64,000 nucleotides of DNA from the sequence record OP380601.1; one strand, given 5' to 3'. Positions 1 to 64,000 of this stretch are shown one piece after another. Position 1 is the stretch's first letter, and the number at the start of each line of letters is the position of its first letter. The notes below the pieces were generated by a model. The model saw only the letters and a list, made by a program, of their open reading frames with translations, had not been told where the DNA came from and ran no database searches. The position numbers and the translations under genes were made by a program.

Positions 1-4
1 ACCT

Positions 5-475
5 ATGAATGGCAGACGTATTAGGGGTGTTAACCCCAGTAAGCTAACTAAAATGAATCATCAGATTCAACTCATTAATGATGAGATTGCGAATAGTCAT
101 AGGGTATTAGAACAAGTCGATTATACGTTAGCACCCGGCGATTATCTTGGTGGTAGGATTGAAGATAACTACCACTACGAAACATGGAGAACTGTCGGGG
201 TTCTAAACCTAACTGACCATTTCCTTGTAAGGTATTTCCAACGGATAGAGAATATTCATATCCCAGAGATCCAGTTGATCCGGATGTATCCGAATTATCA
301 ACGATCAGATCGAGATATGTACTCAGTTTGGTATATGGAAAAGAATTGTATTTTGGATATTAATGCTAAAATCCGTATCCGAGAATTTGTTAAAAATCCG
401 CCCGAAGATGTACGAGTAGTTCGTAATCAAGATCGGGTAATCACAATCCTAACGGAGAATCAATATGACTATTAA
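5..475 (+). CDS. hypothetical protein with possible BECR/RelE-like RNase motif
   Basis: LTDHFLVRYFQR helix and C-terminal VRVVRNQDRVITI strands. Confidence 0.45.
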   Translation: MNGRRIRGVNPSKLTKMNHQIQLINDEIANSHRVLEQVDYTLAPGDYLGGRIEDNYHYETWRTVGVLNLTDHFLVRYFQRIENIHIPEIQLIRMYPNYQRSDRDMYSVWYMEKNCILDINAKIRIREFVKNPPEDVRVVRNQDRVITILTENQYDY

Positions 476-773
476 GTTTGATCGTGTACATTTGCTGGAA
501 AATATTTTTGTTGGAACCATTACATTTCTAGAAGTTCGTGGTGGTGTGGATTATTTCGGTAATGACACAATGCAAGAATATCTAGCAAAAGTTGCACATA
601 CAGTTTATTATGATGCGGTACGAGATGTTTTCTTTACCAAAGAAATATATGATGTGTTTGGTAGTAAACTAGACCTAATTAAGTTTTATCAGAAGAATGT
701 CGGGGAAGTTCGGTCTTATATTGACGAACAAAATAGTTTATTCTTTCATGACATTCAAGAATTGTGCAAATAG
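465..773 (+). CDS. hypothetical protein
   Basis: 102-aa ORF overlapping previous stop, followed by terminator. Confidence 0.7.
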   Translation: MTIKFDRVHLLENIFVGTITFLEVRGGVDYFGNDTMQEYLAKVAHTVYYDAVRDVFFTKEIYDVFGSKLDLIKFYQKNVGEVRSYIDEQNSLFFHDIQELCK

Positions 774-792
774 GGGCTAATCGCCCCTTTTA
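772..792 (+). terminator. intrinsic terminator
   Basis: AGGGGC-TAATC-GCCCCT followed by T run. Confidence 0.65.
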
Positions 793-807
793 ATTAAAAG
801 GTATTTT

Positions 808-1968
808 ATGATAGAGGATCGTTCATTTGACTATGTAATAATGAATCCGCCATATAACAAAAATCTACATCTCGATTTCTTTAACAAAGCGTTTGGAATG
901 TGTAGAGAGATTATTTGTATTCATCCATCCGCCCCAGCTTTCAATAGACGGCGGGTTAAGGAACAGAAGCGAGTAACTGAGTTCAAGAACATTATTAGAA
1001 CCAATATGACTTCCATGGAACTTATCGACGGAAATCTATATTTCTCTGCGGGTCTGTTCGTACCATTATCAATCACTCACACATTGAATGGTGTTCCGTT
1101 TGATGGTTATGTTGATGTATATGGACCTATGATTAATGGTCGAAATCGAATGAAGGTTGAAGAACTTAATTATTTTGGTACTCAGATAAATCCACTATAT
1201 GAAAGAATTCCGGTTGAACAAAATTTACTCAATAGTCAAAATGCAGAAGGTAACTATTTCGTAAACATTGGGCTAATCCGTGGGCACGTTCCGGTTGCAG
1301 GGGATCGGTTTAATGCAGATTTCTTTACAATGGTTCCTAAAGATTATCAGGTAGAAACTTCCCCAAATATGAAGTGGCACCATTACGGGTTTGATAGTAA
1401 GGAAGTAGCGGAAAAGTTCCTTGAATATGTGAAGTCGGATTATGCTCGGGTATTCTTGGCACTTTATAAAAACAATCAGCACCTCGATAGTGGTACTCTT
1501 GCAGCCGTACCGTATCCAGACCTCACCAAAGAGCTTCCAACGATGCGTGAGTGGATTTCCAAATATATGGGGGTCTTACCCTACTACGAATCAGAAAGTC
1601 GCGGTAGCTATCACTCAGGCTCTCACAAAGAGGATAAGAATCGGACTGCATCTGAATTTGATCTGGAACGTCAAAAATCGACCCACGAAGTTTTCACTCC
1701 GGAGGTTGTAACTGATATGTTACTTGATCGTATAACTAATTGGGATGGGTCTTTCATGGATCCTGCATGTGGTGATGGAAACATCCTATATCGAATCGCG
1801 GAACGTAGAATCGAGCAAGGTCATGATAAAGAAACAATCGCACATCAACTTTTTGGATTTGACATTGTTGAATCTAATGTGATAGCATGTCGAGAACGTT
1901 TGGTAACCCTATTGGGATATCCCGAAGTATTTGATGATCATATTATTTGTAAGGATTTTTTGAAATGA
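808..1968 (+). CDS. N6-adenine DNA methyltransferase, motif order permuted
   Basis: N-terminal FDYVIMNPPY (motif IV); C-terminal EVFTP (X), FMDPACGDGN (I), GFDIVESNV (II), ICKDFL (III). Confidence 0.85.
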   Translation: MIEDRSFDYVIMNPPYNKNLHLDFFNKAFGMCREIICIHPSAPAFNRRRVKEQKRVTEFKNIIRTNMTSMELIDGNLYFSAGLFVPLSITHTLNGVPFDGYVDVYGPMINGRNRMKVEELNYFGTQINPLYERIPVEQNLLNSQNAEGNYFVNIGLIRGHVPVAGDRFNADFFTMVPKDYQVETSPNMKWHHYGFDSKEVAEKFLEYVKSDYARVFLALYKNNQHLDSGTLAAVPYPDLTKELPTMREWISKYMGVLPYYESESRGSYHSGSHKEDKNRTASEFDLERQKSTHEVFTPEVVTDMLLDRITNWDGSFMDPACGDGNILYRIAERRIEQGHDKETIAHQLFGFDIVESNVIACRERLVTLLGYPEVFDDHIICKDFLK

Positions 1969-2126
1969 ACAACAAATGGTGGTGTTTTTTCGGTGTACAT
2001 GAATACGAAATATTCGATACACAATGGGTACGAGAGGACCATATGATTAGGGGTTGGAAATCATATCATCGTTTATATATTCGTTGTAAATGTTGTGGTA
2101 AAGTTAAATTTAAAAATATGGGGTAA
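1965..2126 (+). CDS. small Cys/His protein (DUF1660-like), 53 aa
   Basis: Translated by hand: MNNKWWCFFGVHEYEI...RCKCCGKVK; ATGA overlap with the MTase stop. Confidence 0.65.
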   Translation: MNNKWWCFFGVHEYEIFDTQWVREDHMIRGWKSYHRLYIRCKCCGKVKFKNMG

Positions 2127-2132
2127 TAACAA

Positions 2133-2426
2133 ATGTTGAAATTGTATCGTTTTTATTGGGATGCAGGTCGTAATGGTAGCGTCGAGGGTATTTTTGTAGA
2201 AGACTCAGAAGTAGTTGAAAAATATATCGGATCTTATGTGTATTTTGGTGAAATTCTTGGTAAACATTCCGAAGTAGATGGAACCCTTGATCGAGAAGAT
2301 CTTGAAATTGTCACCGATGACCAAGAAAAAATCCAATGGTTGGTTAGTTTGATGGGGTATTCTATTTCCGGATATAATCCTATATCATACATTCGGGAAG
2401 ATGATGAATCCGACGAGGAAGAATAA
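2133..2426 (+). CDS. hypothetical protein, acidic tail
   Basis: 97-aa ORF, coupled to next gene. Confidence 0.75.
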   Translation: MLKLYRFYWDAGRNGSVEGIFVEDSEVVEKYIGSYVYFGEILGKHSEVDGTLDREDLEIVTDDQEKIQWLVSLMGYSISGYNPISYIREDDESDEEE

Positions 2427-2818
2427 TGATTGAAATCATTAAAACGATATTTTTACTTCTGGTATTTTATCAAATAAAACATTATTTGGCTGACTACTTA
2501 CTTCAAGGTAAGTATATGCTGGGGAAATTTAAAGAGAAAGGTTGGGAAATTCCTCTAGCGGCTCATTGTGGGGTTCATGCCGTCATGACGATGTTTATTG
2601 CTGTCATCATGGGTATGGGCTTCTGGGTTGTCGTTGCAGTTACATTTTTTGACTTTGTTTCTCATTTCATAATTGATAAAATCAAAGTTGAATTAAGTAG
2701 AGGACACACACCACAAACTGCGGCATTCTGGTATCATCTTGGGTTAGATCAAATGGCTCATCACTTAGTTCATTATAATATTATCTTTTTTATTGTAATG
2801 AGGATGTTTGGATTATGA
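2426..2818 (+). CDS. DUF3307-like membrane protein
   Basis: HYLADYLLQ, AHCGVH, HFIID, GLDQMAHH motifs in hydrophobic helices. Confidence 0.8.
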   Translation: MIEIIKTIFLLLVFYQIKHYLADYLLQGKYMLGKFKEKGWEIPLAAHCGVHAVMTMFIAVIMGMGFWVVVAVTFFDFVSHFIIDKIKVELSRGHTPQTAAFWYHLGLDQMAHHLVHYNIIFFIVMRMFGL

Positions 2819-2940
2819 TCGATGATGTGGAGTTGATTAAGGATATAGAGTATTTCATCTATAAAAGCGATCTAGTTCGTGCATCCAAACTAATTAATCT
2901 ATATATGTTGAAAAAATATGTTGAAATGATAAATCGTTAG
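2815..2940 (+). CDS. small hypothetical protein, 41 aa
   Basis: Hand-translated, ATGA overlap. Confidence 0.45.
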   Translation: MIDDVELIKDIEYFIYKSDLVRASKLINLYMLKKYVEMINR

Positions 2941-2947
2941 TGTATAC
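2920..2947 (+). promoter_or_regulatory. early promoter
   Basis: TTGAAA-16-TATACT; TCGTTAGT/ACTAACGA inverted repeat around -10. Confidence 0.55.
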
Positions 2948-2979
2948 TACTCATATCAACTAACGAGAGGGAAGAAATT

Positions 2980-3120
2980 ATGGTAATCGCACTTGGATTT
3001 GTTGCTGGTGTTTGTTTCGTTCAGTCTGTACGAGCTACCCGCGCAGCATATCAAAAGGCATTCACCACTGGTTATGTAATAGCCGGTATTTCTTCCCTTT
3101 ATTGTTTTGCTATTTCATAA
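2980..3120 (+). CDS. small membrane protein, 46 aa
   Basis: GAGG SD; hydrophobic MVIALGFVAGVCFV... Confidence 0.6.
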   Translation: MVIALGFVAGVCFVQSVRATRAAYQKAFTTGYVIAGISSLYCFAIS

Positions 3121-3129
3121 GGGGATACT

Positions 3130-3267
3130 ATGAGTTCTTCATTGTTTTTATATGGATTTGTTATGGGTATTTTGTCACAATTTGTACCAACAATGAAAAT
3201 GAAAATTGGTGTGTATTCAATCCTAGTGATATCGATCATATTGGCAGAAATATATCTTCCTAAATAA
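3130..3267 (+). CDS. small membrane protein, 45 aa
   Basis: GGGG SD; two hydrophobic segments. Confidence 0.55.
   Translation: MSSSLFLYGFVMGILSQFVPTMKMKIGVYSILVISIILAEIYLPK
3259..3266 (+). promoter_or_regulatory. late promoter (CCTAAATA variant)
   Basis: Same octamer precedes five minus-strand late-type genes. Confidence 0.6.
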
Positions 3268-3296
3268 AGGGTAAGACTCACCTTAAGGAAAATAAT

Positions 3297-4214
3297 ATGT
3301 TAGAAAATAAACATTTCTTTTCTCGACTATTGAAAATCGAGGAAAGTTCGGCGGAAAGTCGAAATCGCAAAGTCGAATTATCTAAAGACCAAGAGTTTAC
3401 CCTGAGTAAACAATCAAAATTACCCGTGACTATGCGGGTAGGTCCATTTAAAGTTCAAGCTTCTATCCACGCCCAAGCTCGGGCACATCAACGTGCTGGC
3501 GATAAATCCGCCGAAGAGTGGAAAGAGTTTGCCCGTAAGATTGTGAAGCATACAGAAACCAACAAGATTAAAGGTGGAACTTATATGTTTCACTCACAAT
3601 CTGAAAACCGTTCAGTTGTTGCTAGTGTAAAAGGTCGAGAAATTAACATCGTAACCGTATTCCCTAAAGGTACTGGCGGAAAGATCTCTCATAAACAACT
3701 GGCGGCTGGTCAGAAAAGCGCCTTAATGGAATCTTTGCTTGAATCTCTTATGATCCATCCAGATTTTAAAGGAATGATGGATGAGGCTAAACAATTACTT
3801 GACCATGATGTAGATTCTGTTATAATCTTTGATATTGAAGAGAAATTGATGGAAGAAGTTATGATCAATGAGAATATGAGTGGCGCAATTGAATATGTAG
3901 ATACTCCGGTTGGCGAAAGGGAGACTCGTTCGATTGCGCAATTTGCACAATTGGTCACAAAAGATAATAAGTCATTTCCTCTTATGATTCCGGATCGTCA
4001 TGATACTAGTTATTTTGGTGATGGGGTTGCTAGAGTTGATATGTCAGGTGGCGGTCGGTTTGGTGGTCAGAAAACATTTGTTGTTAAATTAGATCTTAAA
4101 AAAGGAACCGTATCATTTCCCGATAATGATAGCGATGATGATAAGGATTTCGAAAAACCAGTAAAGTTTAAGAAAGTAATCGTATTCGATAAAGTTGCTG
4201 CCAAAAGATTCTAA
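3297..4214 (+). CDS. putative internal head protein with BECR-like RNase domain
   Basis: Late promoter; N-terminus FFSRLLKIEE; SIHAQARAHQR...NIVTVFP motif. Confidence 0.5.
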   Translation: MLENKHFFSRLLKIEESSAESRNRKVELSKDQEFTLSKQSKLPVTMRVGPFKVQASIHAQARAHQRAGDKSAEEWKEFARKIVKHTETNKIKGGTYMFHSQSENRSVVASVKGREINIVTVFPKGTGGKISHKQLAAGQKSALMESLLESLMIHPDFKGMMDEAKQLLDHDVDSVIIFDIEEKLMEEVMINENMSGAIEYVDTPVGERETRSIAQFAQLVTKDNKSFPLMIPDRHDTSYFGDGVARVDMSGGGRFGGQKTFVVKLDLKKGTVSFPDNDSDDDKDFEKPVKFKKVIVFDKVAAKRF

Positions 4215-4228
4215 TAAGGAAAAATGAA

Positions 4229-4501
4229 ATGAAAAAATTTAACGAGTTAAACGAAAGGTTGGAAGTATCCATGCTGAGTGAATCAAAAGACTTGATCAAT
4301 AAAGCATTCAAAGATTCTATTGCCGAATTTTTCAATACTTGGATTGAAAAACACGAACTCAAGTTTGGTTCTTTCGATGCTAAGGCTAAATGGTCTGGTG
4401 AGCAACTGACCAAGAAGACTACAATCGGTAAAGCCGCCGTCATGTTTGCTATGTCAAATAACAAAGATGTTGTTGATGCAGTAATGAAAGCGAGAGGTTA
4501 A
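4229..4501 (+). CDS. putative internal head protein
   Basis: MKKFNELNERLE..MLSE resembles T4 capsid-targeting sequence. Confidence 0.55.
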   Translation: MKKFNELNERLEVSMLSESKDLINKAFKDSIAEFFNTWIEKHELKFGSFDAKAKWSGEQLTKKTTIGKAAVMFAMSNNKDVVDAVMKARG

Positions 4502-4503
4502 AA

Positions 4504-4836
4504 ATGTTAGATAACAGTAAATTTTTCCAGCGCATTGACGAGGCTCAGGTTTTGAAGACCTCAAAAGACTATAACCGTATTGTCAATCAATATATTTCTA
4601 TGTTGAGTGCGGTTCAAGCACGTATGACCACTAGCGGGATCCGTGATGCCAAGAAGTATTATGAGGTTCAACAACACGAATGGAAACGTTGGGTTAAAGA
4701 AAACGTAGACTTGACAAAAACAAACATCAGCCCAATAGAAACATTCGGGCAGATTAAGTTTAGTCGTTCTAAAGAAGATACACAAAAGAACTTCAATACC
4801 GCTTTCGATAAGCTGAACGGTATGATGAAGAAATAA
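4504..4836 (+). CDS. putative internal head protein
   Basis: MLDNSKFFQRIDE/A, gp21-type I-x-E cleavage motif. Confidence 0.5.
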   Translation: MLDNSKFFQRIDEAQVLKTSKDYNRIVNQYISMLSAVQARMTTSGIRDAKKYYEVQQHEWKRWVKENVDLTKTNISPIETFGQIKFSRSKEDTQKNFNTAFDKLNGMMKK

Positions 4837-4839
4837 TCT

Positions 4840-4889
4840 ATGGGATCAGGCAAAATAATGCTTGATCCCATTTTTGTTTCTGATATGAT
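4840..4889 (+). terminator. terminator fused to early promoter
   Basis: ATGGGATCAGG/CTTGATCCCAT stem + TTTTGTTT; TTGATC-16-TATGAT starts in 3' arm. Confidence 0.75.
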
Positions 4890-4914
4890 GGTGTCTATGA
4901 CGAAGGAGAAAGTT

Positions 4915-5205
4915 ATGAAAATCCAATTTATCAATGAAGACGTTCGGAAAGTTTTGGAAACTCACGGTAAATCCCTAGCTGGCCGAAACGAATGGCTTAT
5001 CGATCTCCCAAAAAGTTCAAACTTTATAATCATACACATGTCCGGTAATCCCCTTCGTGAAATAGATAATGCAGAAGTGGTTAGCTGGTCACTCAATGGT
5101 CGGGATGTTTATGAAGTGATTAAGGAGATCCACCAAGACGATTATCGTCAGACTTACATGGATATGCTCCATGTTATGATCAGCCCAATGTTGGAGCGAG
5201 TATAA
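4915..5205 (+). CDS. hypothetical protein
   Basis: AAGGAG SD before ATG 4915. Confidence 0.75.
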   Translation: MKIQFINEDVRKVLETHGKSLAGRNEWLIDLPKSSNFIIIHMSGNPLREIDNAEVVSWSLNGRDVYEVIKEIHQDDYRQTYMDMLHVMISPMLERV

Positions 5206-5417
5206 TGAATATTTCTGTTCTACTTGTTATTGCAAAATGTATGATTCATGGTGTATCATCTGGAAATACAGGAAAATATAAATGGGTTGGTACATTGTCA
5301 ATAACCAGTCGTGGTCTTGTTATCAACTACTGTATGGGTAGTAAGTGGAAAACTATGATGGTTACTAATTTGGGCCTTTACAAAAATATCAAATCCGGAA
5401 TATGGGTTATCTCATGA
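5205..5417 (+). CDS. hypothetical protein
   Basis: Coupled ORF. Confidence 0.6.
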   Translation: MNISVLLVIAKCMIHGVSSGNTGKYKWVGTLSITSRGLVINYCMGSKWKTMMVTNLGLYKNIKSGIWVIS

Positions 5418-5623
5418 AATACGAATTTATCCAATTGATGTTAAGAAAAGAATACATCCAACGGGGTGTAAGAGTTGATGCAATTCAAGAGATCCTAAAT
5501 TCTCCGACAATTATTCCAGATAATATTAGACAAGCGTATCTGGAAGAGGTAGAATTTCTTCAGGGTGAAATGGCGGCATTGGTTGATGTAAATGTTAATA
5601 TTGACATACACTTTAAGGAGTAA
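5414..5623 (+). CDS. hypothetical protein
   Basis: ATGA-coupled ORF. Confidence 0.65.
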   Translation: MKYEFIQLMLRKEYIQRGVRVDAIQEILNSPTIIPDNIRQAYLEEVEFLQGEMAALVDVNVNIDIHFKE

Positions 5624-5628
5624 TAATT

Positions 5629-5988
5629 ATGATCTCTCGTTTTAATTATGACCGAAATAATGGTGTGGATAAACTAATTAACAAAGCAAAGAAAGCAATT
5701 CGTAAAGTTCAAGAAAATAACTTTTATCGGGCGGTCGAGTCAATAGAAAAAGTTCACAAATCTACAATTGCACAATCACTGAAGTTAATCAGGAAAGAAC
5801 ATCTATCAGATATAGAAGTTTCAGTAATCAATATTGAGAAGGGTGTTCCTCGGGTTGAATATAATTTTAAAATTAATGGTGAAAATGTATTGTCCATGAT
5901 ATTTCATGGGTCCGAACGTGGTGTAGTCTATGTTAATGCGGTAGTTGGCTATAATTCTGTAATATCTGCTATAAAGGAAAATGAATAG
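5629..5988 (+). CDS. hypothetical protein
   Basis: AAGGAG SD. Confidence 0.75.
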   Translation: MISRFNYDRNNGVDKLINKAKKAIRKVQENNFYRAVESIEKVHKSTIAQSLKLIRKEHLSDIEVSVINIEKGVPRVEYNFKINGENVLSMIFHGSERGVVYVNAVVGYNSVISAIKENE

Positions 5989-6217
5989 TATGAAAAGTTA
6001 TATTAAAATTTGGTGCGAGTATGACATTTGTGGCCCATTCGGTGGAAACAACAATGAACAAGTTTTGGTTATTGATCACGATGAACATATTGTAGATCGT
6101 GAAGCTATAAATGAGATCGTAGAAAAATACGTTATTGATATGTCGGGTTGTAGTAAAGAAGAAATCGACGGATTGTGGACTTGGAGTTTTATTGGGGTGA
6201 TGGAGATCCAACTGTGA
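5981..6217 (+). CDS. hypothetical protein
   Basis: AAGGA SD, coupled. Confidence 0.7.
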   Translation: MNSMKSYIKIWCEYDICGPFGGNNNEQVLVIDHDEHIVDREAINEIVEKYVIDMSGCSKEEIDGLWTWSFIGVMEIQL

Positions 6218-6219
6218 AT

Positions 6220-6789
6220 ATGAATAATCTATATCGTAAAAAGCCGGTAGTCGTTGAGGCCATCCAATGGAACTCCCCAGATATAAACGGACGACCTATG
6301 TTGGCTCGATATTGTAATCATCATCCAATGGTACGACCTACCGATTATATGGAGATCTTTGATCTTCTGGGTACGTCTGGATGTAGTTCTGACGAAAAAA
6401 TGTGGACTTGGGAAGTGATGGGAGTTATTGATACTCTGGAAGGTAAGCACGTAGTAACACCCGGCGACTTTATTGTTAAAGGTGTTAACGGAGAATACTA
6501 CCCATGTAAACCTGATATTTTTTGGAAAACTTACGAAAAAGTTAATATGTTGGAAGATAATGATATGAAAAATTATGTACAATTCGTTTACAGTCAAGAA
6601 GGTATTGACGAACTTAAAACCTTTGCGGGTGATGCAATAGACGGGTTCCGAAAATATCGGAGTCCAAATGCTATTGGTATGTGTTTGCTCAACGGAAATC
6701 TTGTTGTCGAAAGTGATTATGTTGTCAAGACCGACAATGGGTTTATTGCCGTTAATGAGAAAGAAGCTAAACGTCTCGGATACGTATGA
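6220..6789 (+). CDS. conserved phage protein (RKKPVVVEA / YPCKPDIF family) with degenerate second repeat
   Basis: RKKPVVVEAIQW, IDTLEG, PGDFIVKGVNGEYYPCKPDIFWKTYE. Confidence 0.75.
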   Translation: MNNLYRKKPVVVEAIQWNSPDINGRPMLARYCNHHPMVRPTDYMEIFDLLGTSGCSSDEKMWTWEVMGVIDTLEGKHVVTPGDFIVKGVNGEYYPCKPDIFWKTYEKVNMLEDNDMKNYVQFVYSQEGIDELKTFAGDAIDGFRKYRSPNAIGMCLLNGNLVVESDYVVKTDNGFIAVNEKEAKRLGYV

Positions 6790-6926
6790 AATATATTTTG
6801 CTTGGGTGTTTACTTGGCGGTTTAGCTATAGTATGCTCTGATGTGTTTCATACACAAGACTTACAAGATTCGGTCGATGGGCTGAATCTTGTTTACAAAA
6901 AACTAGCAGAGGTTGTATATGAGTAA
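6786..6926 (+). CDS. small protein with N-terminal hydrophobic segment, 46 aa
   Basis: Hand-translated, fills gap with overlaps at both ends. Confidence 0.5.
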   Translation: MKYILLGCLLGGLAIVCSDVFHTQDLQDSVDGLNLVYKKLAEVVYE

Positions 6927-7671
6927 AGTAAAAACATACCATTGGAAGGACTACAATTCCAAAGTTGAATGGATAGGTAAGATAAACAAAATTTTCGGTG
7001 ATGATGGTGCAGAATATGAATTAGCAAACAAGCTAATTTTTGAGAAAGATCTGGTTTGTGTTTTCAATGAAAAATGGCCTAATGACGTAGATATTGTCAA
7101 CGGAAAGTCTGTCTTCGGTCTTCTAATATTCGTTGAGGATGACATTAATAATTTTTTGGTTGAAGTTGGTACTGAACAAAAAACCGAGAACGTGGAAACT
7201 TGGTATAAGTGGAAAAATTCAGACAGTCCCGTATTGTGGAAAGAACGTGTCTTCTACGCATTTCAACGTAATTGGAATAATGACGCCCTAAGCGAACTAG
7301 AAAACGTCATCGACCAAATCCATAAAAAAGTAAGTTTTATTGCCGGTGGGGCATTTACAAATGATAAATCTATTTTCACTGCGGATGGACTTGGTTTCAA
7401 AAATCAAATTCTGTTCCTACCACATGAGGTAGAAGAATATTTGGTCGAGGTTGGTAGCCAAGTTGACCAACAACAAGTAAAACAAGTTGACACTATGCCA
7501 GAATCTGGTATCTTTACTGCTGTATGGATCGAAGATGGATTTTTAAAATCAGAAGATTTCTTTTCTGATGGAGTTTATGTAAAGCTCCAACGTGTGGATG
7601 TGGTAAGGATCCGTAGGGAAGAACTCCTGAAAAGTCTTCCATCAAATACAATTTATATGGTTATTGAATAA
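6919..7671 (+). CDS. GoF/ComC-alpha-like repeat protein
   Basis: Two similar units (YHWKDYNSK..FLVEVG; YKWKNSDSP..YLVEVG). Confidence 0.5.
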   Translation: MSKVKTYHWKDYNSKVEWIGKINKIFGDDGAEYELANKLIFEKDLVCVFNEKWPNDVDIVNGKSVFGLLIFVEDDINNFLVEVGTEQKTENVETWYKWKNSDSPVLWKERVFYAFQRNWNNDALSELENVIDQIHKKVSFIAGGAFTNDKSIFTADGLGFKNQILFLPHEVEEYLVEVGSQVDQQQVKQVDTMPESGIFTAVWIEDGFLKSEDFFSDGVYVKLQRVDVVRIRREELLKSLPSNTIYMVIE

Positions 7672-7686
7672 CTCGGAGAATGAAAA

Positions 7687-7956
7687 ATGAAATTTCGATT
7701 TAAATCAGAAGAATCTTTTAATCAATTTATGAACACCCTTGAGCAAGAAAAGGCAGTGTTTTCTAATTATCCAGAAAGCACTAATAATACTCAGACGGTT
7801 ATCGACTTGTTTAGTGATATTCGTATGAACGTATTTGAAGCAGAATTGTTGGGGTCTGATATGATTGGGGTAAATGATGAATTTCCTTTCGATGACAACG
7901 ACAGCTTAGTAATGTTTTCAGATGAAATCGAAGAATATCTCGATATCGTCGATTAA
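7687..7956 (+). CDS. GoF/ComC-alpha-like domain protein
   Basis: MKFRFKSEESFNQF...DEIEEYLDIVD. Confidence 0.55.
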   Translation: MKFRFKSEESFNQFMNTLEQEKAVFSNYPESTNNTQTVIDLFSDIRMNVFEAELLGSDMIGVNDEFPFDDNDSLVMFSDEIEEYLDIVD

Positions 7957-7975
7957 ACCACTCTGTATGGACGTA

Positions 7976-8032
7976 TAAGAGACTTTGTAACCTACTCTAT
8001 AACTTTGTATAGGTTAAGTGTAAAGTCTCTTA
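7976..8032. repeat. nested inverted repeat
   Basis: TAAGAGACTTT/AAAGTCTCTTA (11 bp) enclosing TAACCTA/TAGGTTA (7 bp). Confidence 0.8.
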
Positions 8033-8048
8033 AAACGCTTTGTATGAG

Positions 8049-8114
8049 TTAGTTTCAAATGCAATCAAAGTATAAAGTTCTATAATATATTAATAGAAAC
8101 TTTATAATTAGAAA
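8049..8114 (+). repeat. 66-bp AT-rich palindromic element, copy 1
   Basis: 63/66 identical to 47133-47198. Confidence 0.9.
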
Positions 8115-8169
8115 ATTCGAGCTTGCGAGACGGCGAAGCCGTTACTCACTACGTTCGTAAAGAGGTTCT

Positions 8170-8553
8170 ATGTTAGAATGGTTTAAGAAAAAAGATATAC
8201 TGAGATTTTATATTGATTTGTCATATATTGATGGGTTGGGTTGTAAGGTTTTTGTCCATAGTGCGATTTTGTCAATAGAAATTGATAAGAGTTGCGACCT
8301 TAATAAGGTTAAGGAACTTATCGATATCAAGGCTAAGTGGTTTGCTCAGAACAATATCGTTTTCCAGAAAACTCTAAATGATAAATTGGTTATTCCACGT
8401 AGGGGCTTCGCTCAATTCTCTAGCGATAAGGTAGATCTCGTAAATTCTAATCGTAAATTTTGGAGTTATGAAGCGTATGATTTCTTCAGTGCTAAAACCA
8501 CATGGGGTATAGACTTACAAAATAAAATAAATGAGGCAATTAGAAATGGCTAA
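8170..8553 (+). CDS. hypothetical protein
   Basis: GAGG SD, 127 aa. Confidence 0.75.
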   Translation: MLEWFKKKDILRFYIDLSYIDGLGCKVFVHSAILSIEIDKSCDLNKVKELIDIKAKWFAQNNIVFQKTLNDKLVIPRRGFAQFSSDKVDLVNSNRKFWSYEAYDFFSAKTTWGIDLQNKINEAIRNG

Positions 8554-9010
8554 AGAAATTGAACGTAAGTGGGTTGTAGATAAATTTCCAAATGTTGAAT
8601 TTGAGAATGAGAAAACCGTATATATCACTCAATGGTATATTGATGGAGTCCGATATCGTAAGGTGCTTTTTAGGGATTATAGTTATCAATATATCCGCAC
8701 TGTAAAAACAGGTTTCGGTCTATCTCGGGATGAAGATGAATTCGAAATGGAAGAGAAAGAGTTTCATGAGATCGTTTATGCTAGTGGGTCTACTGGCTTG
8801 CGTAAGATCCGATACAAAATGCCTTGGATGGGCTACACTATAGAATTTGATGAAATGTTGGATTATCCGACCATGTATGCAGAGATCGAGTTTCCTACAG
8901 AGAAAGAAGCTTTGGATTTTTGTGACTATCCCGAGTGGTTTGGTAAAGAAGTAACGTATGATACCAATCACTCCATGTATGCATATTTTATGAGGTTGAA
9001 TGATGAGTAG
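8546..9010 (+). CDS. CYTH / triphosphate tunnel metalloenzyme
   Basis: KEIERKW (ExExK), KIRY, IEFD, AEIEF, PEWFGKEVT. Confidence 0.85.
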   Translation: MAKEIERKWVVDKFPNVEFENEKTVYITQWYIDGVRYRKVLFRDYSYQYIRTVKTGFGLSRDEDEFEMEEKEFHEIVYASGSTGLRKIRYKMPWMGYTIEFDEMLDYPTMYAEIEFPTEKEALDFCDYPEWFGKEVTYDTNHSMYAYFMRLNDE

Positions 9011-9320
9011 TATGGAATTTGTTAAAGGGGAAATCATTTCCCTTGGGGTATCTTTAGAAACATTCATGAAAATTGAAGATTATGATGATGCACTAGAAGA
9101 ATTTTTGGATAAGTATTATAAATCAAAAGAATATATTTTGGTTGATGGTATCGTCCATAAGGTTATAGAGTACCAAGAACTAGACCCATGTGGTTATGTT
9201 GATATTGAAAAAACAAAGGACGGTACTATCAAATTTATATCACTATGGTATAATGGCGGTGGCGATCTTGATGAGTGTTTGAGTGAGGCTATTAAAGATG
9301 AAGCGCGTAAAAATAATTGA
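9000..9320 (+). CDS. hypothetical protein
   Basis: Coupled ORF. Confidence 0.75.
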   Translation: MMSSMEFVKGEIISLGVSLETFMKIEDYDDALEEFLDKYYKSKEYILVDGIVHKVIEYQELDPCGYVDIEKTKDGTIKFISLWYNGGGDLDECLSEAIKDEARKNN

Positions 9321-9564
9321 TGGACGAGAGTTCGTTGAATCTGGGTTCCCAGATGCTGATGTTGTTGAGATGAATGCATCTATCGTAAAATGGTTTTATG
9401 AAAACAAAGAAAATGAAATCTTTGTAGTTAAAGACCCAAACCAAACAAACCCACAAGGATATATGTTCTATATTGAGCTATATCAAGACGGTGTAAAAAT
9501 GTATAAATTTAGTCCCATTGCGGTTTATGACTGGGAACTAGAAAAGTTTTTTATGGTTTTGTGA
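9298..9564 (+). CDS. GoF-like domain protein (divergent)
   Basis: MKRVKIID..F....N; C-terminal DWELEKFFMVL. Confidence 0.45.
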   Translation: MKRVKIIDGREFVESGFPDADVVEMNASIVKWFYENKENEIFVVKDPNQTNPQGYMFYIELYQDGVKMYKFSPIAVYDWELEKFFMVL

Positions 9565-9601
9565 TTGACACATACATGTGGGTATGAGATACTACCCACA
9601 T
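9565..9601 (+). promoter_or_regulatory. early promoter with stem around -10
   Basis: TTGACA-17-GATACT; ATGTGGGTA-TGAGATAC-TACCCACAT. Confidence 0.85.
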
Positions 9602-9620
9602 CAATTAACAGGGAAATATT

Positions 9621-9800
9621 ATGAAAGCGATTATTGATGTTAACAACGTACAGCTCCAAATTTCGAAACTGTCTGTAAAATATCACCCAAGTATCGTCGA
9701 TGTGATTATGGATATCGACCCCGAGATTTGTCCGGCTTTGGTTATTGAACATCACGAATATAAAACTATCATGAAATATATTGAGATGGGTAAACAATGA
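9621..9800 (+). CDS. hypothetical protein, 59 aa
   Basis: First ORF after promoter, AGGGA SD; below track cutoff. Confidence 0.7.
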   Translation: MKAIIDVNNVQLQISKLSVKYHPSIVDVIMDIDPEICPALVIEHHEYKTIMKYIEMGKQ

Positions 9801-10033
9801 AAAATATTCTTGATTTTCCAGTAGGAACACCCAGTAGTGAAATACCAACACATATGTTGTTTGCTCACGAACGGCGCATTATGGAAACCATCAATATTGT
9901 TTTTGGTGACCAACAAACATTCGTTGAATACGTTAAGGATAAAGATCCAGAAGTCTGGGCAGAAGAAATCCGAAATAAGTATGAAGAAGTAACAGGTTTT
10001 AAGTTCCCCCGTAATATTAAGTTTGGAGAATAA
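9797..10033 (+). CDS. hypothetical protein
   Basis: ATGA-coupled. Confidence 0.7.
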   Translation: MKNILDFPVGTPSSEIPTHMLFAHERRIMETINIVFGDQQTFVEYVKDKDPEVWAEEIRNKYEEVTGFKFPRNIKFGE

Positions 10034-10034
10034 A

Positions 10035-10535
10035 ATGAAAAACTATCCATATTTCCGGTCTTCTGTTTTGGATGTATTTTGTAAAAAGACTCGGTTATAT
10101 CCGCCTTCCGAAATCTTCTTTGGTCTTGTCAATCCAACCAGCCAACAGAAAAAGGCCGAGGTTCGGATCGCTGGTATCTGTGAAGAACTTTATGCTCTAG
10201 AAGTCGGTACATTGCGAGATCTCCGAACTGCCATGAATGATGTTCTGGTAATGGAGCAATTTCACGAAAATATCAAGTCGGTTGTCTTTATTGAGAAGTG
10301 CGCAATCCTTCAAGCCCATGTGAAGTATGCTATGGAGTGTCTAAATGCCATGATGAAGAAAGAACCGTTGTTGAAAGAATATTTCGATTGGGGCTTGACC
10401 AAGGAAGAAATCAATAGTACAATTTTCAATATTGTAGTCGCCAAGATTGATGATCTAGAGCCAAAGGATATTGCTACTATTCAAAATCCTATCATGACTT
10501 CAGAATACAACCGAATCAAAGGACTAAAGAAATGA
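10035..10535 (+). CDS. hypothetical protein
   Basis: GGAG SD. Confidence 0.8.
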   Translation: MKNYPYFRSSVLDVFCKKTRLYPPSEIFFGLVNPTSQQKKAEVRIAGICEELYALEVGTLRDLRTAMNDVLVMEQFHENIKSVVFIEKCAILQAHVKYAMECLNAMMKKEPLLKEYFDWGLTKEEINSTIFNIVVAKIDDLEPKDIATIQNPIMTSEYNRIKGLKK

Positions 10536-10732
10536 CCGGTAAATGTAATGTTCATTATCAAGATTACGATTCTAGCTATGAATTTTCAGATGATCACGCA
10601 CTGCCAGAAATCCAATCTATACAAATTACTTATGATGGTGGTCGATTTGGGGTTTACATTAACGGAGAAGTGTTTTATTATAATAGCTCAAGTGGTAATG
10701 ACTTTTCCTTTTCAATTAACAAGGTAGATTAA
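10532..10732 (+). CDS. hypothetical protein
   Basis: Coupled. Confidence 0.65.
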   Translation: MTGKCNVHYQDYDSSYEFSDDHALPEIQSIQITYDGGRFGVYINGEVFYYNSSSGNDFSFSINKVD

Positions 10733-10734
10733 TT

Positions 10735-11187
10735 ATGAAATTATCATTTTCCCAACTTAATGAAATGTGTGGTGGTAATGTTGCTGTAGTAGATGCATAC
10801 ACTTTTGGTAAAAACTTTGTTATCTGGAATGTATGTGGTTATGATAATGTGTATCATCAAGTAAAAGTTCCTCTTCAAAAGATCTCTCGTTCGTATGCTC
10901 TTGAACTTCTTGAGTATGACCCAGATCAACGAGTTCGGGATTATGAACTTGAACATGAATTACATCAATATGATATTGGGATCTTCATCGACGGAGATCA
11001 ATATTCTGCTTGTAATAGTAAACATAGTTTCCATTCTAACGATTATGAACGGTGGCCTATTAACTGGGATACACCAGTAAACAAGTTTAAACTCGGTCGT
11101 ATTGCAGAGCTGGAAGATAATATCCAGTTGCTGCGTCAAGAGATTGTAAAAATCAAAGATAGTATGAATGGAGATAATAAACAATGA
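10735..11187 (+). CDS. hypothetical protein, C-terminal coiled coil
   Basis: 150-aa ORF. Confidence 0.75.
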   Translation: MKLSFSQLNEMCGGNVAVVDAYTFGKNFVIWNVCGYDNVYHQVKVPLQKISRSYALELLEYDPDQRVRDYELEHELHQYDIGIFIDGDQYSACNSKHSFHSNDYERWPINWDTPVNKFKLGRIAELEDNIQLLRQEIVKIKDSMNGDNKQ

Positions 11188-11384
11188 TTAGCTTTATCTT
11201 GATGTTGATGTCGATTTACGTTATTGTATATTCTGTCTTGATTTTGAAAGGTTGTCATAAAAAATACTCACTACTCTGGCCTTTGGTTGCGTTTTGGGTA
11301 GTGGTCACTCTTATTCAGATTTGGATCGAAATGATTTGGGTAAAAATTCTGGATTTTAAAAATTATATTAGTAAAATTCGTTGA
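11184..11384 (+). CDS. small membrane protein
   Basis: Two hydrophobic helices. Confidence 0.65.
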   Translation: MISFILMLMSIYVIVYSVLILKGCHKKYSLLWPLVAFWVVVTLIQIWIEMIWVKILDFKNYISKIR

Positions 11385-11416
11385 CATATGATTGTGGGTA
11401 TGAGATATTACCCACA
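11381..11416 (+). promoter_or_regulatory. early promoter with stem around -10
   Basis: TTGACA-17-GATATT; TGTGGGTA-TGAGATAT-TACCCACA. Confidence 0.85.
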
Positions 11417-11440
11417 TAGACAACACATGAGGAATATATT

Positions 11441-11977
11441 ATGAATATTAAAATTACTACTTCTGGATTTTCTACCCTTGGTATGTTTGGGCAGAATCAC
11501 AGACTCATCGAAATTAACGGTGTTCCTTTGCTGTATACATGTACAGCTTATGACATAAATGATCCTCGGGTCTTTGTTCTGGAATCAAACCGTCAACTCA
11601 ACAATATTGTAAAACGTAATGTTGTGGTAGATACACAATGGGTTATGGATCATATTGATGAACTAACGGAAGAAGTAGAAAAACATAATGTTGTGGTAGA
11701 TACACAATGGGTTCTGGACCATATTGATGAACTCATTGAAGAAGCAGAAAAACATAATAGCGTCTATATCTATTGTGTTACTACTTCCGGTATGATTGTT
11801 CGTCCATCTAGAGAATCGTTCTCTTGGGGCGCCGCTAATTATATCTCCGGACATTCAACCGATACTTTCGATATGTCATCCGACCTATTTGTTAGTGTGA
11901 TGAAAGATATTATTGAGAATGACGAAATCACCCGATTCTATTTTGTGGATTCAATCACGGGAAAGGAACTCTCCTAA
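11441..11977 (+). CDS. hypothetical protein with 23-aa internal duplication
   Basis: NVVVDTQWVxDHIDELxEExEKH twice. Confidence 0.8.
   Translation: MNIKITTSGFSTLGMFGQNHRLIEINGVPLLYTCTAYDINDPRVFVLESNRQLNNIVKRNVVVDTQWVMDHIDELTEEVEKHNVVVDTQWVLDHIDELIEEAEKHNSVYIYCVTTSGMIVRPSRESFSWGAANYISGHSTDTFDMSSDLFVSVMKDIIENDEITRFYFVDSITGKELS
11618..11755 (+). repeat. 69-bp tandem duplication (2 copies)
   Basis: Units start at 11618 and 11687. Confidence 0.9.
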
Positions 11978-12201
11978 TGTTTCAACAAATATTTAAGAAA
12001 TTGTTTTGTTCTCATGATATGAAAATCATTTTCGAATACACATCCGAAAGTATTGCAGAACAACTTGCTCGGGTTAATTGTACCAAGATCACCCCCAGAT
12101 ATATCGATGACCTAACAAACATCACATCTAAAAAGCAGGTAGTCATTGTTTGTTGCAAAAATTGTGGTAAAATGAAGACTATCAAAACCAAATTCAATTA
12201 A
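11977..12201 (+). CDS. small Cys/His protein (DUF1660-like)
   Basis: KLFCSHDM...CCKNCGK. Confidence 0.6.
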   Translation: MFQQIFKKLFCSHDMKIIFEYTSESIAEQLARVNCTKITPRYIDDLTNITSKKQVVIVCCKNCGKMKTIKTKFN

Positions 12202-12212
12202 GGAATTCTCTC

Positions 12213-12845
12213 ATGTTCTCTATGTTTAATAAAACTACCAAGACCGATAAATCCGTTGCTATCTCTTCTCGTATTGATTGGATCACGAAGTACGTTGACA
12301 CCAAAGAAAAACTGGCGGTTTTTATCGATGCCATTGTTAACCCAAATTCTAATTATCTGGTGATGGGTCGTTCCCCGATTTCTCTAATCACTCCCGTGTT
12401 TGGAACCGAAAACCGAAAAGATCTATATTGCATTCGAAACCGTTTCAATGAAACCAAAATCACGGTTGAATCATACGGTGTTCGTATGTGGTTTAAGAAT
12501 AATTATACCACTCGATATATTCTGAAAGTTCTTACCAAATTGTTTAAGGTTAGTTCTGTTCGACTCACCAACGATCCCAAGTACCCATACAACGTAGTGA
12601 TCAAAATTGGTAAGCCATCCGGTGAAGTAGTTTTTGACACCAGCCTTGATGACAAGATTGAAACTATCATGAAAGATATCGAACTGTGTAAATCGCGAGT
12701 TCTTGTTCAAGATGAACTAATTAAAAAATATGGGTCTGAGGTTCGAGTAATCAATGAGAAGATCCAAAAAGAAACTAATTGCAAATACCATTGGTCTGAT
12801 AAAATTCGTGAACTCGAAAAACAAATCCGTGAAATTAAAGGTTAA
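12213..12845 (+). CDS. hypothetical protein, C-terminal coiled coil
   Basis: 210-aa ORF, AAGGA SD. Confidence 0.8.
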   Translation: MFSMFNKTTKTDKSVAISSRIDWITKYVDTKEKLAVFIDAIVNPNSNYLVMGRSPISLITPVFGTENRKDLYCIRNRFNETKITVESYGVRMWFKNNYTTRYILKVLTKLFKVSSVRLTNDPKYPYNVVIKIGKPSGEVVFDTSLDDKIETIMKDIELCKSRVLVQDELIKKYGSEVRVINEKIQKETNCKYHWSDKIRELEKQIREIKG

Positions 12846-12850
12846 CTAAA

Positions 12851-13303
12851 ATGAGTCATACTAAGATTAAACCCCATGTATTGGAAAAGGCGGTTAATAA
12901 CTATTTCCAGATTAATGAAGTTGCAAAGAAAATGGTTGATAAACGTCTAGCCGAAGTAATGGCAGAAACTAAAGTTGTCGGTTGGTTTTTTAAACGCACG
13001 GTCAATAAAGTTGCATATGACGAGGATCATAATCCATTCTCACAACCGCATATAATCAAATTTGAATTGATGCAAAAATTGCGTGAAGCTCTTTCTCTTA
13101 AGAGTAGTAAGATCCTCAATAAAGTATATGAGTATAAGTCGATGTGCGATGTATGCCCGTCAGGAGATTTTCACGATCAAGAAATTGGCTTTATATATGC
13201 AGATGAGGAAATGTGTTGGTTCATCGATCATATGAATAAAACTAATTCAATTGTGGTTGAAAAGGCTGCGGCTAAACTTTGGTGGAGTGAGTCTAATGAT
13301 TAA
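12851..13303 (+). CDS. hypothetical protein
   Basis: 150-aa ORF. Confidence 0.75.
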   Translation: MSHTKIKPHVLEKAVNNYFQINEVAKKMVDKRLAEVMAETKVVGWFFKRTVNKVAYDEDHNPFSQPHIIKFELMQKLREALSLKSSKILNKVYEYKSMCDVCPSGDFHDQEIGFIYADEEMCWFIDHMNKTNSIVVEKAAAKLWWSESND

Positions 13304-13688
13304 GAAGCTTAAATTTAAAAACCCCGCTGCGGCTCGCGCATGGGTAAACGAAATCCGAAGTAACTATTTCGGGTTCAATTTTAAAACCGCAACCGACCGA
13401 TATAAATTTGACGAGCTAACCCAAAAGGTATATGATTTTCCAGATCGGGTTATGGAGGTTGAAGTAGATGATCGGGGAATTGGAATTTCTATCGATGGTT
13501 GGTCTGTTGGTGAATCTTCTGGTGAATTCCTTTTGTATGAATACGATATCCTTGATGGTATGGACGAGGTAATCACGACCCCACCAGCAGATCCTTTTTA
13601 TGTAGAGCTTGCGGAATTGGCTAACAAATATAATATGGAACCACAAACCGCATGGCACAATATGTTCCGTAAGAGGGTTTCACAATGA
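13296..13688 (+). CDS. GoF-like domain protein
   Basis: KKLKFKNPAAARAWVNE. Confidence 0.5.
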   Translation: MIKKLKFKNPAAARAWVNEIRSNYFGFNFKTATDRYKFDELTQKVYDFPDRVMEVEVDDRGIGISIDGWSVGESSGEFLLYEYDILDGMDEVITTPPADPFYVELAELANKYNMEPQTAWHNMFRKRVSQ

Positions 13689-13981
13689 AGCTAGTAAGTC
13701 AAAATAACGTAGCTCCCACATTCGGGGTTGATTTCCATGGAGTTCGTCTAACCGTTCCCATGAAATATCTACATGGTTACTTGGCAATGGATTCTGATAT
13801 GGTTGTGTACGCATTTCAGAGCAAACCATTAACTGTACATTACTATGATTTTAAGGTACAATATTGGTCTAGTGAACGTGGGGATTCATGTGCGATTGCT
13901 ATAGTAGAAACCGATATGGACTGGAAGGATACTCTTGTTAGTCTACAAGATAACTCAGTAACAAAATACTTAGGAAATTAA
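13685..13981 (+). CDS. hypothetical protein
   Basis: Coupled. Confidence 0.75.
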   Translation: MKLVSQNNVAPTFGVDFHGVRLTVPMKYLHGYLAMDSDMVVYAFQSKPLTVHYYDFKVQYWSSERGDSCAIAIVETDMDWKDTLVSLQDNSVTKYLGN

Positions 13982-13982
13982 T

Positions 13983-14324
13983 ATGTTTTCAACTTTAGCT
14001 TTTAGTTTGACATACGCACAAATTCATTCAATCAAACCATACATTTATGATCTGTATATGGGATATACCCATTGGTTTACATATACCGATTTACATGGTA
14101 ATCAGCGTTTGGTGATTTGGTGTTATGATGAGTATGGAGATCTGAAATTAGTTTTCACCGATGGGTCTGAAGTAATGATTTTGGAAACCATTAAACGGTT
14201 TGTTAATTGTGGATCTACATATGGTACTGGTAAGATGCTGATGAGCATTCCAGAATTATATGAACATATGAAATCTGATGTATTTTTTATGTTTTGTGAT
14301 GGTCGTCTACAGGAAGCATTTTAA
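13983..14324 (+). CDS. hypothetical protein
   Basis: AGGA SD. Confidence 0.7.
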   Translation: MFSTLAFSLTYAQIHSIKPYIYDLYMGYTHWFTYTDLHGNQRLVIWCYDEYGDLKLVFTDGSEVMILETIKRFVNCGSTYGTGKMLMSIPELYEHMKSDVFFMFCDGRLQEAF

Positions 14325-14325
14325 T

Positions 14326-14553
14326 ATGGAAAAGAAAAATTCCGAACATATTCTAATTGGACTGGATCGGGTTCACACTATATCTATTATGATGGGCGAT
14401 CTTTTGGGGTCAGTAGATGGTGAAGACATTAGTGATGTACACGTTGCGTTAAAGCCCCATGCACATCTCTTACTGAGAGCGCAAGAAAGTATGGGTGAAC
14501 TGTATCAACTTCTTGGGAATGACCTGTATCACAGCGAGGAAGACTGGGAATGA
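14326..14553 (+). CDS. hypothetical protein
   Basis: AGGA SD. Confidence 0.7.
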   Translation: MEKKNSEHILIGLDRVHTISIMMGDLLGSVDGEDISDVHVALKPHAHLLLRAQESMGELYQLLGNDLYHSEEDWE

Positions 14554-15086
14554 ATGAAGAAATAGTTTATGCGAATAATGACGGGATCTATATTGGTTGT
14601 GAAATGGTTTGCGTTGAACCTGTTATATTCCATGGTCTCTCACTTGTTGATGTTGGTACTAAGGTAATCGTCTATGGTTATGATGGTATTGATATACTGA
14701 TCCAAGTACCTCATCAACTAAACCCATTTAGAGAATGGTCTATCCCCAAAAAGTATTTTAAGCTGGTAGAATATAAAGAACCTGCTCATTTTTCATTTAC
14801 AACCAATTCAAATTTTATTACCGTTCAACAAATGAGGAATGTACTTTCCCGCATTGGTGATGGAGATGGAGTATTTGAAAAGTGGCATAGTGGTGATTTT
14901 GAAACTGTCTGGACATATAAAGAAGAAATCCCCAAATTGTCCTGTGGTGATATCGTGAACCATATAGATACAGATCGTAATGGTGTTATCTATAACGTAG
15001 ATGAAACTGGTATTCATGTTCGGTTTTGGGATGGTGGTAAAGAAGTATTCCAGAAAGGCGATTTGCGATTGGTACGAGGGGATTGA
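14550..15086 (+). CDS. protein with two SH3/KOW-like beta domains
   Basis: VGTKVIVYG..IQ.PH and CGDIVNH...GVIYNV..IHVRFWDG repeats. Confidence 0.5.
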   Translation: MNEEIVYANNDGIYIGCEMVCVEPVIFHGLSLVDVGTKVIVYGYDGIDILIQVPHQLNPFREWSIPKKYFKLVEYKEPAHFSFTTNSNFITVQQMRNVLSRIGDGDGVFEKWHSGDFETVWTYKEEIPKLSCGDIVNHIDTDRNGVIYNVDETGIHVRFWDGGKEVFQKGDLRLVRGD

Positions 15087-15087
15087 T

Positions 15088-15348
15088 ATGAAACTGATTG
15101 TTAAGGCTCCCCATGTAGAAGATGGGATGACCATAGGACCGTTCCAGTGGATAGAGAATGATGGTAATCTGTATGTGTGGCGATTCCATCAGAAGTTCAC
15201 CAGAGAGCTGTATGACCGTATGCTGCGGGAACTAAATGATGGAAAGCCGTTTGTTGGTGAATCTAAGGATCTGGCTGCTCGTAAGTATCTAAAGTTCGGA
15301 AAGGAAGTAGATCCTAGTTCATTGGTTTCTGGGGTAGTTGTTAGCTAA
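15088..15348 (+). CDS. hypothetical protein
   Basis: GAGG SD. Confidence 0.7.
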   Translation: MKLIVKAPHVEDGMTIGPFQWIENDGNLYVWRFHQKFTRELYDRMLRELNDGKPFVGESKDLAARKYLKFGKEVDPSSLVSGVVVS

Positions 15349-15602
15349 TGCACCAAAATGGTGCAATTGGATATTATATGAAAATAGTTAATGAGATGCC
15401 AAAGACCGGTTCCTTTGTTATGGTCTGGGGAGACCCCGACCATCTATTCAGTGAGAGCTTTAAGTATATTGATGGTGTTCTTCATAACTGGTGTATTATA
15501 GGTGACGATGACGATGGTAATGTTTATGAATCATGGATTGAAGATTACTGGGAATCGTCTTCCATCATGACAGATGCTAATACTAAATTTATTGTAAATT
15601 AA
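15348..15602 (+). CDS. hypothetical protein (similar to 28447)
   Basis: MKIVNEMPKTGSFV resembles VKEMPKCGKFV. Confidence 0.65.
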   Translation: MHQNGAIGYYMKIVNEMPKTGSFVMVWGDPDHLFSESFKYIDGVLHNWCIIGDDDDGNVYESWIEDYWESSSIMTDANTKFIVN

Positions 15603-15672
15603 TAAGTAATGAAAATGGCTCATAGGGTAATCCAATTGAGCTTTACCTAAACTAAAAGTGAGGAAATGAAAG

Positions 15673-16143
15673 ATGTTTGATAAAATTGTAAATTTTGTAA
15701 TTGAACTGGAAAAAGAAGGCTTTGTAGATAAGGTCGGAAAGGATGAGTATAAATTCGTTATGGATTATTTCTATACGAATCCATTTTCCCCGTTGTGTAT
15801 TAAAAACGTTCGTACTAAGGATCCAGTTAAGTATAACTACCGAGAATGCTTTTATGTAACCAATGTACGCAAACGCCTAATTGAAACTGGTGATGTAAAC
15901 TCTATATGGAGTTCTGGATATCGTCATATGTACAATCAAATCCTTCGTGATATGTATGGTGATAACATTGTATCCGGTTATCCACTACGGGAGATTATTG
16001 ATGTTGTGAATGAAGTTCGATATCATTTCCGATTTAAGGGAAACAGTTTTAATTTGATATCTAAGATGATGGTTAATTCTCTGTTTGTTGCTATTCGGGA
16101 TCTAACTGATATTGTGGATGAACGATTTTTATGTTCTAGTTAA
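15673..16143 (+). CDS. hypothetical protein
   Basis: GAGG SD, 156 aa. Confidence 0.75.
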   Translation: MFDKIVNFVIELEKEGFVDKVGKDEYKFVMDYFYTNPFSPLCIKNVRTKDPVKYNYRECFYVTNVRKRLIETGDVNSIWSSGYRHMYNQILRDMYGDNIVSGYPLREIIDVVNEVRYHFRFKGNSFNLISKMMVNSLFVAIRDLTDIVDERFLCSS

Positions 16144-16156
16144 AGAAAAGTTTGAT

Positions 16157-16402
16157 ATGACAGTTGCACATATCAAGTCGTCTGGTGGATACCCTATCTA
16201 TTGTGAACTAGACCATTTTATCTATGTGTCCCCAGAACTCATTAAGTTTGAGACTGATACTCATAACGATAAGCTAATTAATATTATGGTAGTTGATGAT
16301 ATGGTGTATGTATCCAATTCGGCTAAACACCAAAGCCGTAGGGTTATGTCGATGAGTGTTGATAATGAGAAACATCTAAATTTGATTTCAAAATGGAAAT
16401 GA
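16157..16402 (+). CDS. hypothetical protein
   Basis: In-module ORF. Confidence 0.65.
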   Translation: MTVAHIKSSGGYPIYCELDHFIYVSPELIKFETDTHNDKLINIMVVDDMVYVSNSAKHQSRRVMSMSVDNEKHLNLISKWK

Positions 16403-16403
16403 T

Positions 16404-16667
16404 ATGTTGAACTTTAAATATTTACATTCTGGTGAGTATTGTCACAAAACAAACACCATAAAGATTGATAATACTTTGTTCTTCTTCTCTGAAAAGAGTG
16501 GGGAAATTTGTATGTCAAAGAGTGGGGGTGTTGATATACCGATGTATAGGATTCTCAATAGAAACGAGCTTAATGAATTTGAACACGAATTCAGGCAAGT
16601 TAAAGAGAATTACTGGGAGTCTTATGAAAAGTCATACCGGACTATTTTAGAAAATTTATCCAATTAG
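16404..16667 (+). CDS. hypothetical protein
   Basis: In-module ORF. Confidence 0.7.
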   Translation: MLNFKYLHSGEYCHKTNTIKIDNTLFFFSEKSGEICMSKSGGVDIPMYRILNRNELNEFEHEFRQVKENYWESYEKSYRTILENLSN

Positions 16668-16672
16668 TTTCA

Positions 16673-16708
16673 AAAGGGCTTGTCATACGATAGGCCCTTT
16701 GTTATGCT
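16673..16708 (+). terminator. terminator fused to early promoter
   Basis: AAAGGGCTTGTC-ATAC-GATAGGCCCTTT+GTT (G-U pairs); TTGTCA-17-TATGCT. Confidence 0.8.
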
Positions 16709-16740
16709 ATCCGTATACGAAATGATGTTAAGAGGTTATT

Positions 16741-16956
16741 ATGTTTACTGTTACTATTAGTGAAACTGAAAAGATTTGTGTACATTCCAAATATGATTCT
16801 GGTACACACTTGGGCTTCATCGCAGGACTTCGTTCTAAAGGTGAATATACATCAGAAACCCCTGATGAGTTTTTGACCCCAGAACAAATCTCCAAGCTGG
16901 AAATGATTTTGTTGATGGAAATTAAAAAGATGGTTGACGAATACAAACGGGTATGA
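16741..16956 (+). CDS. hypothetical protein
   Basis: GAGG SD. Confidence 0.7.
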   Translation: MFTVTISETEKICVHSKYDSGTHLGFIAGLRSKGEYTSETPDEFLTPEQISKLEMILLMEIKKMVDEYKRV

Positions 16957-16978
16957 GACACTAGCTTTGTTGGAGACA
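16934..16978 (+). promoter_or_regulatory. early promoter, chimeric cassette
   Basis: TTGACG-17-GACACT; left half like 9565, right half like 21549. Confidence 0.7.
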
Positions 16979-17003
16979 TTCCCAAATCATCTAGGAGAAT
17001 ATC

Positions 17004-17264
17004 ATGAATTACGTAGTATCCCTTGCTAAGAAAGTCGTTAACGTTGCAGAAAATGAGATCACTGATGAAATCTATGATCAGGCCAGTAATGTTATCGGTG
17101 TCGATTATGACTGGGCATGTGAATCCATCTATTACGGTGATGTTGAAGAATGCATAGATACCATCCGCGCTTATATGGAATTCCTCAACTGTTTCCCTAC
17201 TAAGTATTGGATGCCTTCTTTGAAAGATGATATGGAAGAAATCAACAAGTTGTTGGAAAGCTAA
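17004..17264 (+). CDS. hypothetical helical protein
   Basis: AGGAG SD. Confidence 0.75.
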   Translation: MNYVVSLAKKVVNVAENEITDEIYDQASNVIGVDYDWACESIYYGDVEECIDTIRAYMEFLNCFPTKYWMPSLKDDMEEINKLLES

Positions 17265-17274
17265 GGAGATTATT

Positions 17275-17517
17275 ATGCACAATTTTATGGTTAAGATTGG
17301 TTATACCCTCGTCAATGATGTATCAGAGTATAACAATTTGTGTGCCCGCTACTTTACATACTACGGGGATAATATGTATCTTGCTCGGGATTATGAAGAA
17401 AGTGATTTTCCCCTTTACATGAAAGAGGTAATCACACACGACTGGGGCAATGATGTGGAAATCCTTAACTTCTCAACTGTAGACCCTAAAATTGTTCAGG
17501 AGCATTACCATGATTGA
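17275..17517 (+). CDS. hypothetical protein (intact paralogue of 20726)
   Basis: KIGYTLVN..EY / DFPLYMKEV. Confidence 0.7.
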   Translation: MHNFMVKIGYTLVNDVSEYNNLCARYFTYYGDNMYLARDYEESDFPLYMKEVITHDWGNDVEILNFSTVDPKIVQEHYHD

Positions 17518-17734
17518 TACCATCATTAACAGTCAGATTGGATTTGCGATCATCACAGCAATTTATCTATGTGCAATTATCTACAATGGGGTATCTACAT
17601 ATTACGAAACCCGTTCATCAAGTAAGCTGGAAACGTTCTTTATGTACACCATGCACATTCTAGTGTGTGGGCTATGTGTGAAGGGTTATATGATAATTCT
17701 AAGTTTTGTTGATTTCAGTAAAATGATTGGTTGA
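17510..17734 (+). CDS. small membrane protein
   Basis: Two hydrophobic helices. Confidence 0.7.
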   Translation: MIDTIINSQIGFAIITAIYLCAIIYNGVSTYYETRSSSKLETFFMYTMHILVCGLCVKGYMIILSFVDFSKMIG

Positions 17735-17780
17735 CATACAAGACTGATATTGAGATACTAATTCCGTAGACAGAAACCCC
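17731..17780 (+). promoter_or_regulatory. early promoter
   Basis: TTGACA-17-GATACT, GTAGACAGAAACCCC leader. Confidence 0.85.
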
Positions 17781-17798
17781 ATAGAAAAGGAAAATATC

Positions 17799-18005
17799 AT
17801 GACTACTAAAGAAATTCTTCGTTCTGTATATGGTTCTTCTTCCTATTCAAATAACATCAAAGATTATGGTATTGTAGACCATCTGGATCACATAGAGATG
17901 GAACGTTCTATCTATGATGAAACTGGTGTTAACGTGTACAACACCCATGTGAAGGTTTCTACTGTTGCCGAACTCGAAGCACTGATAGAGAAAAATCGTT
18001 GTTGA
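17799..18005 (+). CDS. acyl-carrier-like small protein (weak)
   Basis: GIVDHLDHIEM..IYDETGV..KVSTVAELEALIE resembles the ACP fold but lacks the DSL serine. Confidence 0.35.
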   Translation: MTTKEILRSVYGSSSYSNNIKDYGIVDHLDHIEMERSIYDETGVNVYNTHVKVSTVAELEALIEKNRC

Positions 18006-18052
18006 CACCAATAATCAAGTTTGAGATACTAATCCCGTAGACAGAAACCCCC
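18002..18052 (+). promoter_or_regulatory. early promoter
   Basis: TTGACA-17-GATACT, same leader as 17731. Confidence 0.85.
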
Positions 18053-18075
18053 TCTTATTGAAAAAGGAAATTACC

Positions 18076-18294
18076 ATGACTGCTCAAATCTTCTTCTCTA
18101 CCCGTGCTAATGCTCGTCAGGCTTCTTTCGGTAAGATGACTGATAATGGCTCTACTGCTCCTAAGCGTTGGGCTCGGAGTGTTGAGGTAACTTCCACTGG
18201 CAACAAAACCCTGTCGGTCGGTAAAGGTTCCCGCAACAACGGTTACAAGGCCGTTACCATCATCACCAAGAAAACCAAAACTCTGGTTCACTAA
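18076..18294 (+). CDS. small basic protein, paralogue of 42515
   Basis: FFSTRANARQASFGKMTDNG..KRWAR..ITKKTKTLVH. Confidence 0.85.
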   Translation: MTAQIFFSTRANARQASFGKMTDNGSTAPKRWARSVEVTSTGNKTLSVGKGSRNNGYKAVTIITKKTKTLVH

Positions 18295-18345
18295 GGGAAA
18301 TATTTTGCTCAATTATTTTAAAAGTTAATAAAAAAGGGAAATATT

Positions 18346-18621
18346 ATGCTCAAAAATTTAATTATCGCGTGTTGCGTATTGTTGGTTCAAGGTTGTACTT
18401 TTGATTCTTCAGTAGAATCATGGACTCCTATGGAATGTCGGTATATTTCAAACGATAGTTATGTCGTCAAATTTACACAACAATCATCTATAGTTAAAGC
18501 AACTCCATCCGGTATTACTATAATAAATGAGATAGACGGTAACTATATTACCCTTAGTTCTGAAAGCGAACATTTGTGGCGATGTAAACCTCTTGGTCCA
18601 TCTAAGGCTTGGGTTAATTAA
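18346..18621 (+). CDS. putative lipoprotein
   Basis: Signal peptide with LVQG-C lipobox-like motif. Confidence 0.6.
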   Translation: MLKNLIIACCVLLVQGCTFDSSVESWTPMECRYISNDSYVVKFTQQSSIVKATPSGITIINEIDGNYITLSSESEHLWRCKPLGPSKAWVN

Positions 18622-18630
18622 GGAGATATT

Positions 18631-18969
18631 ATGTTGAATACGCGTTATACTGTTATAAAAGATTTTCCCGAGTTTCATAAAAGGTATCAAGAACTGGTTG
18701 TTGGTTCTTCTTTCAAAGTTATCCGAGTTTCTGCGGGTTATATCTGTGATGGGATTATGGGAATCAAAATGGACTCAGGGACTGTTTACGATATTGCGTT
18801 GGATCCAGACTACTGGTGTTTCTATACTGAGAATATGGTAGTGAATTACCTTGAAGCTCAACCTATGGACGATTGGCAATTGTGGAAGTTTGAAGAGGAC
18901 CTAATACTCAAACAACTGGAACTCCATCGTAGCAAAGAACCGAAAAATGGACATGAACATGTTGAATAA
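18631..18969 (+). CDS. hypothetical protein, tandem paralogue of 18959 N-domain
   Basis: Shared RYxVI..VVGxxFxV..WCFYTENM. Confidence 0.8.
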   Translation: MLNTRYTVIKDFPEFHKRYQELVVGSSFKVIRVSAGYICDGIMGIKMDSGTVYDIALDPDYWCFYTENMVVNYLEAQPMDDWQLWKFEEDLILKQLELHRSKEPKNGHEHVE

Positions 18970-19426
18970 GCGTTATAAAATAATCGCCGATTGTGCTCCT
19001 GCCTTGGTAAAATCTTTCCCTCTTATGGTGGTTGGGAATACTTTCACAGTTACCAAAGTACAACACCTTCCAGATGGATATGATCTAATTTGTGGTATGA
19101 CCCAAATCACCATGGGTTGTGGAACTGTTTATAACATCGATATTCAATCCAAGTTCTGGTGTTTCTATACAGAGAATATGATCGCTTGTCGTCTGTTAGA
19201 AATTAATAACTCGATTATCAAAGTAAAATTTAAAAGTCCAGAACATAGGGAAGAATACATTAGTGATTATCTTCCAAACCAATGGGTATCGGATCTAATG
19301 GGTGATGAGTTCCATGAAGCTATTCAATATCCTAGTGGATTGATTGCACTTAAGAATCTCTTTATTACTGGTAATCGAATTGTGTTCTTTAAGCGTGAAC
19401 ATCAATATCTTGAAATCGTGGAGTAG
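18959..19426 (+). CDS. WCFYTEN domain fused to GoF-like domain
   Basis: C-terminal KVKFKSPEHREEY..N...EHQYLEIVE. Confidence 0.65.
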   Translation: MLNKRYKIIADCAPALVKSFPLMVVGNTFTVTKVQHLPDGYDLICGMTQITMGCGTVYNIDIQSKFWCFYTENMIACRLLEINNSIIKVKFKSPEHREEYISDYLPNQWVSDLMGDEFHEAIQYPSGLIALKNLFITGNRIVFFKREHQYLEIVE

Positions 19427-19429
19427 TAT

Positions 19430-19723
19430 ATGTCTGAACGTGAACTGAAATTGAAACGCATTTGTACCAATATTGAAGATGGTAATTACACTGGCGAACC
19501 CCATGGGCTTGTTACTATCGGTGGAACTCTCCATCTTAAATACCGCGCTGGTGGACGGGATCATAATCAGGACTATCAGGTATTGGTAGAAACTGGAAAC
19601 TATTATGCGGGTTATGTGTTTACTCGTCAGGAAGTTGATTCTATACACCAAGCTTTTGCAAAGCGTAACCGCGCTCTTGAGGCAAAGGAAAAGAGTAGAA
19701 TTTTCGATTCTATTGTTATCTAA
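19430..19723 (+). CDS. hypothetical protein
   Basis: GGAG SD. Confidence 0.75.
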   Translation: MSERELKLKRICTNIEDGNYTGEPHGLVTIGGTLHLKYRAGGRDHNQDYQVLVETGNYYAGYVFTRQEVDSIHQAFAKRNRALEAKEKSRIFDSIVI

Positions 19724-19755
19724 AGCTTGCTATAAGATATTGGCTTTGCTATTAT
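19722..19755 (+). promoter_or_regulatory. early promoter, degenerate terminator-fused type
   Basis: TTGCTA-17-TATTAT inside AAAGC/GCTTT arms. Confidence 0.7.
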
Positions 19756-19782
19756 ACCTACATCAAAACGGTGGAGGTTCCC

Positions 19783-19965
19783 ATGGTAACTTATAAAGTA
19801 AACGAGTTTGGTGGTTTGAAAAATTGTAAAGACGTTCAAGAAAAGGTTAGAGAATTATTCAAATCCGGTATTGCGAAAGAATCGATTACGGTTATCATGG
19901 AACAAGGTAATATCGATGTTACCACATGGCAAGTCACTCAAGCGTTGAAGCGTGTTAAACAATAA
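19783..19965 (+). CDS. hypothetical protein
   Basis: GGAGG SD. Confidence 0.7.
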   Translation: MVTYKVNEFGGLKNCKDVQEKVRELFKSGIAKESITVIMEQGNIDVTTWQVTQALKRVKQ

Positions 19966-19978
19966 AAAGGAAATGACC

Positions 19979-20230
19979 ATGAAAGTTTGTCTCTTCTATA
20001 AAAAGCTCCCGCAAAAGTTCTGGGTTGTTGAGGTTGAATGGAAAGGGTCGTCAGTTTATGATATTCAAACCGCTGACTGTATAAATCGGAATCCTCATAG
20101 CTGCGTAACCTTTCAGCCAATGGAACTGTCGGAAAATCAAGCCAAAAAAGTTATGAAATTCCTTGAGGATAAATTCTCGGTTGCTGGGGCTTCTATTGTT
20201 CGGGAAGAAGACTATCAGTTTCATCAATAA
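19979..20230 (+). CDS. hypothetical protein
   Basis: AAGGA SD. Confidence 0.75.
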   Translation: MKVCLFYKKLPQKFWVVEVEWKGSSVYDIQTADCINRNPHSCVTFQPMELSENQAKKVMKFLEDKFSVAGASIVREEDYQFHQ

Positions 20231-20236
20231 TAGTGC

Positions 20237-20265
20237 TTGTCATTAGATAGACCCTTTGCTATTAT
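20237..20265 (+). promoter_or_regulatory. early promoter
   Basis: TTGTCA-17-TATTAT, ATCGAAA leader. Confidence 0.75.
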
Positions 20266-20292
20266 ACCCATATCGAAATAAGAGGATATCCC

Positions 20293-20445
20293 ATGAAAGA
20301 TTACAAAATCACGGTTACATGTAAGGCCGGTTCTATCTCCTACGAAGTTCGCAAGACTATTAAGGGTGCAACCGGTTTTGCAAAGCGGATCTGTAATGAA
20401 GCCTTTTATGGTGAAGAATGTACCATCGAAATTGTAGAGGTATAA
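20293..20445 (+). CDS. small protein, 50 aa
   Basis: GAGGA SD, first gene after promoter. Confidence 0.7.
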   Translation: MKDYKITVTCKAGSISYEVRKTIKGATGFAKRICNEAFYGEECTIEIVEV

Positions 20446-20448
20446 GAT

Positions 20449-20676
20449 ATGAACTTCTTCCATTATCTCGTTGTGATGAAAACTGTTAATGGTATGGAAA
20501 ACTTTCTTGTATTTGCTATGAACCATTCTAAGGCCAAGGAAAAGGTTATTGGTTATCTGACTGATGAATATATACCATTCAGCAAAGACTATCCTCGTAA
20601 TGAAACGGTTCGAGTTGCAAATTCCCAAGTTGAAGAAATGAAAAATCGTTCTGATATCCAGACACTATATGTATGA
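20449..20676 (+). CDS. hypothetical protein
   Basis: GAGG SD. Confidence 0.7.
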   Translation: MNFFHYLVVMKTVNGMENFLVFAMNHSKAKEKVIGYLTDEYIPFSKDYPRNETVRVANSQVEEMKNRSDIQTLYV

Positions 20677-20725
20677 GTTTATGTGTGATAAAATTCGTCA
20701 CTAGGTGTTTGATGAGGTATAAGAT

Positions 20726-20965
20726 ATGAAAAACATTGATATTATGAAATTGATGGGTTATCAACTGTTCAACTCAAAAGAAGAATTCGATGGGGTGATT
20801 GGTGTCTGACAAGAAAGTTATATTTATTATGGAGATGAAGATTTCCCTTGCTGGATGAAGCAGGTAGAAGAAATTGATGTATCATCCAATATTAAAACTA
20901 TTTTGGTATTTGACCGTATCGAGATGGAAACCGTAGAGATGATGGATAAAATTATTAAAGTTTAG
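20726..20965 (+). pseudogene. gene interrupted by in-frame TGA at 20807-20809
   Basis: GAGG SD; both halves resemble 17275..17517. Confidence 0.65.
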
Positions 20966-20993
20966 TTGACTCCATAATCCATTCTGGTAAGAT
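20966..20993 (+). promoter_or_regulatory. early promoter
   Basis: TTGACT-16-(TGG)TAAGAT; CCATTCTGGTAA shared with 45060 and 58778. Confidence 0.7.
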
Positions 20994-21023
20994 AATCATA
21001 TACCAACTGAGAAGGAATACAGA

Positions 21024-21302
21024 ATGAAACTCCAACGTGAAAGCATTAACCTCGGGTCTGAGTATCGTGGTCAATGGTGTTTCTCCATTCACGATAAGAG
21101 TGAAGATGCTTTGGTTGCTGTTGAAACCGCTCTGAATTCCATCGTGATTGGTGTCCGTGGTGATGGTCGTAATATCACATGGAGAGACTACTGTGATGAC
21201 TGCGCAATCTATGATGAGGGTATCGGTTGTGGCTACATGATCCCAGTGGATATGGTAGATGAATTCAAGGCCGATTTTAAGAAAGTGAAAAAGTTGAAAT
21301 AA
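21024..21302 (+). CDS. hypothetical protein
   Basis: AAGGA SD. Confidence 0.8.
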   Translation: MKLQRESINLGSEYRGQWCFSIHDKSEDALVAVETALNSIVIGVRGDGRNITWRDYCDDCAIYDEGIGCGYMIPVDMVDEFKADFKKVKKLK

Positions 21303-21311
21303 GGAACCTAT

Positions 21312-21539
21312 ATGGACCTCTACGTTTTAAAAAATAAATATACCAATCGGTTGGCAGTTATTGAAATTTGTGGACGTGATGTTTATCTGATTGATGATGA
21401 CGGGAATGGTCTTGATTGTTGTGTCTATGCAGAAATGAATTTATTGGATGTTCAAGATGCATTGAATGGAACTCATGTTGATTTCTATACTGAGATTGAT
21501 CCAGACCATTATGATGTTGTAAAAATCAATATTCCTTAA
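21312..21539 (+). CDS. hypothetical protein
   Basis: AAGGA SD. Confidence 0.75.
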   Translation: MDLYVLKNKYTNRLAVIEICGRDVYLIDDDGNGLDCCVYAEMNLLDVQDALNGTHVDFYTEIDPDHYDVVKINIP

Positions 21540-21548
21540 AATAGTTTA

Positions 21549-21587
21549 TTGACCTAATGACTAAGCTATGAGATACTAGCTTTGTTG
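21549..21587 (+). promoter_or_regulatory. early promoter with stem around -10
   Basis: TTGACC-17-GATACT; AAGCTA-TGAGATAC-TAGCTT. Confidence 0.85.
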
Positions 21588-21614
21588 ATTGAGACAAACC
21601 CCAAGGAGCTTATC

Positions 21615-21881
21615 ATGCAAAACATATACCCCGATTTCTATTCCAGAGATATCGATATTAATATCTGGCGCATTCTGGTTGCTACCAATCCAACTCAGGT
21701 TACTAAGAATGGCGAGATCCGCATGTTCAAAGTAAACCAGCATTGTACAGTTACTTGTGTAGATACATATGCTACAATCTTCGCTACCAATGCGGATGTG
21801 GCTAACACTGTCATCGATATGGCTATCATGATGGAAGAATACACAGACCGCATGGTTAAATCCGTGGTCGATGTTTACTAA
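21615..21881 (+). CDS. hypothetical protein
   Basis: AAGGAG SD. Confidence 0.8.
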   Translation: MQNIYPDFYSRDIDINIWRILVATNPTQVTKNGEIRMFKVNQHCTVTCVDTYATIFATNADVANTVIDMAIMMEEYTDRMVKSVVDVY

Positions 21882-21889
21882 GGGATATC

Positions 21890-22081
21890 GTGGAAAATAA
21901 AAAACTTGTAGAACTAGTTGCCTACCAGACCAGTTGTTTGATATCATCAATGGGTCATCGAGAAGCAGTAGTTGCTTTGGGTAAATGGATTGAAGTAACT
22001 CCCTACGTAACCGATGAAGAAATTGATTATCTTATGAGTTTGGTATATCAGGAGAAAACATCATGGCTAAAGGTAAAGTAA
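21890..22081 (+). CDS. hypothetical protein
   Basis: GTG start, AGGGA SD. Confidence 0.6.
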   Translation: MENKKLVELVAYQTSCLISSMGHREAVVALGKWIEVTPYVTDEEIDYLMSLVYQEKTSWLKVK

Positions 22082-22440
22082 CTACTAAATCCCTTCGTGC
22101 TGGTCAGACCGTCTATCGTGTAAGTGGTCCATCTGGTAATATTGGTAAACATATCATCACCTCTCGTCCATTCGCGTACAAGAAAAAATGTTCTGTTCTG
22201 AATGGTACTATGTGGGTAAAATATCGGAAATATTTCAGCGGTAAAGTTTATGGATTGTCAGATTACTACGAAGACGATTTCAGCCTGACTGATGCGGGTA
22301 TTGATGGTAGTCATCGTAATTCTAACAACCGCTCATTCTACAGCTACAAGGCCGCCAAACGCTGGTCCGATTATGTCAAGTCCCTTCCCAAAAAGATTGA
22401 AGACGATTTCGATTTGTTGATGGATGGATGGAGAGAATAA
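22063..22440 (+). CDS. hypothetical protein
   Basis: AGGAG SD. Confidence 0.8.
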   Translation: MAKGKVTTKSLRAGQTVYRVSGPSGNIGKHIITSRPFAYKKKCSVLNGTMWVKYRKYFSGKVYGLSDYYEDDFSLTDAGIDGSHRNSNNRSFYSYKAAKRWSDYVKSLPKKIEDDFDLLMDGWRE

Positions 22441-22443
22441 GAT

Positions 22444-22692
22444 ATGAAGATTAAATTCAAATCAGAAGATGCTAGGATCGCTTTTGCTTCTTTGTCCGTA
22501 GCCAATGCAACGATTGCAGACTATATGAAAGATGGTGTTCATGAAGCCATTAATCACTCCAATGGATGGATTGAACTAGTTGATGAGAATGGACATGGTA
22601 TGGAGTTTAGTTCACCTTCGTGGGACCATTGGTTTTATTCCGGAGTATTCCATATGGATGAGCGCCAATACATTGACATTGATGGAGAATAA
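22444..22692 (+). CDS. GoF-like domain protein
   Basis: MKIKFKSEDARIAF....N..IADYM...DERQYIDI. Confidence 0.6.
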   Translation: MKIKFKSEDARIAFASLSVANATIADYMKDGVHEAINHSNGWIELVDENGHGMEFSSPSWDHWFYSGVFHMDERQYIDIDGE

Positions 22693-22695
22693 GAT

Positions 22696-22899
22696 ATGAC
22701 CGTAAGGACCATTTATTTCGCTTTCGTTGATAAAGGTTATGCGAATCCAAAGACCAATCTTATTGACCCAATCTTATCTTTGGAAAATGTTGACATTTCT
22801 TCTACTACTGGAATGGACATTTATCGCGACCAATCCGGAGCTGTTTACGTCTATCATGACCGTTTCCATGGTGATTTCGACTTTATGCCAAATTGTTGA
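22696..22899 (+). CDS. hypothetical protein
   Basis: GGAG SD. Confidence 0.7.
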   Translation: MTVRTIYFAFVDKGYANPKTNLIDPILSLENVDISSTTGMDIYRDQSGAVYVYHDRFHGDFDFMPNC

Positions 22900-23047
22900 A
22901 ACGTCACTCGGTGTAACGAGGGGTTTTTCATAGTTTTGCACCATTATAGTGCAATGTACATTTATCCCTCTATCCCGCGCTGGTACTGGGTTTCTTTTAA
23001 CATTTATCCAAATATTTTTAAACAGCAACTAATTTTGTATAAATCAA

Positions 23048-23103
23048 AATGTTTTAATTCATAAACCGAATGTTTGATTCATGAAAGAAAATGTTTGATT
23101 CAT
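23048..23103 (+). repeat. three direct repeats at 21-bp spacing
   Basis: AATGTTT(TA/G)ATTCAT at 23048, 23069, 23090. Confidence 0.75.
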
Positions 23104-23123
23104 TTTTATCGTTGGTGTACTAT
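23095..23123 (+). promoter_or_regulatory. early promoter overlapping third repeat
   Basis: TTGATT-17-TACTAT. Confidence 0.55.
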
Positions 23124-23150
23124 ATCTTTACTGAATTAGGACAATAAATT

Positions 23151-23432
23151 ATGAAATCTGTTTTGCAATATATAAAAGAGAATCCGGATGCCTTTATGGG
23201 TGCTGCTGAATCACGTAGCCATACTAGTCCTAGCCATACTAATATGATGAATCATAAACGGTTGATGGTTTATATCCATAGTGAGAATTGGGTTGAAGTT
23301 GAACAACTGATTACTGATGCGTTTTACTATAAACCGCTTGAGGGGGTTGTGCTGCTTGCCGAGCGTTATGGTCTGGATAGTGATGATTGGTTAGGTGCTT
23401 ATGATGCTTATGAAGCTGGGAATATTGTATGA
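23151..23432 (+). CDS. hypothetical protein
   Basis: AGGA SD. Confidence 0.75.
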   Translation: MKSVLQYIKENPDAFMGAAESRSHTSPSHTNMMNHKRLMVYIHSENWVEVEQLITDAFYYKPLEGVVLLAERYGLDSDDWLGAYDAYEAGNIV

Positions 23433-23740
23433 AGCTCTGGATTATTTCTCTTGTTAGTGTAGTATTGTTATCTGGGTGTTTTCCAAAAGTTGTTAGTGAA
23501 AATACTTATAGTGATGATGTGGTTGTTACTTCCTTTGTGAAGAGACATAAACATCAACGGATTGTTGTTCGTACTTCTGATGGTGTTGTTATTGACCAGT
23601 ATGTAGCTAAACGATGTAGTGATTGTGTTGCTGATGTTGGTGATAAGTTTAATGTGGATGTGACTAGAACTGTTTGGGATGATGGTGATGTTACTTATGA
23701 TCTCAACCGTAGTCAGACTAAAGATTTCTTGAGGAAATAG
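23429..23740 (+). CDS. lipoprotein, paralogue of 25970
   Basis: LLSG-C lipobox. Confidence 0.75.
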   Translation: MKLWIISLVSVVLLSGCFPKVVSENTYSDDVVVTSFVKRHKHQRIVVRTSDGVVIDQYVAKRCSDCVADVGDKFNVDVTRTVWDDGDVTYDLNRSQTKDFLRK

Positions 23741-23743
23741 TTT

Positions 23744-24121
23744 ATGACCCAGATTATAGTTTCTGCTCTTATTTGTTTGTTTGTTGTTGGTCTTATCTGT
23801 TGGATCTCTTTTATTGTCTATACAGAAAATCGATTCTTTAAAGAACTAGATTCTATTAGGAAGTGGTTGAAGACTCACGGGTTTGGTATTGAATTTAATA
23901 GTTGGACTGCTTTTGATATATGTTATATGTATCGTCTTGGTGGTCGTCAACGGTATAATAAAGTTTATAGTTATCGTATCTACTGGAAGCTTTACAATAT
24001 CCGAAAGGCTGATTTGTCTCGGGATGCTACTGTAAAACTTATCAATGCTATGATGAAAACTCATCTTGTTGAAACGCCTGAAGTGGTAGTAGAGGAAAAG
24101 AAGAAAGATTTTTGGATTTAG
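23744..24121 (+). CDS. membrane-anchored protein
   Basis: N-terminal TM helix; similar layout to 26482. Confidence 0.7.
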   Translation: MTQIIVSALICLFVVGLICWISFIVYTENRFFKELDSIRKWLKTHGFGIEFNSWTAFDICYMYRLGGRQRYNKVYSYRIYWKLYNIRKADLSRDATVKLINAMMKTHLVETPEVVVEEKKKDFWI

Positions 24122-24133
24122 ATAACTTGAGGA

Positions 24134-24466
24134 TTGAATATGAAACTAAATGCGGATATGATTGAAAAGATTTGGAATAGTAATGTCAAACTAAATGAAT
24201 GGTTTATTCGTGGTAAAGATAACACTATTTATTTTATTGATGTTGAGCAACGACATTTAGTTAAGCATATCATTAAAGGAAATCAACAAAAGTTGGTGTT
24301 TGACAGTCCATTTGAGACGGTCGATATCAGCAAGCTGGTTGATATGATTGATATGGAAATAATTCCAGATACACCAGAGGGGATTATCCTTTTCCTTAAT
24401 GAAATTGCGTCATGGTTTGAGATGCGATATGCAGATAAACAAATGAAAAAATCTATTGACCTTTAG
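24134..24466 (+). CDS. hypothetical protein
   Basis: GAGG SD. Confidence 0.75.
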   Translation: MNMKLNADMIEKIWNSNVKLNEWFIRGKDNTIYFIDVEQRHLVKHIIKGNQQKLVFDSPFETVDISKLVDMIDMEIIPDTPEGIILFLNEIASWFEMRYADKQMKKSIDL

Positions 24467-24527
24467 ATCCGGTTATGCGATACTCGTTTTGTCGATTGGG
24501 ACACAACTTTTTGAGGAATGCATCATG
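24456..24527 (+). promoter_or_regulatory. early promoter/leader/SD cassette, copy 1
   Basis: TTGACC-17-GATACT; 24473-24527 matches 24974-25028 at 54/55. Confidence 0.9.
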
Positions 24528-24719
24528 AAAATACTATGTGAGTTTAAATACGTTCCTAACAATACCAAGTTTTATGTTCTTCGTTACGTAGGTGCGCCGG
24601 TATATGATAGTATTAGTTTCTTCAAAAAAGATTCTAATATCTGTAAGGATGTATATCAAGAATGGTACTCTCCTGTTGAGTTTAGTGATGACCATCCTTG
24701 TTGGTATTTTGAGGGTTGA
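24525..24719 (+). CDS. hypothetical protein, 64 aa
   Basis: Start within cassette after GAGG SD. Confidence 0.75.
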   Translation: MKILCEFKYVPNNTKFYVLRYVGAPVYDSISFFKKDSNICKDVYQEWYSPVEFSDDHPCWYFEG

Positions 24720-24965
24720 TTGATGATTCATGGTGTGATTGTTCGTGAAACAAAACATGGAAAAGATATTGTTTACTCCCATGATAATGGTTTTACTCGT
24801 TATGTAGTTCAAATTTGTGATGGTGGTTATGCTTGTTATATCAATGAGAGTCGTTGCTTTAAACGAAAAACTCATGACTTAATGATGTCTAATTGTGGTA
24901 TTGATTACAAAGAGATCGAACCTTTAAAGTGGTCTAAAGAATATTATAGAAATTGTTTGATTTAA
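24720..24965 (+). CDS. hypothetical protein
   Basis: GAGG SD. Confidence 0.7.
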   Translation: MMIHGVIVRETKHGKDIVYSHDNGFTRYVVQICDGGYACYINESRCFKRKTHDLMMSNCGIDYKEIEPLKWSKEYYRNCLI

Positions 24966-25028
24966 GTTTATCATTATGCGATACTCGTTTTGTCGATTGG
25001 GACACAACTTTTTGAGGAATGTATCATG
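24957..25028 (+). promoter_or_regulatory. early promoter/leader/SD cassette, copy 2
   Basis: TTGATT-17-GATACT; 55-bp direct repeat. Confidence 0.9.
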
Positions 25029-25880
25029 GAAATGAACAAGTGGGAATCTCAGGGTTTTGGTAAGGCTCCTTTCCGTTGTGTTGGTATGTTTAAGATGCCA
25101 AACAAAGATACTGCTACTATGCAAGATTATGCTGCACTTCCTCAAGGTTATGGTGCTGGCTCTTGTCATGTATGTGGTACTGGTATCATTTACAACTACA
25201 TGATCCATGATGCTAGTGGTAAAAAGTTTGTTGTTGGTTGTGAGTGTGTTAATTATACCAACGATACCAAATTGATTGATGAAGTTAAGGCCGAACGTAA
25301 GGCTTTTAATAACGCACAGAAGGCCCTAGAAACTCGTAAGCGCAACGAAGCAGAGCGGGAGCGTAATGGTGGGTTGACTGATAAAGAAATCGCTCAGAAG
25401 GTCGCACAGGCTGAATGGGATGCTAAACGAGAAGCGTATTTTGATACTCACAAAGAATTGTTTGATGCTGGTCTTGCTACTGGTTATGAGTGGATTGAAG
25501 AGATTGTAGAATCTTGCTGCCATTACTGTTCTATGTCTCCGGCTCAAAAGACTGCTATTGAGAATGGTATTGCAGATCACCAGTTCAAGATGAATGCAAA
25601 GAATGAATTCTTTGGTGCTGTTGGTGAGCGTGTGAAGAAAATGGAATTGACTACCACGTTTGAAATGTGTGTGAAGGTTCCTCAGTTCTATAATGACTAT
25701 GCGGTTTACATCGCGGTCATGGTTGACTCAGAAGGTCGCAGTTTCAAATATATGGGTAGCTCTTTGAATTCCATCCCTAAGAAAGGGGAAACTGGTATTC
25801 TTTCATTCAGTATCAAAGCTCATGAAGAATATAAGGGTACTAACCAAACAGTTATCCAGCGTCCTAAGCTTCACGATTGA
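25026..25880 (+). CDS. Zn-finger plus OB-fold-like nucleic-acid-binding protein
   Basis: CHVCG...VGCEC; C-terminal FFGAVGER..SIKAHEEYKGTNQTVIQRPK. Confidence 0.6.
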   Translation: MEMNKWESQGFGKAPFRCVGMFKMPNKDTATMQDYAALPQGYGAGSCHVCGTGIIYNYMIHDASGKKFVVGCECVNYTNDTKLIDEVKAERKAFNNAQKALETRKRNEAERERNGGLTDKEIAQKVAQAEWDAKREAYFDTHKELFDAGLATGYEWIEEIVESCCHYCSMSPAQKTAIENGIADHQFKMNAKNEFFGAVGERVKKMELTTTFEMCVKVPQFYNDYAVYIAVMVDSEGRSFKYMGSSLNSIPKKGETGILSFSIKAHEEYKGTNQTVIQRPKLHD

Positions 25881-25897
25881 TTGGAAAATAATTTCAA

Positions 25898-25933
25898 AAA
25901 GGGCTTGTCTTCGGATAAGCCCTTTGTTATTAT
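25898..25933 (+). terminator. cUUCGg terminator fused to early promoter
   Basis: AAAGGGCTTGTC-TTCG-GATAAGCCCTTT+GTT; TTGTCT-17-TATTAT. Confidence 0.85.
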
Positions 25934-25969
25934 ACCTACATCGAAACGAAACACGGAAAGGAAAACGAA

Positions 25970-26290
25970 ATGAAAAATCTGCTGGTTGTTGTGTTCGCTC
26001 TGTTCGCTCTGGTTGGTTGTAACGAAGTTGTTAACACTGAATCTTTTGTTGAAACTGCTACCGTGACCAAGTTCGTCAAAACGTTTAAAGATGACCAGCG
26101 TATTAGTATCAAAACCGAATCTGGTATCGAGTTGAATAACCGTGTTGTTGGTAAACATAACTGGTATTACAATGCTAAGAAAGGCCAGATTGGTACTTTC
26201 ACCATCACCAAGAAAACTTATGAAGATGGTAAAGTGACTTATGTTTTCTCTGCTAAAGAAATGCGTGAGTTCCTTCGTTCCAATAAATAA
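25970..26290 (+). CDS. lipoprotein, paralogue of 23429
   Basis: LVG-C lipobox; shared VTxFVK..QRI...G...TY..FLR. Confidence 0.75.
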   Translation: MKNLLVVVFALFALVGCNEVVNTESFVETATVTKFVKTFKDDQRISIKTESGIELNNRVVGKHNWYYNAKKGQIGTFTITKKTYEDGKVTYVFSAKEMREFLRSNK

Positions 26291-26317
26291 TACTTGCGTT
26301 GGTATGTAGTTCTGGTA
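26290..26317 (+). promoter_or_regulatory. early promoter
   Basis: TTGCGT-16-(TGG)TAATAT. Confidence 0.55.
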
Positions 26318-26358
26318 ATATATCCATATTGAAACGCCACATCAAAAAGGAAATAATT

Positions 26359-26469
26359 ATGACTCATTTTTCTTTCGCCCTTCGCCGTGTAATGTTCAAA
26401 ATCGAAAAGTACAAAGATAATTTGATTTGTGCTGTTATTGTTGGTTTTGTTCTTTATTTTTTAATGTAA
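26359..26469 (+). CDS. small membrane protein, 36 aa
   Basis: AAGGA SD, C-terminal hydrophobic helix. Confidence 0.55.
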   Translation: MTHFSFALRRVMFKIEKYKDNLICAVIVGFVLYFLM

Positions 26470-26481
26470 GAGGATAAAATT

Positions 26482-26832
26482 ATGATCTTAGATGATATTC
26501 TGTTTTTCACGTATTGTTTTGTGTTTATTTCGGTTTGTGCGTTTGCACTTATTCAGTTGCGATATCAAACCATCATTCGTAACAATTACGATCTAATCGA
26601 ACGTAAATTGAAGGAACGAGGGGTTGTTATCATCTCGGTATCTATGGGTGACGCTTATCGGTTCCGATTGGATGTTGATACATACAAACCTACTTGCCTA
26701 TTTTTGCCATGGAAGACATACAGGCTTTTGAAGCGAATGGAGAAATTTGGTGCTTCTGATGTTGTTTGTTCCTTGCTTCCTAAAGATAAACCTGTTAAAG
26801 TAGTTAAACCAATTGAGTTCAATCCAAAATAA
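26482..26832 (+). CDS. membrane-anchored protein
   Basis: N-terminal TM helix. Confidence 0.7.
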   Translation: MILDDILFFTYCFVFISVCAFALIQLRYQTIIRNNYDLIERKLKERGVVIISVSMGDAYRFRLDVDTYKPTCLFLPWKTYRLLKRMEKFGASDVVCSLLPKDKPVKVVKPIEFNPK

Positions 26833-26841
26833 GGGAAAGAT

Positions 26842-27270
26842 ATGAAAGATATCAAATCTATCTACAATGTGTTTATCGAAAGTGGAAGTTCGGCAATTAG
26901 TACCAATCTTCTGAATCAAATTCGAGAGTTGAAACACTACGAATTTGAACGTGGCAATCCGGATATTTTCAAAGATGAATCTGGTACACTTTCCATTGAT
27001 ATTGATGGAAATCTCACGTTCGAAAATAGTTTCAAAATTCACCCTCGGAAGTGGGCTACACATCTCAATGTACCAGAGCCATATGATATTGTGGTTCTTT
27101 TGGATGGAGTTCTTTATGAGAGTCCAGATACCTATTCCGAACGGGACTTTGTAGTTGCTTCAGTTAAATGTCTTGAAACTGAATTGACTATCGATTATAT
27201 TAGAGACGAGTGGAACGAATCAGGTTACAATTATTTGGCATTTAATCAAGCTGTCCAAGATTGGGAATAA
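26842..27270 (+). CDS. hypothetical protein
   Basis: AGGGA SD. Confidence 0.75.
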   Translation: MKDIKSIYNVFIESGSSAISTNLLNQIRELKHYEFERGNPDIFKDESGTLSIDIDGNLTFENSFKIHPRKWATHLNVPEPYDIVVLLDGVLYESPDTYSERDFVVASVKCLETELTIDYIRDEWNESGYNYLAFNQAVQDWE

Positions 27271-27280
27271 GGAGAATATT

Positions 27281-27892
27281 ATGAGTTCAGGAAAATCAAC
27301 AATTCGAACTACTGCTAAACATGCTCGTCGTCAAGTTCAAGATCGTCGTGTTATTAAACGTTGGTTGCTGCAAGGAAACAACTTTAGCAAGTTCATTTCT
27401 TGTTTTAAAACATCATACAATACTGATGATATAAGATATCTAGACAGATGTGGTACTGGTATTGGTATTCGTATGTATCGATTTATGAAAGAAAATGGAT
27501 TTTTATATACCAATATTTGGTCTGATGTTAAAAATAGCGGACCATACATCGTTGTAATTCGTCCGAAAGCTGGATTGGGCACATTCCTTCGTAAGTTGGA
27601 TATCGTCTTTAATAACAATGGTCTTAATTATGAGATCCTTCGTAATCAAGATATCGAACCTAAGCCAGTAAAACCACGTTTCAAAAAGCCAGAAATTCGT
27701 GAGGTGGTCCCAGTTTTTACCTCAGATTTTGGAACTGATGAGGGTCAAGTTGTTGAATTGATGAAGAAGATTAAACAACTTGACAAAGAACGAGTTGAGG
27801 CGGAACTGAGATTGAATGGGATCGAACACCAACTCAAGACAGCAAAACAAAACCTGAAATCAATCATTGGTGGTTATCTTGAAAACAATTAA
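27281..27892 (+). CDS. basic protein with C-terminal coiled coil
   Basis: AAGGAG SD, 203 aa. Confidence 0.8.
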   Translation: MSSGKSTIRTTAKHARRQVQDRRVIKRWLLQGNNFSKFISCFKTSYNTDDIRYLDRCGTGIGIRMYRFMKENGFLYTNIWSDVKNSGPYIVVIRPKAGLGTFLRKLDIVFNNNGLNYEILRNQDIEPKPVKPRFKKPEIREVVPVFTSDFGTDEGQVVELMKKIKQLDKERVEAELRLNGIEHQLKTAKQNLKSIIGGYLENN

Positions 27893-28445
27893 TGTATACG
27901 AGGTAGGGGTTGATCCCCTACCAATACCGGGAATGGAAATAAATTGGTGGGAACGTACTTCATCTTTTGGTACTTTTGTTGATGATGATATACATAGTGG
28001 TGTTGTTTGTGTAGGAATCCCAGAAGGGGAAGAATTCGACATTTCAAAGGTAGTTACTGAACATTTTGAGTATGATTGCGATGAAATGTTTGATGAATAT
28101 GGGCTTCCACTTAAACAATATATGTACATTGAAGATCCTGACAACCATGTTTGTGATGGATTGAAATGGATGTATACTCATGAGTATATGGATGCAATTG
28201 GTTCAGATGAAGATGTGTTTCCATTCCAACATGCAGAACAGTTGGAATCTGCTATAAAATATGGAATTATTGATTTAGTCAATCATTCCGTTTCTTCAAG
28301 AGAAATGGTTGAAGGTGGGAAAGAATTTAATTATTATTTTCACACGTTCGTGGTAAAATATAAAGGTGTGGATTGGATCATTAAGTTTGGTTCTTTGAGT
28401 GAAGATAAACCAAATAATCGTTGTTTTGAAACAGAAAGGGTATAA
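27867..28445 (+). CDS. acidic hypothetical protein
   Basis: 192-aa ORF. Confidence 0.75.
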   Translation: MVVILKTINVYEVGVDPLPIPGMEINWWERTSSFGTFVDDDIHSGVVCVGIPEGEEFDISKVVTEHFEYDCDEMFDEYGLPLKQYMYIEDPDNHVCDGLKWMYTHEYMDAIGSDEDVFPFQHAEQLESAIKYGIIDLVNHSVSSREMVEGGKEFNYYFHTFVVKYKGVDWIIKFGSLSEDKPNNRCFETERV

Positions 28446-28446
28446 T

Positions 28447-28695
28447 ATGAAATTAGTTGAAGTAAAAGAAATGCCAAAGTGTGGTAAGTTTGTTGCTACT
28501 GGAATTTATGTAGAAACTGATTGGGCTGGTCGTGGGTTTATCCCATGCTCGGGTATGTATGAGTTTGTTGATGGTAATGTTCTGGAATTTGACTCAGAAA
28601 TGGATGACTGGTGCGATGACACTTTAAATTCAAGCACCAACGAACCATACTTCATGCAGTGGTTGGACCTTAAATTTTTTGTAGTTTCTGAATAA
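28447..28695 (+). CDS. hypothetical protein (similar to 15348)
   Basis: AAGGG SD. Confidence 0.7.
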   Translation: MKLVEVKEMPKCGKFVATGIYVETDWAGRGFIPCSGMYEFVDGNVLEFDSEMDDWCDDTLNSSTNEPYFMQWLDLKFFVVSE

Positions 28696-28700
28696 AAAGT

Positions 28701-28738
28701 TTGACAGAGTATCCCCGTTTGTGGGATACTCTCTTTGT
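28701..28738 (+). terminator. terminator-like hairpin fused to early promoter
   Basis: TTGACA-18-GATACT; AGAGTATCCC/GGGATACTCT + CTTTGT. Confidence 0.8.
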
Positions 28739-28758
28739 CGAAACAAAAGGAGTTACCC

Positions 28759-29058
28759 ATGAAAGATATCGCCATCAAGTTCAAAAACCTGTTCGCTTCC
28801 CGTGGTCACAATGTTGATCGTGTACAAGTCATCTATAACGTTGATGGTAAGTGTGAAGGCCGTAACATGGTATGTGTGTTTAATCAAGACATTAATACAT
28901 TGACGAAGATCCGAAAAGACCTTTCCAATGCCGGTGGATTCTCTGAAATGGTTATAGAAAAGACAATCGATTGGACTGATTTTGATTTTGTTAACGCCCC
29001 CGAAGATGCTCAAGTTCCATCAACTTTCGTTTTGAAGGCTATTGTTAAAGAAAGTTAA
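28759..29058 (+). CDS. hypothetical protein
   Basis: AAGGAG SD. Confidence 0.8.
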   Translation: MKDIAIKFKNLFASRGHNVDRVQVIYNVDGKCEGRNMVCVFNQDINTLTKIRKDLSNAGGFSEMVIEKTIDWTDFDFVNAPEDAQVPSTFVLKAIVKES

Positions 29059-29098
29059 TTTTAAATAAGAGCGTTGTTACACTTAAAGGAAGTAAAAA

Positions 29099-29557
29099 AT
29101 GAAGTATATGATATTGGCAACCGCTCTTATATCAACCGCAATATTTGCAAACGATGTATACCTAATTGGTGGTGGATTTAGTAAACACTTCAAATCTGGT
29201 AATCAGAATGAAACTCATCCATCATTTGGTATACAAGTAGATAACATGTCGGTTATCTACGTTCAATCCAATTCAATAGAATCAAAATCTGTTCAAGTTT
29301 CTTATTCTGATAATTTCTATGAATCTGAATATGTAGATATTGGTTATAGATTTGGCCTTGCTTCTGGTTATAAGAAAGGGACACATTTTGGAGAAAATAA
29401 TGTTTACAGTGGAACTAGCTTTGAGTTGGGAAACTCTGGTATAATTCCTATTGTTGCTGCTGAGTTTTCTTTTCATACACCGATACCAAACTTCGATCTA
29501 GTTATTGATGTGATCCCAACTGTAGCAATGTTTGGTTTCAAATATAGGATAGAATAA
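29099..29557 (+). CDS. PagP-like outer-membrane beta-barrel protein
   Basis: Signal peptide; SKHF...NETHPSFG, NS..S, GLASGY, terminal FGFKYRIE. Confidence 0.6.
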   Translation: MKYMILATALISTAIFANDVYLIGGGFSKHFKSGNQNETHPSFGIQVDNMSVIYVQSNSIESKSVQVSYSDNFYESEYVDIGYRFGLASGYKKGTHFGENNVYSGTSFELGNSGIIPIVAAEFSFHTPIPNFDLVIDVIPTVAMFGFKYRIE

Positions 29558-30015
29558 TGTATCTTTATAAAAATATGAAACGCGATGAACTGATCCGACT
29601 TATCAATGATATCTCGCCAGAACTTGCTGATAAGATTGAAGAAATCATAGAAAACGATGTGGAGGCCGCTATGGACAGTTGGGGTGATCAGGAAGCATTT
29701 GAGCTATCCTGTCATATTGCGTCCATGGAAACCATGGAATACCTTTGCAATGACCCTGATTGGGTTCGTGATGGAGACAAAAACCTCTATTATATAAATG
29801 GTATTTTCAAACCATATCACCCAGATAACCACAATATATCGGTTTCTAAATTCAATGAAACAAATTCGTGGTATGTTGAGATTTGTTGTGGTACGGTAGG
29901 ACAAGATGGTTGGAAAGGGTATTTGAAAGGAAATTTAGAAGATGTTATGAGCGAAACTGTCAGTATCGCTAAAGACTTTCTAAAAGAAGGGAAATATCTT
30001 AAATGGAACGGTTGA
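29557..30015 (+). CDS. hypothetical protein
   Basis: Coupled ORF. Confidence 0.75.
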   Translation: MYLYKNMKRDELIRLINDISPELADKIEEIIENDVEAAMDSWGDQEAFELSCHIASMETMEYLCNDPDWVRDGDKNLYYINGIFKPYHPDNHNISVSKFNETNSWYVEICCGTVGQDGWKGYLKGNLEDVMSETVSIAKDFLKEGKYLKWNG

Positions 30016-30218
30016 TGAAGATAGAATGTGGAGATAATGAGGAATTTGTCGATTACTTTTTATCTCTCAATGCATGGAAATATACTCCGGCAGGAAATGC
30101 CAGAGTATTGAAAGTAAATAATATAGATTCTCTGAAATATATAACCAAGTGTCAGGTTGTTAAAGCTACCTTATGGGACCGGATTCAGTATGTAAAGGAA
30201 CATGGAAATGAAAACTAA
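30003..30218 (+). CDS. hypothetical protein
   Basis: Coupled ORF. Confidence 0.6.
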   Translation: MERLMKIECGDNEEFVDYFLSLNAWKYTPAGNARVLKVNNIDSLKYITKCQVVKATLWDRIQYVKEHGNEN

Positions 30219-30615
30219 AATAGTTCTAGGTAAAGATTTAGAAGTTGGTATGAGAATTTGTGCATGGGGTGATTTGTACGCTACAATTTCACATATAAGA
30301 GATTATGTGGGTGTTAATCAAGAGCATTATGATAAAACCATTACACTGGATCCCATTCACAAAAATGATGACGCTGCGCTTGCTGGGTATGATAGAAATA
30401 TAGCCCCAACTGACTGGTATTGGGTTGTTGATGATAGACCAATAACCGCAAATAGTATTCTATGTGATTTCCTTGTTGGTAAAACTACTTGGGATGGTTG
30501 TTTTGTAACCGATGTGACTATGGAAAATGGGGCTGATGGTCCGTGTATTAGGATACATACATCAATCGGATACGAAGATTATTATCAATCAGAACAAATA
30601 AATTTGGAAAACTAG
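30208..30615 (+). CDS. hypothetical protein, paralogue of 32575
   Basis: MKTKIVLGKDLEVGMRI. Confidence 0.75.
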   Translation: MKTKIVLGKDLEVGMRICAWGDLYATISHIRDYVGVNQEHYDKTITLDPIHKNDDAALAGYDRNIAPTDWYWVVDDRPITANSILCDFLVGKTTWDGCFVTDVTMENGADGPCIRIHTSIGYEDYYQSEQINLEN

Positions 30616-30644
30616 TTGACTTTTAGTTGTGACCATAAGATAAT
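30616..30644 (+). promoter_or_regulatory. early promoter
   Basis: TTGACT-17-GATAAT. Confidence 0.75.
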
Positions 30645-30672
30645 GTGTATCTACCAACAGAGGAAAGTAATC

Positions 30673-30951
30673 ATGAAAAAATATCACAATAGAGACACCA
30701 TGGGATTTCAAGGTTATAAGATTATGGAGACTCCCACAGGCCGTCAGTTGTCGGATGTGTGTTCTCAATTTGAATATCGCGGGTTTGTTATCTCATTCTC
30801 TACCAGTGGATATGCAGATGGAAGTTGTTGCCATGAAGTTATTGCTATGCGGGCCGGTCATGATGACCAAACGTTTTATACTGTAGAAGGTGCTATTGCT
30901 TATATCGATGTATATCATAACAAACAGGTCGAACTGGATGGGTATAATTAA
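30673..30951 (+). CDS. hypothetical protein
   Basis: GAGGA SD. Confidence 0.75.
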   Translation: MKKYHNRDTMGFQGYKIMETPTGRQLSDVCSQFEYRGFVISFSTSGYADGSCCHEVIAMRAGHDDQTFYTVEGAIAYIDVYHNKQVELDGYN

Positions 30952-30953
30952 TC

Positions 30954-31220
30954 ATGAAAGTTAATATGAATGATACTGTTACTGTAAAGCTTACCGATCA
31001 TGGTCTTAACATTTTAGAGAAACGTTGGAGAGACACATATTCAAGTTTCTATTCTTATGATATCGTTAATGATAAAGTTTGGGAATCTAGAATTAATATC
31101 CGAGATAATGGTATGATTTATAGGACTCAACTACATAACCTCATGAGTCAATTTGGACAGCATATTGGTATGGGTTTACCTTTGTGTTTCGAAACTGAAT
31201 TTGATATAATGTCTTTGTAG
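30954..31220 (+). CDS. conserved phage hypothetical protein
   Basis: VNMNDTVTVKLTDHG...QLHNLMSQFG motif. Confidence 0.75.
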   Translation: MKVNMNDTVTVKLTDHGLNILEKRWRDTYSSFYSYDIVNDKVWESRINIRDNGMIYRTQLHNLMSQFGQHIGMGLPLCFETEFDIMSL

Positions 31221-31235
31221 ACAAAGGAGAGAATC

Positions 31236-31583
31236 ATGAAATTTAAGAGCGGTCAAAATGTAGTATGTGTAGACAATCTTGATATGGAACGTACTTTGAT
31301 TGTTGGTAAAACTTATGTCGTCAACGAGCAAATTAATGACAGAATTTTGTTTATACAAGGCCATAGTAATCAGATGTACACAGAACGATTTCTTGCAGAA
31401 GGTCACAAAAATCTGGAAAAGATTGTATTGGTTTACAGCAATATCAAGGAACTTGATAAAAAGATTCAAGAATCTTATAATCTTGAATCTGACAGAGGTG
31501 ACGATTATTTTTGGCAGCGTGAATCTCTTCGTGGTAATATTGACGAACTGGAACAAATCGCAAAGTCATTGAGGGAAGAATAA
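31236..31583 (+). CDS. SH3-like N-terminal domain protein
   Basis: FKSGQNVVCVD..LIVGKTYVV..ERF. Confidence 0.65.
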   Translation: MKFKSGQNVVCVDNLDMERTLIVGKTYVVNEQINDRILFIQGHSNQMYTERFLAEGHKNLEKIVLVYSNIKELDKKIQESYNLESDRGDDYFWQRESLRGNIDELEQIAKSLREE

Positions 31584-32110
31584 TGATTTTTATCAAAGCA
31601 AATACGTGGAAAAAACTAAAAATTGGCGACATTTTTTCTGGGATTGATAATCAAAATCTCCCGATTGTCGCTATCAATCATTTGTTTGGTCAGATCCGTT
31701 TAAGTAACGGGATTGAACTAAAGTTTGATTCTATGCACAGTTACGAATACACTATTGGAAACCTTCATGTAAGCTCAATGCAATGGCAATATGCGTTTAT
31801 TGATGGTGCATTGTATTACTTCGGAGAAAGGAAACAATTGCAGACCGGTGATGTTGTTACCATTACCAGATATGAAGATGATCAAGTATTTCGTCGAGAA
31901 TATATCGTTAAAAATCTTCTGAAGTCGGATTCATTTGTTGTTGATATGTGTGGTCAGGAAGATGTGATTCTTACCGTTGGATATGGTAATAACCTAATTT
32001 CGTTATATAACGATAACATCCCGGAATGTACATGTGATAACCTTGAGGTTGGGGTTACAGGTTTGGTTTCTAGGATTCTAGATGAACGATCTTCAGGTGG
32101 GGTAATATAA
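31583..32110 (+). CDS. hypothetical protein
   Basis: Coupled ORF. Confidence 0.75.
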   Translation: MIFIKANTWKKLKIGDIFSGIDNQNLPIVAINHLFGQIRLSNGIELKFDSMHSYEYTIGNLHVSSMQWQYAFIDGALYYFGERKQLQTGDVVTITRYEDDQVFRREYIVKNLLKSDSFVVDMCGQEDVILTVGYGNNLISLYNDNIPECTCDNLEVGVTGLVSRILDERSSGGVI

Positions 32111-32295
32111 TGTTTACACTATGGTTTGATTGTTGGAACAGTTCTTTTGATCAATACACATCTCTCTTACATTCAAAAGGAATTCGTTATGATTGGGTTA
32201 TTGATGAACACGTTACTTATGGTGACGGGGTTATCTTCACATTTTATTCTGATGAAGATTTAGAATCCGCAAGTGATATTTATTTGGATATGTAA
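32110..32295 (+). CDS. small protein, tandem paralogue of 32298
   Basis: Shared L.....I...V..F..x.DL..A. Confidence 0.65.
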   Translation: MFTLWFDCWNSSFDQYTSLLHSKGIRYDWVIDEHVTYGDGVIFTFYSDEDLESASDIYLDM

Positions 32296-32297
32296 AA

Positions 32298-32477
32298 ATG
32301 AGAAGTATTATTTTTGTCAAGGCAGATTTCGAATTCTCATTTAGCTATCTACATCAACTTTTTGATGATAATGATATTCATCCACATTCCGTCACATTCT
32401 GCCAAGAATATGTTGAAATCAATTTCAAAAACGATTATGATTTAGACCTTGCAGAGAAAATATTGAGAGGAATTTAA
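32298..32477 (+). CDS. small protein, 59 aa
   Basis: Hand-translated. Confidence 0.6.
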   Translation: MRSIIFVKADFEFSFSYLHQLFDDNDIHPHSVTFCQEYVEINFKNDYDLDLAEKILRGI

Positions 32478-32574
32478 TGACGTTTTTAAATGCTTTTGTT
32501 CTTGAAACTGTTATTGGTTTTGTGGTAATATTTGGTCTACTCATTTGGTTTTATAAAAAATAAAGGATACAATT

Positions 32575-32955
32575 ATGAAAACTCAGATTGTTTTGGCTAA
32601 AGATCTCGAATGCGGTATGAAAATTATCCCTTGGGCAGATATCGAGTTTACCGTTTCATCTGTAAGTAAAGGACCGGATGGAGTTAAAGTTTCTGTTCGA
32701 GATTCTGATAATAAAGAATCTAATTTTTTGTGTTATGAGCATTCTGAGTTTAGTCAAGTAGTGCCCGAATATAAAACATCACATTTCGAACGAATTTTAA
32801 GGGAATCTTTGGTAGGAAAAGAGTTGTTCTATGGTGGCGCAAATCGAGGTAAGATTACCGATGTTATGATTTGTAAGACCCTTATTCAGGTAGAAACCAA
32901 TTATGGGACGGTTCATGATTATCACAATACTGAAGAAATTACAGTTGTATTCTAA
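32575..32955 (+). CDS. hypothetical protein, paralogue of 30208
   Basis: MKTQIVLAKDLECGMKI. Confidence 0.75.
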   Translation: MKTQIVLAKDLECGMKIIPWADIEFTVSSVSKGPDGVKVSVRDSDNKESNFLCYEHSEFSQVVPEYKTSHFERILRESLVGKELFYGGANRGKITDVMICKTLIQVETNYGTVHDYHNTEEITVVF

Positions 32956-32973
32956 ATCTAGATAGGTTATATT
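32945..32973 (+). promoter_or_regulatory. early promoter
   Basis: TTGTAT-17-TATATT, ATCGAAAC leader. Confidence 0.55.
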
Positions 32974-33004
32974 AACTATATCGAAACGAACTGAGGAATT
33001 GACT

Positions 33005-33391
33005 ATGATTACTGCTGAAAAATACGAACTGGACAAAGCAACCCGTATCGCGGCAATGCAAGTAAACGTAGATTACATTTTGTCTAAGTTGGATCCGGTT
33101 CTTATTCCATACATGCAAGTATATCCTAACTGGTGTTTGGGTCTGGTTGACACTACAGTAACATTCGTGGCTACTGGTAAGGATGTTGAATCCGGTGTAA
33201 AATACTTCAATGGTCGGATCATCCAGTTTATTATGCATGAAGACGAAACTAAGTTTAAAGTTCTTCTGAGTAGTGTTAAGAAACCGGTTCTCCGTAAAAA
33301 GAAAACTCAACTTGAAGCATGTGATGCGGTTATCAAGTTCTTTAATGAAAATGTCGAAACCTTCATGGCTATCGTAGCTAAATTTAACTGA
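33005..33391 (+). CDS. hypothetical protein
   Basis: GAGGA SD. Confidence 0.8.
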   Translation: MITAEKYELDKATRIAAMQVNVDYILSKLDPVLIPYMQVYPNWCLGLVDTTVTFVATGKDVESGVKYFNGRIIQFIMHEDETKFKVLLSSVKKPVLRKKKTQLEACDAVIKFFNENVETFMAIVAKFN

Positions 33392-33401
33392 GGAAATTAT
33401 T

Positions 33402-33644
33402 ATGTTTGATTATATCAATACTTGGCTGTTTACCTTGTCCGTTATGGAATGTATCTCTCTGGTACTGGTGGTACTCGGATCTTACTTTTACATGAAAGCC
33501 CCAATTTATAGGCTGGTGGTAATTAACAATAAAATATTTGGTAGTGGTACACTCACATTTACCCAACACCCAATCGGTCTTATTGCTGAATTTGTTTGGT
33601 ACTACGGCGTTTACTATTTTGTTACTTCTTTTATGGCAGGATGA
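33402..33644 (+). CDS. membrane protein
   Basis: Two hydrophobic helices. Confidence 0.7.
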   Translation: MFDYINTWLFTLSVMECISLVLVVLGSYFYMKAPIYRLVVINNKIFGSGTLTFTQHPIGLIAEFVWYYGVYYFVTSFMAG

Positions 33645-33907
33645 ATATGAAAAATATTATTGAAAATATTGAAGTTGGTACACAGTTTTGGGACGGTCGT
33701 TACGGGCCGTTTGTATGTACACAAAAACCTGAGTTTCAAAAAGTTAATGATGGTCAAGATGAAGGATATTTTTGGCTAGGTAAAGACTCTCACGGTTCTA
33801 TGTGTGAATTTCTTTGGATTGAGAAATATTCTCATTACGGTCCGAAAGTGTATCTTGAACAGGCATATTTTAGTCCGGAAGAACTTAAGAAGGCTATGTT
33901 AAAATGA
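33641..33907 (+). CDS. hypothetical protein
   Basis: Coupled ORF. Confidence 0.7.
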   Translation: MNMKNIIENIEVGTQFWDGRYGPFVCTQKPEFQKVNDGQDEGYFWLGKDSHGSMCEFLWIEKYSHYGPKVYLEQAYFSPEELKKAMLK

Positions 33908-34413
33908 TAGAACTTGATGACGATTGGGTATCTTGTCACGATAAGTCTGGAAATCGAGCATATTTCCCTTATGACAATATTCACCCTGATTACACACAAG
34001 ACGGCTATGTTTTAGTCACAGCAAAAGAATTCCTAGATTATTATGATTGTGTTGATAGTACGTATGACGATTCATATTTTCAGACATACGACTATTTCAA
34101 ACAATTACATACAGGGAAGGAAATCGAGTTCGAAGATATCCATATTTCCAAAGACGCATTGCAGGATATGGCAATAAATGCACTGTTGAATGATAATTAT
34201 AGATGTCAAGTTTTTAATCGTTCTTATGATGAATGGGAATTTATCACAAGTCTCGATACTGTGATGGATGATCATTTTTACTGTGATTATACAGTAGATC
34301 ACATATTGAAAGAGATGAAACTACCAGATCTGTATACTCTTCAGGCGGATTTCCTTACTGATGATATTCAGTTTGAAGATGAAAACAACCCATATCCAAT
34401 TATGAAAAAATAA
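33904..34413 (+). CDS. acidic hypothetical protein
   Basis: 169-aa ORF. Confidence 0.75.
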   Translation: MIELDDDWVSCHDKSGNRAYFPYDNIHPDYTQDGYVLVTAKEFLDYYDCVDSTYDDSYFQTYDYFKQLHTGKEIEFEDIHISKDALQDMAINALLNDNYRCQVFNRSYDEWEFITSLDTVMDDHFYCDYTVDHILKEMKLPDLYTLQADFLTDDIQFEDENNPYPIMKK

Positions 34414-34416
34414 TTG

Positions 34417-34455
34417 TTGCATTCAAAGCCCGTTCGTGTAGAATGGGCTTTGTTG
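34417..34455 (+). terminator. terminator hairpin with -10 box in loop
   Basis: TTGCAT-16-TAGAAT; AAAGCCCGT/ATGGGCTTT + GTTG. Confidence 0.7.
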
Positions 34456-34474
34456 ATTCAGAGGAGATAATGTT

Positions 34475-34675
34475 ATGAACCATTACGTTGAACTGAACAT
34501 GAAGAAGTTGGAAACCCTTGGTAAAAAGGCCGCGTATTGTCGCCACGAACTGACGAAAGACCTTGACGTTTGGGCTAAAAACGAATATGCTTGTATTCTA
34601 GCTGATACGGAAGTAGAGATTAAAGATACTCAAACCCGAATCGAACAAATGCTTAATGATCCGTGGTTTAACTGA
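34475..34675 (+). CDS. small coiled-coil protein
   Basis: GAGGAG SD. Confidence 0.7.
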   Translation: MNHYVELNMKKLETLGKKAAYCRHELTKDLDVWAKNEYACILADTEVEIKDTQTRIEQMLNDPWFN

Positions 34676-34685
34676 GGAAATTATT

Positions 34686-34922
34686 ATGAAAACTTTTGAA
34701 CTTCTCCCTACTGGCGCTTTCGTTGTTGAAATCGAATGGGTTTCAGGTCATAGTGAAGAAATGGCAGAAAGTTTCTTCAAGCTTCACGAAATGGAATATG
34801 AAAAAGTTTCTATTGGTTGGGGTAACTCTTTCATCGTCAAGTCAGGTCAGTTCAAAGGGTTCTATGACGTTCACGCAAACCCAGCCGACCGAACCATATG
34901 TATTCTTCAAGATATAGGATAA
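34686..34922 (+). CDS. hypothetical protein
   Basis: GAGGA SD. Confidence 0.75.
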   Translation: MKTFELLPTGAFVVEIEWVSGHSEEMAESFFKLHEMEYEKVSIGWGNSFIVKSGQFKGFYDVHANPADRTICILQDIG

Positions 34923-34927
34923 AATTT

Positions 34928-35191
34928 ATGAAACGTAAAATTCGCAGTACCGGAAGTTTTAATAACGATCCTTGGTTCTTCCGCCACATCAACAAGATCA
35001 TTACAGGTATTTTTATCTTTGTTTTTGTTGGGATCATTTGTCAAATGGCATTGATTGGTTATGCCACCATGAATGTGCAGGAAAAGGGCCTTAAAGGCGT
35101 TGTTGAGTCAGTTTGGTGTGGTAGTAGCCAGACCTCGGAAGAATGCAAGGAATCGATTCGTAAGACACTTCAAGAGGGTCTGTCGAAATGA
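34928..35191 (+). CDS. membrane-anchored protein
   Basis: Single TM helix. Confidence 0.7.
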   Translation: MKRKIRSTGSFNNDPWFFRHINKIITGIFIFVFVGIICQMALIGYATMNVQEKGLKGVVESVWCGSSQTSEECKESIRKTLQEGLSK

Positions 35192-35538
35192 GTACACTCC
35201 ATCCTTATAAGTTTATGACTAATGACCAAATCAATGTTTTGTTCACCCAAGTTTATTATGGTCTTCAACATTGGGATTATAATGAACAATCTCATGCATT
35301 GACCTATCATGATGGAACTACTTTTCCTATTAAAAACTGGTGTGATAATGATTCTATTGCAATTGAACTTATTATGAATCATAATATCAGTGTGAATCGT
35401 GAAGATGGTGAGTCTTTCGCTTTCTTTGGTGAACAACTCTCAGAAATTTATGGTGATGTGTGTGGATACGATTTTGTGTGTGCGGATGGTAACATCATCA
35501 AAGCACTGATTATCGTTTACCTGATGATGAATTCATAA
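35188..35538 (+). CDS. NinX-like (ABA sandwich) protein
   Basis: NWCDNDSIAIELIMNHNISV motif. Confidence 0.5.
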   Translation: MSTLHPYKFMTNDQINVLFTQVYYGLQHWDYNEQSHALTYHDGTTFPIKNWCDNDSIAIELIMNHNISVNREDGESFAFFGEQLSEIYGDVCGYDFVCADGNIIKALIIVYLMMNS

Positions 35539-35550
35539 TGAGGTTTTAAT

Positions 35551-35802
35551 ATGTCGATTAAAAAACGTTATGACCGTGCTATGAGTTGGTTGGAAACTAT
35601 GATGGAGCAAGAACCAGATCATATGAAGTTTGCGATCAAAACCGATATGCCAAATTTACGGGTCTTGCGTAATGAAGCAGAACTCTGGAAAGACTATAAA
35701 GAAAATCCGGATTATATTCTTGGTGGTGTTAACCACGATCCTAACCATCCAGACAATCTATCAGCTATTGTGTGGAACGACTTCAAGAGAAAATATCAAT
35801 GA
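35551..35802 (+). CDS. hypothetical protein
   Basis: GAGG SD. Confidence 0.75.
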   Translation: MSIKKRYDRAMSWLETMMEQEPDHMKFAIKTDMPNLRVLRNEAELWKDYKENPDYILGGVNHDPNHPDNLSAIVWNDFKRKYQ

Positions 35803-36224
35803 ATACTAAACTTAATGAATTCGTAAAAAAGATTACAATCGGTCATTACACTCTTAGTATGAAAGATGGGTCTATTAAGTATGTACAACGATCCAGCGAG
35901 ATTAAAGATCTGGATACCGGTATTAAATACACTCGCACTTCGTTTCAAGAGGCATTTGGAGATGATATAGTTTCAATACAATATGGTATTGTATCTGACA
36001 ACTTCGAACGTTGGAAACATATTTACGCAGATGATTGTGCGGGCAAATTTGTTATTGATGGTGATGAATTTAAGTTTGAAATCAAGCAATATTATACTGG
36101 GGATGATGAGGAAACATATGTTAATGTGTTTTTGTATCATCAAATTCCTTGGAATGGGGTTGTGTTGTCTGATACATTTGAATCATTGAAAGATTCAGTT
36201 TCTCATGTAGAGGTGGAATGCTAA
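35799..36224 (+). CDS. hypothetical protein
   Basis: Coupled ORF. Confidence 0.75.
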   Translation: MNTKLNEFVKKITIGHYTLSMKDGSIKYVQRSSEIKDLDTGIKYTRTSFQEAFGDDIVSIQYGIVSDNFERWKHIYADDCAGKFVIDGDEFKFEIKQYYTGDDEETYVNVFLYHQIPWNGVVLSDTFESLKDSVSHVEVEC

Positions 36225-36445
36225 TGGTTATCGATTTTCGTGAGTTTAGCGACTTAACCCCAACAGAACCGGGATATTATCTATGGAATCCATCATATAC
36301 TGATGTAACTATGATCCACGTTTACCGATATCCAGCTAAAGATGAATATGGTATCCATTGGGAATCATATCTAGGTGTTCCTATGATGGGAGGTCGAAAC
36401 GTTGGCAATCTAAAAGGGTCTTTCCTTAAATTGGAGTTTGTTTAA
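36218..36445 (+). CDS. hypothetical protein
   Basis: GAGG SD. Confidence 0.7.
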   Translation: MLMVIDFREFSDLTPTEPGYYLWNPSYTDVTMIHVYRYPAKDEYGIHWESYLGVPMMGGRNVGNLKGSFLKLEFV

Positions 36446-36749
36446 TGCAATATATTTTGACAGAAGAAGAATATAAAGAACTTAAGAAAAACAAATTCTT
36501 GAACTTGACATTCAAAAGAATAAGCTACAGAAATTGTGTACAAAGATCGCAAATACCATGCCGGTTTTCTATTGGAATAATGAAGAAGCTTCTATTTGGG
36601 GATGTATTCATAACGAACAAATTGAACGTGAAGAGTATCTAGGTGAAGATGATGTTCCTAAAGGTGTTGAAATTCAATTAACCCCCGGTTATTGTGATCA
36701 GTGTCCGGTAATTGATATTTGCCCAAGTCATAAACGATGGAGTAAGTAA
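36445..36749 (+). pseudogene. frameshifted Cys-rich protein
   Basis: MQYILTEEEYKELK continues as EKQILELDIQKNKLQKLCTKIA..WGC..YCDQCP..CP only after a -1 shift near 36484-36492. Confidence 0.65.
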
Positions 36750-37462
36750 TGGCTAAACTATCAAAACAGCAAATGAAACTTCACAATCAGGCAATGGATC
36801 TGGTTCATAGTGATAAAGTTCTAACATGGGATGAACGGATGTTTATTCTTGAAAATTTTCAAGAGGGGTTCAACCAAGCCAATAGCTTGGCAGGTGCATT
36901 CTTTACTCCCCTCATGTTATCCCGCGATACTTGTATTGAAATCAATAGTAATCAGTCTGTAGTGGATTTGTGTGCTGGTATTGGTGGTCTTTCGTTCTGG
37001 CTAGATCGTGATAACGAGATTACATGTGTCGAACTCAACCCAAATTATATCGAGGTTGGTAAGCGTGTGAATCCGTATGCTAAATGGATCCAGATGGACG
37101 CATTAGAGTATTGTGAAACCACTACAGACCGATTTGTAAACGCACTTAGTAATCCACCTTTTGGAAATATCAAGACCTCGGATTATAAAGGTCTTTACAC
37201 CGGTTCAGATTTCGAGTATAAGATTATAGAGGCTGCTGGTAAAGTTGCTGAGTTCGGAGTTTTCATCATTCCTCAATCTAGTGCCCCATTCCGTCTTAGT
37301 GGTGTTAGGGAATATTATGATAAGATGGAAATAAAATGTAAAAAGTTTGTGGATCAAACTGGTATTGAGATGACACCGGGTTGTGGGGTAGATACCTCAA
37401 TGTATTTAAAACAGTGGCATGGTGTTAGTCCAATGTGTGAAATTGTTACAGTGGAGTATTAA
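36749..37462 (+). CDS. N6-adenine DNA methyltransferase
   Basis: GAFFTP (X), VVDLCAGIGG (I), CVELN (II), LSNPPF (IV). Confidence 0.85.
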   Translation: MAKLSKQQMKLHNQAMDLVHSDKVLTWDERMFILENFQEGFNQANSLAGAFFTPLMLSRDTCIEINSNQSVVDLCAGIGGLSFWLDRDNEITCVELNPNYIEVGKRVNPYAKWIQMDALEYCETTTDRFVNALSNPPFGNIKTSDYKGLYTGSDFEYKIIEAAGKVAEFGVFIIPQSSAPFRLSGVREYYDKMEIKCKKFVDQTGIEMTPGCGVDTSMYLKQWHGVSPMCEIVTVEY

Positions 37463-37464
37463 AA

Positions 37465-37644
37465 ATGAAAGAGTATGTAGTTATTAAAGAGGTTTCCGGT
37501 TATATTCGTGGCAATCAAACCCAAACAGTTTTAGCCAATTCAGAAGAGGAAGCGATTGAGATCGCAAGGGATCTTGGGGATTGGGGAGAATTGGATATCG
37601 TTCGGGATGACACAGAAACGCAAGATATCTGGTGTATGGGATAA
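37465..37644 (+). CDS. small protein, 59 aa
   Basis: GGAG SD; hand-translated. Confidence 0.65.
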   Translation: MKEYVVIKEVSGYIRGNQTQTVLANSEEEAIEIARDLGDWGELDIVRDDTETQDIWCMG

Positions 37645-37656
37645 GGTAAAAATCTT

Positions 37657-37830
37657 ATGTGGATTTTGATATTGACATTGAGTTTTCAATCAGGCGCTGC
37701 TATAGAAATGGAAAGATTTCTTAGCAAAAAGAATTGTGAAGATGCTGCAAGTTTGTGGACAAAACAAGTTTATAACACAATACACGAATATGATAAAAAG
37801 AAAGTAATCGCTTTGTGTGTTGAGAGGTAA
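37657..37830 (+). CDS. small secreted/membrane protein with two Cys, 57 aa
   Basis: MWILILTL..F..K.NCEDAA...ALCV. Confidence 0.6.
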   Translation: MWILILTLSFQSGAAIEMERFLSKKNCEDAASLWTKQVYNTIHEYDKKKVIALCVER

Positions 37831-37837
37831 TGGAACT

Positions 37838-38080
37838 ATGACAAATGAAATGGTACTTCGTGCCAAATACACAGAAACACAGAATGATCTTGCTGAGAAT
37901 CTATCTACCATCCGCAGTGTTGAAGCACTTTATCAAGAGTGTATTGTAGATTTGAAAGTCTCACGGGTTGGTATGAAATTTCTTTCTAGGATCAACGATC
38001 TATATGAACATCGTATGAACAACCTTGTTCCGGAAAATCGTAGGGCACATAGAAAACTTATGGTGGAATTGTTTAAATGA
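37838..38080 (+). CDS. hypothetical protein
   Basis: In-module ORF. Confidence 0.7.
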   Translation: MTNEMVLRAKYTETQNDLAENLSTIRSVEALYQECIVDLKVSRVGMKFLSRINDLYEHRMNNLVPENRRAHRKLMVELFK

Positions 38081-38358
38081 AACACACCTATCAAGTGGTT
38101 AGTGAAAAGACCGTAGAGATTACAGCTTTACAATTTGTAAAGAAATATCTTCGTCAAGTTAACGTGTGGAATGACGAATATGACTTCTATGTTGAAGACA
38201 CATTTGCGCGTGGGGATGGATTCTTGATTCGAAAATTTTCTCTACCTAAAAAGCTTTTCTCTATGGATATCACGAAGTTCAATCATGAAAATGACAGAAC
38301 TCAGGTTCTGATCCGACATATGGCTTCAGTCATTGAAGAAAATTATAAAAGTTATTGA
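38077..38358 (+). CDS. hypothetical protein
   Basis: Coupled. Confidence 0.7.
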   Translation: MKHTYQVVSEKTVEITALQFVKKYLRQVNVWNDEYDFYVEDTFARGDGFLIRKFSLPKKLFSMDITKFNHENDRTQVLIRHMASVIEENYKSY

Positions 38359-38383
38359 CCTATGTTTTTGGATATGAGATAGT
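38355..38383 (+). promoter_or_regulatory. early promoter
   Basis: TTGACC-17-GATAGT, ATCGAAAC leader. Confidence 0.8.
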
Positions 38384-38412
38384 GTCTATATCGAAACGCA
38401 GGAGATGACCCC

Positions 38413-38826
38413 ATGAAAAACGAAAAAGCTTTCACCAAGAACCAAATCGTAGTTATGTTCCGCCCTACTTACGGGGAAGGTTGTGGAGAAGGTACTTGGG
38501 GTTGGAGACGTGCTAGGGTAGTCTCTTGCGGTAAAGTAAAAATGACTGTAGAGACTCTTGATGGTGTGATGTTGGGGCGAAACTATGAGCCTACAAAAGA
38601 CACCCACGATCAATACGGTGATTTGAATCGTGTCATTTTTATGGATGATATGGAAGATGATGATATTGTTAGCAAAGCTCTTGATTTTGCTAACATAGAT
38701 ATCGAGTCTGCAAAAGAACGGTATAACTACCAAATAAAACATAGTACGAACGAATCTTACATCGAATCAACTAAAACTCTATTGAACCATTTGTTTACAA
38801 TTTCCGCCCGAGCGGTTTCCCTTTAA
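38413..38826 (+). CDS. hypothetical protein, SH3-like N-terminus
   Basis: AGGAG SD. Confidence 0.75.
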   Translation: MKNEKAFTKNQIVVMFRPTYGEGCGEGTWGWRRARVVSCGKVKMTVETLDGVMLGRNYEPTKDTHDQYGDLNRVIFMDDMEDDDIVSKALDFANIDIESAKERYNYQIKHSTNESYIESTKTLLNHLFTISARAVSL

Positions 38827-38837
38827 AAGGATAATTT

Positions 38838-39047
38838 ATGAAAATCAAATTTATTAACGAACAGGCCATCCAAGACTTTCTAAATTTTGGTTCGGAAACG
38901 GGGGAAATTGTACACAATAGCCTTATTGTTGAAATGTATAAACTTTCCCCGTTTGAGGTGGTCAAGCGTAATTGTTGTGGCTATAGTAACAAGTCTATTT
39001 ATATTGCAGATGAAGAGATGCAATTTTTTGAAATAATTGAGGAATGA
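38838..39047 (+). CDS. GoF-like domain protein
   Basis: MKIKFINEQAIQDF..HN..PFEV..DEEMQFFEII. Confidence 0.65.
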   Translation: MKIKFINEQAIQDFLNFGSETGEIVHNSLIVEMYKLSPFEVVKRNCCGYSNKSIYIADEEMQFFEIIEE

Positions 39048-39048
39048 A

Positions 39049-39279
39049 ATGAAAATTCAGTTTAAATCTGAGGAAGCAATGGAAGAGTTTCGAATGGCTT
39101 TGGGTGTTGACCAAAGTTCCAGAGATCACAATTCCAAATTCGTTCAAAAATACGGAATGTCTGTAATCGAAATCACACACACTGATGAATATTGGTGGGA
39201 TATTATTGATTCAAATGGCGGTCTTGAATATACAGTCGATATCGACTGTGAAGGACACCTTTTCAATATTATCAAATAA
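39049..39279 (+). CDS. GoF-like domain protein
   Basis: MKIQFKSEEAMEEF..HN..EGHLFNII. Confidence 0.65.
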   Translation: MKIQFKSEEAMEEFRMALGVDQSSRDHNSKFVQKYGMSVIEITHTDEYWWDIIDSNGGLEYTVDIDCEGHLFNIIK

Positions 39280-39285
39280 AAACAG

Positions 39286-39319
39286 TTGACGGAAATGATG
39301 GGATATGAGACTATATCCC
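39286..39319 (+). promoter_or_regulatory. early promoter with stem around -10
   Basis: TTGACG-17-GACTAT; GGGATA-TGAGACTA-TATCCC. Confidence 0.8.
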
Positions 39320-39345
39320 TATCGAAACAGAGAAGAGGTTTTACC

Positions 39346-39579
39346 ATGCAAGTTGATAACTATTTGGCTTTCCTTCATAATGTAAAAGGTTTCAATTTCA
39401 TTGATGCATCGAATGACGATTGTCTTCTTGTCCACCTTGATGGTGGAAAGGTAATGCGATTCGAAATGGTATATGATGAAGATTTCGAAATGGATCTGTT
39501 CATGTATTTCGACGTCGAAACCGATTGCGGTCTGGAAACATTTGATATTAATGACATTTTGACATTTGAGGTAGTATAA
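39346..39579 (+). CDS. hypothetical protein
   Basis: GAGG SD. Confidence 0.75.
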   Translation: MQVDNYLAFLHNVKGFNFIDASNDDCLLVHLDGGKVMRFEMVYDEDFEMDLFMYFDVETDCGLETFDINDILTFEVV

Positions 39580-39581
39580 AC

Positions 39582-39824
39582 ATGGTTTTCATTACTTCTT
39601 ATTATAGTAAATGTCTTGGAAAAACATCAATTAGCATTTCAGCACCAAAAAATAAAGGAAGGAGTCATCAAGTAAAAGATGACTTGGAAGAGATCCGGAA
39701 AGAAATGAACAAATTGGTTCCACTACATGATAGAACCGTAAACGGGGTAGATACGTTGGTTATTACATATTTCCCCCATATGGAAATCGAACATTATATG
39801 GTTTCCCCGAGTATTCAATTTTAA
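39582..39824 (+). CDS. hypothetical protein
   Basis: GAGG SD. Confidence 0.65.
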   Translation: MVFITSYYSKCLGKTSISISAPKNKGRSHQVKDDLEEIRKEMNKLVPLHDRTVNGVDTLVITYFPHMEIEHYMVSPSIQF

Positions 39825-39832
39825 GGTAATTT

Positions 39833-40141
39833 ATGATTGATTTTGATAATGTAGATGAATTTTATAGCCAAGAATATCAAAAAGGTATTGGTCATTATCG
39901 CAAATGTAAAGATGCTCTTAAAAATCTAAAAGGTCTATTTCCAAATATTAAATGGGTGTATGTTTTTACCCACAACTATGAATTAGAAAATCCGGATTAT
40001 TCAACGGTCGTAAACGGTTGTATTGATATTTGTTCTCGCGACTATATCATAGTAACTGAACAAGGTAAGGTGATCGGTCTTGGGACCAGCGAATGGGGCC
40101 ATCTTGAAGAAACTAACGCAGATAATTTTGAGGTAGTGTAA
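39833..40141 (+). CDS. hypothetical protein
   Basis: AAGG SD. Confidence 0.75.
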   Translation: MIDFDNVDEFYSQEYQKGIGHYRKCKDALKNLKGLFPNIKWVYVFTHNYELENPDYSTVVNGCIDICSRDYIIVTEQGKVIGLGTSEWGHLEETNADNFEVV

Positions 40142-40142
40142 T

Positions 40143-40502
40143 ATGGTTGATAAAGTAAAAGTAGAAAAGAATGCACATCTAGTTGATAAGTGGGTACTTA
40201 CAGAGTCAATATGTATAGGTGGGGTTGTTGCTGGTAGACCTCGGCTTGTTACTAAGGTATCAAATGACCGAGTATATATTTCCCGAAGACTACCAACTGC
40301 TAGAGATTCAGATAAGATTGGGGAACTTGAAGAAGATTCTTATGTAAATGTCAAGAAAATTAAATATGTTTTTGATTCTGAGGAAAAAGCTAACGAAGCG
40401 GCTGCTCAATGTAAAACTCTATGGGATAGTTGGTTCCACACACAGCGAGCGGATATGACAAATGAAAGTGTTCGTATCTTGAAGGAACTTAGCATTGGAT
40501 AA
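40143..40502 (+). CDS. hypothetical protein, SH3-like
   Basis: GAGG SD. Confidence 0.7.
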   Translation: MVDKVKVEKNAHLVDKWVLTESICIGGVVAGRPRLVTKVSNDRVYISRRLPTARDSDKIGELEEDSYVNVKKIKYVFDSEEKANEAAAQCKTLWDSWFHTQRADMTNESVRILKELSIG

Positions 40503-40579
40503 AGTATATACATATAAATTTTACGATCATCCAATAACACAACTATATCATATCCGGATAGCTGATTGTCATCCGAAAG

Positions 40580-40882
40580 GTGGATGGTATTGTTCAATTA
40601 ACATCAATCGAAAGTTTGGTTGGACGAATGCTTAATAGGTGGTATAATCATCACTACCTCAAAGGAAAGATGAAAACTGGGGTTTTTGGTAGATATGACC
40701 GCTGTGAATACAATGATAATGAAAGATTGAATATATCTATTGGTGAAGAAAATTATTATCGAAATCAAGAAATAAGTTTCGATAGTGTATGGGATTTCTA
40801 TGACCATATAGGGTATAATCATAAAGACAAAACTATGAAAACATTAGATAAACTAATCACCAATTGGAAAATTGAAAAATGA
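40580..40882 (+). CDS. hypothetical protein
   Basis: GTG start, 100 aa. Confidence 0.6.
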   Translation: MDGIVQLTSIESLVGRMLNRWYNHHYLKGKMKTGVFGRYDRCEYNDNERLNISIGEENYYRNQEISFDSVWDFYDHIGYNHKDKTMKTLDKLITNWKIEK

Positions 40883-41295
40883 ATATTAAAACTAGCTCTT
40901 GGCACTATCGTTTCGTGAATTCTTTCTTTGATAGCGTTCCACGCTCTCTATGTCCATATTTCTGGAAGGTTGTTTGGGGGTTGATGATCGTAACTGGTAT
41001 TATCTTACTGCTTCTTATGGCAAGCTTTAGTATCGGGGTATCAATTTTAGAATTCTTTGCTGTTAATATCGGTTTGATAGCAATGATTGCGTCTCCATTT
41101 GTTGGAATTCTTGCTATAGTAATCGTAATTGCGGTTATGGTATTTATTGCAATATCTTGGGAAATTATGAAAAGTAAACTCCGAAATAAGAAGTGGAGTA
41201 ATAAGAATCTACATGAAAAGAAACCGTCTTTGGTAGGTTCATATATCAAAGCTCGTAAAGAAAAAATCTGCCCAACATTGAATTTTGTTGATTAA
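40879..41295 (+). CDS. membrane protein
   Basis: Two long TM helices, basic tail. Confidence 0.8.
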   Translation: MNIKTSSWHYRFVNSFFDSVPRSLCPYFWKVVWGLMIVTGIILLLLMASFSIGVSILEFFAVNIGLIAMIASPFVGILAIVIVIAVMVFIAISWEIMKSKLRNKKWSNKNLHEKKPSLVGSYIKARKEKICPTLNFVD

Positions 41296-41300
41296 AAAAG

Positions 41301-41336
41301 TTGACTGAGTATCCCATTCGTGGGATACTCTTTTTG
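41301..41336 (+). terminator. UUCG terminator fused to early promoter
   Basis: TTGACT-17-GATACT; GAGTATCCCA-TTCG-TGGGATACTC+TTTTTG. Confidence 0.85.
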
Positions 41337-41356
41337 TCGAAACAACAGGATTTACT

Positions 41357-41521
41357 ATGATCGAAATCGTAAAGTGTTTTATTGTTATCATATTGGGAAT
41401 CGTATGTATTTGTATAGCTGAATGGTCTGGAAAAAAGGATGCATCGGGGGGTTTAACTGGTATTTCCGTTCTAGTATTGTTTACATTCATATGGATTTAT
41501 GTTATTTCATTGCTTAATTAA
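41357..41521 (+). CDS. small two-TM membrane protein, 54 aa
   Basis: AGGA SD; hand-translated. Confidence 0.65.
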   Translation: MIEIVKCFIVIILGIVCICIAEWSGKKDASGGLTGISVLVLFTFIWIYVISLLN

Positions 41522-41541
41522 TATAATTCGGAGAAAATATC

Positions 41542-41871
41542 ATGACTAATAATGAAATTTTGAATAATCAAGAGTTCGGCCAGATGATGACAGTTGTTGA
41601 GGCTTCATCTAAACTAAAGCAGCAACTGTCGGCTTTGGTGGGTCAACACGTTAGGGGTGTTACTAAACATCATCAAATCTTGTCTCTTGTTTACGGAACA
41701 GACCCAGACCTAGCATTTAAGTTTTCTGCTTCTCGTTATGTGCGGGTTAGTGGGACGATAGAACGTAACCGAAAATGTAGTATCGGGTACATAGCGCAAA
41801 TGGTATATGAAGAACTAGAAAATTATGAAAAATTCTTGAAGAAACCAGTTGCCATGGGTCAGATTTTTTGA
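41542..41871 (+). CDS. hypothetical protein
   Basis: GGAG SD. Confidence 0.75.
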   Translation: MTNNEILNNQEFGQMMTVVEASSKLKQQLSALVGQHVRGVTKHHQILSLVYGTDPDLAFKFSASRYVRVSGTIERNRKCSIGYIAQMVYEELENYEKFLKKPVAMGQIF

Positions 41872-41898
41872 GATACTAATCCCGTAGACATAAACCCA
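41849..41898 (+). promoter_or_regulatory. early promoter
   Basis: TTGCCA-17-GATACT; AATCCCGTAGACA leader as at 18002. Confidence 0.75.
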
Positions 41899-41913
41899 TA
41901 GGAGATTTGAATT

Positions 41914-42222
41914 ATGAGTAATATCACAGAGTCACTTCGTTCTATATTCGATTCTATCAAGATGTTGGAAGTTAAATTGAACAAAGATAAAGCAACAAAA
42001 GATACCTATCAGGATCTGATGCTTAATATTTCAGAATTTTATATCTCTCTTGGTTCTGGATATACTGAGATCCGAAAGCATATTGATTCAGCCTTGTGTG
42101 ATATCGAAAACTCTCTTAATGTTTTCGAACGAGACGATTATTATGAAAATGATCTTCGTGGAATCCATCTTGATATGGCTTGTGTTAATATTCGTGCTGC
42201 AATTTACTTTTCACATAAATAA
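41914..42222 (+). CDS. helical protein, paralogue of 45136
   Basis: Shared SLRxxxxxI and DxxxxNxRAA. Confidence 0.75.
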   Translation: MSNITESLRSIFDSIKMLEVKLNKDKATKDTYQDLMLNISEFYISLGSGYTEIRKHIDSALCDIENSLNVFERDDYYENDLRGIHLDMACVNIRAAIYFSHK

Positions 42223-42232
42223 GGAAATGACT

Positions 42233-42442
42233 ATGAAAATCCGTTTCAAATCTGAATGCGCTATGAAGAACTTTATGGCAAATGGTATGGACTCCGGCGA
42301 TTATAACCACAACAAAGCAATGGTAGAAACCTATCAATCTCTCCCATTCCATGTAGATGTGAAAGGCCATGGTTGGGAAAATGAAGAGTTTTATATTTCC
42401 CCTGACGAATACGATTTCTTTGAAATTATTAGTGAAAGTTAG
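42233..42442 (+). CDS. GoF-like domain protein
   Basis: MKIRFKSECAMKNF..HN..PFHV..DEYDFFEII. Confidence 0.65.
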   Translation: MKIRFKSECAMKNFMANGMDSGDYNHNKAMVETYQSLPFHVDVKGHGWENEEFYISPDEYDFFEIISES

Positions 42443-42471
42443 TTGACTACTAAACCAGATAATGCGATACT
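42443..42471 (+). promoter_or_regulatory. early promoter
   Basis: TTGACT-17-GATACT. Confidence 0.8.
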
Positions 42472-42514
42472 GTCCTTGTTGAAACGAAACCCCATTTTGA
42501 AAAAGGAAATTACC

Positions 42515-42736
42515 ATGACTAACGTACAAGTTTTCTTCTCTACCCGCGCCGCCGCTCGTCAAGCTTCTTTCGGTAAGATGACTGATAATGGTACTACTTC
42601 CGAAAAGCGTTGGGCTCGTACTGTAACGGCCACAAGTAACGGTAACAAAACACTGTCTATCGCTTCAGGTGTTCGTAAGAATGGTTACAAGGACGTTACC
42701 GTAATCACCAAGAAAACCAAAACTCTGGTTCATTGA
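42515..42736 (+). CDS. small basic protein, paralogue of 18076
   Basis: FFSTRAAARQASFGKMTDNG..KRWAR..ITKKTKTLVH. Confidence 0.85.
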   Translation: MTNVQVFFSTRAAARQASFGKMTDNGTTSEKRWARTVTATSNGNKTLSIASGVRKNGYKDVTVITKKTKTLVH

Positions 42737-42754
42737 AATCTAGGAAAACAATTA

Positions 42755-43117
42755 ATGAATAAAACATTGAAGTTTAACGGTATCATTTCAAAAGCCAATG
42801 GTAAATTGTTCTACGAACATGAAAATTGTCAGAGGTTGAAAGGGTTGGGATTCTCCATAGAATGGAACAATTACGATAGCGGTAACGTGTATAAAGTATC
42901 GATATCACATAAATCCGCAGACCGATACACAACTGATATTGGATTGGAATTAAGTCAAGAAATGTTTTCTGATTCTAATGCGATTGATTATAATGTATGC
43001 ACACACTCAGGAAAATCATTGACATCCTCTATCTTAGTGGTGGATAATCAGTTGGTAGAGGTAATGAAGTGTGGATGTTGCGGTATGGTATACGCAAACG
43101 AAATTTATATTAAATAA
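42755..43117 (+). CDS. hypothetical protein with C-terminal Cys cluster
   Basis: CTHSG...KCGCCG. Confidence 0.7.
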   Translation: MNKTLKFNGIISKANGKLFYEHENCQRLKGLGFSIEWNNYDSGNVYKVSISHKSADRYTTDIGLELSQEMFSDSNAIDYNVCTHSGKSLTSSILVVDNQLVEVMKCGCCGMVYANEIYIK

Positions 43118-43129
43118 AAGGAAATAATT

Positions 43130-43546
43130 ATGAGCGTAGTATCTTCAATTTTTGTTGACATTAGTAACCATAATATCAACATTATTGACATTGGTCATGT
43201 AGTTAATCGATTGGTACAACGAATTCATGCAAAACATACGAAAGGTTTTAGTGGTGGATTCTCGAAAGTATTATCTTATGATTTCGAGAGTTTCATGATT
43301 GTTTTTAATTCCAAATCTGGTTCTAGAAGTATGCATATGTGCTCGGTTTCTCAGAAAGAGGAAGTAGATGGTTTTATTTATGAAGGTGAAAAGGTTTATA
43401 TCTCCCTAGGTCATAACCCAGAAGGGATCGAAATCATGGAAATGATTGCTGGTAAACTGGTAGAAGAATTTAAAGATCTTCCTGTGTTCTTCAGAGAATC
43501 TGATTCAGATTTTCACGAAAATAACGAATGGGTAGAAATCAAATGA
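43130..43546 (+). CDS. hypothetical protein
   Basis: AAGGA SD. Confidence 0.8.
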   Translation: MSVVSSIFVDISNHNINIIDIGHVVNRLVQRIHAKHTKGFSGGFSKVLSYDFESFMIVFNSKSGSRSMHMCSVSQKEEVDGFIYEGEKVYISLGHNPEGIEIMEMIAGKLVEEFKDLPVFFRESDSDFHENNEWVEIK

Positions 43547-43917
43547 AAACTTTTGAAAAGTGGCCTAGTGCTGGTGTGGTAATGGGGCATATGGACCATA
43601 TGATGTGTCTGATTGGTTATTCTCCAAATAACGGAAAAGGATGGACTGGTTATTATGACGTTCGTGGTGTTCAACAAAAGGCAATGAAAAATATATCTTG
43701 GCAAGAAGCACGTAGCTTGTGTGTTAATATTTTTGATACGGTCAGTATGCCACAACATCTAGTTGTGAATGGTGTTAAGATTTCAGGTTATGGGATGATG
43801 GATCTTGATGTATATATCCGAAAACATATAAAAGAAGTTGACCTTATTCGTCAACTGGTATACCATAAGAAAGCTAAGAAGTTGTCTCTAATTGGTTATA
43901 ACGAAATTAACCTATAA
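43543..43917 (+). CDS. hypothetical protein
   Basis: Coupled. Confidence 0.75.
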   Translation: MKTFEKWPSAGVVMGHMDHMMCLIGYSPNNGKGWTGYYDVRGVQQKAMKNISWQEARSLCVNIFDTVSMPQHLVVNGVKISGYGMMDLDVYIRKHIKEVDLIRQLVYHKKAKKLSLIGYNEINL

Positions 43918-43928
43918 GGAATTATGAA

Positions 43929-44297
43929 ATGGTTTATCTAAGTGCGATGGTTGATGGTGAATATGTTGAATTGGGATATTTCACATGTACTCGCCCAAGC
44001 GATGCAATACAATACTGTATTGATTCAAATCTGGTCCCAACAACAGTAAAACATTTTGAAATTAAAGAAATTAATTCAAAAATGCTTCCTAATAACACAG
44101 ATAGAACTCTAGTCGGGGATGCTACCGTAATCGGTGAAGATCATTATAAAACATTCGATAATGGTTCCTACGAAATCACCAAAACAGTTAAACTGTCGAA
44201 TTCAATGACTTCTGAAGAAAATAACGCGATTAAAGCGTTTAAATCTCTCAGTAAGCAAGAACAAGATGCAGTTCGTAAGTTTATAGCGGGGGTATAA
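43929..44297 (+). CDS. hypothetical protein
   Basis: AAGGA SD. Confidence 0.75.
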   Translation: MVYLSAMVDGEYVELGYFTCTRPSDAIQYCIDSNLVPTTVKHFEIKEINSKMLPNNTDRTLVGDATVIGEDHYKTFDNGSYEITKTVKLSNSMTSEENNAIKAFKSLSKQEQDAVRKFIAGV

Positions 44298-44308
44298 ACC
44301 CCCTTCAT
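44288..44308 (+). terminator. weak terminator-like hairpin
   Basis: GGGGGT-ATAA-ACCCCC+TTCATT. Confidence 0.4.
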
Positions 44309-44326
44309 TATTGATGGAGAATTGTT

Positions 44327-44860
44327 ATGAAGATTGAATATTTTAATCACAATACATATCTAGGTGTTTGGCAAGTTAATATCGGAACTGATATTGAGCA
44401 ATTTCATTCTCGGATCAAAAAACCAGTTTCAGAATGTTGGGTTGATTACGAAGATGGTAAATTATATCACCACACTCCCGACTATGTGAAAACCGTATGG
44501 GAATTTGAACCAAACTCGGAAGTTGGTGATGATATTTATAAGGCGTTTGTTCGAGTCGAGAATGAGAAACATTTTACTAAAGTGTGGTTGACTTCCGAAC
44601 TTACCATTAGCATTCCCACTAACTTTCTAAAGAAAACAAAATATCCGACACATGAATTTTATGTGAAGGAGTACAAGAGATGGATTGGGTCCAATTATCC
44701 CAGTGATATGAAATCGGTTATCAGTTCTACTATTGAGATGCTTATATCTCGACATAGGAGACGCCATATGGAAGATATCCCACACAACCATAAAACTGTT
44801 GAATCTTTGTGTGATGCTATAAATTCTATCAATTTTACAATGGATGATATATTCCTATGA
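44327..44860 (+). CDS. hypothetical protein
   Basis: GGAG SD, 177 aa. Confidence 0.8.
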   Translation: MKIEYFNHNTYLGVWQVNIGTDIEQFHSRIKKPVSECWVDYEDGKLYHHTPDYVKTVWEFEPNSEVGDDIYKAFVRVENEKHFTKVWLTSELTISIPTNFLKKTKYPTHEFYVKEYKRWIGSNYPSDMKSVISSTIEMLISRHRRRHMEDIPHNHKTVESLCDAINSINFTMDDIFL

Positions 44861-45063
44861 GACACTTCTCTATAAACCAAGGAATTGAATTTTCCCCTAT
44901 GGATCTGGAAGATCAGGCATATCTTTTGGATAACGTTATGATGATGCTTGACATGATAGAATTTCAACTGGAATCAAATCCGGACCCAGTTTATAAGCAT
45001 TGGCATAGTCTATATAAGACTAGGTATGACGAAATTTGTAAAAAAGTTGAGTTGAAGCGTTGA
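44857..45063 (+). CDS. hypothetical protein
   Basis: Coupled. Confidence 0.7.
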   Translation: MRHFSINQGIEFSPMDLEDQAYLLDNVMMMLDMIEFQLESNPDPVYKHWHSLYKTRYDEICKKVELKR

Positions 45064-45116
45064 CACCACTAACCATTCTGGTAATATGGGTCTTGTTGGA
45101 GGGGAATTATCCCCTC
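45060..45116 (+). promoter_or_regulatory. early promoter with 5' leader hairpin
   Basis: TTGACA-16-(TGG)TAATAT; GAGGGGA-ATTA-TCCCCTC. Confidence 0.8.
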
Positions 45117-45135
45117 TCTTAAAAAGGAATTACTT

Positions 45136-45450
45136 ATGACCATCACTATGCAATCTATTCGTGAAACTATTATGGATATTCAATCTGATCTGGTAATGGT
45201 TAACGCGAAAGTAGTTAGTGGAATCAGTTCTCCGTTTACTTTCGAAAAGACGGCCATTGATATGAAAAACCTTATGTGTATGCTTGGTCCATGTAAGTCT
45301 TCAGAATATGTAGCAAAGGCCATAGAAGAGTTGAACGAGTCATACCACGAATGCGCTGCTAACGATGGAGAGATTACTGAAAATTTCAGTATCTACATGG
45401 ATATTTGTGTTGGTAATCTTCGTGCTGCTTACATCAACTTGGGGAAATAA
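45136..45450 (+). CDS. helical protein, paralogue of 41914
   Basis: DICVGNLRAA vs DMACVNIRAA. Confidence 0.75.
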   Translation: MTITMQSIRETIMDIQSDLVMVNAKVVSGISSPFTFEKTAIDMKNLMCMLGPCKSSEYVAKAIEELNESYHECAANDGEITENFSIYMDICVGNLRAAYINLGK

Positions 45451-45452
45451 TC

Positions 45453-45755
45453 ATGATCATCAGTAAAATCGATAGTGCAATAAAAGTTTTCGAAAATGAA
45501 TGCAAATACCCGGGGAATGGTCATGTACTTCTTAACGATATTTTTGGGGAACTAGTTTCTTATTTCTTCGAATATAGTACATTTGCTTTTCAGGCAATTA
45601 ATCGCGCTCGGGATCTTCTTGATAAATATGAAATTCTCATAGGAGAGGCATTCGAGTTGAAGAATCATCACATACGTCAGGCATACTTTGACGTTATAGT
45701 TTCTGAACTAAAATTGATAAAAAATCTTGTAAAAGGGGTTTACATCCCTAAGTAG
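45453..45755 (+). CDS. helical hypothetical protein
   Basis: GGGG SD. Confidence 0.7.
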   Translation: MIISKIDSAIKVFENECKYPGNGHVLLNDIFGELVSYFFEYSTFAFQAINRARDLLDKYEILIGEAFELKNHHIRQAYFDVIVSELKLIKNLVKGVYIPK

Positions 45756-45782
45756 AAATGAGATACTATCCCTGTTGAGACA
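45739..45782 (+). promoter_or_regulatory. early promoter, chimeric cassette
   Basis: (G)TTTACA-17-GATACT; right arm TATCCCT as at 39314 but with no matching left arm. Confidence 0.75.
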
Positions 45783-45804
45783 AGACCCCGCCACTTTGGA
45801 GAGT

Positions 45805-46191
45805 ATGAATATGATGAATCAAATCGAAGTTATGGTTGCTGAAATGAATGTCTTCTCTGAAGATAACTGGGTTAATCGTGTTCTGCCAGAAATGCGGGCA
45901 CGTTATGACGAGGATCATGTTGCGTCTTTCATCGAACAAAACCTCAATCGTCGTTCTTACTCTTACGATAAAAAAGGCCGAAAGTTCGTTCGTATCGTGA
46001 TGCATGACTATGGTCGCGAGGAAACTACCGGTTCCGTGGTTTGGTTTGTTAATATGGAAAACGGAAACATCCATAAGGCCAATGGCTGGAAAGCCGCCTC
46101 TAAGTATGTTCGTGGTCATATTTCCAACTGGAAGGCCGCTATGAGTGTTGGTTCTTCTTCTGGTGTTTATGGTTTCATTTCTTGCAAATAA
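45805..46191 (+). CDS. conserved T4-like phage protein (GRKY/F-x-KI ... KAxxWKAP family)
   Basis: GRKFVRIV..SVVWFVNMENGNIHKANGWKAASKYVRGHI. Confidence 0.7.
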   Translation: MNMMNQIEVMVAEMNVFSEDNWVNRVLPEMRARYDEDHVASFIEQNLNRRSYSYDKKGRKFVRIVMHDYGREETTGSVVWFVNMENGNIHKANGWKAASKYVRGHISNWKAAMSVGSSSGVYGFISCK

Positions 46192-46199
46192 GGTATAAT

Positions 46200-46364
46200 A
46201 TGACCATCGAACAAGCTTTTGAAATTAGAAAGAAACTACTGACCATGAAAGACCGTGTTGAGGCAATGGTGCTGGAAAATATTCTACGGGGTGAATATGA
46301 TCGTTTAGAAAATGCAAAATCCATTGCGGAAGATGATATAAGATTTATAAACGGAAATTATTGA
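46200..46364 (+). CDS. small protein
   Basis: AAGG SD. Confidence 0.65.
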   Translation: MTIEQAFEIRKKLLTMKDRVEAMVLENILRGEYDRLENAKSIAEDDIRFINGNY

Positions 46365-46389
46365 CTGATAATTAGATTGCAATTAAACT
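46361..46389 (+). promoter_or_regulatory. early promoter
   Basis: TTGACT-17-TAAACT. Confidence 0.65.
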
Positions 46390-46418
46390 AGTATTGAATC
46401 AAAACAAGAGGAAACACC

Positions 46419-46679
46419 ATGATTATTCTTCGTATGAAAATCCATGAGTTTTACGAACTATATCTGCGATATCAAGAATGGGTTTGTGTTGCTAACCCTT
46501 CACAATACGCAATTGAAGCGGTATATAATCGAGCCATGCATCAGAAATATCTGAATGTTATGGAAGCTCAAGAGGTTCTGTCGTTTGTTACTTGGGTTGA
46601 AAACAACTCTTGTAAAGAAGATCTGGAAGTCCTCAAATCCACTATCCAATATATTAAAGGTGTATTAAATGCTGCTTGA
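46419..46679 (+). CDS. hypothetical protein
   Basis: GAGGA SD. Confidence 0.75.
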   Translation: MIILRMKIHEFYELYLRYQEWVCVANPSQYAIEAVYNRAMHQKYLNVMEAQEVLSFVTWVENNSCKEDLEVLKSTIQYIKGVLNAA

Positions 46680-47136
46680 GAAAATTAAGAAAGACCAAAT
46701 CGCCCTTCGTAAATCCGAAGAACGTACAACCCACGTTGGTAAAATGAAAATCAACGCCCTGACTACTCTGATTGGCGAAGCTTCTCCTTCCGGTCACAAT
46801 TCAGTAGTTTCTGATGAAGATGTACAGAAAATTGTTCGAAAGTTCGTGAAGAATCTAGATGAAACTCTGGAACAACTCGGGGTTGATACCACAATTACCA
46901 GCTTTGAAAAAGCCGTTGATGTGTTGAAAGAATGCTCTAAAATCTCCATGCTTCTAATCGAGCGCCAGATGTATATGAGTTACCTGCCACAAGTATTTGA
47001 TGAAACCCAAATCAAAGAAGTGGTTGATTCTATGCAGGGCGCAAATATCGGTCAAATCATGGGAGCCTGCAAGAAAGCCGCTACCTCTAAAGGTATGATG
47101 TTTGATGGTTCCCTAGTCAAAAAAGTGATTGGTTAG
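46669..47136 (+). CDS. YqeY/GatB-like protein
   Basis: LEKIKKDQIALRK..LTTLIGE..SDEDVQKIVRK..YLPQ..NIGQIMG. Confidence 0.8.
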   Translation: MLLEKIKKDQIALRKSEERTTHVGKMKINALTTLIGEASPSGHNSVVSDEDVQKIVRKFVKNLDETLEQLGVDTTITSFEKAVDVLKECSKISMLLIERQMYMSYLPQVFDETQIKEVVDSMQGANIGQIMGACKKAATSKGMMFDGSLVKKVIG

Positions 47137-47198
47137 TTTCAAGTGTAATCAAAGTATAAAGTTCTATAATATATTAATAGAGACTTTATAATTAGAAA
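47133..47198 (+). repeat. 66-bp AT-rich palindromic element, copy 2
   Basis: 63/66 identical to 8049-8114. Confidence 0.9.
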
Positions 47199-47247
47199 TG
47201 GTGAGTCGTAGACGAACACCCGTTAGGGGCTCTCTATCGCTCGCCAT

Positions 47248-47263
47248 TTGATTTATAAATCAA
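47248..47263. repeat. perfect 16-bp palindrome TTGATTTATAAATCAA
   Basis: Self-complementary, intergenic. Confidence 0.85.
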
Positions 47264-47326
47264 CTTGAGTCGTTATTCATATTCATTCTTATAATCGATT
47301 CTACGCAGTCCTATGAGGTTTTAGCT

Positions 47327-47572
47327 ATGGTTTCTATCGAACAGTTCATTAATATTAAAAAAGCTGATGGTTATACACAACAACCGGATCTAGATGGTTG
47401 TGTCGTATTGACTATGAAGGTTAAGGATTGGGTTTACTCTTTTCATGTAAACCGTGATACAAAAAATGTTGAGTATCGTGTTACAAAACCCCTTGACACT
47501 CAGGCTATGAATATATACAATCTCAATAATGTTCTGGTAAAGAACGGTGTATTTTTCATTCGTAACGTATGA
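47327..47572 (+). CDS. hypothetical protein
   Basis: GAGG SD. Confidence 0.75.
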   Translation: MVSIEQFINIKKADGYTQQPDLDGCVVLTMKVKDWVYSFHVNRDTKNVEYRVTKPLDTQAMNIYNLNNVLVKNGVFFIRNV

Positions 47573-47590
47573 GGTTATAGAGGATCGATT

Positions 47591-47995
47591 ATGAAAAAGA
47601 ATTTGACAACTAAAGAGATTATTAAGCATGGGGCGGTTGTTGTTGGTAACTTTACTGGGATCCATCTTCAAGAGACTGGGGATATTCTTAAAGAAGGGTT
47701 CTACTTCATTGCAGCACCGAACAGCTCGGTTGTGTATGCTACCCATGTAGGGAACCAACAACGCCGTAGGGGCTTTGGTGAGACTATGATCCGTCTACGT
47801 ACCCCACGAACCGGACAGGCCCGAGAAGTAAAAGACTATCTTTTGAGTGGAAAGAGTGTTAAACTGTATTTCTTGAAGTTTAGTCAAGTCCGGAACCTTC
47901 TTGATTTGGAAGAATATGGACAAATGAACAACGGTCATGAATTGATCGGTAAGGTTCGAAATAAATTTATCATTCACGGTCGTATGGCTTCGTAA
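47591..47995 (+). CDS. ndd: nucleoid disruption protein
   Basis: Resembles T4 Ndd (GAVVVG..GFYF..HVGNQ..RRGF); upstream of gene 52 as in T4. Confidence 0.8.
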   Translation: MKKNLTTKEIIKHGAVVVGNFTGIHLQETGDILKEGFYFIAAPNSSVVYATHVGNQQRRRGFGETMIRLRTPRTGQAREVKDYLLSGKSVKLYFLKFSQVRNLLDLEEYGQMNNGHELIGKVRNKFIIHGRMAS

Positions 47996-48009
47996 ATAAG
48001 GAAAATATC

Positions 48010-48219
48010 ATGAAAGAATTGATTATTAGTCAAAGTTGGGACGTTATTGTTGCAGGTTTGTATTTCATTATTTGGGGTATCGCGTATGGTTTCGGTAACT
48101 CTTTGGTACTGGTCCAATGTATGTTTAGTAAACAAGGTTTAAATCAAAATTTTATTGGTAAAATTGGCGATTCTATTTTCTATGTCGCATTTGTATGGTT
48201 GATTATTAGTTTCATTTAA
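48010..48219 (+). CDS. small membrane protein
   Basis: Hydrophobic; in the position of T4 ac/stp. Confidence 0.65.
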   Translation: MKELIISQSWDVIVAGLYFIIWGIAYGFGNSLVLVQCMFSKQGLNQNFIGKIGDSIFYVAFVWLIISFI

Positions 48220-48230
48220 AAGAGGTATTG

Positions 48231-49583
48231 ATGAAAATAGTTGAACGTTCTATTACAAGTTATATTGATAACGAAGCAAAAGAATTTACTTTCTACGTTA
48301 TTGTAAATCGGGCTCTACCATCATTGATTGATGGTCTAAAGCCATCCCAACGATTTGTTTTATATTCAGCGATCAAACATGCCAGTCTTGATTTCAAGAA
48401 AAACGCTTATTTGTGTGGTGTATTGTCTGATTATGGCTACCCCCACGGGGAAACTTCAGCTTTTGATGTTGCTTCAAAAATGGCAACTGATTACGCCAAC
48501 AACTATCCAGTGTTGGAAGGTAGAGGAAACTTCGGTTCCCGTGCTAATCGAGATGCAGCAGAACCGCGATATATTTTTTGTAAGTTGAATAGCAACTTCC
48601 ATGATATTTTCAAAGATGAGGATCTACTTTTAAAGAATGAAATCGTTTCATATTCCGTTCCTAAATTTTACCTTCCTGTTATTCCATTTGTTTTGTTGAA
48701 CGGGATTACTGGTATTGCATCAGCATACGCCACCAATATTCCACCACACGATATTCATAGCGTTATCGATGAATGTGTTAAATATGTAAAAACTGGGAAA
48801 TGTGATAATCCTCAAGTCAAATATCCGTCTTTCATTGGTAAGGTAAACACACCAGAAGATGGACAATGGACGAATGAGGGTGTTTATGAATTGCAAGGTA
48901 AAACTAAGCTAACAATTAAAGAAATCCCAGTTAGCTATGACCGTATTAAATATGTATCTACACTAAACAAATTGATTGATTCGGATCAGATTGTCGGGTA
49001 TGATGAAATTGAGGGTGAGGGTGATTTCACTTTCCGAGTGACGTTGAAACGGGATTTTGATACATCTCACGAAAACATAATGAATAAGTTTGATCTACGT
49101 GAGAATATTAATCCGAATTTAGTTACCATCGGACCAAATTCAAATATGGTAACCCGAGAAATGGATTTGAGAATTTATAAACATTCTCGCGAATTGATCG
49201 CGGACTTTATAAATTATCGACTTCCTATTGTAGATCAACGTATCAAAAATATGATTGATACGTTGACCAAAAAAATTCCGGAACTTAAAGCAAGGGTTGA
49301 ATTTATTCGCCTAGCTCGCGATGGTAAGGTCAATTTTAATCAACCAAAGAAAGCTATGATAAAGCAGGTTGAAGGATTGATGGAGCCAGAATTGGCGGTA
49401 TTTTCTGATAAAGTTGTCGGTATGCCAATATTCAACATGACCGATGATGAAATTGCACGTCTTAATAAAGAATATGAACAAGCGATTTCAGACCTTAATT
49501 ACTGGAAGAATACAAACTCCAAGAAAGAGTATCTGAAAGATCTATCTACACTTAAAAATGGGCTTAAGAAAAATGACATTTGA
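48231..49583 (+). CDS. 52: DNA topoisomerase II medium subunit
   Basis: NRALPSLIDGLKPSQRFVLY, PHGETS, GNFGS..AAEPRY active-site Tyr. Confidence 0.95.
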   Translation: MKIVERSITSYIDNEAKEFTFYVIVNRALPSLIDGLKPSQRFVLYSAIKHASLDFKKNAYLCGVLSDYGYPHGETSAFDVASKMATDYANNYPVLEGRGNFGSRANRDAAEPRYIFCKLNSNFHDIFKDEDLLLKNEIVSYSVPKFYLPVIPFVLLNGITGIASAYATNIPPHDIHSVIDECVKYVKTGKCDNPQVKYPSFIGKVNTPEDGQWTNEGVYELQGKTKLTIKEIPVSYDRIKYVSTLNKLIDSDQIVGYDEIEGEGDFTFRVTLKRDFDTSHENIMNKFDLRENINPNLVTIGPNSNMVTREMDLRIYKHSRELIADFINYRLPIVDQRIKNMIDTLTKKIPELKARVEFIRLARDGKVNFNQPKKAMIKQVEGLMEPELAVFSDKVVGMPIFNMTDDEIARLNKEYEQAISDLNYWKNTNSKKEYLKDLSTLKNGLKKNDI

Positions 49584-49998
49584 TAATGATGTATTTGTAA
49601 ATTTATATAAAAAAGAAAGTAGTTTGATTCATGGATGGAGAAATTTCATCATATCATCTTCTATTATTCTTATTATGGCAATTATTCTAATTGCTAATGG
49701 TGTTTTATACCCATATACATTCTTGTTCGCTGCCGCAACGATCTATTCGCTGGTAGATTTGATTATGTATCGTCAATTCGGAAAATTGCGAGAGATTCAA
49801 TTTGGCCCTAAATATAGTCACCCGTATTTATTGAAAATGATGAAATCTAAATCTCTAGATTCAAATAATATCAATAATATGGATAACTCGGAAATAAAAA
49901 GTCTGGCGAATCGTTCGATGGTTATTCTTACATTAGTTGACATTATTTCCGTATTTTTGATTGCATCTGGTATTCACTATGTAATTAATCTATTCTAA
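49573..49998 (+). CDS. membrane protein
   Basis: Three TM segments. Confidence 0.75.
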   Translation: MTFDNDVFVNLYKKESSLIHGWRNFIISSSIILIMAIILIANGVLYPYTFLFAAATIYSLVDLIMYRQFGKLREIQFGPKYSHPYLLKMMKSKSLDSNNINNMDNSEIKSLANRSMVILTLVDIISVFLIASGIHYVINLF

Positions 49999-50008
49999 GG
50001 AAATAAAA

Positions 50009-50458
50009 ATGGTTAGTCCTGCTCGTATTACAAAAGTAAAACTTCGTATCAAAGAGGAAAAGGAAAAGCTTAGTAAGAATTCTCTGGTTTCTTGGGGAGT
50101 GTTCTTCGTTGCGATTGCCCTTGGTTCTTTGGTTGCGTCAAGTATGTATGGTCCAATCCTTCTTGGTGCATTGTGTGTGGTTCTGTTCCAATGGATACAG
50201 CTCCATAATCTTGCATCAGATCGAGTTGGTATTCTTGGTAAAGCTTATAAAAACCCAATGGTCCTGATTTATCTTGAAACTGGTATTGATGGAATTAAGG
50301 ATATTGATGAATCCATAACCAAATGGGAAGATATGACCACATCAGACCGAACAGATCGAGATAAACGGCTGAATGCGATTATGGTGTTTTCTGCAATATT
50401 TGCTATTGTGGCGATTGCATCCATCTTCTCTGGTATTTTTTGGCTTCTTCCAGCATAA
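50009..50458 (+). CDS. membrane protein, similar layout to 49573
   Basis: Three TM segments. Confidence 0.75.
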   Translation: MVSPARITKVKLRIKEEKEKLSKNSLVSWGVFFVAIALGSLVASSMYGPILLGALCVVLFQWIQLHNLASDRVGILGKAYKNPMVLIYLETGIDGIKDIDESITKWEDMTTSDRTDRDKRLNAIMVFSAIFAIVAIASIFSGIFWLLPA

Positions 50459-50463
50459 GATAC

Positions 50464-50520
50464 TTGCATAATGTAAGTTAGTATGAGAGAATATATTCGT
50501 AGGTGGGGAGAAATCCCCAC
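50464..50520 (+). promoter_or_regulatory. early promoter with GAAA leader hairpin
   Basis: TTGCAT-17-GAGAAT; GTGGGGA-GAAA-TCCCCAC. Confidence 0.7.
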
Positions 50521-50542
50521 AATAATTTCTAAGGAGAATATT

Positions 50543-50656
50543 ATGAATCCGGTAGCAAAGAATAACTTTAATCGACCGTGCGTTATGAAAGATAAGAAAG
50601 AGCTTTCTAAGAAAATTCGTGGTGATAAACATAAGCATAAAAACAAGGACTATTAA
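50543..50656 (+). CDS. arn.1-like small basic protein, 37 aa
   Basis: MNPVAKNNFNR..MKDKK..KHK resembles recalled T4 Arn.1; syntenic. Confidence 0.65.
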   Translation: MNPVAKNNFNRPCVMKDKKELSKKIRGDKHKHKNKDY

Positions 50657-50657
50657 T

Positions 50658-50894
50658 ATGAAACAAGTTCTTTTTGGCGGTAGTATCGTTCAAGGGGTTC
50701 GTGATGGTAATCAAGTTACTGTAAACCTTAAAGATTATGCAATGCAAACTGTAGAGTTGTTTCTTCAAGATAATAAATTTAACACAAATGTAATCAGTTT
50801 AGTGAAACTGCCAGATGGTACATCAATTCGATTCATGGGCGATGCCCGAGAATTATCAACTATCACTCTACGTGATGAAGGATATAAACTATGA
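50658..50894 (+). CDS. hypothetical protein
   Basis: Follows arn.1-like stop. Confidence 0.7.
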   Translation: MKQVLFGGSIVQGVRDGNQVTVNLKDYAMQTVELFLQDNKFNTNVISLVKLPDGTSIRFMGDARELSTITLRDEGYKL

Positions 50895-51139
50895 ACTATC
50901 CAATGATAGGCTGTAAATATAAAATCGTGGGAAAATTGGACAAATCCCATCGTGGTAATACAATTGGTGATATTATTGAATGTACAAATTATGAAATTTT
51001 AGACAACCATTGTGAGTTCCAGTCTAAAGATTTATTTTGGGATGGAACGAAACTACAATATGATAACTGGGGATTTGGTATAGTTCCATACGATATCGAA
51101 CAAACGTGGGATGATGTTCTAGAACTCATTGAAGAATAA
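50891..51139 (+). CDS. hypothetical protein, SH3-like
   Basis: Coupled. Confidence 0.7.
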   Translation: MNYPMIGCKYKIVGKLDKSHRGNTIGDIIECTNYEILDNHCEFQSKDLFWDGTKLQYDNWGFGIVPYDIEQTWDDVLELIEE

Positions 51140-51161
51140 TAATTATAAATAAGAGAATTTT

Positions 51162-51455
51162 ATGAGCAATAAGATTGAAGTCCTTAAAGATATTGTGGCA
51201 ACTGCATCGATTCTAATCAAATTTGGTAGAGATGATATTCTAGATACACAACGAGGGTTTGTTGACTTTCTATCAGAGGCTGGATTTACCACCCCATCAG
51301 GAAAACCTTTAACTATTCAGAACTTTCGTGTAATGGTGAAAAGCCTTAAACCTTCCCAAATTAAAGATATATTCCAAGAATTTGACGCCGGTCGAATGTA
51401 CGATATGATTGATTGTATGATATCTCAACATCCAGACTTGGAACTAGAAAGTTAA
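51162..51455 (+). CDS. asiA: anti-sigma70 factor
   Basis: ASILIKFGRDDI..FVDFLSEAG..G.PL..NFRVMV matches T4 AsiA. Confidence 0.9.
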   Translation: MSNKIEVLKDIVATASILIKFGRDDILDTQRGFVDFLSEAGFTTPSGKPLTIQNFRVMVKSLKPSQIKDIFQEFDAGRMYDMIDCMISQHPDLELES

Positions 51456-51456
51456 C

Positions 51457-51491
51457 AAAAAAGCCTACTCCGTTATGGAGTAGGCTTTTTT
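51457..51491. terminator. bidirectional terminator between asiA and e
   Basis: A6-GCCTACTCC-GTTAT-GGAGTAGGC-T6. Confidence 0.9.
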
Positions 51492-51494
51492 GTT

Positions 51495-51995
51495 TTATGC
51501 GAAAGGATAACCCTTATAGGTTCCTGTCTCTATTACATCAGTAACTCGTTTAGCTCTATTTGGGGTTTGTTTTGCCCAAGCACTAGCTAAACCATGCTTC
51601 TTTGCACCGGCCCAATCTTTATTTCTTAGGGCTCGTAACATAGAAGGAAATCCATTTACTCCTTTAGCTCCCATCTGGAATACCATATTTTCTAATGCAG
51701 TCTTACGAACCGCATCCAAACCAACATAAGTACCCCATAGATCTTCATATCTCTTCATCGAAGATCGTACCGTATCCAGATCCTTAGCAAATAACATACT
51801 CTGCTCTGAATCGGTTATAGTCCCATTCATGACTGTTCTACCAACATGAGAACTTAGTTCCCGATTTATGGCTCCCATGTCTTTCGTTTTTAATTTCAAT
51901 ATAAGATGCCCAATTCCGATAGTGGGATACCCTTCGGTATCCCAATATACGGTTAATTTAGATCCCTCATCAAATTTCAACATTTTTTCTAACAT
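51495..51995 (-). CDS. e: T4-type lysozyme (GH24 endolysin)
   Basis: DEG..YWDTEGYPTIGIGHL; NMVFQMG..F; WAKQTPNRAKRV. Confidence 0.95.
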   Translation of the reverse strand: MLEKMLKFDEGSKLTVYWDTEGYPTIGIGHLILKLKTKDMGAINRELSSHVGRTVMNGTITDSEQSMLFAKDLDTVRSSMKRYEDLWGTYVGLDAVRKTALENMVFQMGAKGVNGFPSMLRALRNKDWAGAKKHGLASAWAKQTPNRAKRVTDVIETGTYKGYPFA

Positions 51996-52014
51996 ATAAA
52001 ACCTCTATAATTAT

Positions 52015-52034
52015 AATGGGACTTTCGCCCCATT
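52015..52034 (-). promoter_or_regulatory. GAAA-tetraloop hairpin between fibre gene and e
   Basis: AATGGGGC-GAAA-GTCCCATT on minus strand, no U tract. Confidence 0.5.
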
Positions 52035-52037
52035 CTA

Positions 52038-55000
52038 TTAACTAACACGCTGCCACAAAGAAGTATTCCAACGAGCATATGTTCCTTCAAGAACATAACC
52101 CATCAATCGCCAGTTACCCGGAGGTACGGATGATGATACGTTATTACCTTCAGCAGAACACCAACGCAAGTTGCTACCAGCAGTAACAAATCCCGGACCT
52201 CTTTCTCCGATATTAACAGCGGTAGTCATCATTGCGAATTGCCCTATTGCGGAATAACTAGCCCCTGCAAGTTGGTTACCCGCAGCTTGGGCAGCAGGTG
52301 GAGGGTTGTTGGCTGAATACACCCGAGCACCACCATCATATACACCAGTACCGAAAATGGTTGAGGCGCAAGTTATTGGCTGATAAAAATAGAATCCACT
52401 TCCAGCATTCGTAGTAAAGTGAGAATATCCAGAGTTCTTTGGACCCATTTCAAGATACGTGCTACCGAGATTTATCCTAAATTGACCCGCAGTAGATGGA
52501 ACAATAGTAACGTTACCACTAACAGTACCACCAGACAGAGCCAATGCCCCAACAGCAGCAGCCGTAGGTGGGCGCAACGAATCGTAAGTCAATGCCCATG
52601 CAGACCAATCGGTATAATATGTTCGAATGTATCTAACCCCCGTAGCATAAACCGTATATTCTTGGATTATTCCAGCAGCTTTCGTAATAACCAATGCCCC
52701 CGCTTGTGCTGTTGGGTAATTGTTGGCTGTGCTGGCATTTGAATTTAAGTCCTGATAGTAATATCCTGGGGTTTGGATATTATTCAAGTTTGCAGCAGTA
52801 CCAAGATGGATAGCGTTAGCCGGTGTCTGGGTTGACAGCGAACTCTCAAGATAATCTTTCCGCACCAGTGAACCCGCAGTTGTTCCTTGGTTAACCAGAG
52901 AAATTGGGTCTTTACTTAGTGATATACTATCTGCACCCACTCTTATATAAGCTGTATGACCATAGCTATAAAGGAATGTATCAGCAGACCCAGCACCACC
53001 TTGACCAACATACCAACGACTTGCACCTGTTGAGTCAACCCCAATAAGATATTGTGCTGACGTTACTCCTAATGTTGTACTTTTCAGTGCAAGAGGTAGG
53101 CTGGTTGATGACTGAACTATTAGCTGACCAGTCATAGTATCGCCAGATTTTGATACCTGTTGTGCTATTAGACCATCAACGTAATCTTTGCGGGTTAAAG
53201 AATTTGCTTCAGTACCCTGAGCAGCAGATAGCAATACTTTTGGAGCAGTCAAGTTACCAGTCATGGTATCGCCGGTCTTTGTAACCTGTTTAGCACACTC
53301 AGAAATTACAAAGTCTCTTCTAGCCGCCGAGTTAACTTCAGTACCTTGAACCGCAGATAGCAATACTTTTGGAGTGGTTAGATTACCAGTCATGGTATCG
53401 CCAGTTTTACTAACTTGCTTTGCCAACTCAGCATTTATTTCAGATGTGGTCAAAGTACCAATATCGGCAGGAGATGGTTTATTAGCAGTTGTGTATATAT
53501 CAGCAGTACCATGTTTCAGATTACCAGCACCACGAATAATTGTGTTGTTGTTATCTACACCCACGGTAAGATTGCCATCGTTTATGTTTCTGGAAATCAT
53601 AAACATGTTTACAAACGATCCACCGATTATATTATATAGTCCAGAAGTAACCCCATTATCAGCCAAATATAATCTACGTTCAGACCTTCTAACACCAACT
53701 TGTGGTTCAGCAGTAGTTCCAGCGTCTACAATTAGGTTACCGGTCATAGTATCACCGGCTATATTAACGACACCTAATTCTGTTGAAGTTGGTTTATATC
53801 CTTCGTGATATATCTTTTGGTTAGAATATTCAAGACTTCCGTTATCTTTAAGTTGCAATAACTTAGAAGATATACCATTTCGGAAAAATACATCAGTAGT
53901 CCCAGTAGATATAGTTAACTTATCTATCCCATCTCTAACGCTATGAAAGTTATTGGCAATACGAAGTGCCCCCGTCATGGTATCGCCAGTTTTAGATACC
54001 TTAGTACCTACTTCCGCATCTACATAATCTTTACGGGTTGAACTGTTTACCAAACTACTTTGTGTGGTATTCTGCAAAAAGTCATCGGCGGTAACTCTAC
54101 CAGTATTTATTTGTACCTTTCTAGCCGCATGGGTAAACTCAGCTCCCATTTCTCTATTAATAGCTAAAATTGAACTATCGGATACAGTACCATCAGCCCT
54201 ACGAAGTCTAGACGAGAAATATAGTGATCCATCATATTCACCCGCAGTTGCGGTATTGGTTACCATTCCTAAAATTCTAGATAGTTGATCCCCTGAGTGT
54301 GGGTCGTATCTATTTGCAGAACCTGCACGGAAAGATATTTCACCTACGGTATAATACGTCCCCGGGGCAACTGTATCCCTATACTTCTCTTTGGTATAAG
54401 ATACATAAGGATATACAGAATCGTCAGCTCCTACAGTATTTCTACGAAGGATACCAGTTCTATATGTGTTTACTGTTTCCCATTGACCAGAAGGAACCCA
54501 ATCAGACCACCCATCAGTTGCATTTATCCAAGTACGAGTGAATTCTCTTTGGTTTGTTGCACTTTGAGCGGTAGCCCAATACATAAACTTCTGAATAGTT
54601 AGGTTATCAAAAGCCCGTTGATATACTTGTAATATACCTGTATGTCCGGTTGATGTAGCTGTGTTATCAACTCCATTTGCCCAAGAACCTTCAACCGTGA
54701 AATTCCCGTTAGTCTTAGCCAAGTTGAAATCACGAACGTTTCCAGTGATTGTAAGAGCGTTTGGAGCGTCACCAACACCAAGACCCATACCACCAACCGG
54801 TTGCTTGTTAGAAGTTGAATACAACTCAAACCAAGGCTGCCAAACATTGATATGTTGACGACGAACAAACACCCTATCAGACCCATAGGTAAAGAACATC
54901 TGAGTATTGGCACCATTACCCCAACGAGTTACAAGTAATGTAGAACCACTAGGTCCAGTACCATGTGGAGTGTTTACTGTATTAGCAAATATGCCATAGT

Positions 55001-55784
55001 TACCCGGCATGGTTGCGTTATTACAATCATCATCAGTTGGGCGATCATAAATAGCCATTGCACTAATGTCTTGTGGAGTAGGCATATTCCCACGATGGAG
55101 AATATCATAGTTTACCCCACCCTGAAGAACTTGAGGTTGTATGCCAGATGCCATACTAATTCTGAATTGAGACAAAGGTGTACCAAACCATCCAGACAAC
55201 ATCATCTTTTGATCTGCAATATCTCTATCTTTTTTACCGGATTGAAAATATCCAATAGCTCCAGAAACTACGATTCTTTGTGCGTATGTGTCGTCCATAT
55301 TTTCAAGACCGGAATTTGAGGTTGCTGTAATTTTCCCTTGTGAAGAGAAATTACCAGTAGTAGCTAAATTTCCATTTACCGTATCCCCATCTCTATTAAC
55401 TACGTTAAATGGATGGTTGTCCAATTTAGTTTTATCTACCGCACTCATCGAACCCGCAGCAGTTGGAGTTGCCGGATCTATAGATACAGTCGGATTTATT
55501 CCGGTAGTTACTCTAATAGGTGTAGTTCCACTAACTGATTTAACTGATGTGGAATCTTTACCATCTACGTATGATTTGTTTGTGGCATCATTAGCCAATA
55601 CAGGAGTAGGAACTGTAGCACCTGTAGTAAAATCTTTTTTTCCGGCGATAGTCTGATTATTTTTGCTATCTACCAGCTCCATATCCTTGTAGAATATTTT
55701 CCCATCTTGAGGGGAAACCGGTAGGTTTGTTTGTGTCCAAACCAGACTTCCCCCAGCAGTAGATGAACTCTTCAATTCTGCCAT
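52038..55784 (-). CDS. 36: long tail fibre, gp36-like N-terminus, pyocin-knob-like domains
   Basis: MAELKSSSTAGGSLVWTQTNLP resembles T4 gp36; repeated KTGDTMTG fibre motifs; three knob-like domains. Confidence 0.8.
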   Translation of the reverse strand: MAELKSSSTAGGSLVWTQTNLPVSPQDGKIFYKDMELVDSKNNQTIAGKKDFTTGATVPTPVLANDATNKSYVDGKDSTSVKSVSGTTPIRVTTGINPTVSIDPATPTAAGSMSAVDKTKLDNHPFNVVNRDGDTVNGNLATTGNFSSQGKITATSNSGLENMDDTYAQRIVVSGAIGYFQSGKKDRDIADQKMMLSGWFGTPLSQFRISMASGIQPQVLQGGVNYDILHRGNMPTPQDISAMAIYDRPTDDDCNNATMPGNYGIFANTVNTPHGTGPSGSTLLVTRWGNGANTQMFFTYGSDRVFVRRQHINVWQPWFELYSTSNKQPVGGMGLGVGDAPNALTITGNVRDFNLAKTNGNFTVEGSWANGVDNTATSTGHTGILQVYQRAFDNLTIQKFMYWATAQSATNQREFTRTWINATDGWSDWVPSGQWETVNTYRTGILRRNTVGADDSVYPYVSYTKEKYRDTVAPGTYYTVGEISFRAGSANRYDPHSGDQLSRILGMVTNTATAGEYDGSLYFSSRLRRADGTVSDSSILAINREMGAEFTHAARKVQINTGRVTADDFLQNTTQSSLVNSSTRKDYVDAEVGTKVSKTGDTMTGALRIANNFHSVRDGIDKLTISTGTTDVFFRNGISSKLLQLKDNGSLEYSNQKIYHEGYKPTSTELGVVNIAGDTMTGNLIVDAGTTAEPQVGVRRSERRLYLADNGVTSGLYNIIGGSFVNMFMISRNINDGNLTVGVDNNNTIIRGAGNLKHGTADIYTTANKPSPADIGTLTTSEINAELAKQVSKTGDTMTGNLTTPKVLLSAVQGTEVNSAARRDFVISECAKQVTKTGDTMTGNLTAPKVLLSAAQGTEANSLTRKDYVDGLIAQQVSKSGDTMTGQLIVQSSTSLPLALKSTTLGVTSAQYLIGVDSTGASRWYVGQGGAGSADTFLYSYGHTAYIRVGADSISLSKDPISLVNQGTTAGSLVRKDYLESSLSTQTPANAIHLGTAANLNNIQTPGYYYQDLNSNASTANNYPTAQAGALVITKAAGIIQEYTVYATGVRYIRTYYTDWSAWALTYDSLRPPTAAAVGALALSGGTVSGNVTIVPSTAGQFRINLGSTYLEMGPKNSGYSHFTTNAGSGFYFYQPITCASTIFGTGVYDGGARVYSANNPPPAAQAAGNQLAGASYSAIGQFAMMTTAVNIGERGPGFVTAGSNLRWCSAEGNNVSSSVPPGNWRLMGYVLEGTYARWNTSLWQRVS
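53131..53420 (-). repeat. 129-bp (43-aa) tandem repeat in fibre gene
   Basis: GTCAT.GTATCGCC units at 53131, 53260, 53389. Confidence 0.85.
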
Positions 55785-55821
55785 CTTCGTTTCCTCGAAA
55801 AATTGTTTTGTATTACCTTAT

Positions 55822-55829
55822 TATTTAGG
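55822..55829 (-). promoter_or_regulatory. late promoter CCTAAATA
   Basis: Upstream of fibre gene. Confidence 0.8.
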
Positions 55830-55833
55830 TATT

Positions 55834-55861
55834 AAAAAAGGCTCCATTAAGGAGCCTTTTT
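55834..55861 (-). terminator. terminator after spanins
   Basis: A6-GGCTCC-ATTAA-GGAGCC-T5. Confidence 0.85.
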
Positions 55862-56143
55862 ACATTGTGGTTCATTTAATTCTTTTCTATAAGTACATAA
55901 CATTCGATTTTGAGAGTCTATATAAACTCCAATTTTCTCCAACCAAGCCCTATATCTTAAACTGTCTTCATATGTCATACCAACAAACGTTGTATCACCT
56001 TCTTTTATTACAGTCCACTTAGGAACATACGTTTTAACTGCTACTGGTCTATTTGGATGGAATGTTAATTTAGTTTCCGGTATCGGTTTTGAAGAACATG
56101 CAACTAATACAGAAAACATTAAGCCGATTATAATTAATCTCAT
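55847..56143 (-). CDS. pseT.2: o-spanin lipoprotein (Rz1/pseT.2-like)
   Basis: LVA-C lipobox, HP..P motif, overlaps i-spanin stop. Confidence 0.8.
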   Translation of the reverse strand: MRLIIIGLMFSVLVACSSKPIPETKLTFHPNRPVAVKTYVPKWTVIKEGDTTFVGMTYEDSLRYRAWLEKIGVYIDSQNRMLCTYRKELNEPQCKKAP

Positions 56144-56517
56144 TTACATTCCCCCATGGTAATACAATCCATTCTTACCCCAAATTCAACATAATCTTTC
56201 TGGATTAACTTCTCTACAAGCTTAGGTTTCTTATCTATAGCAACCTGACCACGCCCAGCATTCACTTCTAGTGTGTTAATTCGCTTGGAAAGCTCTCTGT
56301 TAGATTCCTGTTCAATCTTGCTATATTCACCGGACTGTAATTTGAAATCGCTTATACTCGTTTCTAGAGCGTTTAAACGGGACTTGGTAGTTTCCAATGT
56401 CTGAGTTAGTTCACCAATAACAATCCCTTGAGATTCTATCTTGTTTGTCATATACCAAGCAGACCCACCAATCGCAATTATTATCGCCAGAACTGCAAAT
56501 ATTTTGAGTTTCATCAT
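56140..56517 (-). CDS. pseT.3: i-spanin (Rz/pseT.3-like)
   Basis: N-terminal TM, coiled coil, KPKLVEKLI, C-terminal Cys. Confidence 0.8.
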   Translation of the reverse strand: MMKLKIFAVLAIIIAIGGSAWYMTNKIESQGIVIGELTQTLETTKSRLNALETSISDFKLQSGEYSKIEQESNRELSKRINTLEVNAGRGQVAIDKKPKLVEKLIQKDYVEFGVRMDCITMGECK

Positions 56518-56535
56518 TTATATTCTCCCATAACG

Positions 56536-56567
56536 AAAAAAGCCTCACCCATATTTAGGGGAGGCTT
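56536..56567 (-). terminator. terminator whose loop carries the late promoter CCTAAATA (56552-56559)
   Basis: Minus strand AAGCCTC-CCC-TAAATAT-GGG-T-GAGGCTT+TTTT. Confidence 0.8.
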
Positions 56568-56573
56568 AGGAGA

Positions 56574-57065
56574 TTATTTTTTATTCCATTCAACGCAAAT
56601 CAATTCAGTAAAATCACCATCGTCAATTGTATTTTCAATTATACGTGAGATAACTTCCCAATCTCCACCGGCTACACCAGCACCAATTTTAGGGAAAACT
56701 AATCGATATCCTTCATATCCATAATCTTCAGCTATATTTCTAAATGCGTCTTCAAGTGCATCGAGACGAAGATCCGCTCCCGGAAAGTATTGGGTGTATA
56801 GGTTGCATAGTTTACTTACACTTGCACCATCAGAAAGGTTTATATAACTATAATTCCCCAACATATCCATATTATCTTTGAAATACTTGTAATACCATTC
56901 ATCAGCCTGTACAGCTTCTGGAAAATGAATAGAGATTCCACCGGCAATACCGGATTTCATAGCGAGATGACAATTACATCCGTGTACAAAGATAGTAGGG
57001 ATTTTAAGCTGTTCTGGGTCTTTCATCATATCGATCATATCACCAGAAATATATTTAATTTTCAC
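56574..57065 (-). CDS. tk.4: macrodomain (ADP-ribose processing) protein
   Basis: VHGCNC...MKSGIA, NLYTQ, FPKIGAGVAGGDW; GTG start after AAGGA. Confidence 0.85.
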   Translation of the reverse strand: MKIKYISGDMIDMMKDPEQLKIPTIFVHGCNCHLAMKSGIAGGISIHFPEAVQADEWYYKYFKDNMDMLGNYSYINLSDGASVSKLCNLYTQYFPGADLRLDALEDAFRNIAEDYGYEGYRLVFPKIGAGVAGGDWEVISRIIENTIDDGDFTELICVEWNKK

Positions 57066-57327
57066 AATAAATTTCCTTATAAAATTCACCAATAACCCAA
57101 TCGGGAGAATAATTTAAGGTTGTTAGATTGACAGGATGAATATACGTAATTGATCCGGATACAAAATAAAACTTAACAATATTACTATCCAATTCGGCTT
57201 TAGATTCATCAAGGGTCACGAAGTCATATGCCCAATCATTAAAACCTAGATATTTGGCATTATTCAGGATCAATTCACCGGATGTACCAAATGATCTAGC
57301 AAGGTATTTAATGTCTTTGACGGTCAT
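57055..57327 (-). CDS. hypothetical protein
   Basis: Coupled ORF. Confidence 0.7.
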   Translation of the reverse strand: MTVKDIKYLARSFGTSGELILNNAKYLGFNDWAYDFVTLDESKAELDSNIVKFYFVSGSITYIHPVNLTTLNYSPDWVIGEFYKEIYCEN

Positions 57328-57599
57328 TCGTGGATCCTATAAAAATGAACACTTTCGACATTGTTAATATAAACAGTTCCATCATTTCGATAATATGGTC
57401 TTTCACCAAGAACATCATCAATGGAACAGATCGCAATAACGTTATCATCTTCGTCAGTATGAAATACACGAAAACCATCTTTCATCAGCTCATAATTGAA
57501 ACGGTTGCTTTCGCAACTATTTCTATATGCATGACGAGATTCTAATGAGCGGAATTGATACCGCCCTTCTACTACCATTCGATTTTCAGTTGAAAACAT
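57324..57599 (-). CDS. GoF/ComC-alpha-like protein
   Basis: RYQFRSLESRHAY..N..LM..GFRV..D..NVESVHF parallels recalled T4 GoF. Confidence 0.6.
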   Translation of the reverse strand: MFSTENRMVVEGRYQFRSLESRHAYRNSCESNRFNYELMKDGFRVFHTDEDDNVIAICSIDDVLGERPYYRNDGTVYINNVESVHFYRIHE

Positions 57600-58159
57600 T
57601 GTTTACCTTCCGAGTCTTTGGAAATAGTCATTTCGTATTTGGAAACACCTTCCATTACATTTGATACCAAATCAAGAATCTCAACATTATCGATTCTGAT
57701 ATGTTCAACTGGTTTAGGAAGCCCAGTCAGTTTCAATTCCCCAGACATACTCATACCTGAAAGATCCTTTGCAAAATCATCTTCTGGCTCTTTTTTCTGG
57801 GGAAGTTCTGGAACGTAAAGATCCTTCATGATAGCAGAATACAATACATCTTCATCGATTTGGGTATCCTCTTCCCGATCATCCATGTCGTAATCACGGA
57901 TCCATTCGAAATATTTACCAAAGTCTGACGTATTAATATGATTGATTTCGTCAATCTTCTCTACACCATTTACAATAAATCGACTAATGTATCCATCTTT
58001 ATCTGCGAATTTAAGAGAATCATTTGAAACATGCAATTCAATTGAACCATCTACATCGTGATTCATATACACATTCAAAATAAAATCTCGATTTTCCGCT
58101 GATTTAATAAATTTATCAATCAAATCGGAATTCCTAAAAACAAAAACAGCTACTTTCAT
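57572..58159 (-). CDS. GoF-like N-domain, acidic linker, C-terminal domain
   Basis: FVFRNSDLIDKFIK..N; SDFGKYFEWI; acidic linker as in T4 GoF. Confidence 0.5.
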   Translation of the reverse strand: MKVAVFVFRNSDLIDKFIKSAENRDFILNVYMNHDVDGSIELHVSNDSLKFADKDGYISRFIVNGVEKIDEINHINTSDFGKYFEWIRDYDMDDREEDTQIDEDVLYSAIMKDLYVPELPQKKEPEDDFAKDLSGMSMSGELKLTGLPKPVEHIRIDNVEILDLVSNVMEGVSKYEMTISKDSEGKQCFQLKIEW

Positions 58160-58174
58160 TTATTTTTCCTTATC

Positions 58175-58738
58175 TTAATCCATATAGGACGATACACGGG
58201 CAATTTTTTCACCAACAACATTGTTAATTTCTTCACAAATAATCTTGGTGATTTCTTCCTTGTAAGTCAAAGACTGATGACCACAAGAGGGAATTCGAAA
58301 CTTGGGATCCATAATTGAATCGGTTCCACTTTTATAAGCGATATTAAAACCAAGAGCTTGAACCTGTTCCTTCATCTTACGTTTGCGACCAAACTCAATC
58401 GATACCGATGCAAATCCACAACAATCCCAATCATGGGGGTGTTCTACCAGATAAGTTTTATGGTATTCGTCAATTTTTGCAATGACGCGAGCCACAAACA
58501 CAGGATTAAATCCGGTTTCTGGTTGAACTACTGTAGGAATTTTGGTTTCTTCCTGATAGTCAAGACAGGTCAATTCATCTTCCTCGTAATAACTGATCGT
58601 ACCATTAGGCCATTCGACTTTTGTCCAGATTTTAGGACTATGATCGACAACCTCACCGACAATACCAAAAGGATTTTCGTGGTCATTTTCACCAGAAAAG
58701 TTATTTACGTTAATCTGTACCATCGATCCTACTTTCAT
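58175..58738 (-). CDS. SH3-like domain plus C-terminal domain
   Basis: MKVGSMVQI..GEVV..VEWPNG..YEEDEL. Confidence 0.75.
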   Translation of the reverse strand: MKVGSMVQINVNNFSGENDHENPFGIVGEVVDHSPKIWTKVEWPNGTISYYEEDELTCLDYQEETKIPTVVQPETGFNPVFVARVIAKIDEYHKTYLVEHPHDWDCCGFASVSIEFGRKRKMKEQVQALGFNIAYKSGTDSIMDPKFRIPSCGHQSLTYKEEITKIICEEINNVVGEKIARVSSYMD

Positions 58739-58777
58739 GTTTACTTCCTCAGTTCTGTTGTGTTGTCTACGTGATAG

Positions 58778-58805
58778 ATATTACCAGAATGGGTCAGGAA
58801 TGCAA
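58778..58805 (-). promoter_or_regulatory. early promoter
   Basis: TTGCAT-16-(TGG)TAATAT, GTAGACA leader. Confidence 0.75.
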
Positions 58806-59029
58806 TCTTTTTCTATATTATAGATAAAATCATCATAATCGTATTGGTCAAAATATCTACCAGTCATAAAGACTTCATCATCAACCATAACCAACTCAAT
58901 TACCGGATCTTCATTGGTAGAATGCTTTTCCCAAACATATAGCACTTCATTATCAAATGTACGAAAATGTTTAACATCATAACGATTAGTGTATTTTACT
59001 TTTTCGAAAAATCCAGAATCAAGTTTCAT
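58781..59029 (-). CDS. hypothetical protein
   Basis: In-operon ORF. Confidence 0.7.
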   Translation of the reverse strand: MKLDSGFFEKVKYTNRYDVKHFRTFDNEVLYVWEKHSTNEDPVIELVMVDDEVFMTGRYFDQYDYDDFIYNIEKDCIPDPFW

Positions 59030-59030
59030 A

Positions 59031-59405
59031 TTACATACCCCATTCGGTTTCTATTACAGAGTTGCCAAAATCGACAGAACGTTCAAAATCATACATCTTG
59101 TTCATCAAATCACCAAACTTATCTTTGATGATCTTTTCCGCAGCATCCCTTACACGCATATCAAACGCATCAACATTATATTCCTGTTTAAGTTTGTTTT
59201 CCATAACTTCATATTGATATTTCATAAAGTTTTCGTATGAATCTACATGTTCAATCTGAACACCATTGATCATGATAGTAAGTTTAAATGGTTCGTCAAT
59301 CACTTCTTTACTACGGGTTTCTCGGATTTTCTCTAGGATCTCTTGTGATTGGTTGAGAAAAAGGTGATTAATAACAAGGTTAGCGTCGTCAAGTTTAAAA
59401 TTCAT
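59031..59405 (-). CDS. hypothetical protein
   Basis: Coupled ORF. Confidence 0.75.
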   Translation of the reverse strand: MNFKLDDANLVINHLFLNQSQEILEKIRETRSKEVIDEPFKLTIMINGVQIEHVDSYENFMKYQYEVMENKLKQEYNVDAFDMRVRDAAEKIIKDKFGDLMNKMYDFERSVDFGNSVIETEWGM

Positions 59406-59632
59406 GATGTTTCCTTAATTCCGTACATTGTGAAAATAATAAATACAATAACAAATAATATTATTTCTGGTGAATTTATTTCTTTTGCTCTATGAAGAAT
59501 AGAAAATTCTGATAAGACAGCAACCCACATTACAAAAAACCATCCATCCCCATCAACCCACGATTTATTCAGATAAAATGGAATGCTTAAAAATATCAAC
59601 ACGATAGAGACTATATATAATATATCAATCAT
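59402..59632 (-). CDS. membrane protein
   Basis: Three hydrophobic segments. Confidence 0.7.
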   Translation of the reverse strand: MIDILYIVSIVLIFLSIPFYLNKSWVDGDGWFFVMWVAVLSEFSILHRAKEINSPEIILFVIVFIIFTMYGIKETS

Positions 59633-59643
59633 AAGTTTTCTTC

Positions 59644-59982
59644 TTAGTCACTCAATTTACCAAATGGGAGTTCTTCAACGAATGCCCATGCCGCATGATA
59701 GACAGTTGCCCCGGGAGTTTCTGACATAAACACGGCATCTACCGGTGCAACTACTCGAAATAATGTAGGTTCCCCACCGATAGAGCGGGCCGCCCGCCTT
59801 GCATATACCTTAGCAAGTCCACGATCTTTTGTAAAGAAGACCCGATCTAAATTCTTCTTTCTACCTTTCTCAGATATCGTATCAGTCATTTCAGGAGGAA
59901 GCAACATATTTCCTTTAAGGCCAAGAGTACAGGAACCGTGATAGAACTCTACAAACTCAGGCTTACAATGGATGGTTTTCAT
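59644..59982 (-). CDS. ADP-ribosyltransferase-like protein (Arr-type fold)
   Basis: FYHGS..L..LLP...VFFT....A.VYA. Confidence 0.65.
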   Translation of the reverse strand: MKTIHCKPEFVEFYHGSCTLGLKGNMLLPPEMTDTISEKGRKKNLDRVFFTKDRGLAKVYARRAARSIGGEPTLFRVVAPVDAVFMSETPGATVYHAAWAFVEELPFGKLSD

Positions 59983-60008
59983 GTCTTATCTCCCTCAATG
60001 TCTAAAAC

Positions 60009-60380
60009 CTATTTTACACGACCCGAGCGAGAAGTAAAGCAATCTTTTGAAATTAATTTGATTGAACTACCCACACGTTTAAACTCCCAGATACAATTCA
60101 GGTATTTGGTTGTTAACGGATCCTCTTCGTCAAGATGACCAATCATAATTTCACTATCCCAGCTATAATTATCATGGTCGGCGGATACATGAAATCCGCA
60201 AAATTTATTGTATGACATACCAACATCTATACAAGACTCAGGCCACAATTCAATCAACCCATTGTCATTAATAGTCACCGCAAATTTATCAAATTTGTGT
60301 GTATCTACCGGCAACATAAGAGTTATGTCGTCGATCTTTACAGGTTTATTAAAACTTACAAAATTGGGTTCTTTACTCAT
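60009..60380 (-). CDS. hypothetical protein
   Basis: Start MSKEPNF after GGAG SD; ORF-track N-extension crosses a terminator. Confidence 0.7.
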   Translation of the reverse strand: MSKEPNFVSFNKPVKIDDITLMLPVDTHKFDKFAVTINDNGLIELWPESCIDVGMSYNKFCGFHVSADHDNYSWDSEIMIGHLDEEDPLTTKYLNCIWEFKRVGSSIKLISKDCFTSRSGRVK

Positions 60381-60411
60381 TTTTAACTCCATCATGTATT
60401 TTACAACCAAG

Positions 60412-60440
60412 ATACTATCATAATATTTTATAGTAGTCAA
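60412..60440 (-). promoter_or_regulatory. early promoter abutting terminator
   Basis: TTGACT-17-(TGA)TAGTAT. Confidence 0.75.
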
Positions 60441-60441
60441 C

Positions 60442-60470
60442 AAAAAAGTCCCCATTATGGGGACTTTTTT
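60442..60470 (-). terminator. terminator after tk
   Basis: AAAAAAGTCCCCA-TTA-TGGGGACTTTTTT. Confidence 0.9.
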
Positions 60471-61047
60471 AATAAGAGTGTGGCTTTCCAGAAGCCCAAT
60501 GTTTACGGCATACTGAAATATATCGGTCATTCCCACCAATACATACTTGATCTCCAATTACCTTATTTCCATTTTCATCAATTCTCATGTTCATGATAGC
60601 TTTTTTACCACACCAACAGATAGTTTTATGTTCTACTTTCTTTTCTGCTAGAACAATCAATGCCGCAGAACCTTCAAATAGTTCTCCATTTGAATCAGAC
60701 AAAAGTCCATAACACATAACGGGTACATCATACCAATCAACTATATTACTCAACTGTTTTACTTGTTTCTTAGACAAGAATTGCGCTTCATCTACCAGAA
60801 TACAATCAACATGCATACCAATATTGTAACTAAGAAATAAATCTAATAAGTGTTCGTCCGGACCGACCATAATAGAAGGACGTTTCAGCCCGATTCGAGA
60901 TGAAACAAAATCTCCATCACGATCATCTATTTTAGGTTTCAATACTAAAACCTTCATTTCACGTTCTTCGTAATTATGGGCAACTTGTAATAGACTTGTG
61001 GATTTACCTGAGTTCATAGCAGAGTAATGGAAATGGAGAGATGCCAT
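60469..61047 (-). CDS. tk: thymidine kinase
   Basis: YSAMNSGKST, ILVDEAQF, CYGL.SD..GELFEGS, ICWCG, YISVCRKH. Confidence 0.95.
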   Translation of the reverse strand: MASLHFHYSAMNSGKSTSLLQVAHNYEEREMKVLVLKPKIDDRDGDFVSSRIGLKRPSIMVGPDEHLLDLFLSYNIGMHVDCILVDEAQFLSKKQVKQLSNIVDWYDVPVMCYGLLSDSNGELFEGSAALIVLAEKKVEHKTICWCGKKAIMNMRIDENGNKVIGDQVCIGGNDRYISVCRKHWASGKPHSY

Positions 61048-61053
61048 ATTTTA

Positions 61054-61482
61054 TTATCCTTTTAATTTCATAAATTTACTAAATCCAATCTTACATTCGT
61101 TGATACCTTTATAAAATGTAAGAGGAAACGCATATGCATATTGTAACAGATCATCAATAGGAATGTCTACTCTATAAATTTCCATAAGTTTGTTTGGATT
61201 TTGAGCCAAAACCGCACTATATCTATGGTGTCCGTCTAAAATATAATCGTCATCGGATGTTATAATAGGAGCACACAAAACCGAGTCGGGAGCTGATACC
61301 ATATTTTTAACTTTGGCTTCGTTATATTCTGACTGAGTAGGAAGAAGAGACTTAACAGCAACTCGTTCTTTTCTATATGTAACACCTTTCTTTAACATAA
61401 ACTCTAAAAATACGGGTACATTCGCCACAGTTATTTGTGGCATTTTATCGCGGGATATTCCACGACTTTTTTCATATTTCAT
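61054..61482 (-). CDS. ParB/sulfiredoxin-like domain protein
   Basis: LLPTQ..PIITSDDDYILDGHHRY. Confidence 0.8.
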   Translation of the reverse strand: MKYEKSRGISRDKMPQITVANVPVFLEFMLKKGVTYRKERVAVKSLLPTQSEYNEAKVKNMVSAPDSVLCAPIITSDDDYILDGHHRYSAVLAQNPNKLMEIYRVDIPIDDLLQYAYAFPLTFYKGINECKIGFSKFMKLKG

Positions 61483-61502
61483 TTTATTATCTCCTAAAAC
61501 TA

Positions 61503-61510
61503 TATTTAGG
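61503..61510 (-). promoter_or_regulatory. late promoter CCTAAATA
   Basis: Upstream of ParB-like gene. Confidence 0.75.
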
Positions 61511-61513
61511 ATC

Positions 61514-61535
61514 AAAAAAGGCTCCCGAAGGAGCC
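61514..61535 (-). terminator. cUUCGg terminator after hoc
   Basis: GGCTCC-TTCG-GGAGCC-T6 on minus strand. Confidence 0.9.
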
Positions 61536-61539
61536 TCTA

Positions 61540-62334
61540 TTATTTCAAATCACTAACTTTCAAAAGGCGACCATTTCGGCTTTCCAGAAGGAAAACTTCA
61601 CCATAGTCATTAAATGCTTTAACAATTGTCTCAACTTCTTTTTTGTATTTCATAGTAGAGTAATCATCAAACCAATCAGATTTAGCTTTGATTTCATCAA
61701 TTACCCAATATCCAATCCAAGTAAATGAAGCGTTCCGATAACTTAATGGAACAACCGCCCACTCTGCAACCAATTCAACTGCTTCAGTTACACTCAATTC
61801 ACCAACATCAAACGTGGTAGAAGATTGGACTACCGATTCTTTTAGAAACGATTGAGATACGCCAAAAATAACACCATCATCTGAGATATCTACCAAATGA
61901 GTATAGCCGAGTGAAGTTTCACCATCTATATTCTCTACACCACGAACCCATTGAGTAGAAACATCAAACATATCGGTTATTGATGGATCTGTAGTTACTG
62001 GCGTATATTTAATTTCACCTTTGGTAACTACAAAAAGGGCGGAATCTCCAACAACTTTATTGACAACAGGTACAGGGTCTATTACTTCCGGTATATGTTC
62101 AACACACCCAAGCTCAAACGTATCAATTACATCATCTTCTTCAGCCTTAGAAGCTGTAACTGTATAAACCCCTACATCTGTATCTGTGAAGTTATTAAGT
62201 GTTTTTGTTTTACCAGATCCAGATATTACTGAAGAATCTTTTTTCCATACAAAAGTATATCCTTCGGAAGTACCACCCGTGACGGTTGAAGTCAAAGTAG
62301 TGGACTTACCTTTTACAATATAAACATAAGCCAT
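61540..62334 (-). CDS. hoc: head outer capsid protein with Ig-like domains
   Basis: Ig-like YxWxKD..D.GVYTV; C-terminal PL.YRNASFTWIGYWV..ESRNG capsid-binding motif. Confidence 0.9.
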   Translation of the reverse strand: MAYVYIVKGKSTTLTSTVTGGTSEGYTFVWKKDSSVISGSGKTKTLNNFTDTDVGVYTVTASKAEEDDVIDTFELGCVEHIPEVIDPVPVVNKVVGDSALFVVTKGEIKYTPVTTDPSITDMFDVSTQWVRGVENIDGETSLGYTHLVDISDDGVIFGVSQSFLKESVVQSSTTFDVGELSVTEAVELVAEWAVVPLSYRNASFTWIGYWVIDEIKAKSDWFDDYSTMKYKKEVETIVKAFNDYGEVFLLESRNGRLLKVSDLK

Positions 62335-62365
62335 TTTAATTTTCCTCTTATTTTATGTTCATTGG

Positions 62366-62373
62366 TATTTAGG
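62366..62373 (-). promoter_or_regulatory. late promoter CCTAAATA
   Basis: Upstream of hoc. Confidence 0.8.
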
Positions 62374-62378
62374 GAAAA

Positions 62379-63227
62379 TTATTTCTTCATTATCATAGCC
62401 CAAGTTTCCGGATTTGGAATATAATCAGCAATTTTACCAACAATGGCTTTATCCAATTCAGTTGCCTTCATCGGGGCTTTACCTTGTTGTTTCACCCTAA
62501 TATAGTTGGCTTCTTTGATGTAACTACCACCTTTACCAGACTTGGCAAGTTCCGAGTCAACCCCCACTTGGTTAAAGGCGATATACCAATCACCATCCGC
62601 ATAGTTCTTAGCACCTTCACCCATCGCCATTAGGTTTTTAAAGGTCATTGCTGCACCTTCATGGGTAGATACTAGAATTTCAAGAGGGACTGTACGACTA
62701 CGCTTATTATTCTGATCGATAGCAACATCAACTTTGTTCATAACCCATACAATATGAACGTTTTCTTTTTCATATCCAAGATCCCTAACTTGTTTTGCAA
62801 TTTGAGCCATTTTACCCATATCTTTCAAGGTAACGTCAAATATAATATTGGGTTTCCGTCCTTCTGGTGCGGCAAGAACCCCATCAAACACCCGCTTATC
62901 CATTTTCTTGGTAGTCTTATATTCAGACGCAAGTAGATTATGGAGAGTAGATACGTTCTCTGGCTTCTTAAGATCAAACTGAGTAATATCGTGACCGGTT
63001 TCTCGCTTGATACGAGCAGAAAGCTTTGTAGACGCCATAGCCAGTTCTTTAACGCGATCAACATCAAGAACAATACCGTCCATACCTACTAATTTCGATG
63101 TTACAAAGCCCTTACCGCTACCGGCACCGCCCGCAAGAATAAGAACGTTTCCAAATTTCGGGTATGCTTTTTTACCAAATACCATCAATTTTTCTTCCAA
63201 CTTTACAAATTCACGAAATGTTTTCAT
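62379..63227 (-). CDS. P-loop kinase (zeta-toxin/AAA_33-like) with capsid-targeting-like N-terminus
   Basis: MKTFREFVKLEE; LAGGAGSGKG Walker A; DVDRVKE; IIFDVT; RxRxVP. Confidence 0.75.
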   Translation of the reverse strand: MKTFREFVKLEEKLMVFGKKAYPKFGNVLILAGGAGSGKGFVTSKLVGMDGIVLDVDRVKELAMASTKLSARIKRETGHDITQFDLKKPENVSTLHNLLASEYKTTKKMDKRVFDGVLAAPEGRKPNIIFDVTLKDMGKMAQIAKQVRDLGYEKENVHIVWVMNKVDVAIDQNNKRSRTVPLEILVSTHEGAAMTFKNLMAMGEGAKNYADGDWYIAFNQVGVDSELAKSGKGGSYIKEANYIRVKQQGKAPMKATELDKAIVGKIADYIPNPETWAMIMKK

Positions 63228-63255
63228 TTTATTTTCCTTTTAGGTTGTTACTTAG

Positions 63256-63263
63256 TATTTAGG
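63256..63263 (-). promoter_or_regulatory. late promoter CCTAAATA
   Basis: Upstream of kinase gene. Confidence 0.75.
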
Positions 63264-63510
63264 CATCAACCCAATAAGAAAACTCCTCTATGGTTTTGAA
63301 AACCATACTTTTCTTATCTTTAAACGGAGTAACTACAATACCACTCTTCATAACCCCAATTACATATTCACATTCCATTACACACGGTTCATCAATAAAA
63401 CACGCCTTTGTGTAATAAGTTTTTATCTTTGTATATGAACCCATATCAAAAACTTTAACAACTTCATAAGAATCTTTACAAATATCAATCACACGTTGTA
63501 CATCATACAT
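63259..63510 (-). CDS. hypothetical protein
   Basis: ORF after early promoter. Confidence 0.65.
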   Translation of the reverse strand: MYDVQRVIDICKDSYEVVKVFDMGSYTKIKTYYTKACFIDEPCVMECEYVIGVMKSGIVVTPFKDKKSMVFKTIEEFSYWVDA

Positions 63511-63546
63511 ACATATTATTTTATTCCTTATTCTTATAATTTCTTT

Positions 63547-63588
63547 ACTATACACAAATAAAAATCCCCCGTCAATAGACGAGGGATT
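63547..63588 (-). terminator. terminator fused to early promoter
   Basis: AATCCCTCGTC-TATT-GACGGGGGATT+TTTATTT; TTGACG-17-TATAGT. Confidence 0.75.
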
Positions 63589-63592
63589 ATTT

Positions 63593-63994
63593 TTATTTGA
63601 ATCGTTTTACCTTGTAGATCACTTTCTTAATAAATTCAAGTGAGTCCTCAACCGCGTTTAGAGTACCTTTAAATTCAGGTTTACCTTCTAGAATAGAAAC
63701 CAGTTCAACACCGGCATCATATAGCTTCTGTAAGACCTCTAGCGCGTCTTCTCCGGACACTTCATATGGTACATATGATAGAGTTATGTCGTTGGCTAAC
63801 GCACTCTCAGCAACTCCATCTAGATAATCATCTGGGAACTCTTTATAAAATTCATCAAGTGCCATATGCAACGCATAGTTACTTGTTACCAAATGGAGAT
63901 AATGGATCTTAGCTACGGTTTTTAAACCAATAGTAACAAATTGAGAAACCCGATCCGATATACGTTTAATATCATATTTATAAGCTATTTTCAT
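63593..63994 (-). CDS. ferritin/Dps-like four-helix protein (DUF5856-like)
   Basis: IHYLHLVTSNYALHMALDEFY..DGVAE motif. Confidence 0.75.
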   Translation of the reverse strand: MKIAYKYDIKRISDRVSQFVTIGLKTVAKIHYLHLVTSNYALHMALDEFYKEFPDDYLDGVAESALANDITLSYVPYEVSGEDALEVLQKLYDAGVELVSILEGKPEFKGTLNAVEDSLEFIKKVIYKVKRFK

Positions 63995-64000
63995 TGCATT

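Follow-up and report, generated by a model that had tools for sequence, protein, structure and literature searches.

The window analysed here comprises bases 1-64000 of the genome of Aeromonas phage avDM6 (OP380601; Straboviridae, Ishigurovirus), and the locus in question is a cassette at 3259-4889 in which a late-promoter box is followed by three tightly packed genes (ORF1, ORF2 and ORF3, spaced 14 and 2 nt apart) and by a combined terminator/promoter element (Table 1). The gene calls agree with the GenBank annotation of OP380601, and the arrangement that had originally been predicted, i.e. three ORFs behind a late box and ending at a terminator, was found in full. That the surroundings are otherwise early, as was also claimed, is a reasonable description: the plus-strand block 1-51455 has asiA at its end and contains a single further copy of the late core CTAAATA, at 49808.

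Table 1. Features of the avDM6 cassette and its boundaries (positions in the window)
Feature	Position	Strand	Basis or description
Sigma70-like promoter with inverted repeat over its -10 (PeSL-like)	2921..2966	+	promoter scan, repeat search
Two small hydrophobic ORFs (46 aa and 45 aa)	2980..3120 and 3130..3267	+	ORF calls, conservation
Late-promoter box CCTAAATA	3259..3266	+	Aeh1-type CTAAATA core
ORF1, 305 aa	3297..4214	+	leader, basic N-domain, variable acidic C-domain
ORF1 leader, aa 1-16	3297..3344	+	ends I-E-E/S
ORF1 conserved basic N-domain, aa 17-180	3345..3836	+	RelE/ParE-like core at aa 44-123
ORF1 C-domain, aa 184-305	3846..4211	+	variable, acidic
ORF2, 90 aa	4229..4501	+	leader, basic mature part
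ORF2 leader, aa 1-18	4229..4282	+	ends L-S-E/S
ORF3, 110 aa	4504..4836	+	leader, basic mature part
ORF3 leader, aa 1-13	4504..4542	+	ends I-D-E/A; same type as ORF1 leader
Intrinsic terminator overlapping sigma70-like promoter (PeSL-type)	4840..4889	+	stem 4840-4871 plus T run

The box lies 30 nt ahead of the ORF1 start codon (ATG at 3297), and its proposed identity as a late promoter is borne out by genome-wide enrichment before gene starts as well as by conservation in relatives. CTAAATA is rarer than expected in the window (7 copies versus 16), while 36 of its 55 genomic copies take the form CCTAAATA, in which an extra C is preferred and which shows the highest positional enrichment. Two-thirds of these copies (24 of 36) are located 20-70 nt upstream of starts with a Shine-Dalgarno sequence and ATG, in the right orientation, compared to a background of 6.4% for such placement, 2-10% for control words, and 1 of 23 copies for the T4 late box TATAAATA. 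The genes preceded by CCTAAATA include gp24, neighbours of gp23, and portal, neck, baseplate and fibre genes. Across four diverged relatives the cassette box is unchanged, and the block TCCTAAATA is invariant before the orthologues in phages 65, Asswx_1 and ZPAH1, where the flanks diverge. Aeromonas phage Aeh1 is reported to have CTAAATA as its late consensus (Nolan et al. 2006, PMC1524935); the avDM6 promoters resemble that type in their core and in their position upstream of late-gene orthologues, but differ in favouring the extra C. Judged by its sequence and placement, the cassette promoter is of this phage's late type, and the transcript would start a few bases downstream of the box.

The strong terminator that had been proposed at 4840 was likewise recovered. 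At 4840-4871, a stem of 13 bp (6 of them G-C) leads into a T run; no other site in the first 12 kb looks as much like a terminator, and the pairing is preserved in relatives, with 6 of 11 pairs being compensatory. Its 3' arm doubles as the -35 (TTGATC) of a sigma70-like promoter for the next gene (4862-4889, TATGAT with TG), an overlap that is also present in phages 65, Asswx_1, ZPAH1, CC2 and L016. Intergenic elements that combine a sigma70-like promoter with an effective stem-loop terminator are known as PeSL (promoter-early stem-loop) elements (Arbiol et al. 2010, PMC2839356), and flank ORFan modules in the hyperplastic regions of T4-type phages (PMC2839356). By its features, the site at 4840-4889 is a PeSL-type element, closing the cassette and restarting early transcription. 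On the upstream side, a sigma70-like promoter at 2921-2948 (TTGAAA-16-TATACT, 10/12 in the promoter scan) carries a 13-nt inverted repeat (2934-2946/2954-2966, 85% complementary) over its -10. As in PeSL cassettes, the stem overlaps a promoter element at either boundary (the -35 at 4840-4889, the -10 at 2921-2966); unlike in those cassettes, the PeSL-bounded module of avDM6 holds an internal late promoter, which suggests that part of the module has been switched to late expression. Another sigma70-like site, within ORF1 (3799-3826, 11/12), is kept in CC2 and lost in Asswx_1, and was therefore set aside as a probable by-product of coding.

The operon had also been called insulated, which applies to its 3' end, where the terminator is located, and not to its 5' end. 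Between 2948 and 3259, no convincing terminator was found in avDM6, the one candidate being a weak hairpin with 3 G-C pairs inside a coding region, although one is present on the 5' side of the late box in ZPAH1 and in a metagenomic relative. The two small membrane ORFs, which the element at 2921-2966 would drive, are also conserved in phage 65 and in Asswx_1 (OP380601 has no annotation for the second); transcription from the element probably continues into the late cassette. Since early transcription from 2921-2948 meets no clear stop, expression of the cassette may not be purely late.

As predicted, all three proteins start with a leader of 13-18 residues that ends in (I/L)xE and is followed by S or A. 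Capsid-targeting leaders of T4 are 10-20 residues long (PMC5694885), with positions 4, 7, 8 and 10 being important for the targeting and processing of IPIII, and the internal proteins of T-even phages are basic (PMC9026906); the mature parts encoded here are basic as well (pI 9.5 for ORF2, 9.8 for ORF3 and 9.6 for the ORF1 N-domain). The leaders were compared with those of T4 through published positional rules (PMC9026906) rather than through the letters of the T4 leaders, a capsid-targeting sequence (CTS) being taken to have a hydrophobic or aromatic residue at positions 4 and 7, L, I or V at 8, and E at 10 (after PMC9026906). Within the family of the ORF1 domain, 21 of 66 members (32%) fit these positions, versus 3 of 661 control starts (0.5%); under a looser leader rule, the counts are 44 of 66 and 86 of 661. 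The leaders of the avDM6 proteins themselves depart from the exact 4/7/8/10 spacing. ORF1 and ORF3 have a leader of 13-16 residues with an aromatic pair at positions 7-8 that occurs nowhere else in the genome, and the start of ORF2, M-K-x-F-x-E-[FL], is common to only two other avDM6 genes, encoding a Zeta-like kinase (window 62379-63227) and a J-domain protein, both of which lie directly behind late promoters.

The N-terminus of gp24, moreover, ends in L-S-E/S, as does the leader of ORF2. Of the genes that directly follow the 24 late promoters, only those with cassette-type leaders, gp24 and one gene adjoining gp24 have (I/L)xE by residue 16; none of the tail genes among them does. A homologue of ORF3 in the non-T4 phage Plateaulakevirus TS9 is without leader, and a natural ORF1-ORF2 fusion keeps an I-N-E/S-K-D site internally. 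The avDM6 genome is annotated for a prohead protease, a scaffold protein and gp68 at 115247-117309. The literature on this phage group yielded no virion proteome or transcript data; the comparative leader data strengthen the reading of these N-termini as putative capsid-targeting sequences.

ORF1 is split by PHROGs into phrog_17629 and phrog_7322, in line with its two-domain layout. The N-domain belongs to a widespread family comprising at least 65 clusters of proteins in T4-like phage contexts. His58, Arg66 and Glu145 are nearly invariant in it, the share of each residue in its alignment column being 97% or more. The C-terminal module, in turn, is swapped or absent among relatives, in which four states were found, many members consisting of the N-domain alone. 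In other proteins the N-domain is found on the C-terminal side of a SAM lyase or of a Zeta/AAA_33 kinase, fusions that would suit a carrier or binding role no less than an enzymatic one. ORF2, which in one relative is fused behind the ORF1 N-domain (fusion P0007, aligning at E 4e-34), and ORF3 belong to narrow families of 3-4 clusters, all from Aeromonas phages.

Whether the ORF1 N-domain is an RNase, as was proposed, is less clear. The structure model is confident (pLDDT 89.7, topology b-b-a-a-b-b-b) and contains both elements on which the proposal had relied, the SIHAQARAHQ helix (57-66) and the INIVTV strand (115-121); an earlier model from 10 sequences (pLDDT 58) was excluded from structure searching. 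The top meaningful Foldseek matches include HigB2 (5ja9_C, probability 0.90, TM 0.53, rmsd 3.9 over 94 columns), ParE (6xrw at probability 0.80, 6x0a, 8c26) and RelE (1wmi), all of them sub-threshold, with E-values above 0.05 (0.057 for the best meaningful one) and a target TM of 0.45-0.53. The topology and the recurrence of HigB2, ParE and RelE lend weak support to a BECR-type domain. In Pfam/NCBIfam, no RelE, ParE or HigB profile was found for the cassette proteins at E up to 1, nor for the 66 members of the family at E up to 0.01, and other toxin profiles were not matched either. Neither the three proteins nor the family gave anything significant in Pfam, NCBIfam, PADLOC or PDB-sequence searches, and no neighbouring gene matches an antitoxin family. 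An H-A-x-x-R-x-x-x-R plus V-T-V pattern is typical of DUF4258-type BECR toxins, an identity that was dropped when the Pfam search gave no such match, and matches to ydhR, DEK_C, Cas2b and CARF were below cut-offs and discarded. Like RelE/ParE/HigB toxins, the core of ORF1 is predicted to have two helices on a three-stranded sheet plus an N-terminal hairpin, as well as conserved basic and acidic residues; it differs from them in being part of a larger domain (with extra helices at 5-39 and 147-168), in its late phage cassette setting, in its leader and in having no recognisable antitoxin. An RNase role is plausible but unproven. An enzymatic effector, most likely one that cleaves RNA, would be the single most likely role of the domain, though at well under even chances.

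On the whole, the cassette probably encodes a new set of T4-type internal proteins, i.e. proteins that are transcribed late, packaged, processed and injected. A gp55-type sigma factor would start late transcription at the CCTAAATA box, giving a transcript that spans ORF1-3 and stops at the 4840 terminator. By analogy with IPI-III and Alt of T4, the N-terminal propeptide of 13-18 residues would dock each product to the scaffolding core of the prohead, after which a gp21-type prohead protease would cut it off behind the Glu of (I/L)xE. The basic mature proteins would then stay beside the DNA in the head and be delivered together with it into the next host, which would allow them to act before any phage gene is expressed. 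Of these proteins, ORF1 would combine a conserved RelE/ParE-like domain, with its near-invariant His58, Arg66 and Glu145, with an exchangeable C-terminal module. On a bolder reading, which is rather speculative and which we consider doubtful, the family of the ORF1 N-domain would be a widespread, unrecognised class of capsid-delivered RelE/ParE-fold nuclease effectors with a His/Arg/Glu site, hitting host RNA or defence at time zero and being exchanged as a module with other leader-tagged cargo (SAM lyase, Zeta-like kinases, J-domain protein, ORF2 domain).

It is unlikely that ORF1-3 are made late without being packaged, as assembly, lysis-timing or late regulatory proteins whose leader is an amphipathic helix with an (I/L)xE by chance. 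Such a motif is indeed present by residue 16 in 13% of control starts, the leader of ORF1 and ORF3 is off the canonical CTS spacing, and the cassettes of ZPAH1 and L016 contain an extra leaderless acidic ORF. Against a chance motif, the leader is kept across a very diverged family in which the adjoining linker is not, is strongly enriched over controls and lost in the non-T4 homologue, and among late genes is confined to head-associated ones. The timing of expression allows for a different reading, in which the avDM6 cassette is read early as well as late through transcription from 2921-2948, its products being ordinary early accessory proteins that are boosted late. Given the stretch up to 3259 without a convincing terminator, and a late box that overlaps the last codons (L-P-K-stop) of the upstream ORF at 3130-3267, this is a serious possibility, albeit not the expected one: in ZPAH1 and L016 a G+C-rich hairpin with a T run directly precedes the late box, and the box is invariant while its coding context changes. 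A hairpin of the T4-lysozyme type, which would sequester the ribosome-binding site through base pairs between UUCCU and the Shine-Dalgarno AGGAA, is predicted in the read-through RNA only. It would also count against early synthesis, but shuffled sequences do equally well (z 0.16 to -1.2), and it was rejected as evidence.

If the proteins are packaged, the ORF1 N-domain could still be non-enzymatic, serving as a carrier or nucleic-acid-binding module for exchangeable partners, and Glu145 (in an L-M-E/S context) could mark a second protease cut that would release the C-terminal module. The swapping or loss of that module, the fusions to SAM lyase, Zeta/AAA_33 kinase and other domains, the basic pI of 9.6 and the hydrophobic-x-E found at the Glu145 column in the members that were read are all compatible with a carrier. 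A carrier is none the less somewhat improbable. Near-invariance of a His, an Arg and a Glu is rather what a catalytic site would show, many members of the family have no other domain, and cleavage at Glu145 is made less likely by the strand modelled at residues 139-143 within a confident fold. Very unlikely, finally, is a ParE-like gyrase poison instead of a RelE/HigB-like mRNA interferase: 6xrw, 6x0a and 8c26 are among the top Foldseek matches (probability up to 0.80), but those to HigB2 and RelE are equally weak, a ParE profile was not matched, and the conserved His/Arg/Glu set is, to our knowledge, not a ParE hallmark.

Internal proteins are the only phage products known to us that are already inside the host as the DNA arrives, and very little has been established about T4-like head cargo outside the T-even coliphages. 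The cassette suggests that in T4-like phages of Aeromonas and Vibrio the cargo is a different set, which late box plus leader would mark and to which the toxin-fold domain, the Zeta-like kinase and the J-domain protein would belong. If this is borne out in virions, the combination of late box and leader could serve as a simple rule for recognising injected proteins among those now called 'hypothetical' in hundreds of genomes.

In comparison with IPI, IPII, IPIII and Alt of T4, the cassette likewise consists of predicted late, non-essential-looking genes in a plastic region, with short putative propeptides (10-20 residues in T4) that contain hydrophobic or aromatic residues and close with (I/L)xE, and with basic, mutually unrelated mature proteins in a phage that encodes both protease and scaffold. 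It differs in that ORF1-3 resemble none of the named T-even Ip proteins in sequence (none being among the search matches), in the late box (CCTAAATA instead of TATAAATA), in the longer and differently spaced leader of ORF1 and ORF3, and in one putative cargo having a toxin-like predicted fold and a modular C-terminus. All three of Ip1-3 of T4 block Type IV restriction enzymes (PMC12373910). Should the enzyme-effector reading be true, T4-like heads would carry a shuffled toxin-type toolkit, beyond stoichiometric inhibitors such as IPI.

The first 64000 bases of Aeromonas phage avDM6 (OP380601; Straboviridae, Emmerichvirinae, Ishigurovirus) match the window at 100% identity, and phages 65 and 65.2 share ~86% identity with avDM6 across this region. 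The plus strand carries a block of ~140 small ORFs (1-51455, asiA being the last); after it comes a block on the minus strand whose late genes include hoc and a gp5-like gene. The latter block also holds a large, late hypothetical protein adjoining the gp5-like gene, directly downstream of its own late box (see table). All genes in the region are annotated as 'hypothetical protein'. The layout proposed in the original prediction, i.e. a late-promoter box, three ORFs and a terminator, is borne out by direct reading of the sequence, and the simplest account of it, on balance, seems to be that the cassette is late and encodes internal proteins of the T4 type, packaged with the DNA.

Features of the late cassette and of related loci in avDM6 (window coordinates unless marked genome)
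Feature	Position	Strand	Remarks
Small hydrophobic ORF	3130-3267	+	45 aa, conserved; unannotated in OP380601; 65p296 in phage 65
Late box CCTAAATA	3259-3266	+	followed by Shine-Dalgarno and ATG at 3297
ORF1	3297-4214	+	305 aa
Sigma70-like site	3799-3826	+	TTGACC-16-TATAAT, 11/12, with TG
ORF2	4229-4501	+	90 aa; 14-nt gap after ORF1
ORF3	4504-4836	+	110 aa; 2-nt gap after ORF2
Terminator hairpin	4840-4871	+	13-bp, with T run
Gene after the cassette	4858-5205	+	annotated start 4858; conserved ATG 4906
Large hypothetical protein	52038-55784	-	1248 aa; CCTAAATA box at 55822-55829
Zeta-toxin-like P-loop kinase	62379-63227	-	282 aa; Pfam Zeta_toxin 30 bits, above cut-off; next to hoc; CCTAAATA box at 63256-63263
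J-domain protein	genome 72953-73966 (L004:12953-13966)	-	337 aa; DnaJ 40 bits; outside the window; late box upstream

The remainder of the public avDM6 record was read as well, and every CTAAATA was listed genome-wide. Genes for the capsid vertex, portal, neck, tail completion, baseplate, fibritin and long tail fibre have the late box 25-45 nt 5' of their starts, and the major capsid gene has it ~80 nt upstream. In total 24 of the 36 genomic copies of CCTAAATA (67%) are found 20-70 nt 5' of a Shine-Dalgarno-preceded ATG in the correct orientation, against a background of 6.4% and 2-10% for related control words, while the late-promoter box of T4, TATAAATA, is so placed in 1 of 23 copies. The same CTAAATA core was reported for Aeromonas phage Aeh1 by Nolan et al. 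(PMC1524935). The 51-kb early block has just one other CTAAATA on its plus strand (49808-49814); it lies inside a gene (49573-49998), ~200 nt 5' of the next start. The block TCCTAAATA, which precedes the ORF1 orthologues, is unchanged among avDM6, 65, Asswx_1 (Ceceduovirus) and ZPAH1, with divergent flanks. Such conservation could reflect coding, as the final codons of the small hydrophobic ORF (L-P-K-stop) spell the box, and the two overlap in this way in three of these four phages; however, it is not due to coding constraint, since in ZPAH1 and a metagenomic relative the box stands free of coding, directly 3' of a G+C-rich hairpin and its T run.

The description of the cassette as insulated holds for its 3' end, where the hairpin is kept in all relatives and 6 of 11 pairs are preserved via changes on both sides. 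A sigma70-like promoter, with its -10 at 4884-4889, takes its -35 (TTGATC; TTGAC in relatives) from the 3' arm of this hairpin, an arrangement that matches the PeSL ('promoter-early stem-loop') of T4-type phages, which ends upstream transcription and restarts early transcription (PMC2839356). A second PeSL-like element is present at 2921-2966, and two small membrane ORFs and the late cassette lie between the two. Insulation does not extend to the 5' end in avDM6: from the promoter at 2921-2948 to the late box no convincing terminator was seen, and early read-through into the cassette is therefore possible. UUCCU just 5' of the box is predicted to pair with AGGAA of the ribosome-binding site, in a hairpin confined to read-through RNA, but this was rejected as evidence, its stability being no greater than in shuffled sequences. 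The annotated start of the gene after the cassette falls within the terminator hairpin; relatives conserve the ATG at 4906 (M-K-I-Q-F-I-N-E-D-V), which lies downstream of the PeSL promoter, with a good ribosome-binding site in front. In Aeh1 (L011:1683-2510) and PX29 (L012:1662-2543), a late box precedes an 85-aa membrane-protein gene overlapping an ORF1-domain homologue, and a terminator plus sigma70-like promoter again follows this pair. The top sigma70-like match in the first 12 kb lies within ORF1, at the two-domain boundary and just 5' of an in-frame ATG. As CC2 retains it at 10/12 and Asswx_1 has lost it, this match is probably incidental to the coding sequence.

All three proteins begin with a leader ending in (I/L)xE, as originally claimed: M-L-E-N-K-H-F-F-S-R-L-L-K-I-E-E/S in ORF1, M-L-D-N-S-K-F-F-Q-R-I-D-E/A in ORF3, and M-K-K-F-N-E-L with L-S-E/S at residues 16-19 in ORF2 (a slash marks the supposed protease cut). 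The ORF1/ORF3 pattern is unique to these two among all Shine-Dalgarno-preceded ATG starts in the genome, and the M-K-x-F-x-E-[FL] start of ORF2 recurs in two genes only, each directly after a late box, namely the kinase (M-K-T-F-R-E-F-V-K-L-E-E), a candidate second packaged effector, and the J-domain protein (M-S-K-T-F-S-E-L-F-E/S). A similar J-domain gene lies two genes past the ORF1 homologue in Vibrio phage vB_VmeM-32, after TATAAATA. The capsid vertex protein starts with a 13-residue stretch ending L-S-E/S, and its T4 counterpart has a short propeptide removed. Among the first genes behind 24 well-placed late boxes, only ORF1, the kinase, the J-domain protein, the vertex protein and a single gene next to it reach (I/L)xE by residue 16, and no tail, baseplate or fibre gene does. 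T4 propeptides span 10-20 residues, and in IPIII the first 10 are enough for head targeting, with residues 4 and 7 serving targeting and 8 and 10 processing (PMC9026906; PMC5694885); the avDM6 leaders match in length and in the (I/L)xE end, but depart from this exact spacing.

The N-termini of the ORF1-domain family are strikingly similar to one another (66 members): in 21/66, versus 3/661 avDM6 control starts, positions 4 and 7 are hydrophobic or aromatic, position 8 is L/I/V and position 10 is E, and 44/66 versus 86/661 follow a looser leader rule. The leader-ending Glu of ORF1 is common to 83% of the members aligned there. In PHROGs, ORF1 falls into two parts, N (residues 18-180) and C (184-298), and in close relatives the N-part is followed by the avDM6/CC2-type C-part, by another C-part (65-like phages), by a domain resembling ORF2 (P0007, which matches ORF2 at E 4e-34 and keeps I-N-E/S-K-D at the junction) or by nothing (ZPAH1, Aeh1, PX29, a Vibrio phage). 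ORF2 and ORF3 are confined to Aeromonas phages, and the ORF3 homologue of TS9 (Plateaulakevirus, non-T4) starts at the equivalent of residue 22, i.e. without leader. Taken together, the family data and the leaderless TS9 homologue argue for the leader being separable from the rest of the protein, a module specific to heads of the T4 type. An acidic, leaderless ~100-aa protein is encoded within the late cassette of ZPAH1 (L009:2212-2511) and the metagenomic relative (L016:3324-3629), and upstream of and outside it in avDM6 (2133-2426), so cassette content is shuffled among relatives. In phage 65 (GU459069, L002:5380-6260) the ORF1 orthologue carries two frameshifts relative to an intact relative and is annotated as two CDS (65p295, 65p294); the older record may contain a sequencing error, and 65.2 has the gene intact.

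The model of ORF1 residues 1-180 is confident (pLDDT 89.7, pTM 0.75; 66-sequence alignment), with helices 5-21 and 30-39, a hairpin 45-55, helices 57-66 and 72-88, strands 93-100, 105-112 and 115-121, ending in a short strand plus two helices. The BECR/RelE-like fold originally proposed is plausible but unproven: Foldseek gives high-probability matches to HigB2 (5ja9_C; prob 0.90, TM 0.53 on target, rmsd 3.9 over 94 columns), ParE (6xrw, 0.80; 6x0a; 8c26) and RelE (1wmi), but no PDB match at all reaches E 0.001, and no curated profile matches the domain. Assigning it to a named toxin family is thus not supported. At least 95% of members keep each of His58, Arg66, Trp75 and Glu145, and ~90% keep Ser100, Thr120 and Pro123; metal-independent RNases of the barnase/RelE type rely on a conserved His/Arg/Glu set. 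An RNase reading of the domain is considered plausible, at fairly low confidence. The mature parts are basic (pI 9.6 for the ORF1 N-domain, 9.5 for ORF2, 9.8 for ORF3), and the C-part of ORF1 has an acidic pI of 5.2. The domain was found in 65 clusters (conserved core ~residues 25-126) when 1.84 billion representatives were searched with a profile; viral structure models place it within larger phage proteins, and in some members it follows an S-adenosylmethionine lyase domain or a Zeta/AAA_33-type kinase on the C-terminal side, P0039 being a fusion to a Zeta-like kinase. The two family contexts examined were T4-like phages, with Gp23, gp32 and DsbA as neighbours.

In the favoured reading as packaged internal proteins, the cassette proteins would be produced late in infection and docked onto the prohead core by their leaders, which the prohead protease encoded by avDM6 would trim; the trimmed proteins would stay with the DNA, reach the next cell alongside it and might be active there. 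A packaged internal-protein cassette is in itself an already known kind of system. The leader has long been used to recognise Ip genes, and T4 Ip1-3 block Type IV restriction enzymes (PMC12373910). What is new relative to these is the cargo, a conserved domain with a predicted toxin fold and exchangeable partners, together with the leader variant and the setting of a late box within a PeSL-bounded early module.

Follow-up and report, generated by a model that had tools for sequence, protein, structure and literature searches.

General features of the window

The window (the whole 64,000-nucleotide stretch of DNA that was analysed) matches, over bases 1-64000, the genome of the T4-like Aeromonas phage avDM6 (Straboviridae, Ishigurovirus) at 100%. 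It carries ten candidate PeSL ("promoter-early stem-loop") elements, with folding energies of -11.7 to -20.9 kcal/mol (z -2.8 to -6.2), together with terminators joined to other promoters, stand-alone hairpins and early promoters devoid of a hairpin (Table 1). The genes neighbouring the candidate PeSLs are all annotated as hypothetical. Sequences, folds, enrichment, conservation and breakpoint positions were determined directly.

Table 1. Putative regulatory elements of the avDM6 window (hairpin energies in kcal/mol).
Coordinates	Strand	Element	Promoter boxes	Hairpin	Energy	z	Remarks
772-788, 27902-27922, 44288-44303, 52015-52034		Further stand-alone hairpins
4840..4889	+	PeSL	-35 TTGATC 4862-4867 in 3' arm, then TTTTGTTTCTGA, extended -10 TGA-TATGAT 4884-4889	4840-4871, 13-bp stem	-20.9	-5.7	T tract 4872-4881
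9565..9601	+	PeSL variant without U tract	-35 TTGACA 9565-9570; -10 TGA-GATACT in loop and 3' arm	9576-9601	-12.5	-2.8	Repeat family D2
11381..11416	+	PeSL variant without U tract			-12.5	-3.7	86% identical paralogue of 9565
16673..16708	+	PeSL, nt-1/KVP40 type	-35 TTGTCA 16680-16685 in 5' arm, 17-nt spacer, TGT-TATGCT 16703-16708	16673-16700, AAAGGGC...GCCCTTT	-17.9	-5.1
17731..17759	+	Hairpin-less early promoter, same family	TTGACA-17-TGA-GATACT
16934, 18002, 19727, 20237, 21549, 24456, 24957, 30616, 38355, 41849, 42443, 45739	+	Other hairpin-less early promoters
25898..25933	+	PeSL, nt-1/KVP40 type	-35 TTGTCT 25905-25910 in 5' arm, 17-nt spacer, TGT-TATTAT 25928-25933	25898-25925, c(UUCG)g loop	-18.6	-6.0	Followed by ACCTAC-ATCGAAACGAAAC
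28701..28740	+	PeSL, family A	-35 TTGACA; extended -10 is 3' arm TGGGATACTC	28706-28732, within spacer	-15.7 alone; -17.8 as 41-nt segment	-4.5 (segment)	Followed by CTTTGTCGAAAC
34417..34460	+	PeSL, weak -35	TTGCAT 34417-34422; -10 TAGAAT 34439-34444 across loop and 3' arm	34424-34452	-19.9	-4.7	Tail TTGATT
39286..39323	+	PeSL variant without U tract	-35 TTGACG	39297-39323	-11.7	-4.7
41301..41340	+	PeSL, family A	-35 TTGACT; extended -10 is 3' arm TGGGATACTC	41307-41330, UUCG loop, A-U closing pair	-15.9 alone; -16.6 as 38-nt segment	-5.2 (segment)	Followed by TTTTTGTCGAAAC
51454..51494	both	Bidirectional stand-alone terminator			-27.7 each strand		Between convergent asiA and lysozyme-like gene
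55822..55865	-	Terminator and late promoter	CTAAATA 55828-55822	55831-55865, GGCTCC-TTAAT-GGAGCC-TTTTTT	-16.6	-5.1
56540..56567	-	Terminator with late promoter in loop	CTAAATA 56558-56552, last stem base and loop	56540-56567	-16.4	-4.2	Box 41 nt upstream of start codon 56517
60412..60475	-	Terminator adjoining sigma70-type promoter	TTGACT-17-TGA-TAGTAT	60441-60469, stem AAAAAAGTCCCC-ATAA-TGGGGACTTTTTT	-17.5	-5.8
61503..61542	-	Terminator and late promoter	CTAAATA 61509-61503, 4 nt past hairpin	61513-61542, c(UUCG)g	-14.8	-2.5
63547..63588	-	PeSL	TTGACG 63575-63570 across loop and 3' arm; -10 TATAGT 63552-63547	63563-63588	-18.1	-6.2	T tract between boxes

Hairpins that share bases with promoters

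A preliminary description had placed promoter boxes in or directly beside terminator hairpins at nine sites, and sequence and folding agree with it at 9/9 coordinates, each site forming a stable hairpin of -16 to -21 kcal/mol (z -4.2 to -6.2). The terminator and promoter that it saw abutting at 60440 do so on the minus strand, TTGACT beginning 1 nt past the T tract. Three hairpins with the -10 box in the loop and no U tract (9576, 11393 and 39297) can be added to its list. The CDS start annotated at 4858 falls within the 4840..4889 element and is probably an error.

A U-rich tract (5-8 T in the next 9 nt) follows the GC stem at 4840, 16673, 25898, 34424, 41307 and 63563, and likewise the stems at 60441, 61513, 55831 and 56540; it is weak after the 28706 stem and absent after those at 9576, 11393 and 39297. 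Several tracts are interrupted (TTTGTTAT, CTCTTTGT), and termination at such hairpins may be partial. Chiefly for the class lacking a U tract, to which 186552 elsewhere in the genome also belongs, the hairpins might be RNA 3'-end protectors, processing sites or weak read-through attenuators instead of terminators: they lack a T-rich tail but are kept in phage 65 and form a repeat family, and the authors who described PeSLs themselves wrote of a 'terminator/attenuator' (PMC2839356). Most of the other hairpins, however, are built like classic intrinsic terminators, with an A tract, a GC stem and a T tract, and a PeSL stem-loop of phage RB49 was as effective as the rrnB T1 terminator in lowering lacZ expression (PMC2839356). 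We consider a non-terminator role somewhat unlikely.

The late-gene part of the window contains a second kind of overlap. The late promoter reported in a loop at 56536 was found as the heptamer CTAAATA within the 56540-56567 hairpin, and two terminator/late-promoter pairs missing from the preliminary description lie at 61513-61542 and 55831-55865. All five minus-strand copies of CTAAATA in the window are located 27-44 nt upstream of late-gene starts, and genome-wide the heptamer precedes gp9, gp13, gp15, gp20, the major capsid protein gene and gp24. It is the late promoter of avDM6. The identical heptamer is given as the late promoter of phage Aeh1 in the available passages of Nolan et al. 2006 (PMC1524935). 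Phage avDM6 places it in or just after terminator hairpins, an arrangement that those passages do not mention.

Conservation and breakpoints in related phages

The cassettes show almost no change in phage 65, against 83-92% identity in the flanking genes. The 28701..28740 element is identical at 75/76 nt and the 9565..9601 variant is conserved as well; in the 4840 hairpin one stem pair has changed from A-U to G-U with pairing kept, and in the 34424 hairpin an A-U pair beside the base has become U-A, a compensatory change. When the 41301..41340 cassette was aligned across Ishigurovirus and Ceceduovirus, both 5'-arm changes in the Ceceduovirus relatives yielded G-U pairs, which are wobble-compatible on the sense strand only. 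Across families the stem sequences differ and the register is the same, with 98.6% of cells paired and 8/9 pairs changed on both sides, a count that is partly circular because the sequences were picked for folding. The box-in-stem register is conserved between genera and between families.

These comparisons bear on the idea that the inverted repeats work at the DNA level, as cruciforms or as operators bound by a dimeric regulator, and shut early promoters off without any RNA structure. The repeats do overlap the -10 box or the spacer, a typical place for repressor binding, and the family A repeat is a near-perfect palindrome. Such a role is nevertheless highly improbable: stem sequences are wholly different between families with structure kept, the G-T positions break the palindrome in duplex DNA, A and T tracts on either side are typical of terminators, and the changes in relatives fit wobble pairing on one strand. 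The c(UUCG)g tetraloops, which are specially stable in RNA only, count against it too. The G-U pairs themselves, offered earlier as a sign of function at the RNA level, are expected by chance on a G-rich sense strand; that argument is weakened because GC skew confounds it, and G-U pairs are commoner in intragenic chance hairpins than in intergenic ones.

Several breakpoints coincide with cassettes. The 16672-16717 cassette is a 97.8%-identical island between avDM6 and phage 65, with both flanks non-homologous, and phage 65 carries a 319-nt insertion exactly at the 34417..34460 element. Homology with phage 65 breaks off at 39302, within a promoter spacer, and phage 65 does not conserve the 5' arm of the 39297 hairpin. 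One phage 65 insert has a TTGAC-N17-GATACT promoter on either side, and metagenomic relatives show cassette-bounded indels with joints 41897 to 42497 and 45450 to 45756. The cassettes also recur as repeat families within the avDM6 genome, that at 41301..41340 having further copies at 203334 and 232247. The proposal that each element is a portable unit receives some support from the 16672-16717 island and the metagenomic indels; among the indels relative to phage 65, 10/17 have a breakpoint at or beside an early promoter against 39% expected, a modest excess (p ~0.08).

The cassette core in other phages

A 91-nt query taken from the 25898 cassette gave matches in 330 phage records, and the cassette core GGTTGACTTCGGTCA(N)CC was found repeatedly in T4-like, jumbo and other large phages. 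The shared layout consists of an A tract, a stem topped by the -35 TTGAC, a c(UUCG)g loop whose closing C-G pair is supplied by TTGAC and GTCAA, a T tract, and TGn plus the -10 box, often with ATCGAAAC at the start site. It occurs with near-identical sequence in Ishigurovirus, Schizotequatrovirus, Slopekvirus, Vequintavirinae, Alcyoneusvirus and a 50-kb Yersinia myovirus, and viral contigs of 345-378 kb and of 108-162 kb carry multiple copies. Of the viral occurrences of the core GGTTGACTTCGGTCANCC, 52/60 (87%) are accompanied by a -10 box at 16-18 nt, versus 4/117 bacterial and archaeal ones (3%; Fisher p = 3e-31); promoter coupling of the hairpin core is a phage-specific design. Because of this contrast, the data suggest that the PeSL-type class is wider than the literature searched states. 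More tentatively, the cassette could be a 'standard part' shared by large virulent phages of Gammaproteobacteria beyond the T4 family.

Frequency of the association

The preliminary description called the fusion systematic, which is too strong: of 29 credible early promoters of the sigma70 type, about 10, or roughly a third, have a hairpin, and ~22 of ~38 promoters of all classes have none. The hairpin-less early promoters fold at -2 to -7.5 kcal/mol (z ~0). Over the whole genome hairpins and promoters overlap in 22 cases, against 7.5 +/- 2.7 when hairpins are relocated uniformly; 18/22 lie inside two hyperplastic regions, 1-64 kb and 177-234 kb (p = 0.004). In the window, 8/29 promoter segments fold at <= -12 kcal/mol, a value reached by 2.7% of 46-nt segments taken at random (binomial p = 7e-7), and 18/39 sense-strand hairpins of <= -11 kcal/mol are intergenic, where intergenic DNA makes up 7.8% of the window (p = 1e-10). 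The fusion of hairpins and promoters is non-random and is not systematic.

The 27 intergenic promoters scoring >= 10 are situated 22-49 nt upstream of start codons, most of them with the form TTGAC-17-TGn-GATACT or TATTAT, and the 20 nt 5' of the -35 box are 76% A+T versus 63% for decoy matches (p = 2e-7). Every listed gap ends 3' in the SD and ATG of the downstream gene. Median gap length is 64.5 nt with a PeSL versus 58 nt with a promoter only, despite a hairpin of 24-32 nt.

The overlaps could be a by-product of compaction, an independent terminator and promoter being squeezed into a ~60-nt gap upstream of the +1 where they meet by geometry and with no selected coupling. Gap-level co-occurrence of hairpins and promoters shows no excess (16 gaps with both vs ~14 under independence, by hand count), ~22 promoters stand without a hairpin and 4-5 hairpins without a promoter, and gaps fall into two narrow size classes, <=22 nt and 40-90 nt. 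Set against this are the stereotyped register (-35 atop the 5' arm, or -10 as the 3' arm) kept across genera and families, the coupling of the core to a -10 box in 87% of viral against 3% of cellular occurrences, and the recurrence of entire cassettes as repeat families in the genome, and we judge the explanation by compaction improbable.

Comparison with known systems

Fused terminator-promoter cassettes are real and mostly not new, PeSLs being known from other T4-like phages; the new part is the recurrence of one cassette core and its viral-versus-cellular contrast. By definition a PeSL combines a sigma70 promoter with a stem-loop, mostly between the -35 and -10 boxes or overlapping the -10 (PMC2839356), and from their sequence the fused elements of avDM6 are likely to be PeSL composite regulatory cassettes of this T4-like phage. 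The consensus of Vibrio phages nt-1 and KVP40, A3-4G3-loop-C3T3-4 with TTGYVH-N17-TAWWAT (PMC4122927), fits the stem and promoter at 16673 and 25898, and avDM6 25885-25975 is 77-79% identical to KVP40-type phages (blastn). The PeSLs of nt-1/KVP40 and of PST/T4 are, like those of avDM6, terminator/early-promoter composites ahead of ORFans in hyperplastic regions (Comeau, Arbiol and Krisch 2014, PMC4122927). The host genus of avDM6 and Ishigurovirus lay outside that analysis, to which avDM6 adds family A, with GATACT as both -10 and 3' arm, and the class lacking a U tract; a middle-promoter PmSL is described there, late-promoter versions are absent.

The PeSLs of RB49 and phi1 resemble the avDM6 elements in their AT-rich upstream DNA, 3' SD and ATG and G-T pairs in the stem, and they are associated with indels, as the avDM6 elements may be, although RB49 stems are polyG/polyC, unlike those of avDM6 (Arbiol et al. 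2010, PMC2839356). Terminator and promoter activity was demonstrated by lacZ fusions for RB49, for which stopping and restarting of transcription was already proposed, and RB49/phi1 have mini-circles found by experiment (PMC2839356). The 'morons' of lambdoid phages likewise bring accessory genes as self-contained transcription units. According to the contrast drawn in the available passages of PMC1524935, their promoter and terminator are separate signals flanking a gene of foreign GC content; in avDM6, by contrast, one unit's terminator and the next unit's promoter overlap and composition is that of the genome.

Proposed mechanism

In the model that follows, termination, initiation and recombination at the avDM6 cassettes are deduced from sequence. 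Each cassette measures ~40-65 bp and lies between two small early genes. As DNA it would provide a strong early promoter of the host sigma70 type, with A/T-rich upstream DNA, a TTGAC-type -35, a spacer of 16-18 nt, an extended -10 of TGn-GATACT or TGn-TATTAT, the conserved start region (A)TCGAAAC, SD and ATG. The same bases contain a GC-rich inverted repeat, either with the -35 topping the 5' arm or filling the spacer with the -10 as 3' arm, and the T-rich spacer or discriminator would serve also as the U tract. Hairpins begin 1-17 nt past the upstream stop codon, and the SD and ATG are found 28-45 nt downstream of the -10. Since transcription is predicted to start (+1) beyond the 3' end of the hairpin, the whole hairpin should be present only in read-through RNA from upstream: polymerase arriving from the upstream gene would transcribe the full hairpin and U tract and terminate or be attenuated, and polymerase from the embedded promoter would start beyond it and be unaffected. 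Each small gene would therefore have its own immediate-early transcript, with no build-up of read-through and ~25 nt of spacer saved per junction. The same logic, with CTAAATA, would hold in the late-gene part. Because they are repeated and conserved, the cassettes may also act as homology patches where gene cassettes are gained, lost and swapped.

The stop-and-restart function claimed for these elements is consistent with this architecture, in which the hairpin comes after the stop codon and the predicted +1 beyond the hairpin. As three hairpins have no U tract and several tracts are interrupted, attenuation is as likely as full termination.

Biological significance

The avDM6 window is a clean further case of T4-like phages packing two opposing signals into the same bases, whereby an accessory gene becomes a separate transcription unit for hardly any extra sequence, and it supports the published idea that the cassettes are joints for the shuffling of accessory genes. 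In practice, cassettes mark true gene starts for annotation and offer ready-made insulated promoter/terminator parts for engineering. If the ~45-bp module spread horizontally, and is not a convergence on one optimum, PeSL-type shuffling would work across families, and the late-promoter versions would, if true, carry the principle over to a phage-encoded sigma factor.

Organization of the window

A 3.7-kb piece of the window agrees at 100% with Aeromonas phage avDM6 (OP380601.1), and the coordinates are the same in both. This relative of Aeromonas phage 65 is classified in the Straboviridae (Emmerichvirinae, Ishigurovirus). Bases 1-51455 comprise 143 small plus-strand genes, nearly all annotated as hypothetical and ending with asiA, while the genes from 51495 on are located on the minus strand, among them hoc as well as genes for a lysozyme-like protein and a tail fibre. 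Intergenic gaps are bimodal in size, measuring either up to about 22 nt or 40-90 nt, and a tRNA scan of the window found none. A very strong bidirectional terminator, with an 18-bp stem and -27.7 kcal/mol on both strands, separates the convergent asiA and lysozyme-like genes. This otherwise tightly packed region also has unannotated gaps of 181-347 nt, some of which contain short ATG-initiated reading frames. The large tail-fibre-like gene carries internal repeats; its identity to gp36 of phage 65 is 84% over the C-terminal 59%, outside which the two diverge.

Hairpins containing promoter boxes

The preliminary description had reported nine sites at which terminator hairpins contain, or abut, promoter boxes. 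All nine were inspected as sequence and then folded, with 200 shuffles as control. Each forms a hairpin, with energies between -16.4 and -20.9 kcal/mol (z -4.2 to -6.2) that none of the 200 shuffles matched, and the boxes were found in the arms and loops where they had been placed. The overlap of hairpins and promoters is confirmed and extended. A MotA-type middle promoter at 4840 (TGCTTGA) was ruled out, its distance to the -10 being 18 nt instead of 11-13. In the stretch 4840-4917, the annotated gene start at 4858 falls within the hairpin and promoter and is probably too far upstream, because in phage 65 the orthologue (65p291) begins at the ATG that follows AAGGAG, equivalent to about 4915 in avDM6.

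Features of the avDM6 window (single coordinates designate sites)
Coordinates	Feature	Details
4840	Hairpin with promoter	-35 within 3' arm
16673	Hairpin with promoter	-35 within 5' arm
25898	Hairpin with promoter	-35 within 5' arm; c(UUCG)g loop
28706; 41307	Hairpins with promoter (family A)	3' arm is the extended -10 TGGGATACT
34425	Hairpin with promoter	-10 (TAGAAT) spans loop and 3' arm
56536	Hairpin with late promoter	CTAAATA in loop
60440	Terminator and promoter	TTGACT directly after terminator
63563	Hairpin with promoter	TTGACG over loop and 3' arm
25934-25955; 28733-28745; 32985-33000; 38392-38400; 41331-41345	Start-region motif (A)TCGAAAC(GAAAC)	Conserved; also loci L010-L129
51454-51494	Bidirectional terminator	Between asiA and lysozyme-like gene
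20677-21023; 21882-22062; 59406-59643	Unannotated long gaps	
22900-23150	Unannotated long gap	AT-rich, repeated ATGTTTGATTCAT motifs
52038-55784	Tail-fibre-like gene	Minus strand; repeats at 53116-53994, 129-nt period (43 aa)
24473-24532; 24974-25033	Promoter and leader, tandem duplicate	97% identical over 60 nt
18085-18290; 42527-42732	Paralogous small genes	79% identical over 206 nt
8048-8114; 47132-47198	Dispersed repeat, about 65 nt (GTTAGTTTCAAATGCAATCAAAGTATAAAGTTCTATAATATATTAATAGAAACTTTATAATTAGAAA)	96% identical

Enrichment and extent of the overlap

Built-in promoter and terminator scans of the plus-strand part gave counts not above those of shuffles; since these scans were by themselves unable to show enrichment, a separate census was made, in which each co-directional gap of at least 26 nt was recorded with its best promoter and best hairpin. 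It yielded 27 sigma70-type promoters scoring at least 10 and located 22-49 nt before a start codon, most of them TTGAC-17-TGn-GATACT or TGn-TATTAT, with an AT-rich upstream region (76% versus 63% A+T). The promoter segment was structured (z <= -2.5) in 8 of the 27, and in 10 of 29 once the promoters at 4862 (masked by the annotated start) and 34425 (weak -35) were added. Segments at -12 kcal/mol or better numbered 8/29, compared with 2.7% of random 46-nt segments (p = 7e-7), and 18 of the 39 sense-strand hairpins of -11 or better were intergenic, a class of sequence that makes up 7.8% of the window (p = 1e-10). Genome-wide, 22 hairpins overlap a same-strand promoter, versus 7.5 +/- 2.7 after uniform relocation, and 18 of these 22 are located in the two hyperplastic regions (1-64 kb and 177-234 kb). 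An opposite-strand control, which gave 15 overlaps, was dropped as uninformative because palindromic hairpins are detected on both strands at the same locus. The median gap is 64.5 nt for fused elements and 58 nt for promoters only; that the former are longer by no more than about 7 nt illustrates the saving in space through the overlap.

Calling the fusion "systematic" overstates its extent. Of some 38 promoters of all classes, about 22 lack a hairpin; four or five hairpins occur on their own, and 16 gaps possess both, versus about 14 expected under independence (hand count). Stem-less homologues of hairpin-bearing promoters exist (e.g. 19727 and 20237 versus 25898), and the U tract is absent at hairpins 9576, 11393 and 39297.

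Relation to published PeSLs

Promoter-early stem-loops (PeSLs) combine a sigma70-like early promoter and its AT-rich upstream region with a Shine-Dalgarno sequence and ATG at the 3' end, and cluster in hyperplastic regions (PMC2839356). Judged by sequence, the avDM6 elements match this known class, to which they would add one more phage. The PeSLs of nt-1 and KVP40 have a stem A3-4G3-loop-C3T3-4 and a promoter TTGYVH-N17-TAWWAT (PMC4122927); the elements at 16673 and 25898 show the same stem and promoter pattern, and blastn links 25885-25975 to KVP40-type phages. Within the searchable library, PeSLs are treated for T4-like phages only, and an Rfam search of the entire window at gathering thresholds gave 0 matches, hence none for PeSL-type elements.

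The cassettes are almost invariant in phage 65, with surrounding genes 83-92% identical, and stem changes there keep the pairing (A-U to U-A at 34420, A-U to G-U at 4840). Since the 3' arm of family A doubles as the -10, it is fixed in the Ceceduovirus relatives, where both 5'-arm changes give G-U pairs on the sense strand. Stems of different families have no common sequence and lie in the same register (alignment A2); the covariation count on this alignment is descriptive only and partly circular, as the sequences had been picked for folding. G-U pairs, which had been taken as pointing to RNA-level function, are weak evidence alone: intragenic chance hairpins are richer in them than intergenic ones, and they were rejected as independent evidence because of the G-rich sense strand (GC skew about +0.17). 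RNA-level selection is better indicated by the c(UUCG)g loops, present at 25898 and 61513 as well as in many relatives.

What was observed in avDM6 is the sequence layout, the folding, the enrichment, the conservation and where the elements lie with respect to stop and start codons. On this basis, read-through RNA from the upstream gene would form the hairpin and U tract and be released or attenuated, and the embedded promoter would initiate about 7 nt after its own -10, 3' of the hairpin, so that its own RNA would escape. Both terminator and promoter activity were measured for the PeSLs of RB49 (PMC2839356). The proposal that one element stops and restarts transcription amounts in essence to the PeSL model already in print; it is plausible for avDM6, with "systematic" too wide a term for its scope.

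Late promoters

The late promoter described in the loop at 56536 is upheld by its position, by the late genes that share its box and by a published counterpart. In the late region, each of the five minus-strand CTAAATA copies has a minus-strand start codon 27-44 nt downstream (chance about 4e-12); genome-wide, the motif precedes the genes for gp9, gp13, gp15, gp20, the major capsid protein and gp24; and it is given as the late promoter of Aeromonas phage Aeh1 (PMC1524935). The T4 late consensus TATAAATA, with a single intergenic copy (51144), was rejected in favour of CTAAATA. Outside the window, at 81934/81944 and 127204/127212 of the avDM6 genome, divergent CTAAATA late promoters stand back-to-back between late genes that are transcribed away from each other, each promoter overlapping its partner on the other strand. 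Late-promoter versions of fused elements are a modest addition to the published picture.

Possible modularity of the cassettes

The window was aligned to phage 65. The cassette at 16672-16717 forms a 97.8%-identical island with an extra gene to its left in avDM6 and to its right in phage 65; a 462-nt insert of phage 65 has a TTGAC-N17-GATACT promoter on each side, the replacement 19772-20271 has a promoter on either side, the homology breakpoint 39302 lies inside a promoter spacer, and a 319-nt insert of phage 65 is located exactly at the 34414 cassette. Altogether 10 of the 17 indels have a breakpoint at or beside an early promoter versus 39% expected (p = 0.08), a trend that appears real in individual cases and is statistically modest.

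Runs matching the window were only wastewater, freshwater and pond metagenomes, as contigs, with relatives at 85-99% identity; two were 'RNA' runs, one flagged as probably DNA and the other an RNA library that can contain DNA. These relatives provide three further cases: loss of 599 nt between two promoter-leader repeats (41897 to 42497), the replacement of the gene at 45453-45755 by 31 nt carrying TTGACA, and contigs having only 41307-41343 in common with the window.

A promoter with its leader is present as a tandem duplicate, and one promoter-leader type stands before both of two paralogous small genes; this points to the duplication or transposition of promoter and gene together, as a unit. 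The dispersed GTTAGTTTCAAATGCAATCAAAGTATAAAGTTCTATAATATATTAATAGAAACTTTATAATTAGAAA repeat has five more copies elsewhere in avDM6 (78492, 78634 (inverted), 121503, 145432 and 188339); every copy occupies an intergenic gap of unusual length, the orientation varying between copies, and the repeat has an internal palindrome and TATAAT-like boxes.

Distribution across phages

In many avDM6 early promoters, and likewise in promoters of unrelated phage contigs, the start-region motif follows the -10 by about 6 nt; in many contigs of 45-50 kb it is followed by the conserved leader ATCGACAGCTGAGCGAAGTTAGCCAGCGGCG. The GATACT -10 and ATCGA start of family A are reminiscent of the T7 A1 promoter.

The 25885-25975 cassette (91 nt query) matches 330 phage records. 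The layout common to the fetched examples consists of an A tract, a TTGAC-topped 5' arm, a UUCG loop, a T tract, TGn-TATTAT, six bases and ATCGAAACGAAAC; among them it is complete in Schizotequatrovirus, Slopekvirus, Alcyoneusvirus and a 50-kb Yersinia myovirus. In CR9, the example from the Vequintavirinae, the A tract, TTG, -10 and ATCGAAACGAAAC start are retained, with no clear stem visible in the alignment, and in the Drexlerviridae match the common part is limited to the -10 and start region. The core GGTTGACTTCGGTCANCC (17 specified bases) has 60 unique occurrences in IMG/VR, with up to six copies within 14 kb of one 348-kb contig. A -10 at 16-18 nt from its embedded TTGACT was found in 52/60 of these versus 4/117 in bacterial and archaeal genomes (Fisher p = 3e-31), and the coupling is therefore a phage-specific design. 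As nearly every base is functionally fixed, the sequence is compatible with both transfer and repeated origin of the coupling, and its cross-family distribution is a modest addition to what has been published on PeSLs.

Follow-up and report, generated by a model that had tools for sequence, protein, structure and literature searches.

Multiple GoF-like genes in a 64-kb stretch of the Aeromonas phage avDM6 genome

GoF-like genes in the window

The window analysed here comprises bases 1-64000 of Aeromonas phage avDM6 (Straboviridae, Ishigurovirus; record OP380601.1), in which all genes are annotated 'hypothetical'. A first-pass annotation of this DNA proposed an eleven-member expansion of a GoF/ComC-alpha-like domain, and all eleven of its ORFs are present where it placed them, each with a plausible ribosome-binding site. 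The family itself stands in reduced and slightly altered form: the 64 kb hold at least six, and probably nine, GoF-like genes, one of the three probable members having been absent from the earlier list; the ORFs at 9298 and 13296 find no support, and the two units of the ORF at 6919 resemble the family by predicted fold only.

The six firm members are the ORFs at 7687, 22444, 38838, 39049 and 42233 and the C-terminal half of that at 18959. They match PHROG 2980 ('goF') or PHROG 3089 (E 2e-18 to 8e-4), and they match a family profile built from the hits of a 1.84e9-protein search (E 1e-31 to 1.5e-7), a search with just 24 representatives at E <= 1e-3, of which two were repeat-protein artefacts. 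HMM-HMM comparison, on which the first-pass annotation had staked the family, gives significant similarity for these six (HHalign P >= 98.8% against the family profile), and their glocal (full-domain) scores of 66-105 bits compare with a maximum of 2.9 among the 376 other ORFs. In most avDM6 members the domain is the whole protein (69-96 aa). All are acidic, with a pI of 4.0-5.3 (6.1 for the 18959 fusion) and a net charge of -6 to -16 in the stand-alone copies of 69-89 aa.

All six lie on the plus strand. The 89-aa protein of 7687..7956 (pI 4.05) matches PHROG 20943 at E 2.3e-36 and PHROG 2980 at E 8e-4, with an HHalign P of 98.8%, and the 82-aa protein of 22444..22692 matches PHROG 3089 at E 1.9e-26 and PHROG 2980 at E 9e-8 (HHalign P 99.8%). 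The genes at 38838..39047 (69 aa; PHROG 2980, E 8e-12) and 39049..39279 (76 aa; PHROG 2980, E 8.5e-16; HHalign P 99.5%) form a back-to-back pair in which the latter starts two bases past the stop of the former. By tblastn, 39049 finds genes of CC2-type Aeromonas phages that RefSeq annotates as goF, at 41-45% identity (34% in the most distant). The 69-aa protein of 42233..42442, the copy used for the structure model, is close to that of 38838 (BLASTP E 8e-12), and the two are sisters in the tree with support of 96/92.

The sixth member is part of a fusion. The plus-strand gene at 18959..19426 encodes a PinA-like N-terminal domain (18959-19219) followed by a GoF-like C-terminal domain (19220-19426; residues ~88-155) that matches PHROG 3089 at E 2e-13, with an HHalign P of 99.1% and a BLASTP E of 4e-7 to 22444. 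Its N-terminal half matches Pfam PF10465, the family of the T4 host Lon protease inhibitor PinA, at 39.9 bits against a cut-off of 27, over profile positions 1-83 of 136 only; unlike in T4 PinA, the GoF-like barrel here replaces the remainder of the profile. Directly upstream, also on the plus strand, a second PinA-like gene (18631..18969) matches PF10465 at E 8.5e-11 (42.4 bits against the same cut-off of 27, positions 2-117 of 136) and is 46% identical to the N-terminal half of the fusion; by score against the Pfam gathering cut-off, both fall in the PinA family. The C-terminal half of T4 PinA itself was considered as a GoF-like domain and set aside: by eye the two are not alike, and whole PinA scores z -0.8.

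For the remaining candidates a Gumbel fit to the glocal scores of real ORFs was unreliable because the glocal score tracks ORF length (r 0.70), and per-sequence shuffles were used instead; unrelated control ORFs reach z 2.0-2.5 in this shuffle test. The first-pass annotation picked its ORFs by the motif that the profile measures, so that the shuffle p-values of 57324, 57572, 13296 and 9298 confirm the motif and are not independent proof of homology. Similarity to the GoF family profile is marginal for all three probable members. The 91-aa protein of 57324..57599 (minus strand), probably a distant member closer to the GoF/Frd.2 type, matches PHROG 622 at E 1.5e-3 and PHROG 8944 at E 2e-3, with an HMM E of 0.0087, an HHalign P of 51% and a glocal z of 4.7, reached by 0/300 shuffles. 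A second probable distant member is the N-terminal ~95 aa (57875..58159, minus strand) of the 195-aa ORF 57572-58159, on the evidence of its glocal score (12.9 bits, rank 10/395, z 4.6, 0/300 shuffles); this part has no PHROG cross-hit and an HHalign P of only 6%. The third, a 96-aa protein at 4915..5205 on the plus strand, is the one added here (family profile E 0.0014-0.019; HHalign P 61% over 28 columns; glocal z 6.0, 0/300 shuffles); its N-terminal two thirds resemble the family and its C-terminus differs. The annotated start of this gene at 4858 is probably wrong and the true start 4915, as suggested by an AAGGAG 5 nt upstream of the ATG at 4915 and by a PHROG 16997 match that begins at the residue encoded from there.

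The plus-strand ORF at 6919..7671 encodes a 250-aa protein of two homologous units (6919-7182 and 7183-7464) and an unrelated beta-rich C-terminal domain. The claimed pair of units is borne out as an internal repeat (HHalign of unit 1 against unit 2, P 95.9%, E 5.8e-9); neither unit carries a sequence signal of the GoF-like family (z 0.4 and 0.7 in the shuffle test), and they are GoF-like by predicted topology only. In an AF2 model of moderate confidence (pLDDT 67) strand and helix order is as in the family in both units, and 14 of its top 50 BFVD matches are shared with the model of 42233. A natural 155-aa relative lacks unit 2. The ORFs at 9298..9564 and 13296..13688, both on the plus strand, were also claimed as members. 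The former scores a glocal z of 2.7, similar to that of unrelated controls, and has no match to a GoF-related PHROG (an ESM Atlas search gave a score of 0.86 without a model). The likeness of the latter is confined to its first ~20 residues (z 3.1, 2/300 shuffles; HHalign P 21% over 20 columns), and PHROG and Pfam searches with it were both empty.

Predicted fold, descent and setting

The predicted fold of the domain is an SH3/LSm-like barrel of five strands, in which a hairpin of two helices separates strands 1 and 2 and a short helix precedes strand 5. The AF2 model of 42233 (pLDDT 93.8) shows five antiparallel strands in a bent beta sheet with SH3/LSm-like topology; it departs from the LSm/Hfq superfamily proper in that it opens with a strand and then the helical hairpin, not with an N-terminal helix. 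Structural neighbours in BFVD are small T4-like phage proteins, a GoF among them. Foldseek found no significant match in the PDB, no Hfq or Sm chain was among the best 50 of 48,161 chains, and no ORF of the window had a Pfam LSM or Hfq match at E <= 1. M1, K2, F5, K6, S7, E8 and F14 of the first strand and helix, N27, G35, and E59, Y/F62, F63 and I65 of the last helix and strand are near-invariant; the hydrophobic ones among them probably form the core, which we infer rather than take from the model. By column conservation, the segment with strands 2-4 varies in both sequence and length.

The tie to T4 proposed by the first-pass annotation is upheld, and the T4 GoF motif that it gave is correct. 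A family profile built without T4 sequences aligns its columns 4-75 to residues 12-90 of T4 GoF (HHalign P 94.1%, E 1.3e-7), an iterative HMM search found T4 GoF at E 3.3e-5 prior to inclusion, and PHROG 2980 is matched both by T4 GoF (E 5.5e-6) and by ORFs of the window. A broader profile was needed for this link, as narrow ones failed on T4: neither the narrow A2 profile nor the 18959 protein matched anything there, and HHalign between two low-diversity alignments gave P of only 28%.

One and the same profile finds 11, 14, 13, 14 and 7 places in the Aeromonas phage genomes and a single place in that of T4; the avDM6 genome has 11 by this profile, and the 64 kb of the window hold 6-9 members. 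Orthologues and paralogues of the firm members occur in five other phages, and in the tree the avDM6 copies branch among those from CC2, AS-zj, phage 65 and GomatiRiver_11, a pattern indicating that the duplications mostly predate the split of the Aeromonas phage genera. The dN/dS values of three orthologue pairs (0.17 for 7687 against phage 65, 0.20 for 22444, 0.22 for 18959) point to purifying selection on the copies. In phage 65 no orthologue of 38838 or 39049 was found, and that of 42233 is frameshifted.

The GoF-like genes sit among small same-strand ORFs with TTGAC-N17-GATACT sites, and the 'terminator-promoter fusions' noted in the first-pass annotation correspond to the PeSL elements described for T4-like phages (PMC2839356, PMC4122927); PeSL-like hairpin promoters are present in the region. 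From their position and these promoter-like sites, the avDM6 copies may be expressed early. A generic sigma-70 promoter scan found 34 sites where 33 were expected by chance. In a search of sequencing runs the phage made up only small shares of wastewater, pond and fish-gut metagenomes, and no RNA run contained it, infected cultures included.

Possible functions of the copies

GoF is a genetic puzzle dating from rho/nusD suppressor work, and its fold was first proposed in 2025. The first-pass annotation took the avDM6 family for putative effectors that modulate RNA or termination or bind host proteins. Our best explanation for the avDM6 genes, to which we would give roughly even prospects, is a GoF-barrel family of old, maintained duplicates that act as diversified host-protein binding modules. 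The copies may be abundant early 'takeover' proteins in which a constant scaffold presents a variable face, each copy thereby binding a different host partner; naked RNA would be a less likely partner than basic proteins of RNA metabolism or other host proteins, and the binding might tune the fate of host or phage RNA or disarm host factors. The PinA fusion suggests that such a barrel can be joined to a module for protein targeting. The 'variable face' could also be simply relaxed constraint. Against this explanation, a pull-down with T4 GoF recovered only GoF, without a host partner, and the family's only functional datum, the stabilisation of gene 41 RNA by GoF(D25Y), points to RNA.

We favour host-protein binding modules over direct RNA chaperones, and consider it unlikely that the copies are phage LSm/Hfq-like proteins, perhaps rings or dimers, that protect or remodel particular phage or host transcripts. 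Such chaperones would agree with the classing of the GoF N-terminal domain as LSm-like and the longer reporter RNA half-life with GoF(D25Y) (both PMC12152347), with the five antiparallel strands of the predicted fold, and with the equivalents of D25 and G84, which adjoin the family's two most conserved motifs. Yet the stand-alone copies are strongly negative in charge, the Sm-type N-terminal helix is replaced as described above, Hfq and Sm are missing from the top 50 structural neighbours, and LSM/Hfq Pfam matches are absent; moreover, AF3 gave no confident dimer or hexamer for GoF or MotB.1 (PMC12152347), and MotB.1, like wild-type GoF, has little effect. Plain RNA binding is disfavoured because wild-type GoF barely affects reporter RNA and a multimer is not predicted.

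The presence of PeSL-like cassettes, published as drivers of shuffling, and the differences in copies between close relatives would fit a sturdy small fold without a common function, which recombination at promoter/stem-loop cassettes copies and moves around among hyperplastic early regions, its copies being dispensable, drifting or put to unrelated tasks. We hold this to be improbable, as the low dN/dS values, the keeping of subfamilies across phage genera and the roughly 20,000 copies per cell at which T4 GoF is made all speak against it. That the motif reflects chance, composition or a common 5' coding signal rather than a protein family is true of 9298 and 13296, whose scores resemble those of unrelated ORFs, and at the sequence level of the 6919 units too. 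As an account of the family it is exceedingly improbable, and for the six firm members it is refuted by the profile, multi-phage and HHalign results, since these ORFs align over the whole domain, have relatives in five other phages and share a confident predicted fold.

Within host-protein binding, we speculate, as a quite unlikely reading, that the GoF-like barrel serves as a phage-encoded scaffold for binders, its core constant and its face of strands 2-4 hypervariable, and that large T4-like Aeromonas phages keep ~10-14 such binders each. Equally speculative is that each binder would have a different target among RNA-binding or RNA-degrading factors, proteases (at which the PinA fusion hints) and defence proteins. 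If this reading were true, the family would be a modular counter-host toolkit and not one 'mRNA modulator'. 

Phages with at least 10 diverged stand-alone copies, maintained by selection, offer natural variation by which the core of the fold can be told from candidate surfaces for binding, and show that the barrel works without the C-terminal domain of GoF; together with the natural PinA-like fusion, these copies are concrete handles for pull-downs and structures. For annotation, nine avDM6 'hypothetical' genes can be labelled GoF-like (six firm, three probable), with one start codon corrected.

Comparison with known systems

Small SH3-like barrels such as FeoA and the C-terminal domain of DtxR/IdeR resemble the model with weak scores and no sequence similarity; the phage family differs from them in lacking the metal-binding histidines, and its helical hairpin after strand 1 is peculiar to it.

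The closest known system is the N-terminal domain (residues ~1-91) of T4 GoF (ComC-alpha), which the alignments indicate to be homologous to the avDM6 family over the whole domain, with the hallmark positions F, K, F, N, G, E and FF in common. Like the avDM6 copies, T4 GoF is acidic and has an SH3/LSm-like predicted fold; its gene is in an early, non-essential region, as those of avDM6 may be. It differs in being 141 aa long with a C-terminal domain, and identity is low. In place of a build of barrel, flexible linker and variable C-terminal domain, five avDM6 members are the barrel alone (69-89 aa) and 18959 has it behind another domain, an architectural difference that is not counted against homology.

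[quoted passage not shown] T4 Frd.2 (PF03197, FRD2) and MotB.1 share a fold class with GoF according to that study. Frd.2 and GoF share PHROG 622, which MotB.1 matches at 1.3e-3 and 57324 at a similar level. Neither Frd.2 nor MotB.1 is detected by the Aeromonas family profile (HHalign P 1%, glocal z 2.3), and neither the window ORFs nor T4 GoF match PF03197 at E <= 1 (T4 Frd.2 as control, 5.2e-39).

The GoF-like family is real and already named, in PHROG 2980 and in the RefSeq records of phages CC2 and AS-zj, where 'goF mRNA metabolism modulator' genes (CC2 gp262, 264, 266 and 268; AS-zj gp215 and 225) belong to the subfamily of 39049 and are similarly small, clustered and multi-copy. The goF array of these relatives is packed into 2 kb, whereas the avDM6 copies spread over about 35 kb. 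The avDM6 copies do not reveal a new kind of system; by one profile, avDM6 carries more GoF-domain copies than T4.

GoF-like genes in avDM6

Aeromonas phage avDM6 (OP380601.1; Straboviridae, Emmerichvirinae, Ishigurovirus) has a genome of 233,966 bp, to bases 1-64000 of which the window is identical, and all 138 of the 138 CDS in its first 50 kb are annotated only as "hypothetical protein". Small ORFs on the + strand occupy bases 1-51,400, and from about 51.5 kb there follow - strand genes that include those for a lysozyme, a long tail fibre, spanins, a pseT-like phosphatase, thymidine kinase and a Hoc-like protein. The early-promoter-like pattern TTGAC-N17-GATACT occurs at 11 sites on the + strand of the window and at none on the - strand; two such sites, 28701-28730 and 41301-41329, have strong spacer hairpins (-11 and -12 kcal/mol) and match the PeSL promoter/stem-loop cassettes published for T4-like phages (PMC2839356, PMC4122927).

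The first-pass annotation had grouped eleven ORFs, named here by their first coordinates and all present as it described them, into a single family resembling T4 GoF. Six of these are firm members and two (57324 and the N-terminal part of 57572) are probable ones, while 9298 and 13296 are unsupported and 6919 has support at the level of fold only. The small ORFs 7687, 22444, 38838, 39049 and 42233 begin with MK(I/F)xFK(S/N)E, end with E..(Y/F)(F/L).I and match PHROG 2980, named "goF mRNA metabolism modulator", with E-values from 2e-18 to 8e-4, with further matches of their own for 22444 (PHROG 3089) and 7687 (PHROG 20943). The sixth, the C-terminal half of 18959, matches PHROG 3089 (E 2e-13) and PHROG 2980 (E 6e-4). 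No Pfam family covers these six or T4 GoF, and when 1.84 billion representatives were searched by profile, only 24 proteins reached E <= 1e-3; the subfamily is narrow and phage-restricted. With the profile enlarged by those sequences, the six score E 1e-31 to 1.5e-7, and HHalign aligns them to the enlarged family profile with P >= 98.8%; glocal Viterbi scores over the full domain are 66-105 bits, and none of the 376 other ORFs in the window exceeds 2.9.

The proposed link to T4 GoF, for which the stated motif is correct, is borne out as well. GoF matches its own PHROG 622 at E 4.6e-38 and PHROG 2980 at E 5.5e-6 over residues 11-91; a family profile built free of T4 aligns its columns 4-75 with GoF residues 12-90 (HHalign P 94.1%, E 1.3e-7), and an iterated HMM detected GoF at E 3.3e-5 before its inclusion. 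The hallmark positions F13, K14, F22, N29, G37, E82 and F85-F86 of GoF are in common with the family, and its rho-suppressor sites, D25 and G84, are variable positions adjoining the two most conserved motifs.

Probable members and fold-level support

Three further domains are, by their sequence scores, probably members of the family: 57324, the N-terminal part of 57572, and 4915-5205, which was absent from the original list. For 57324 there are matches to PHROG 622, to which T4 GoF and Frd.2 belong (E 1.5e-3), and PHROG 8944 (E 2e-3), an iterated HMM E of 0.0087, and a glocal z (the full-domain score against shuffles of the same sequence) of 4.7, with 0 of 300 shuffles as high; the 57572 part has a z of 4.6. 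Since both were selected on the same motif, these scores confirm the motif more than they prove descent. The ORF at 4915-5205 (z 6.0) is annotated from 4858, probably wrongly: a strong AAGGAG lies 5 nt 5' of the internal ATG at 4915, the likely true start, where its match to PHROG 16997 also begins, and the protein from this ATG opens with MKIQF, as in the GoF-like family. In both GomatiRiver_11 (L009, 2114-3231) and the window (56574-61047) a GoF-like small gene lies between the pseT-like phosphatase and thymidine kinase, which suggests one positionally conserved copy in the two phages; its avDM6 equivalent would be 57324 or 57572.

Membership of 9298 (z 2.7) and 13296 (z 3.1) is unsupported because their scores fall in the same range as those of top-background unrelated ORFs (2.0-2.5). 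T4 Frd.2 and MotB.1, called fold relatives of GoF in the literature, score z 2.3, in the range of these two ORFs, which may still be related to the family by fold.

The AF2 model of 42233 (pLDDT 93.8) opens with strand 1 and two helices, continues with strands 2-4 and closes with a short helix and strand 5. Foldseek of this model against the PDB gave no significant matches, and there were no Hfq or Sm proteins among its top 50 structural neighbours. The positions that hardly vary are found in the opening strand and helix and in the closing helix and strand, the hydrophobic ones probably forming the core, and the strand 2-4 segment varies in both sequence and length. Within 6919 the two units are genuine repeats of each other, aligning in HHalign at P 95.9% and E 5.8e-9, and a natural 155-aa relative has no unit 2. 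They gave no sequence signal against the family (z 0.4 and 0.7). Both repeat the element order of 42233 in an AF2 model (pLDDT 67, from four sequences only), and 14 of the top 50 BFVD neighbours of this model, the phage 65.2 orthologue of 7687 among them, are in common with the 42233 list. This model, of moderate confidence, supports a link of the 6919 units to the family at the fold level only. The C-terminal 68 aa of 6919 (7465-7671) form a separate beta-rich domain (PHROG 6314, E 1e-6), which is nearly invariant across the four known homologues and far more conserved than the repeat units.

Distribution and evolution

With profile A3, places at E <= 1 number 11 in avDM6, 14 each in CC2 and phage 65, 13 in AS-zj, 7 in GomatiRiver_11 and one, GoF itself, in T4; those of avDM6 outside the window are 87109-87324, 177359-177508, 177629-177826 and 215362-215586. 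RefSeq already gives the label "goF mRNA metabolism modulator" to a cluster of four genes in CC2 and to two in AS-zj. In a tree built from 39 domains, copies from avDM6 are interspersed with those from the other phages, which places most duplications before the split of the genera; 38838 pairs with 42233 as its sister (support 96/92). For three pairs with phage 65 orthologues, dN/dS is 0.17, 0.20 and 0.22.

Copy content is variable among relatives. Phages 65 and 65.2 lack the back-to-back pair at 38838-39279, although the sequence on either side is about 88% identical; the genes closest to this pair come from CC2-type phages and metagenome contigs. The phage 65 orthologue of 42233 (L010:5624-5834) is frameshifted by a 1-base indel to 57 aa with a changed tail; that of phage 65.2 is intact at 69 aa.

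We also observed duplication among other small ORFs. The 72-73-aa products of 18076-18294 and 42515-42736, 24 kb apart, are 77% identical, a recent duplication with one copy just 3' of 42233 and the other just 5' of the PinA/GoF cluster. Weaker paralogue pairs among small early ORFs (23429-23740/25970-26290, 22696-22899/26842-27270 and 30202-30615/32575-32955; 27-57% identity, BLASTP E 9e-5 to 3e-9) include none of the GoF-like family.

A PinA-like fusion and possible function

The genes 18631-18969 and 18959-19426 are tandem and PinA-like, of the Lon-inhibitor family PF10465. The 18959 protein covers PF10465 profile positions 1-83 only, and the GoF-like barrel replaces the remainder; one GoF-like copy is fused to a PinA-like domain, with a second PinA-like gene adjoining.

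T4 GoF is early, non-essential and present at about 20,000 per cell, and its pull-down yielded GoF alone. Wild-type GoF and MotB.1 each barely altered a reporter RNA, and GoF(D25Y) lengthened RNA half-life independently of Hfq (PMC12152347). The avDM6 GoF-like proteins are strongly acidic, with net charges of -6 to -16 for 69-89 aa. From the GoF literature, this acidity, the variable strand 2-4 segment and the PinA-like fusion, we favour, with modest confidence, modules that would bind host proteins over direct RNA chaperones; the diversified copies may bind various host proteins, plausibly basic RNA-metabolism factors.

Among the papers searched, we found no description of the multi-copy expansion in Aeromonas phages. 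The GoF family and its fold class are already published, and PHROGs and some RefSeq records name such genes; to this known family our analysis adds two modest points, the fusion to a PinA-like domain and the barrel's occurrence as a stand-alone protein.
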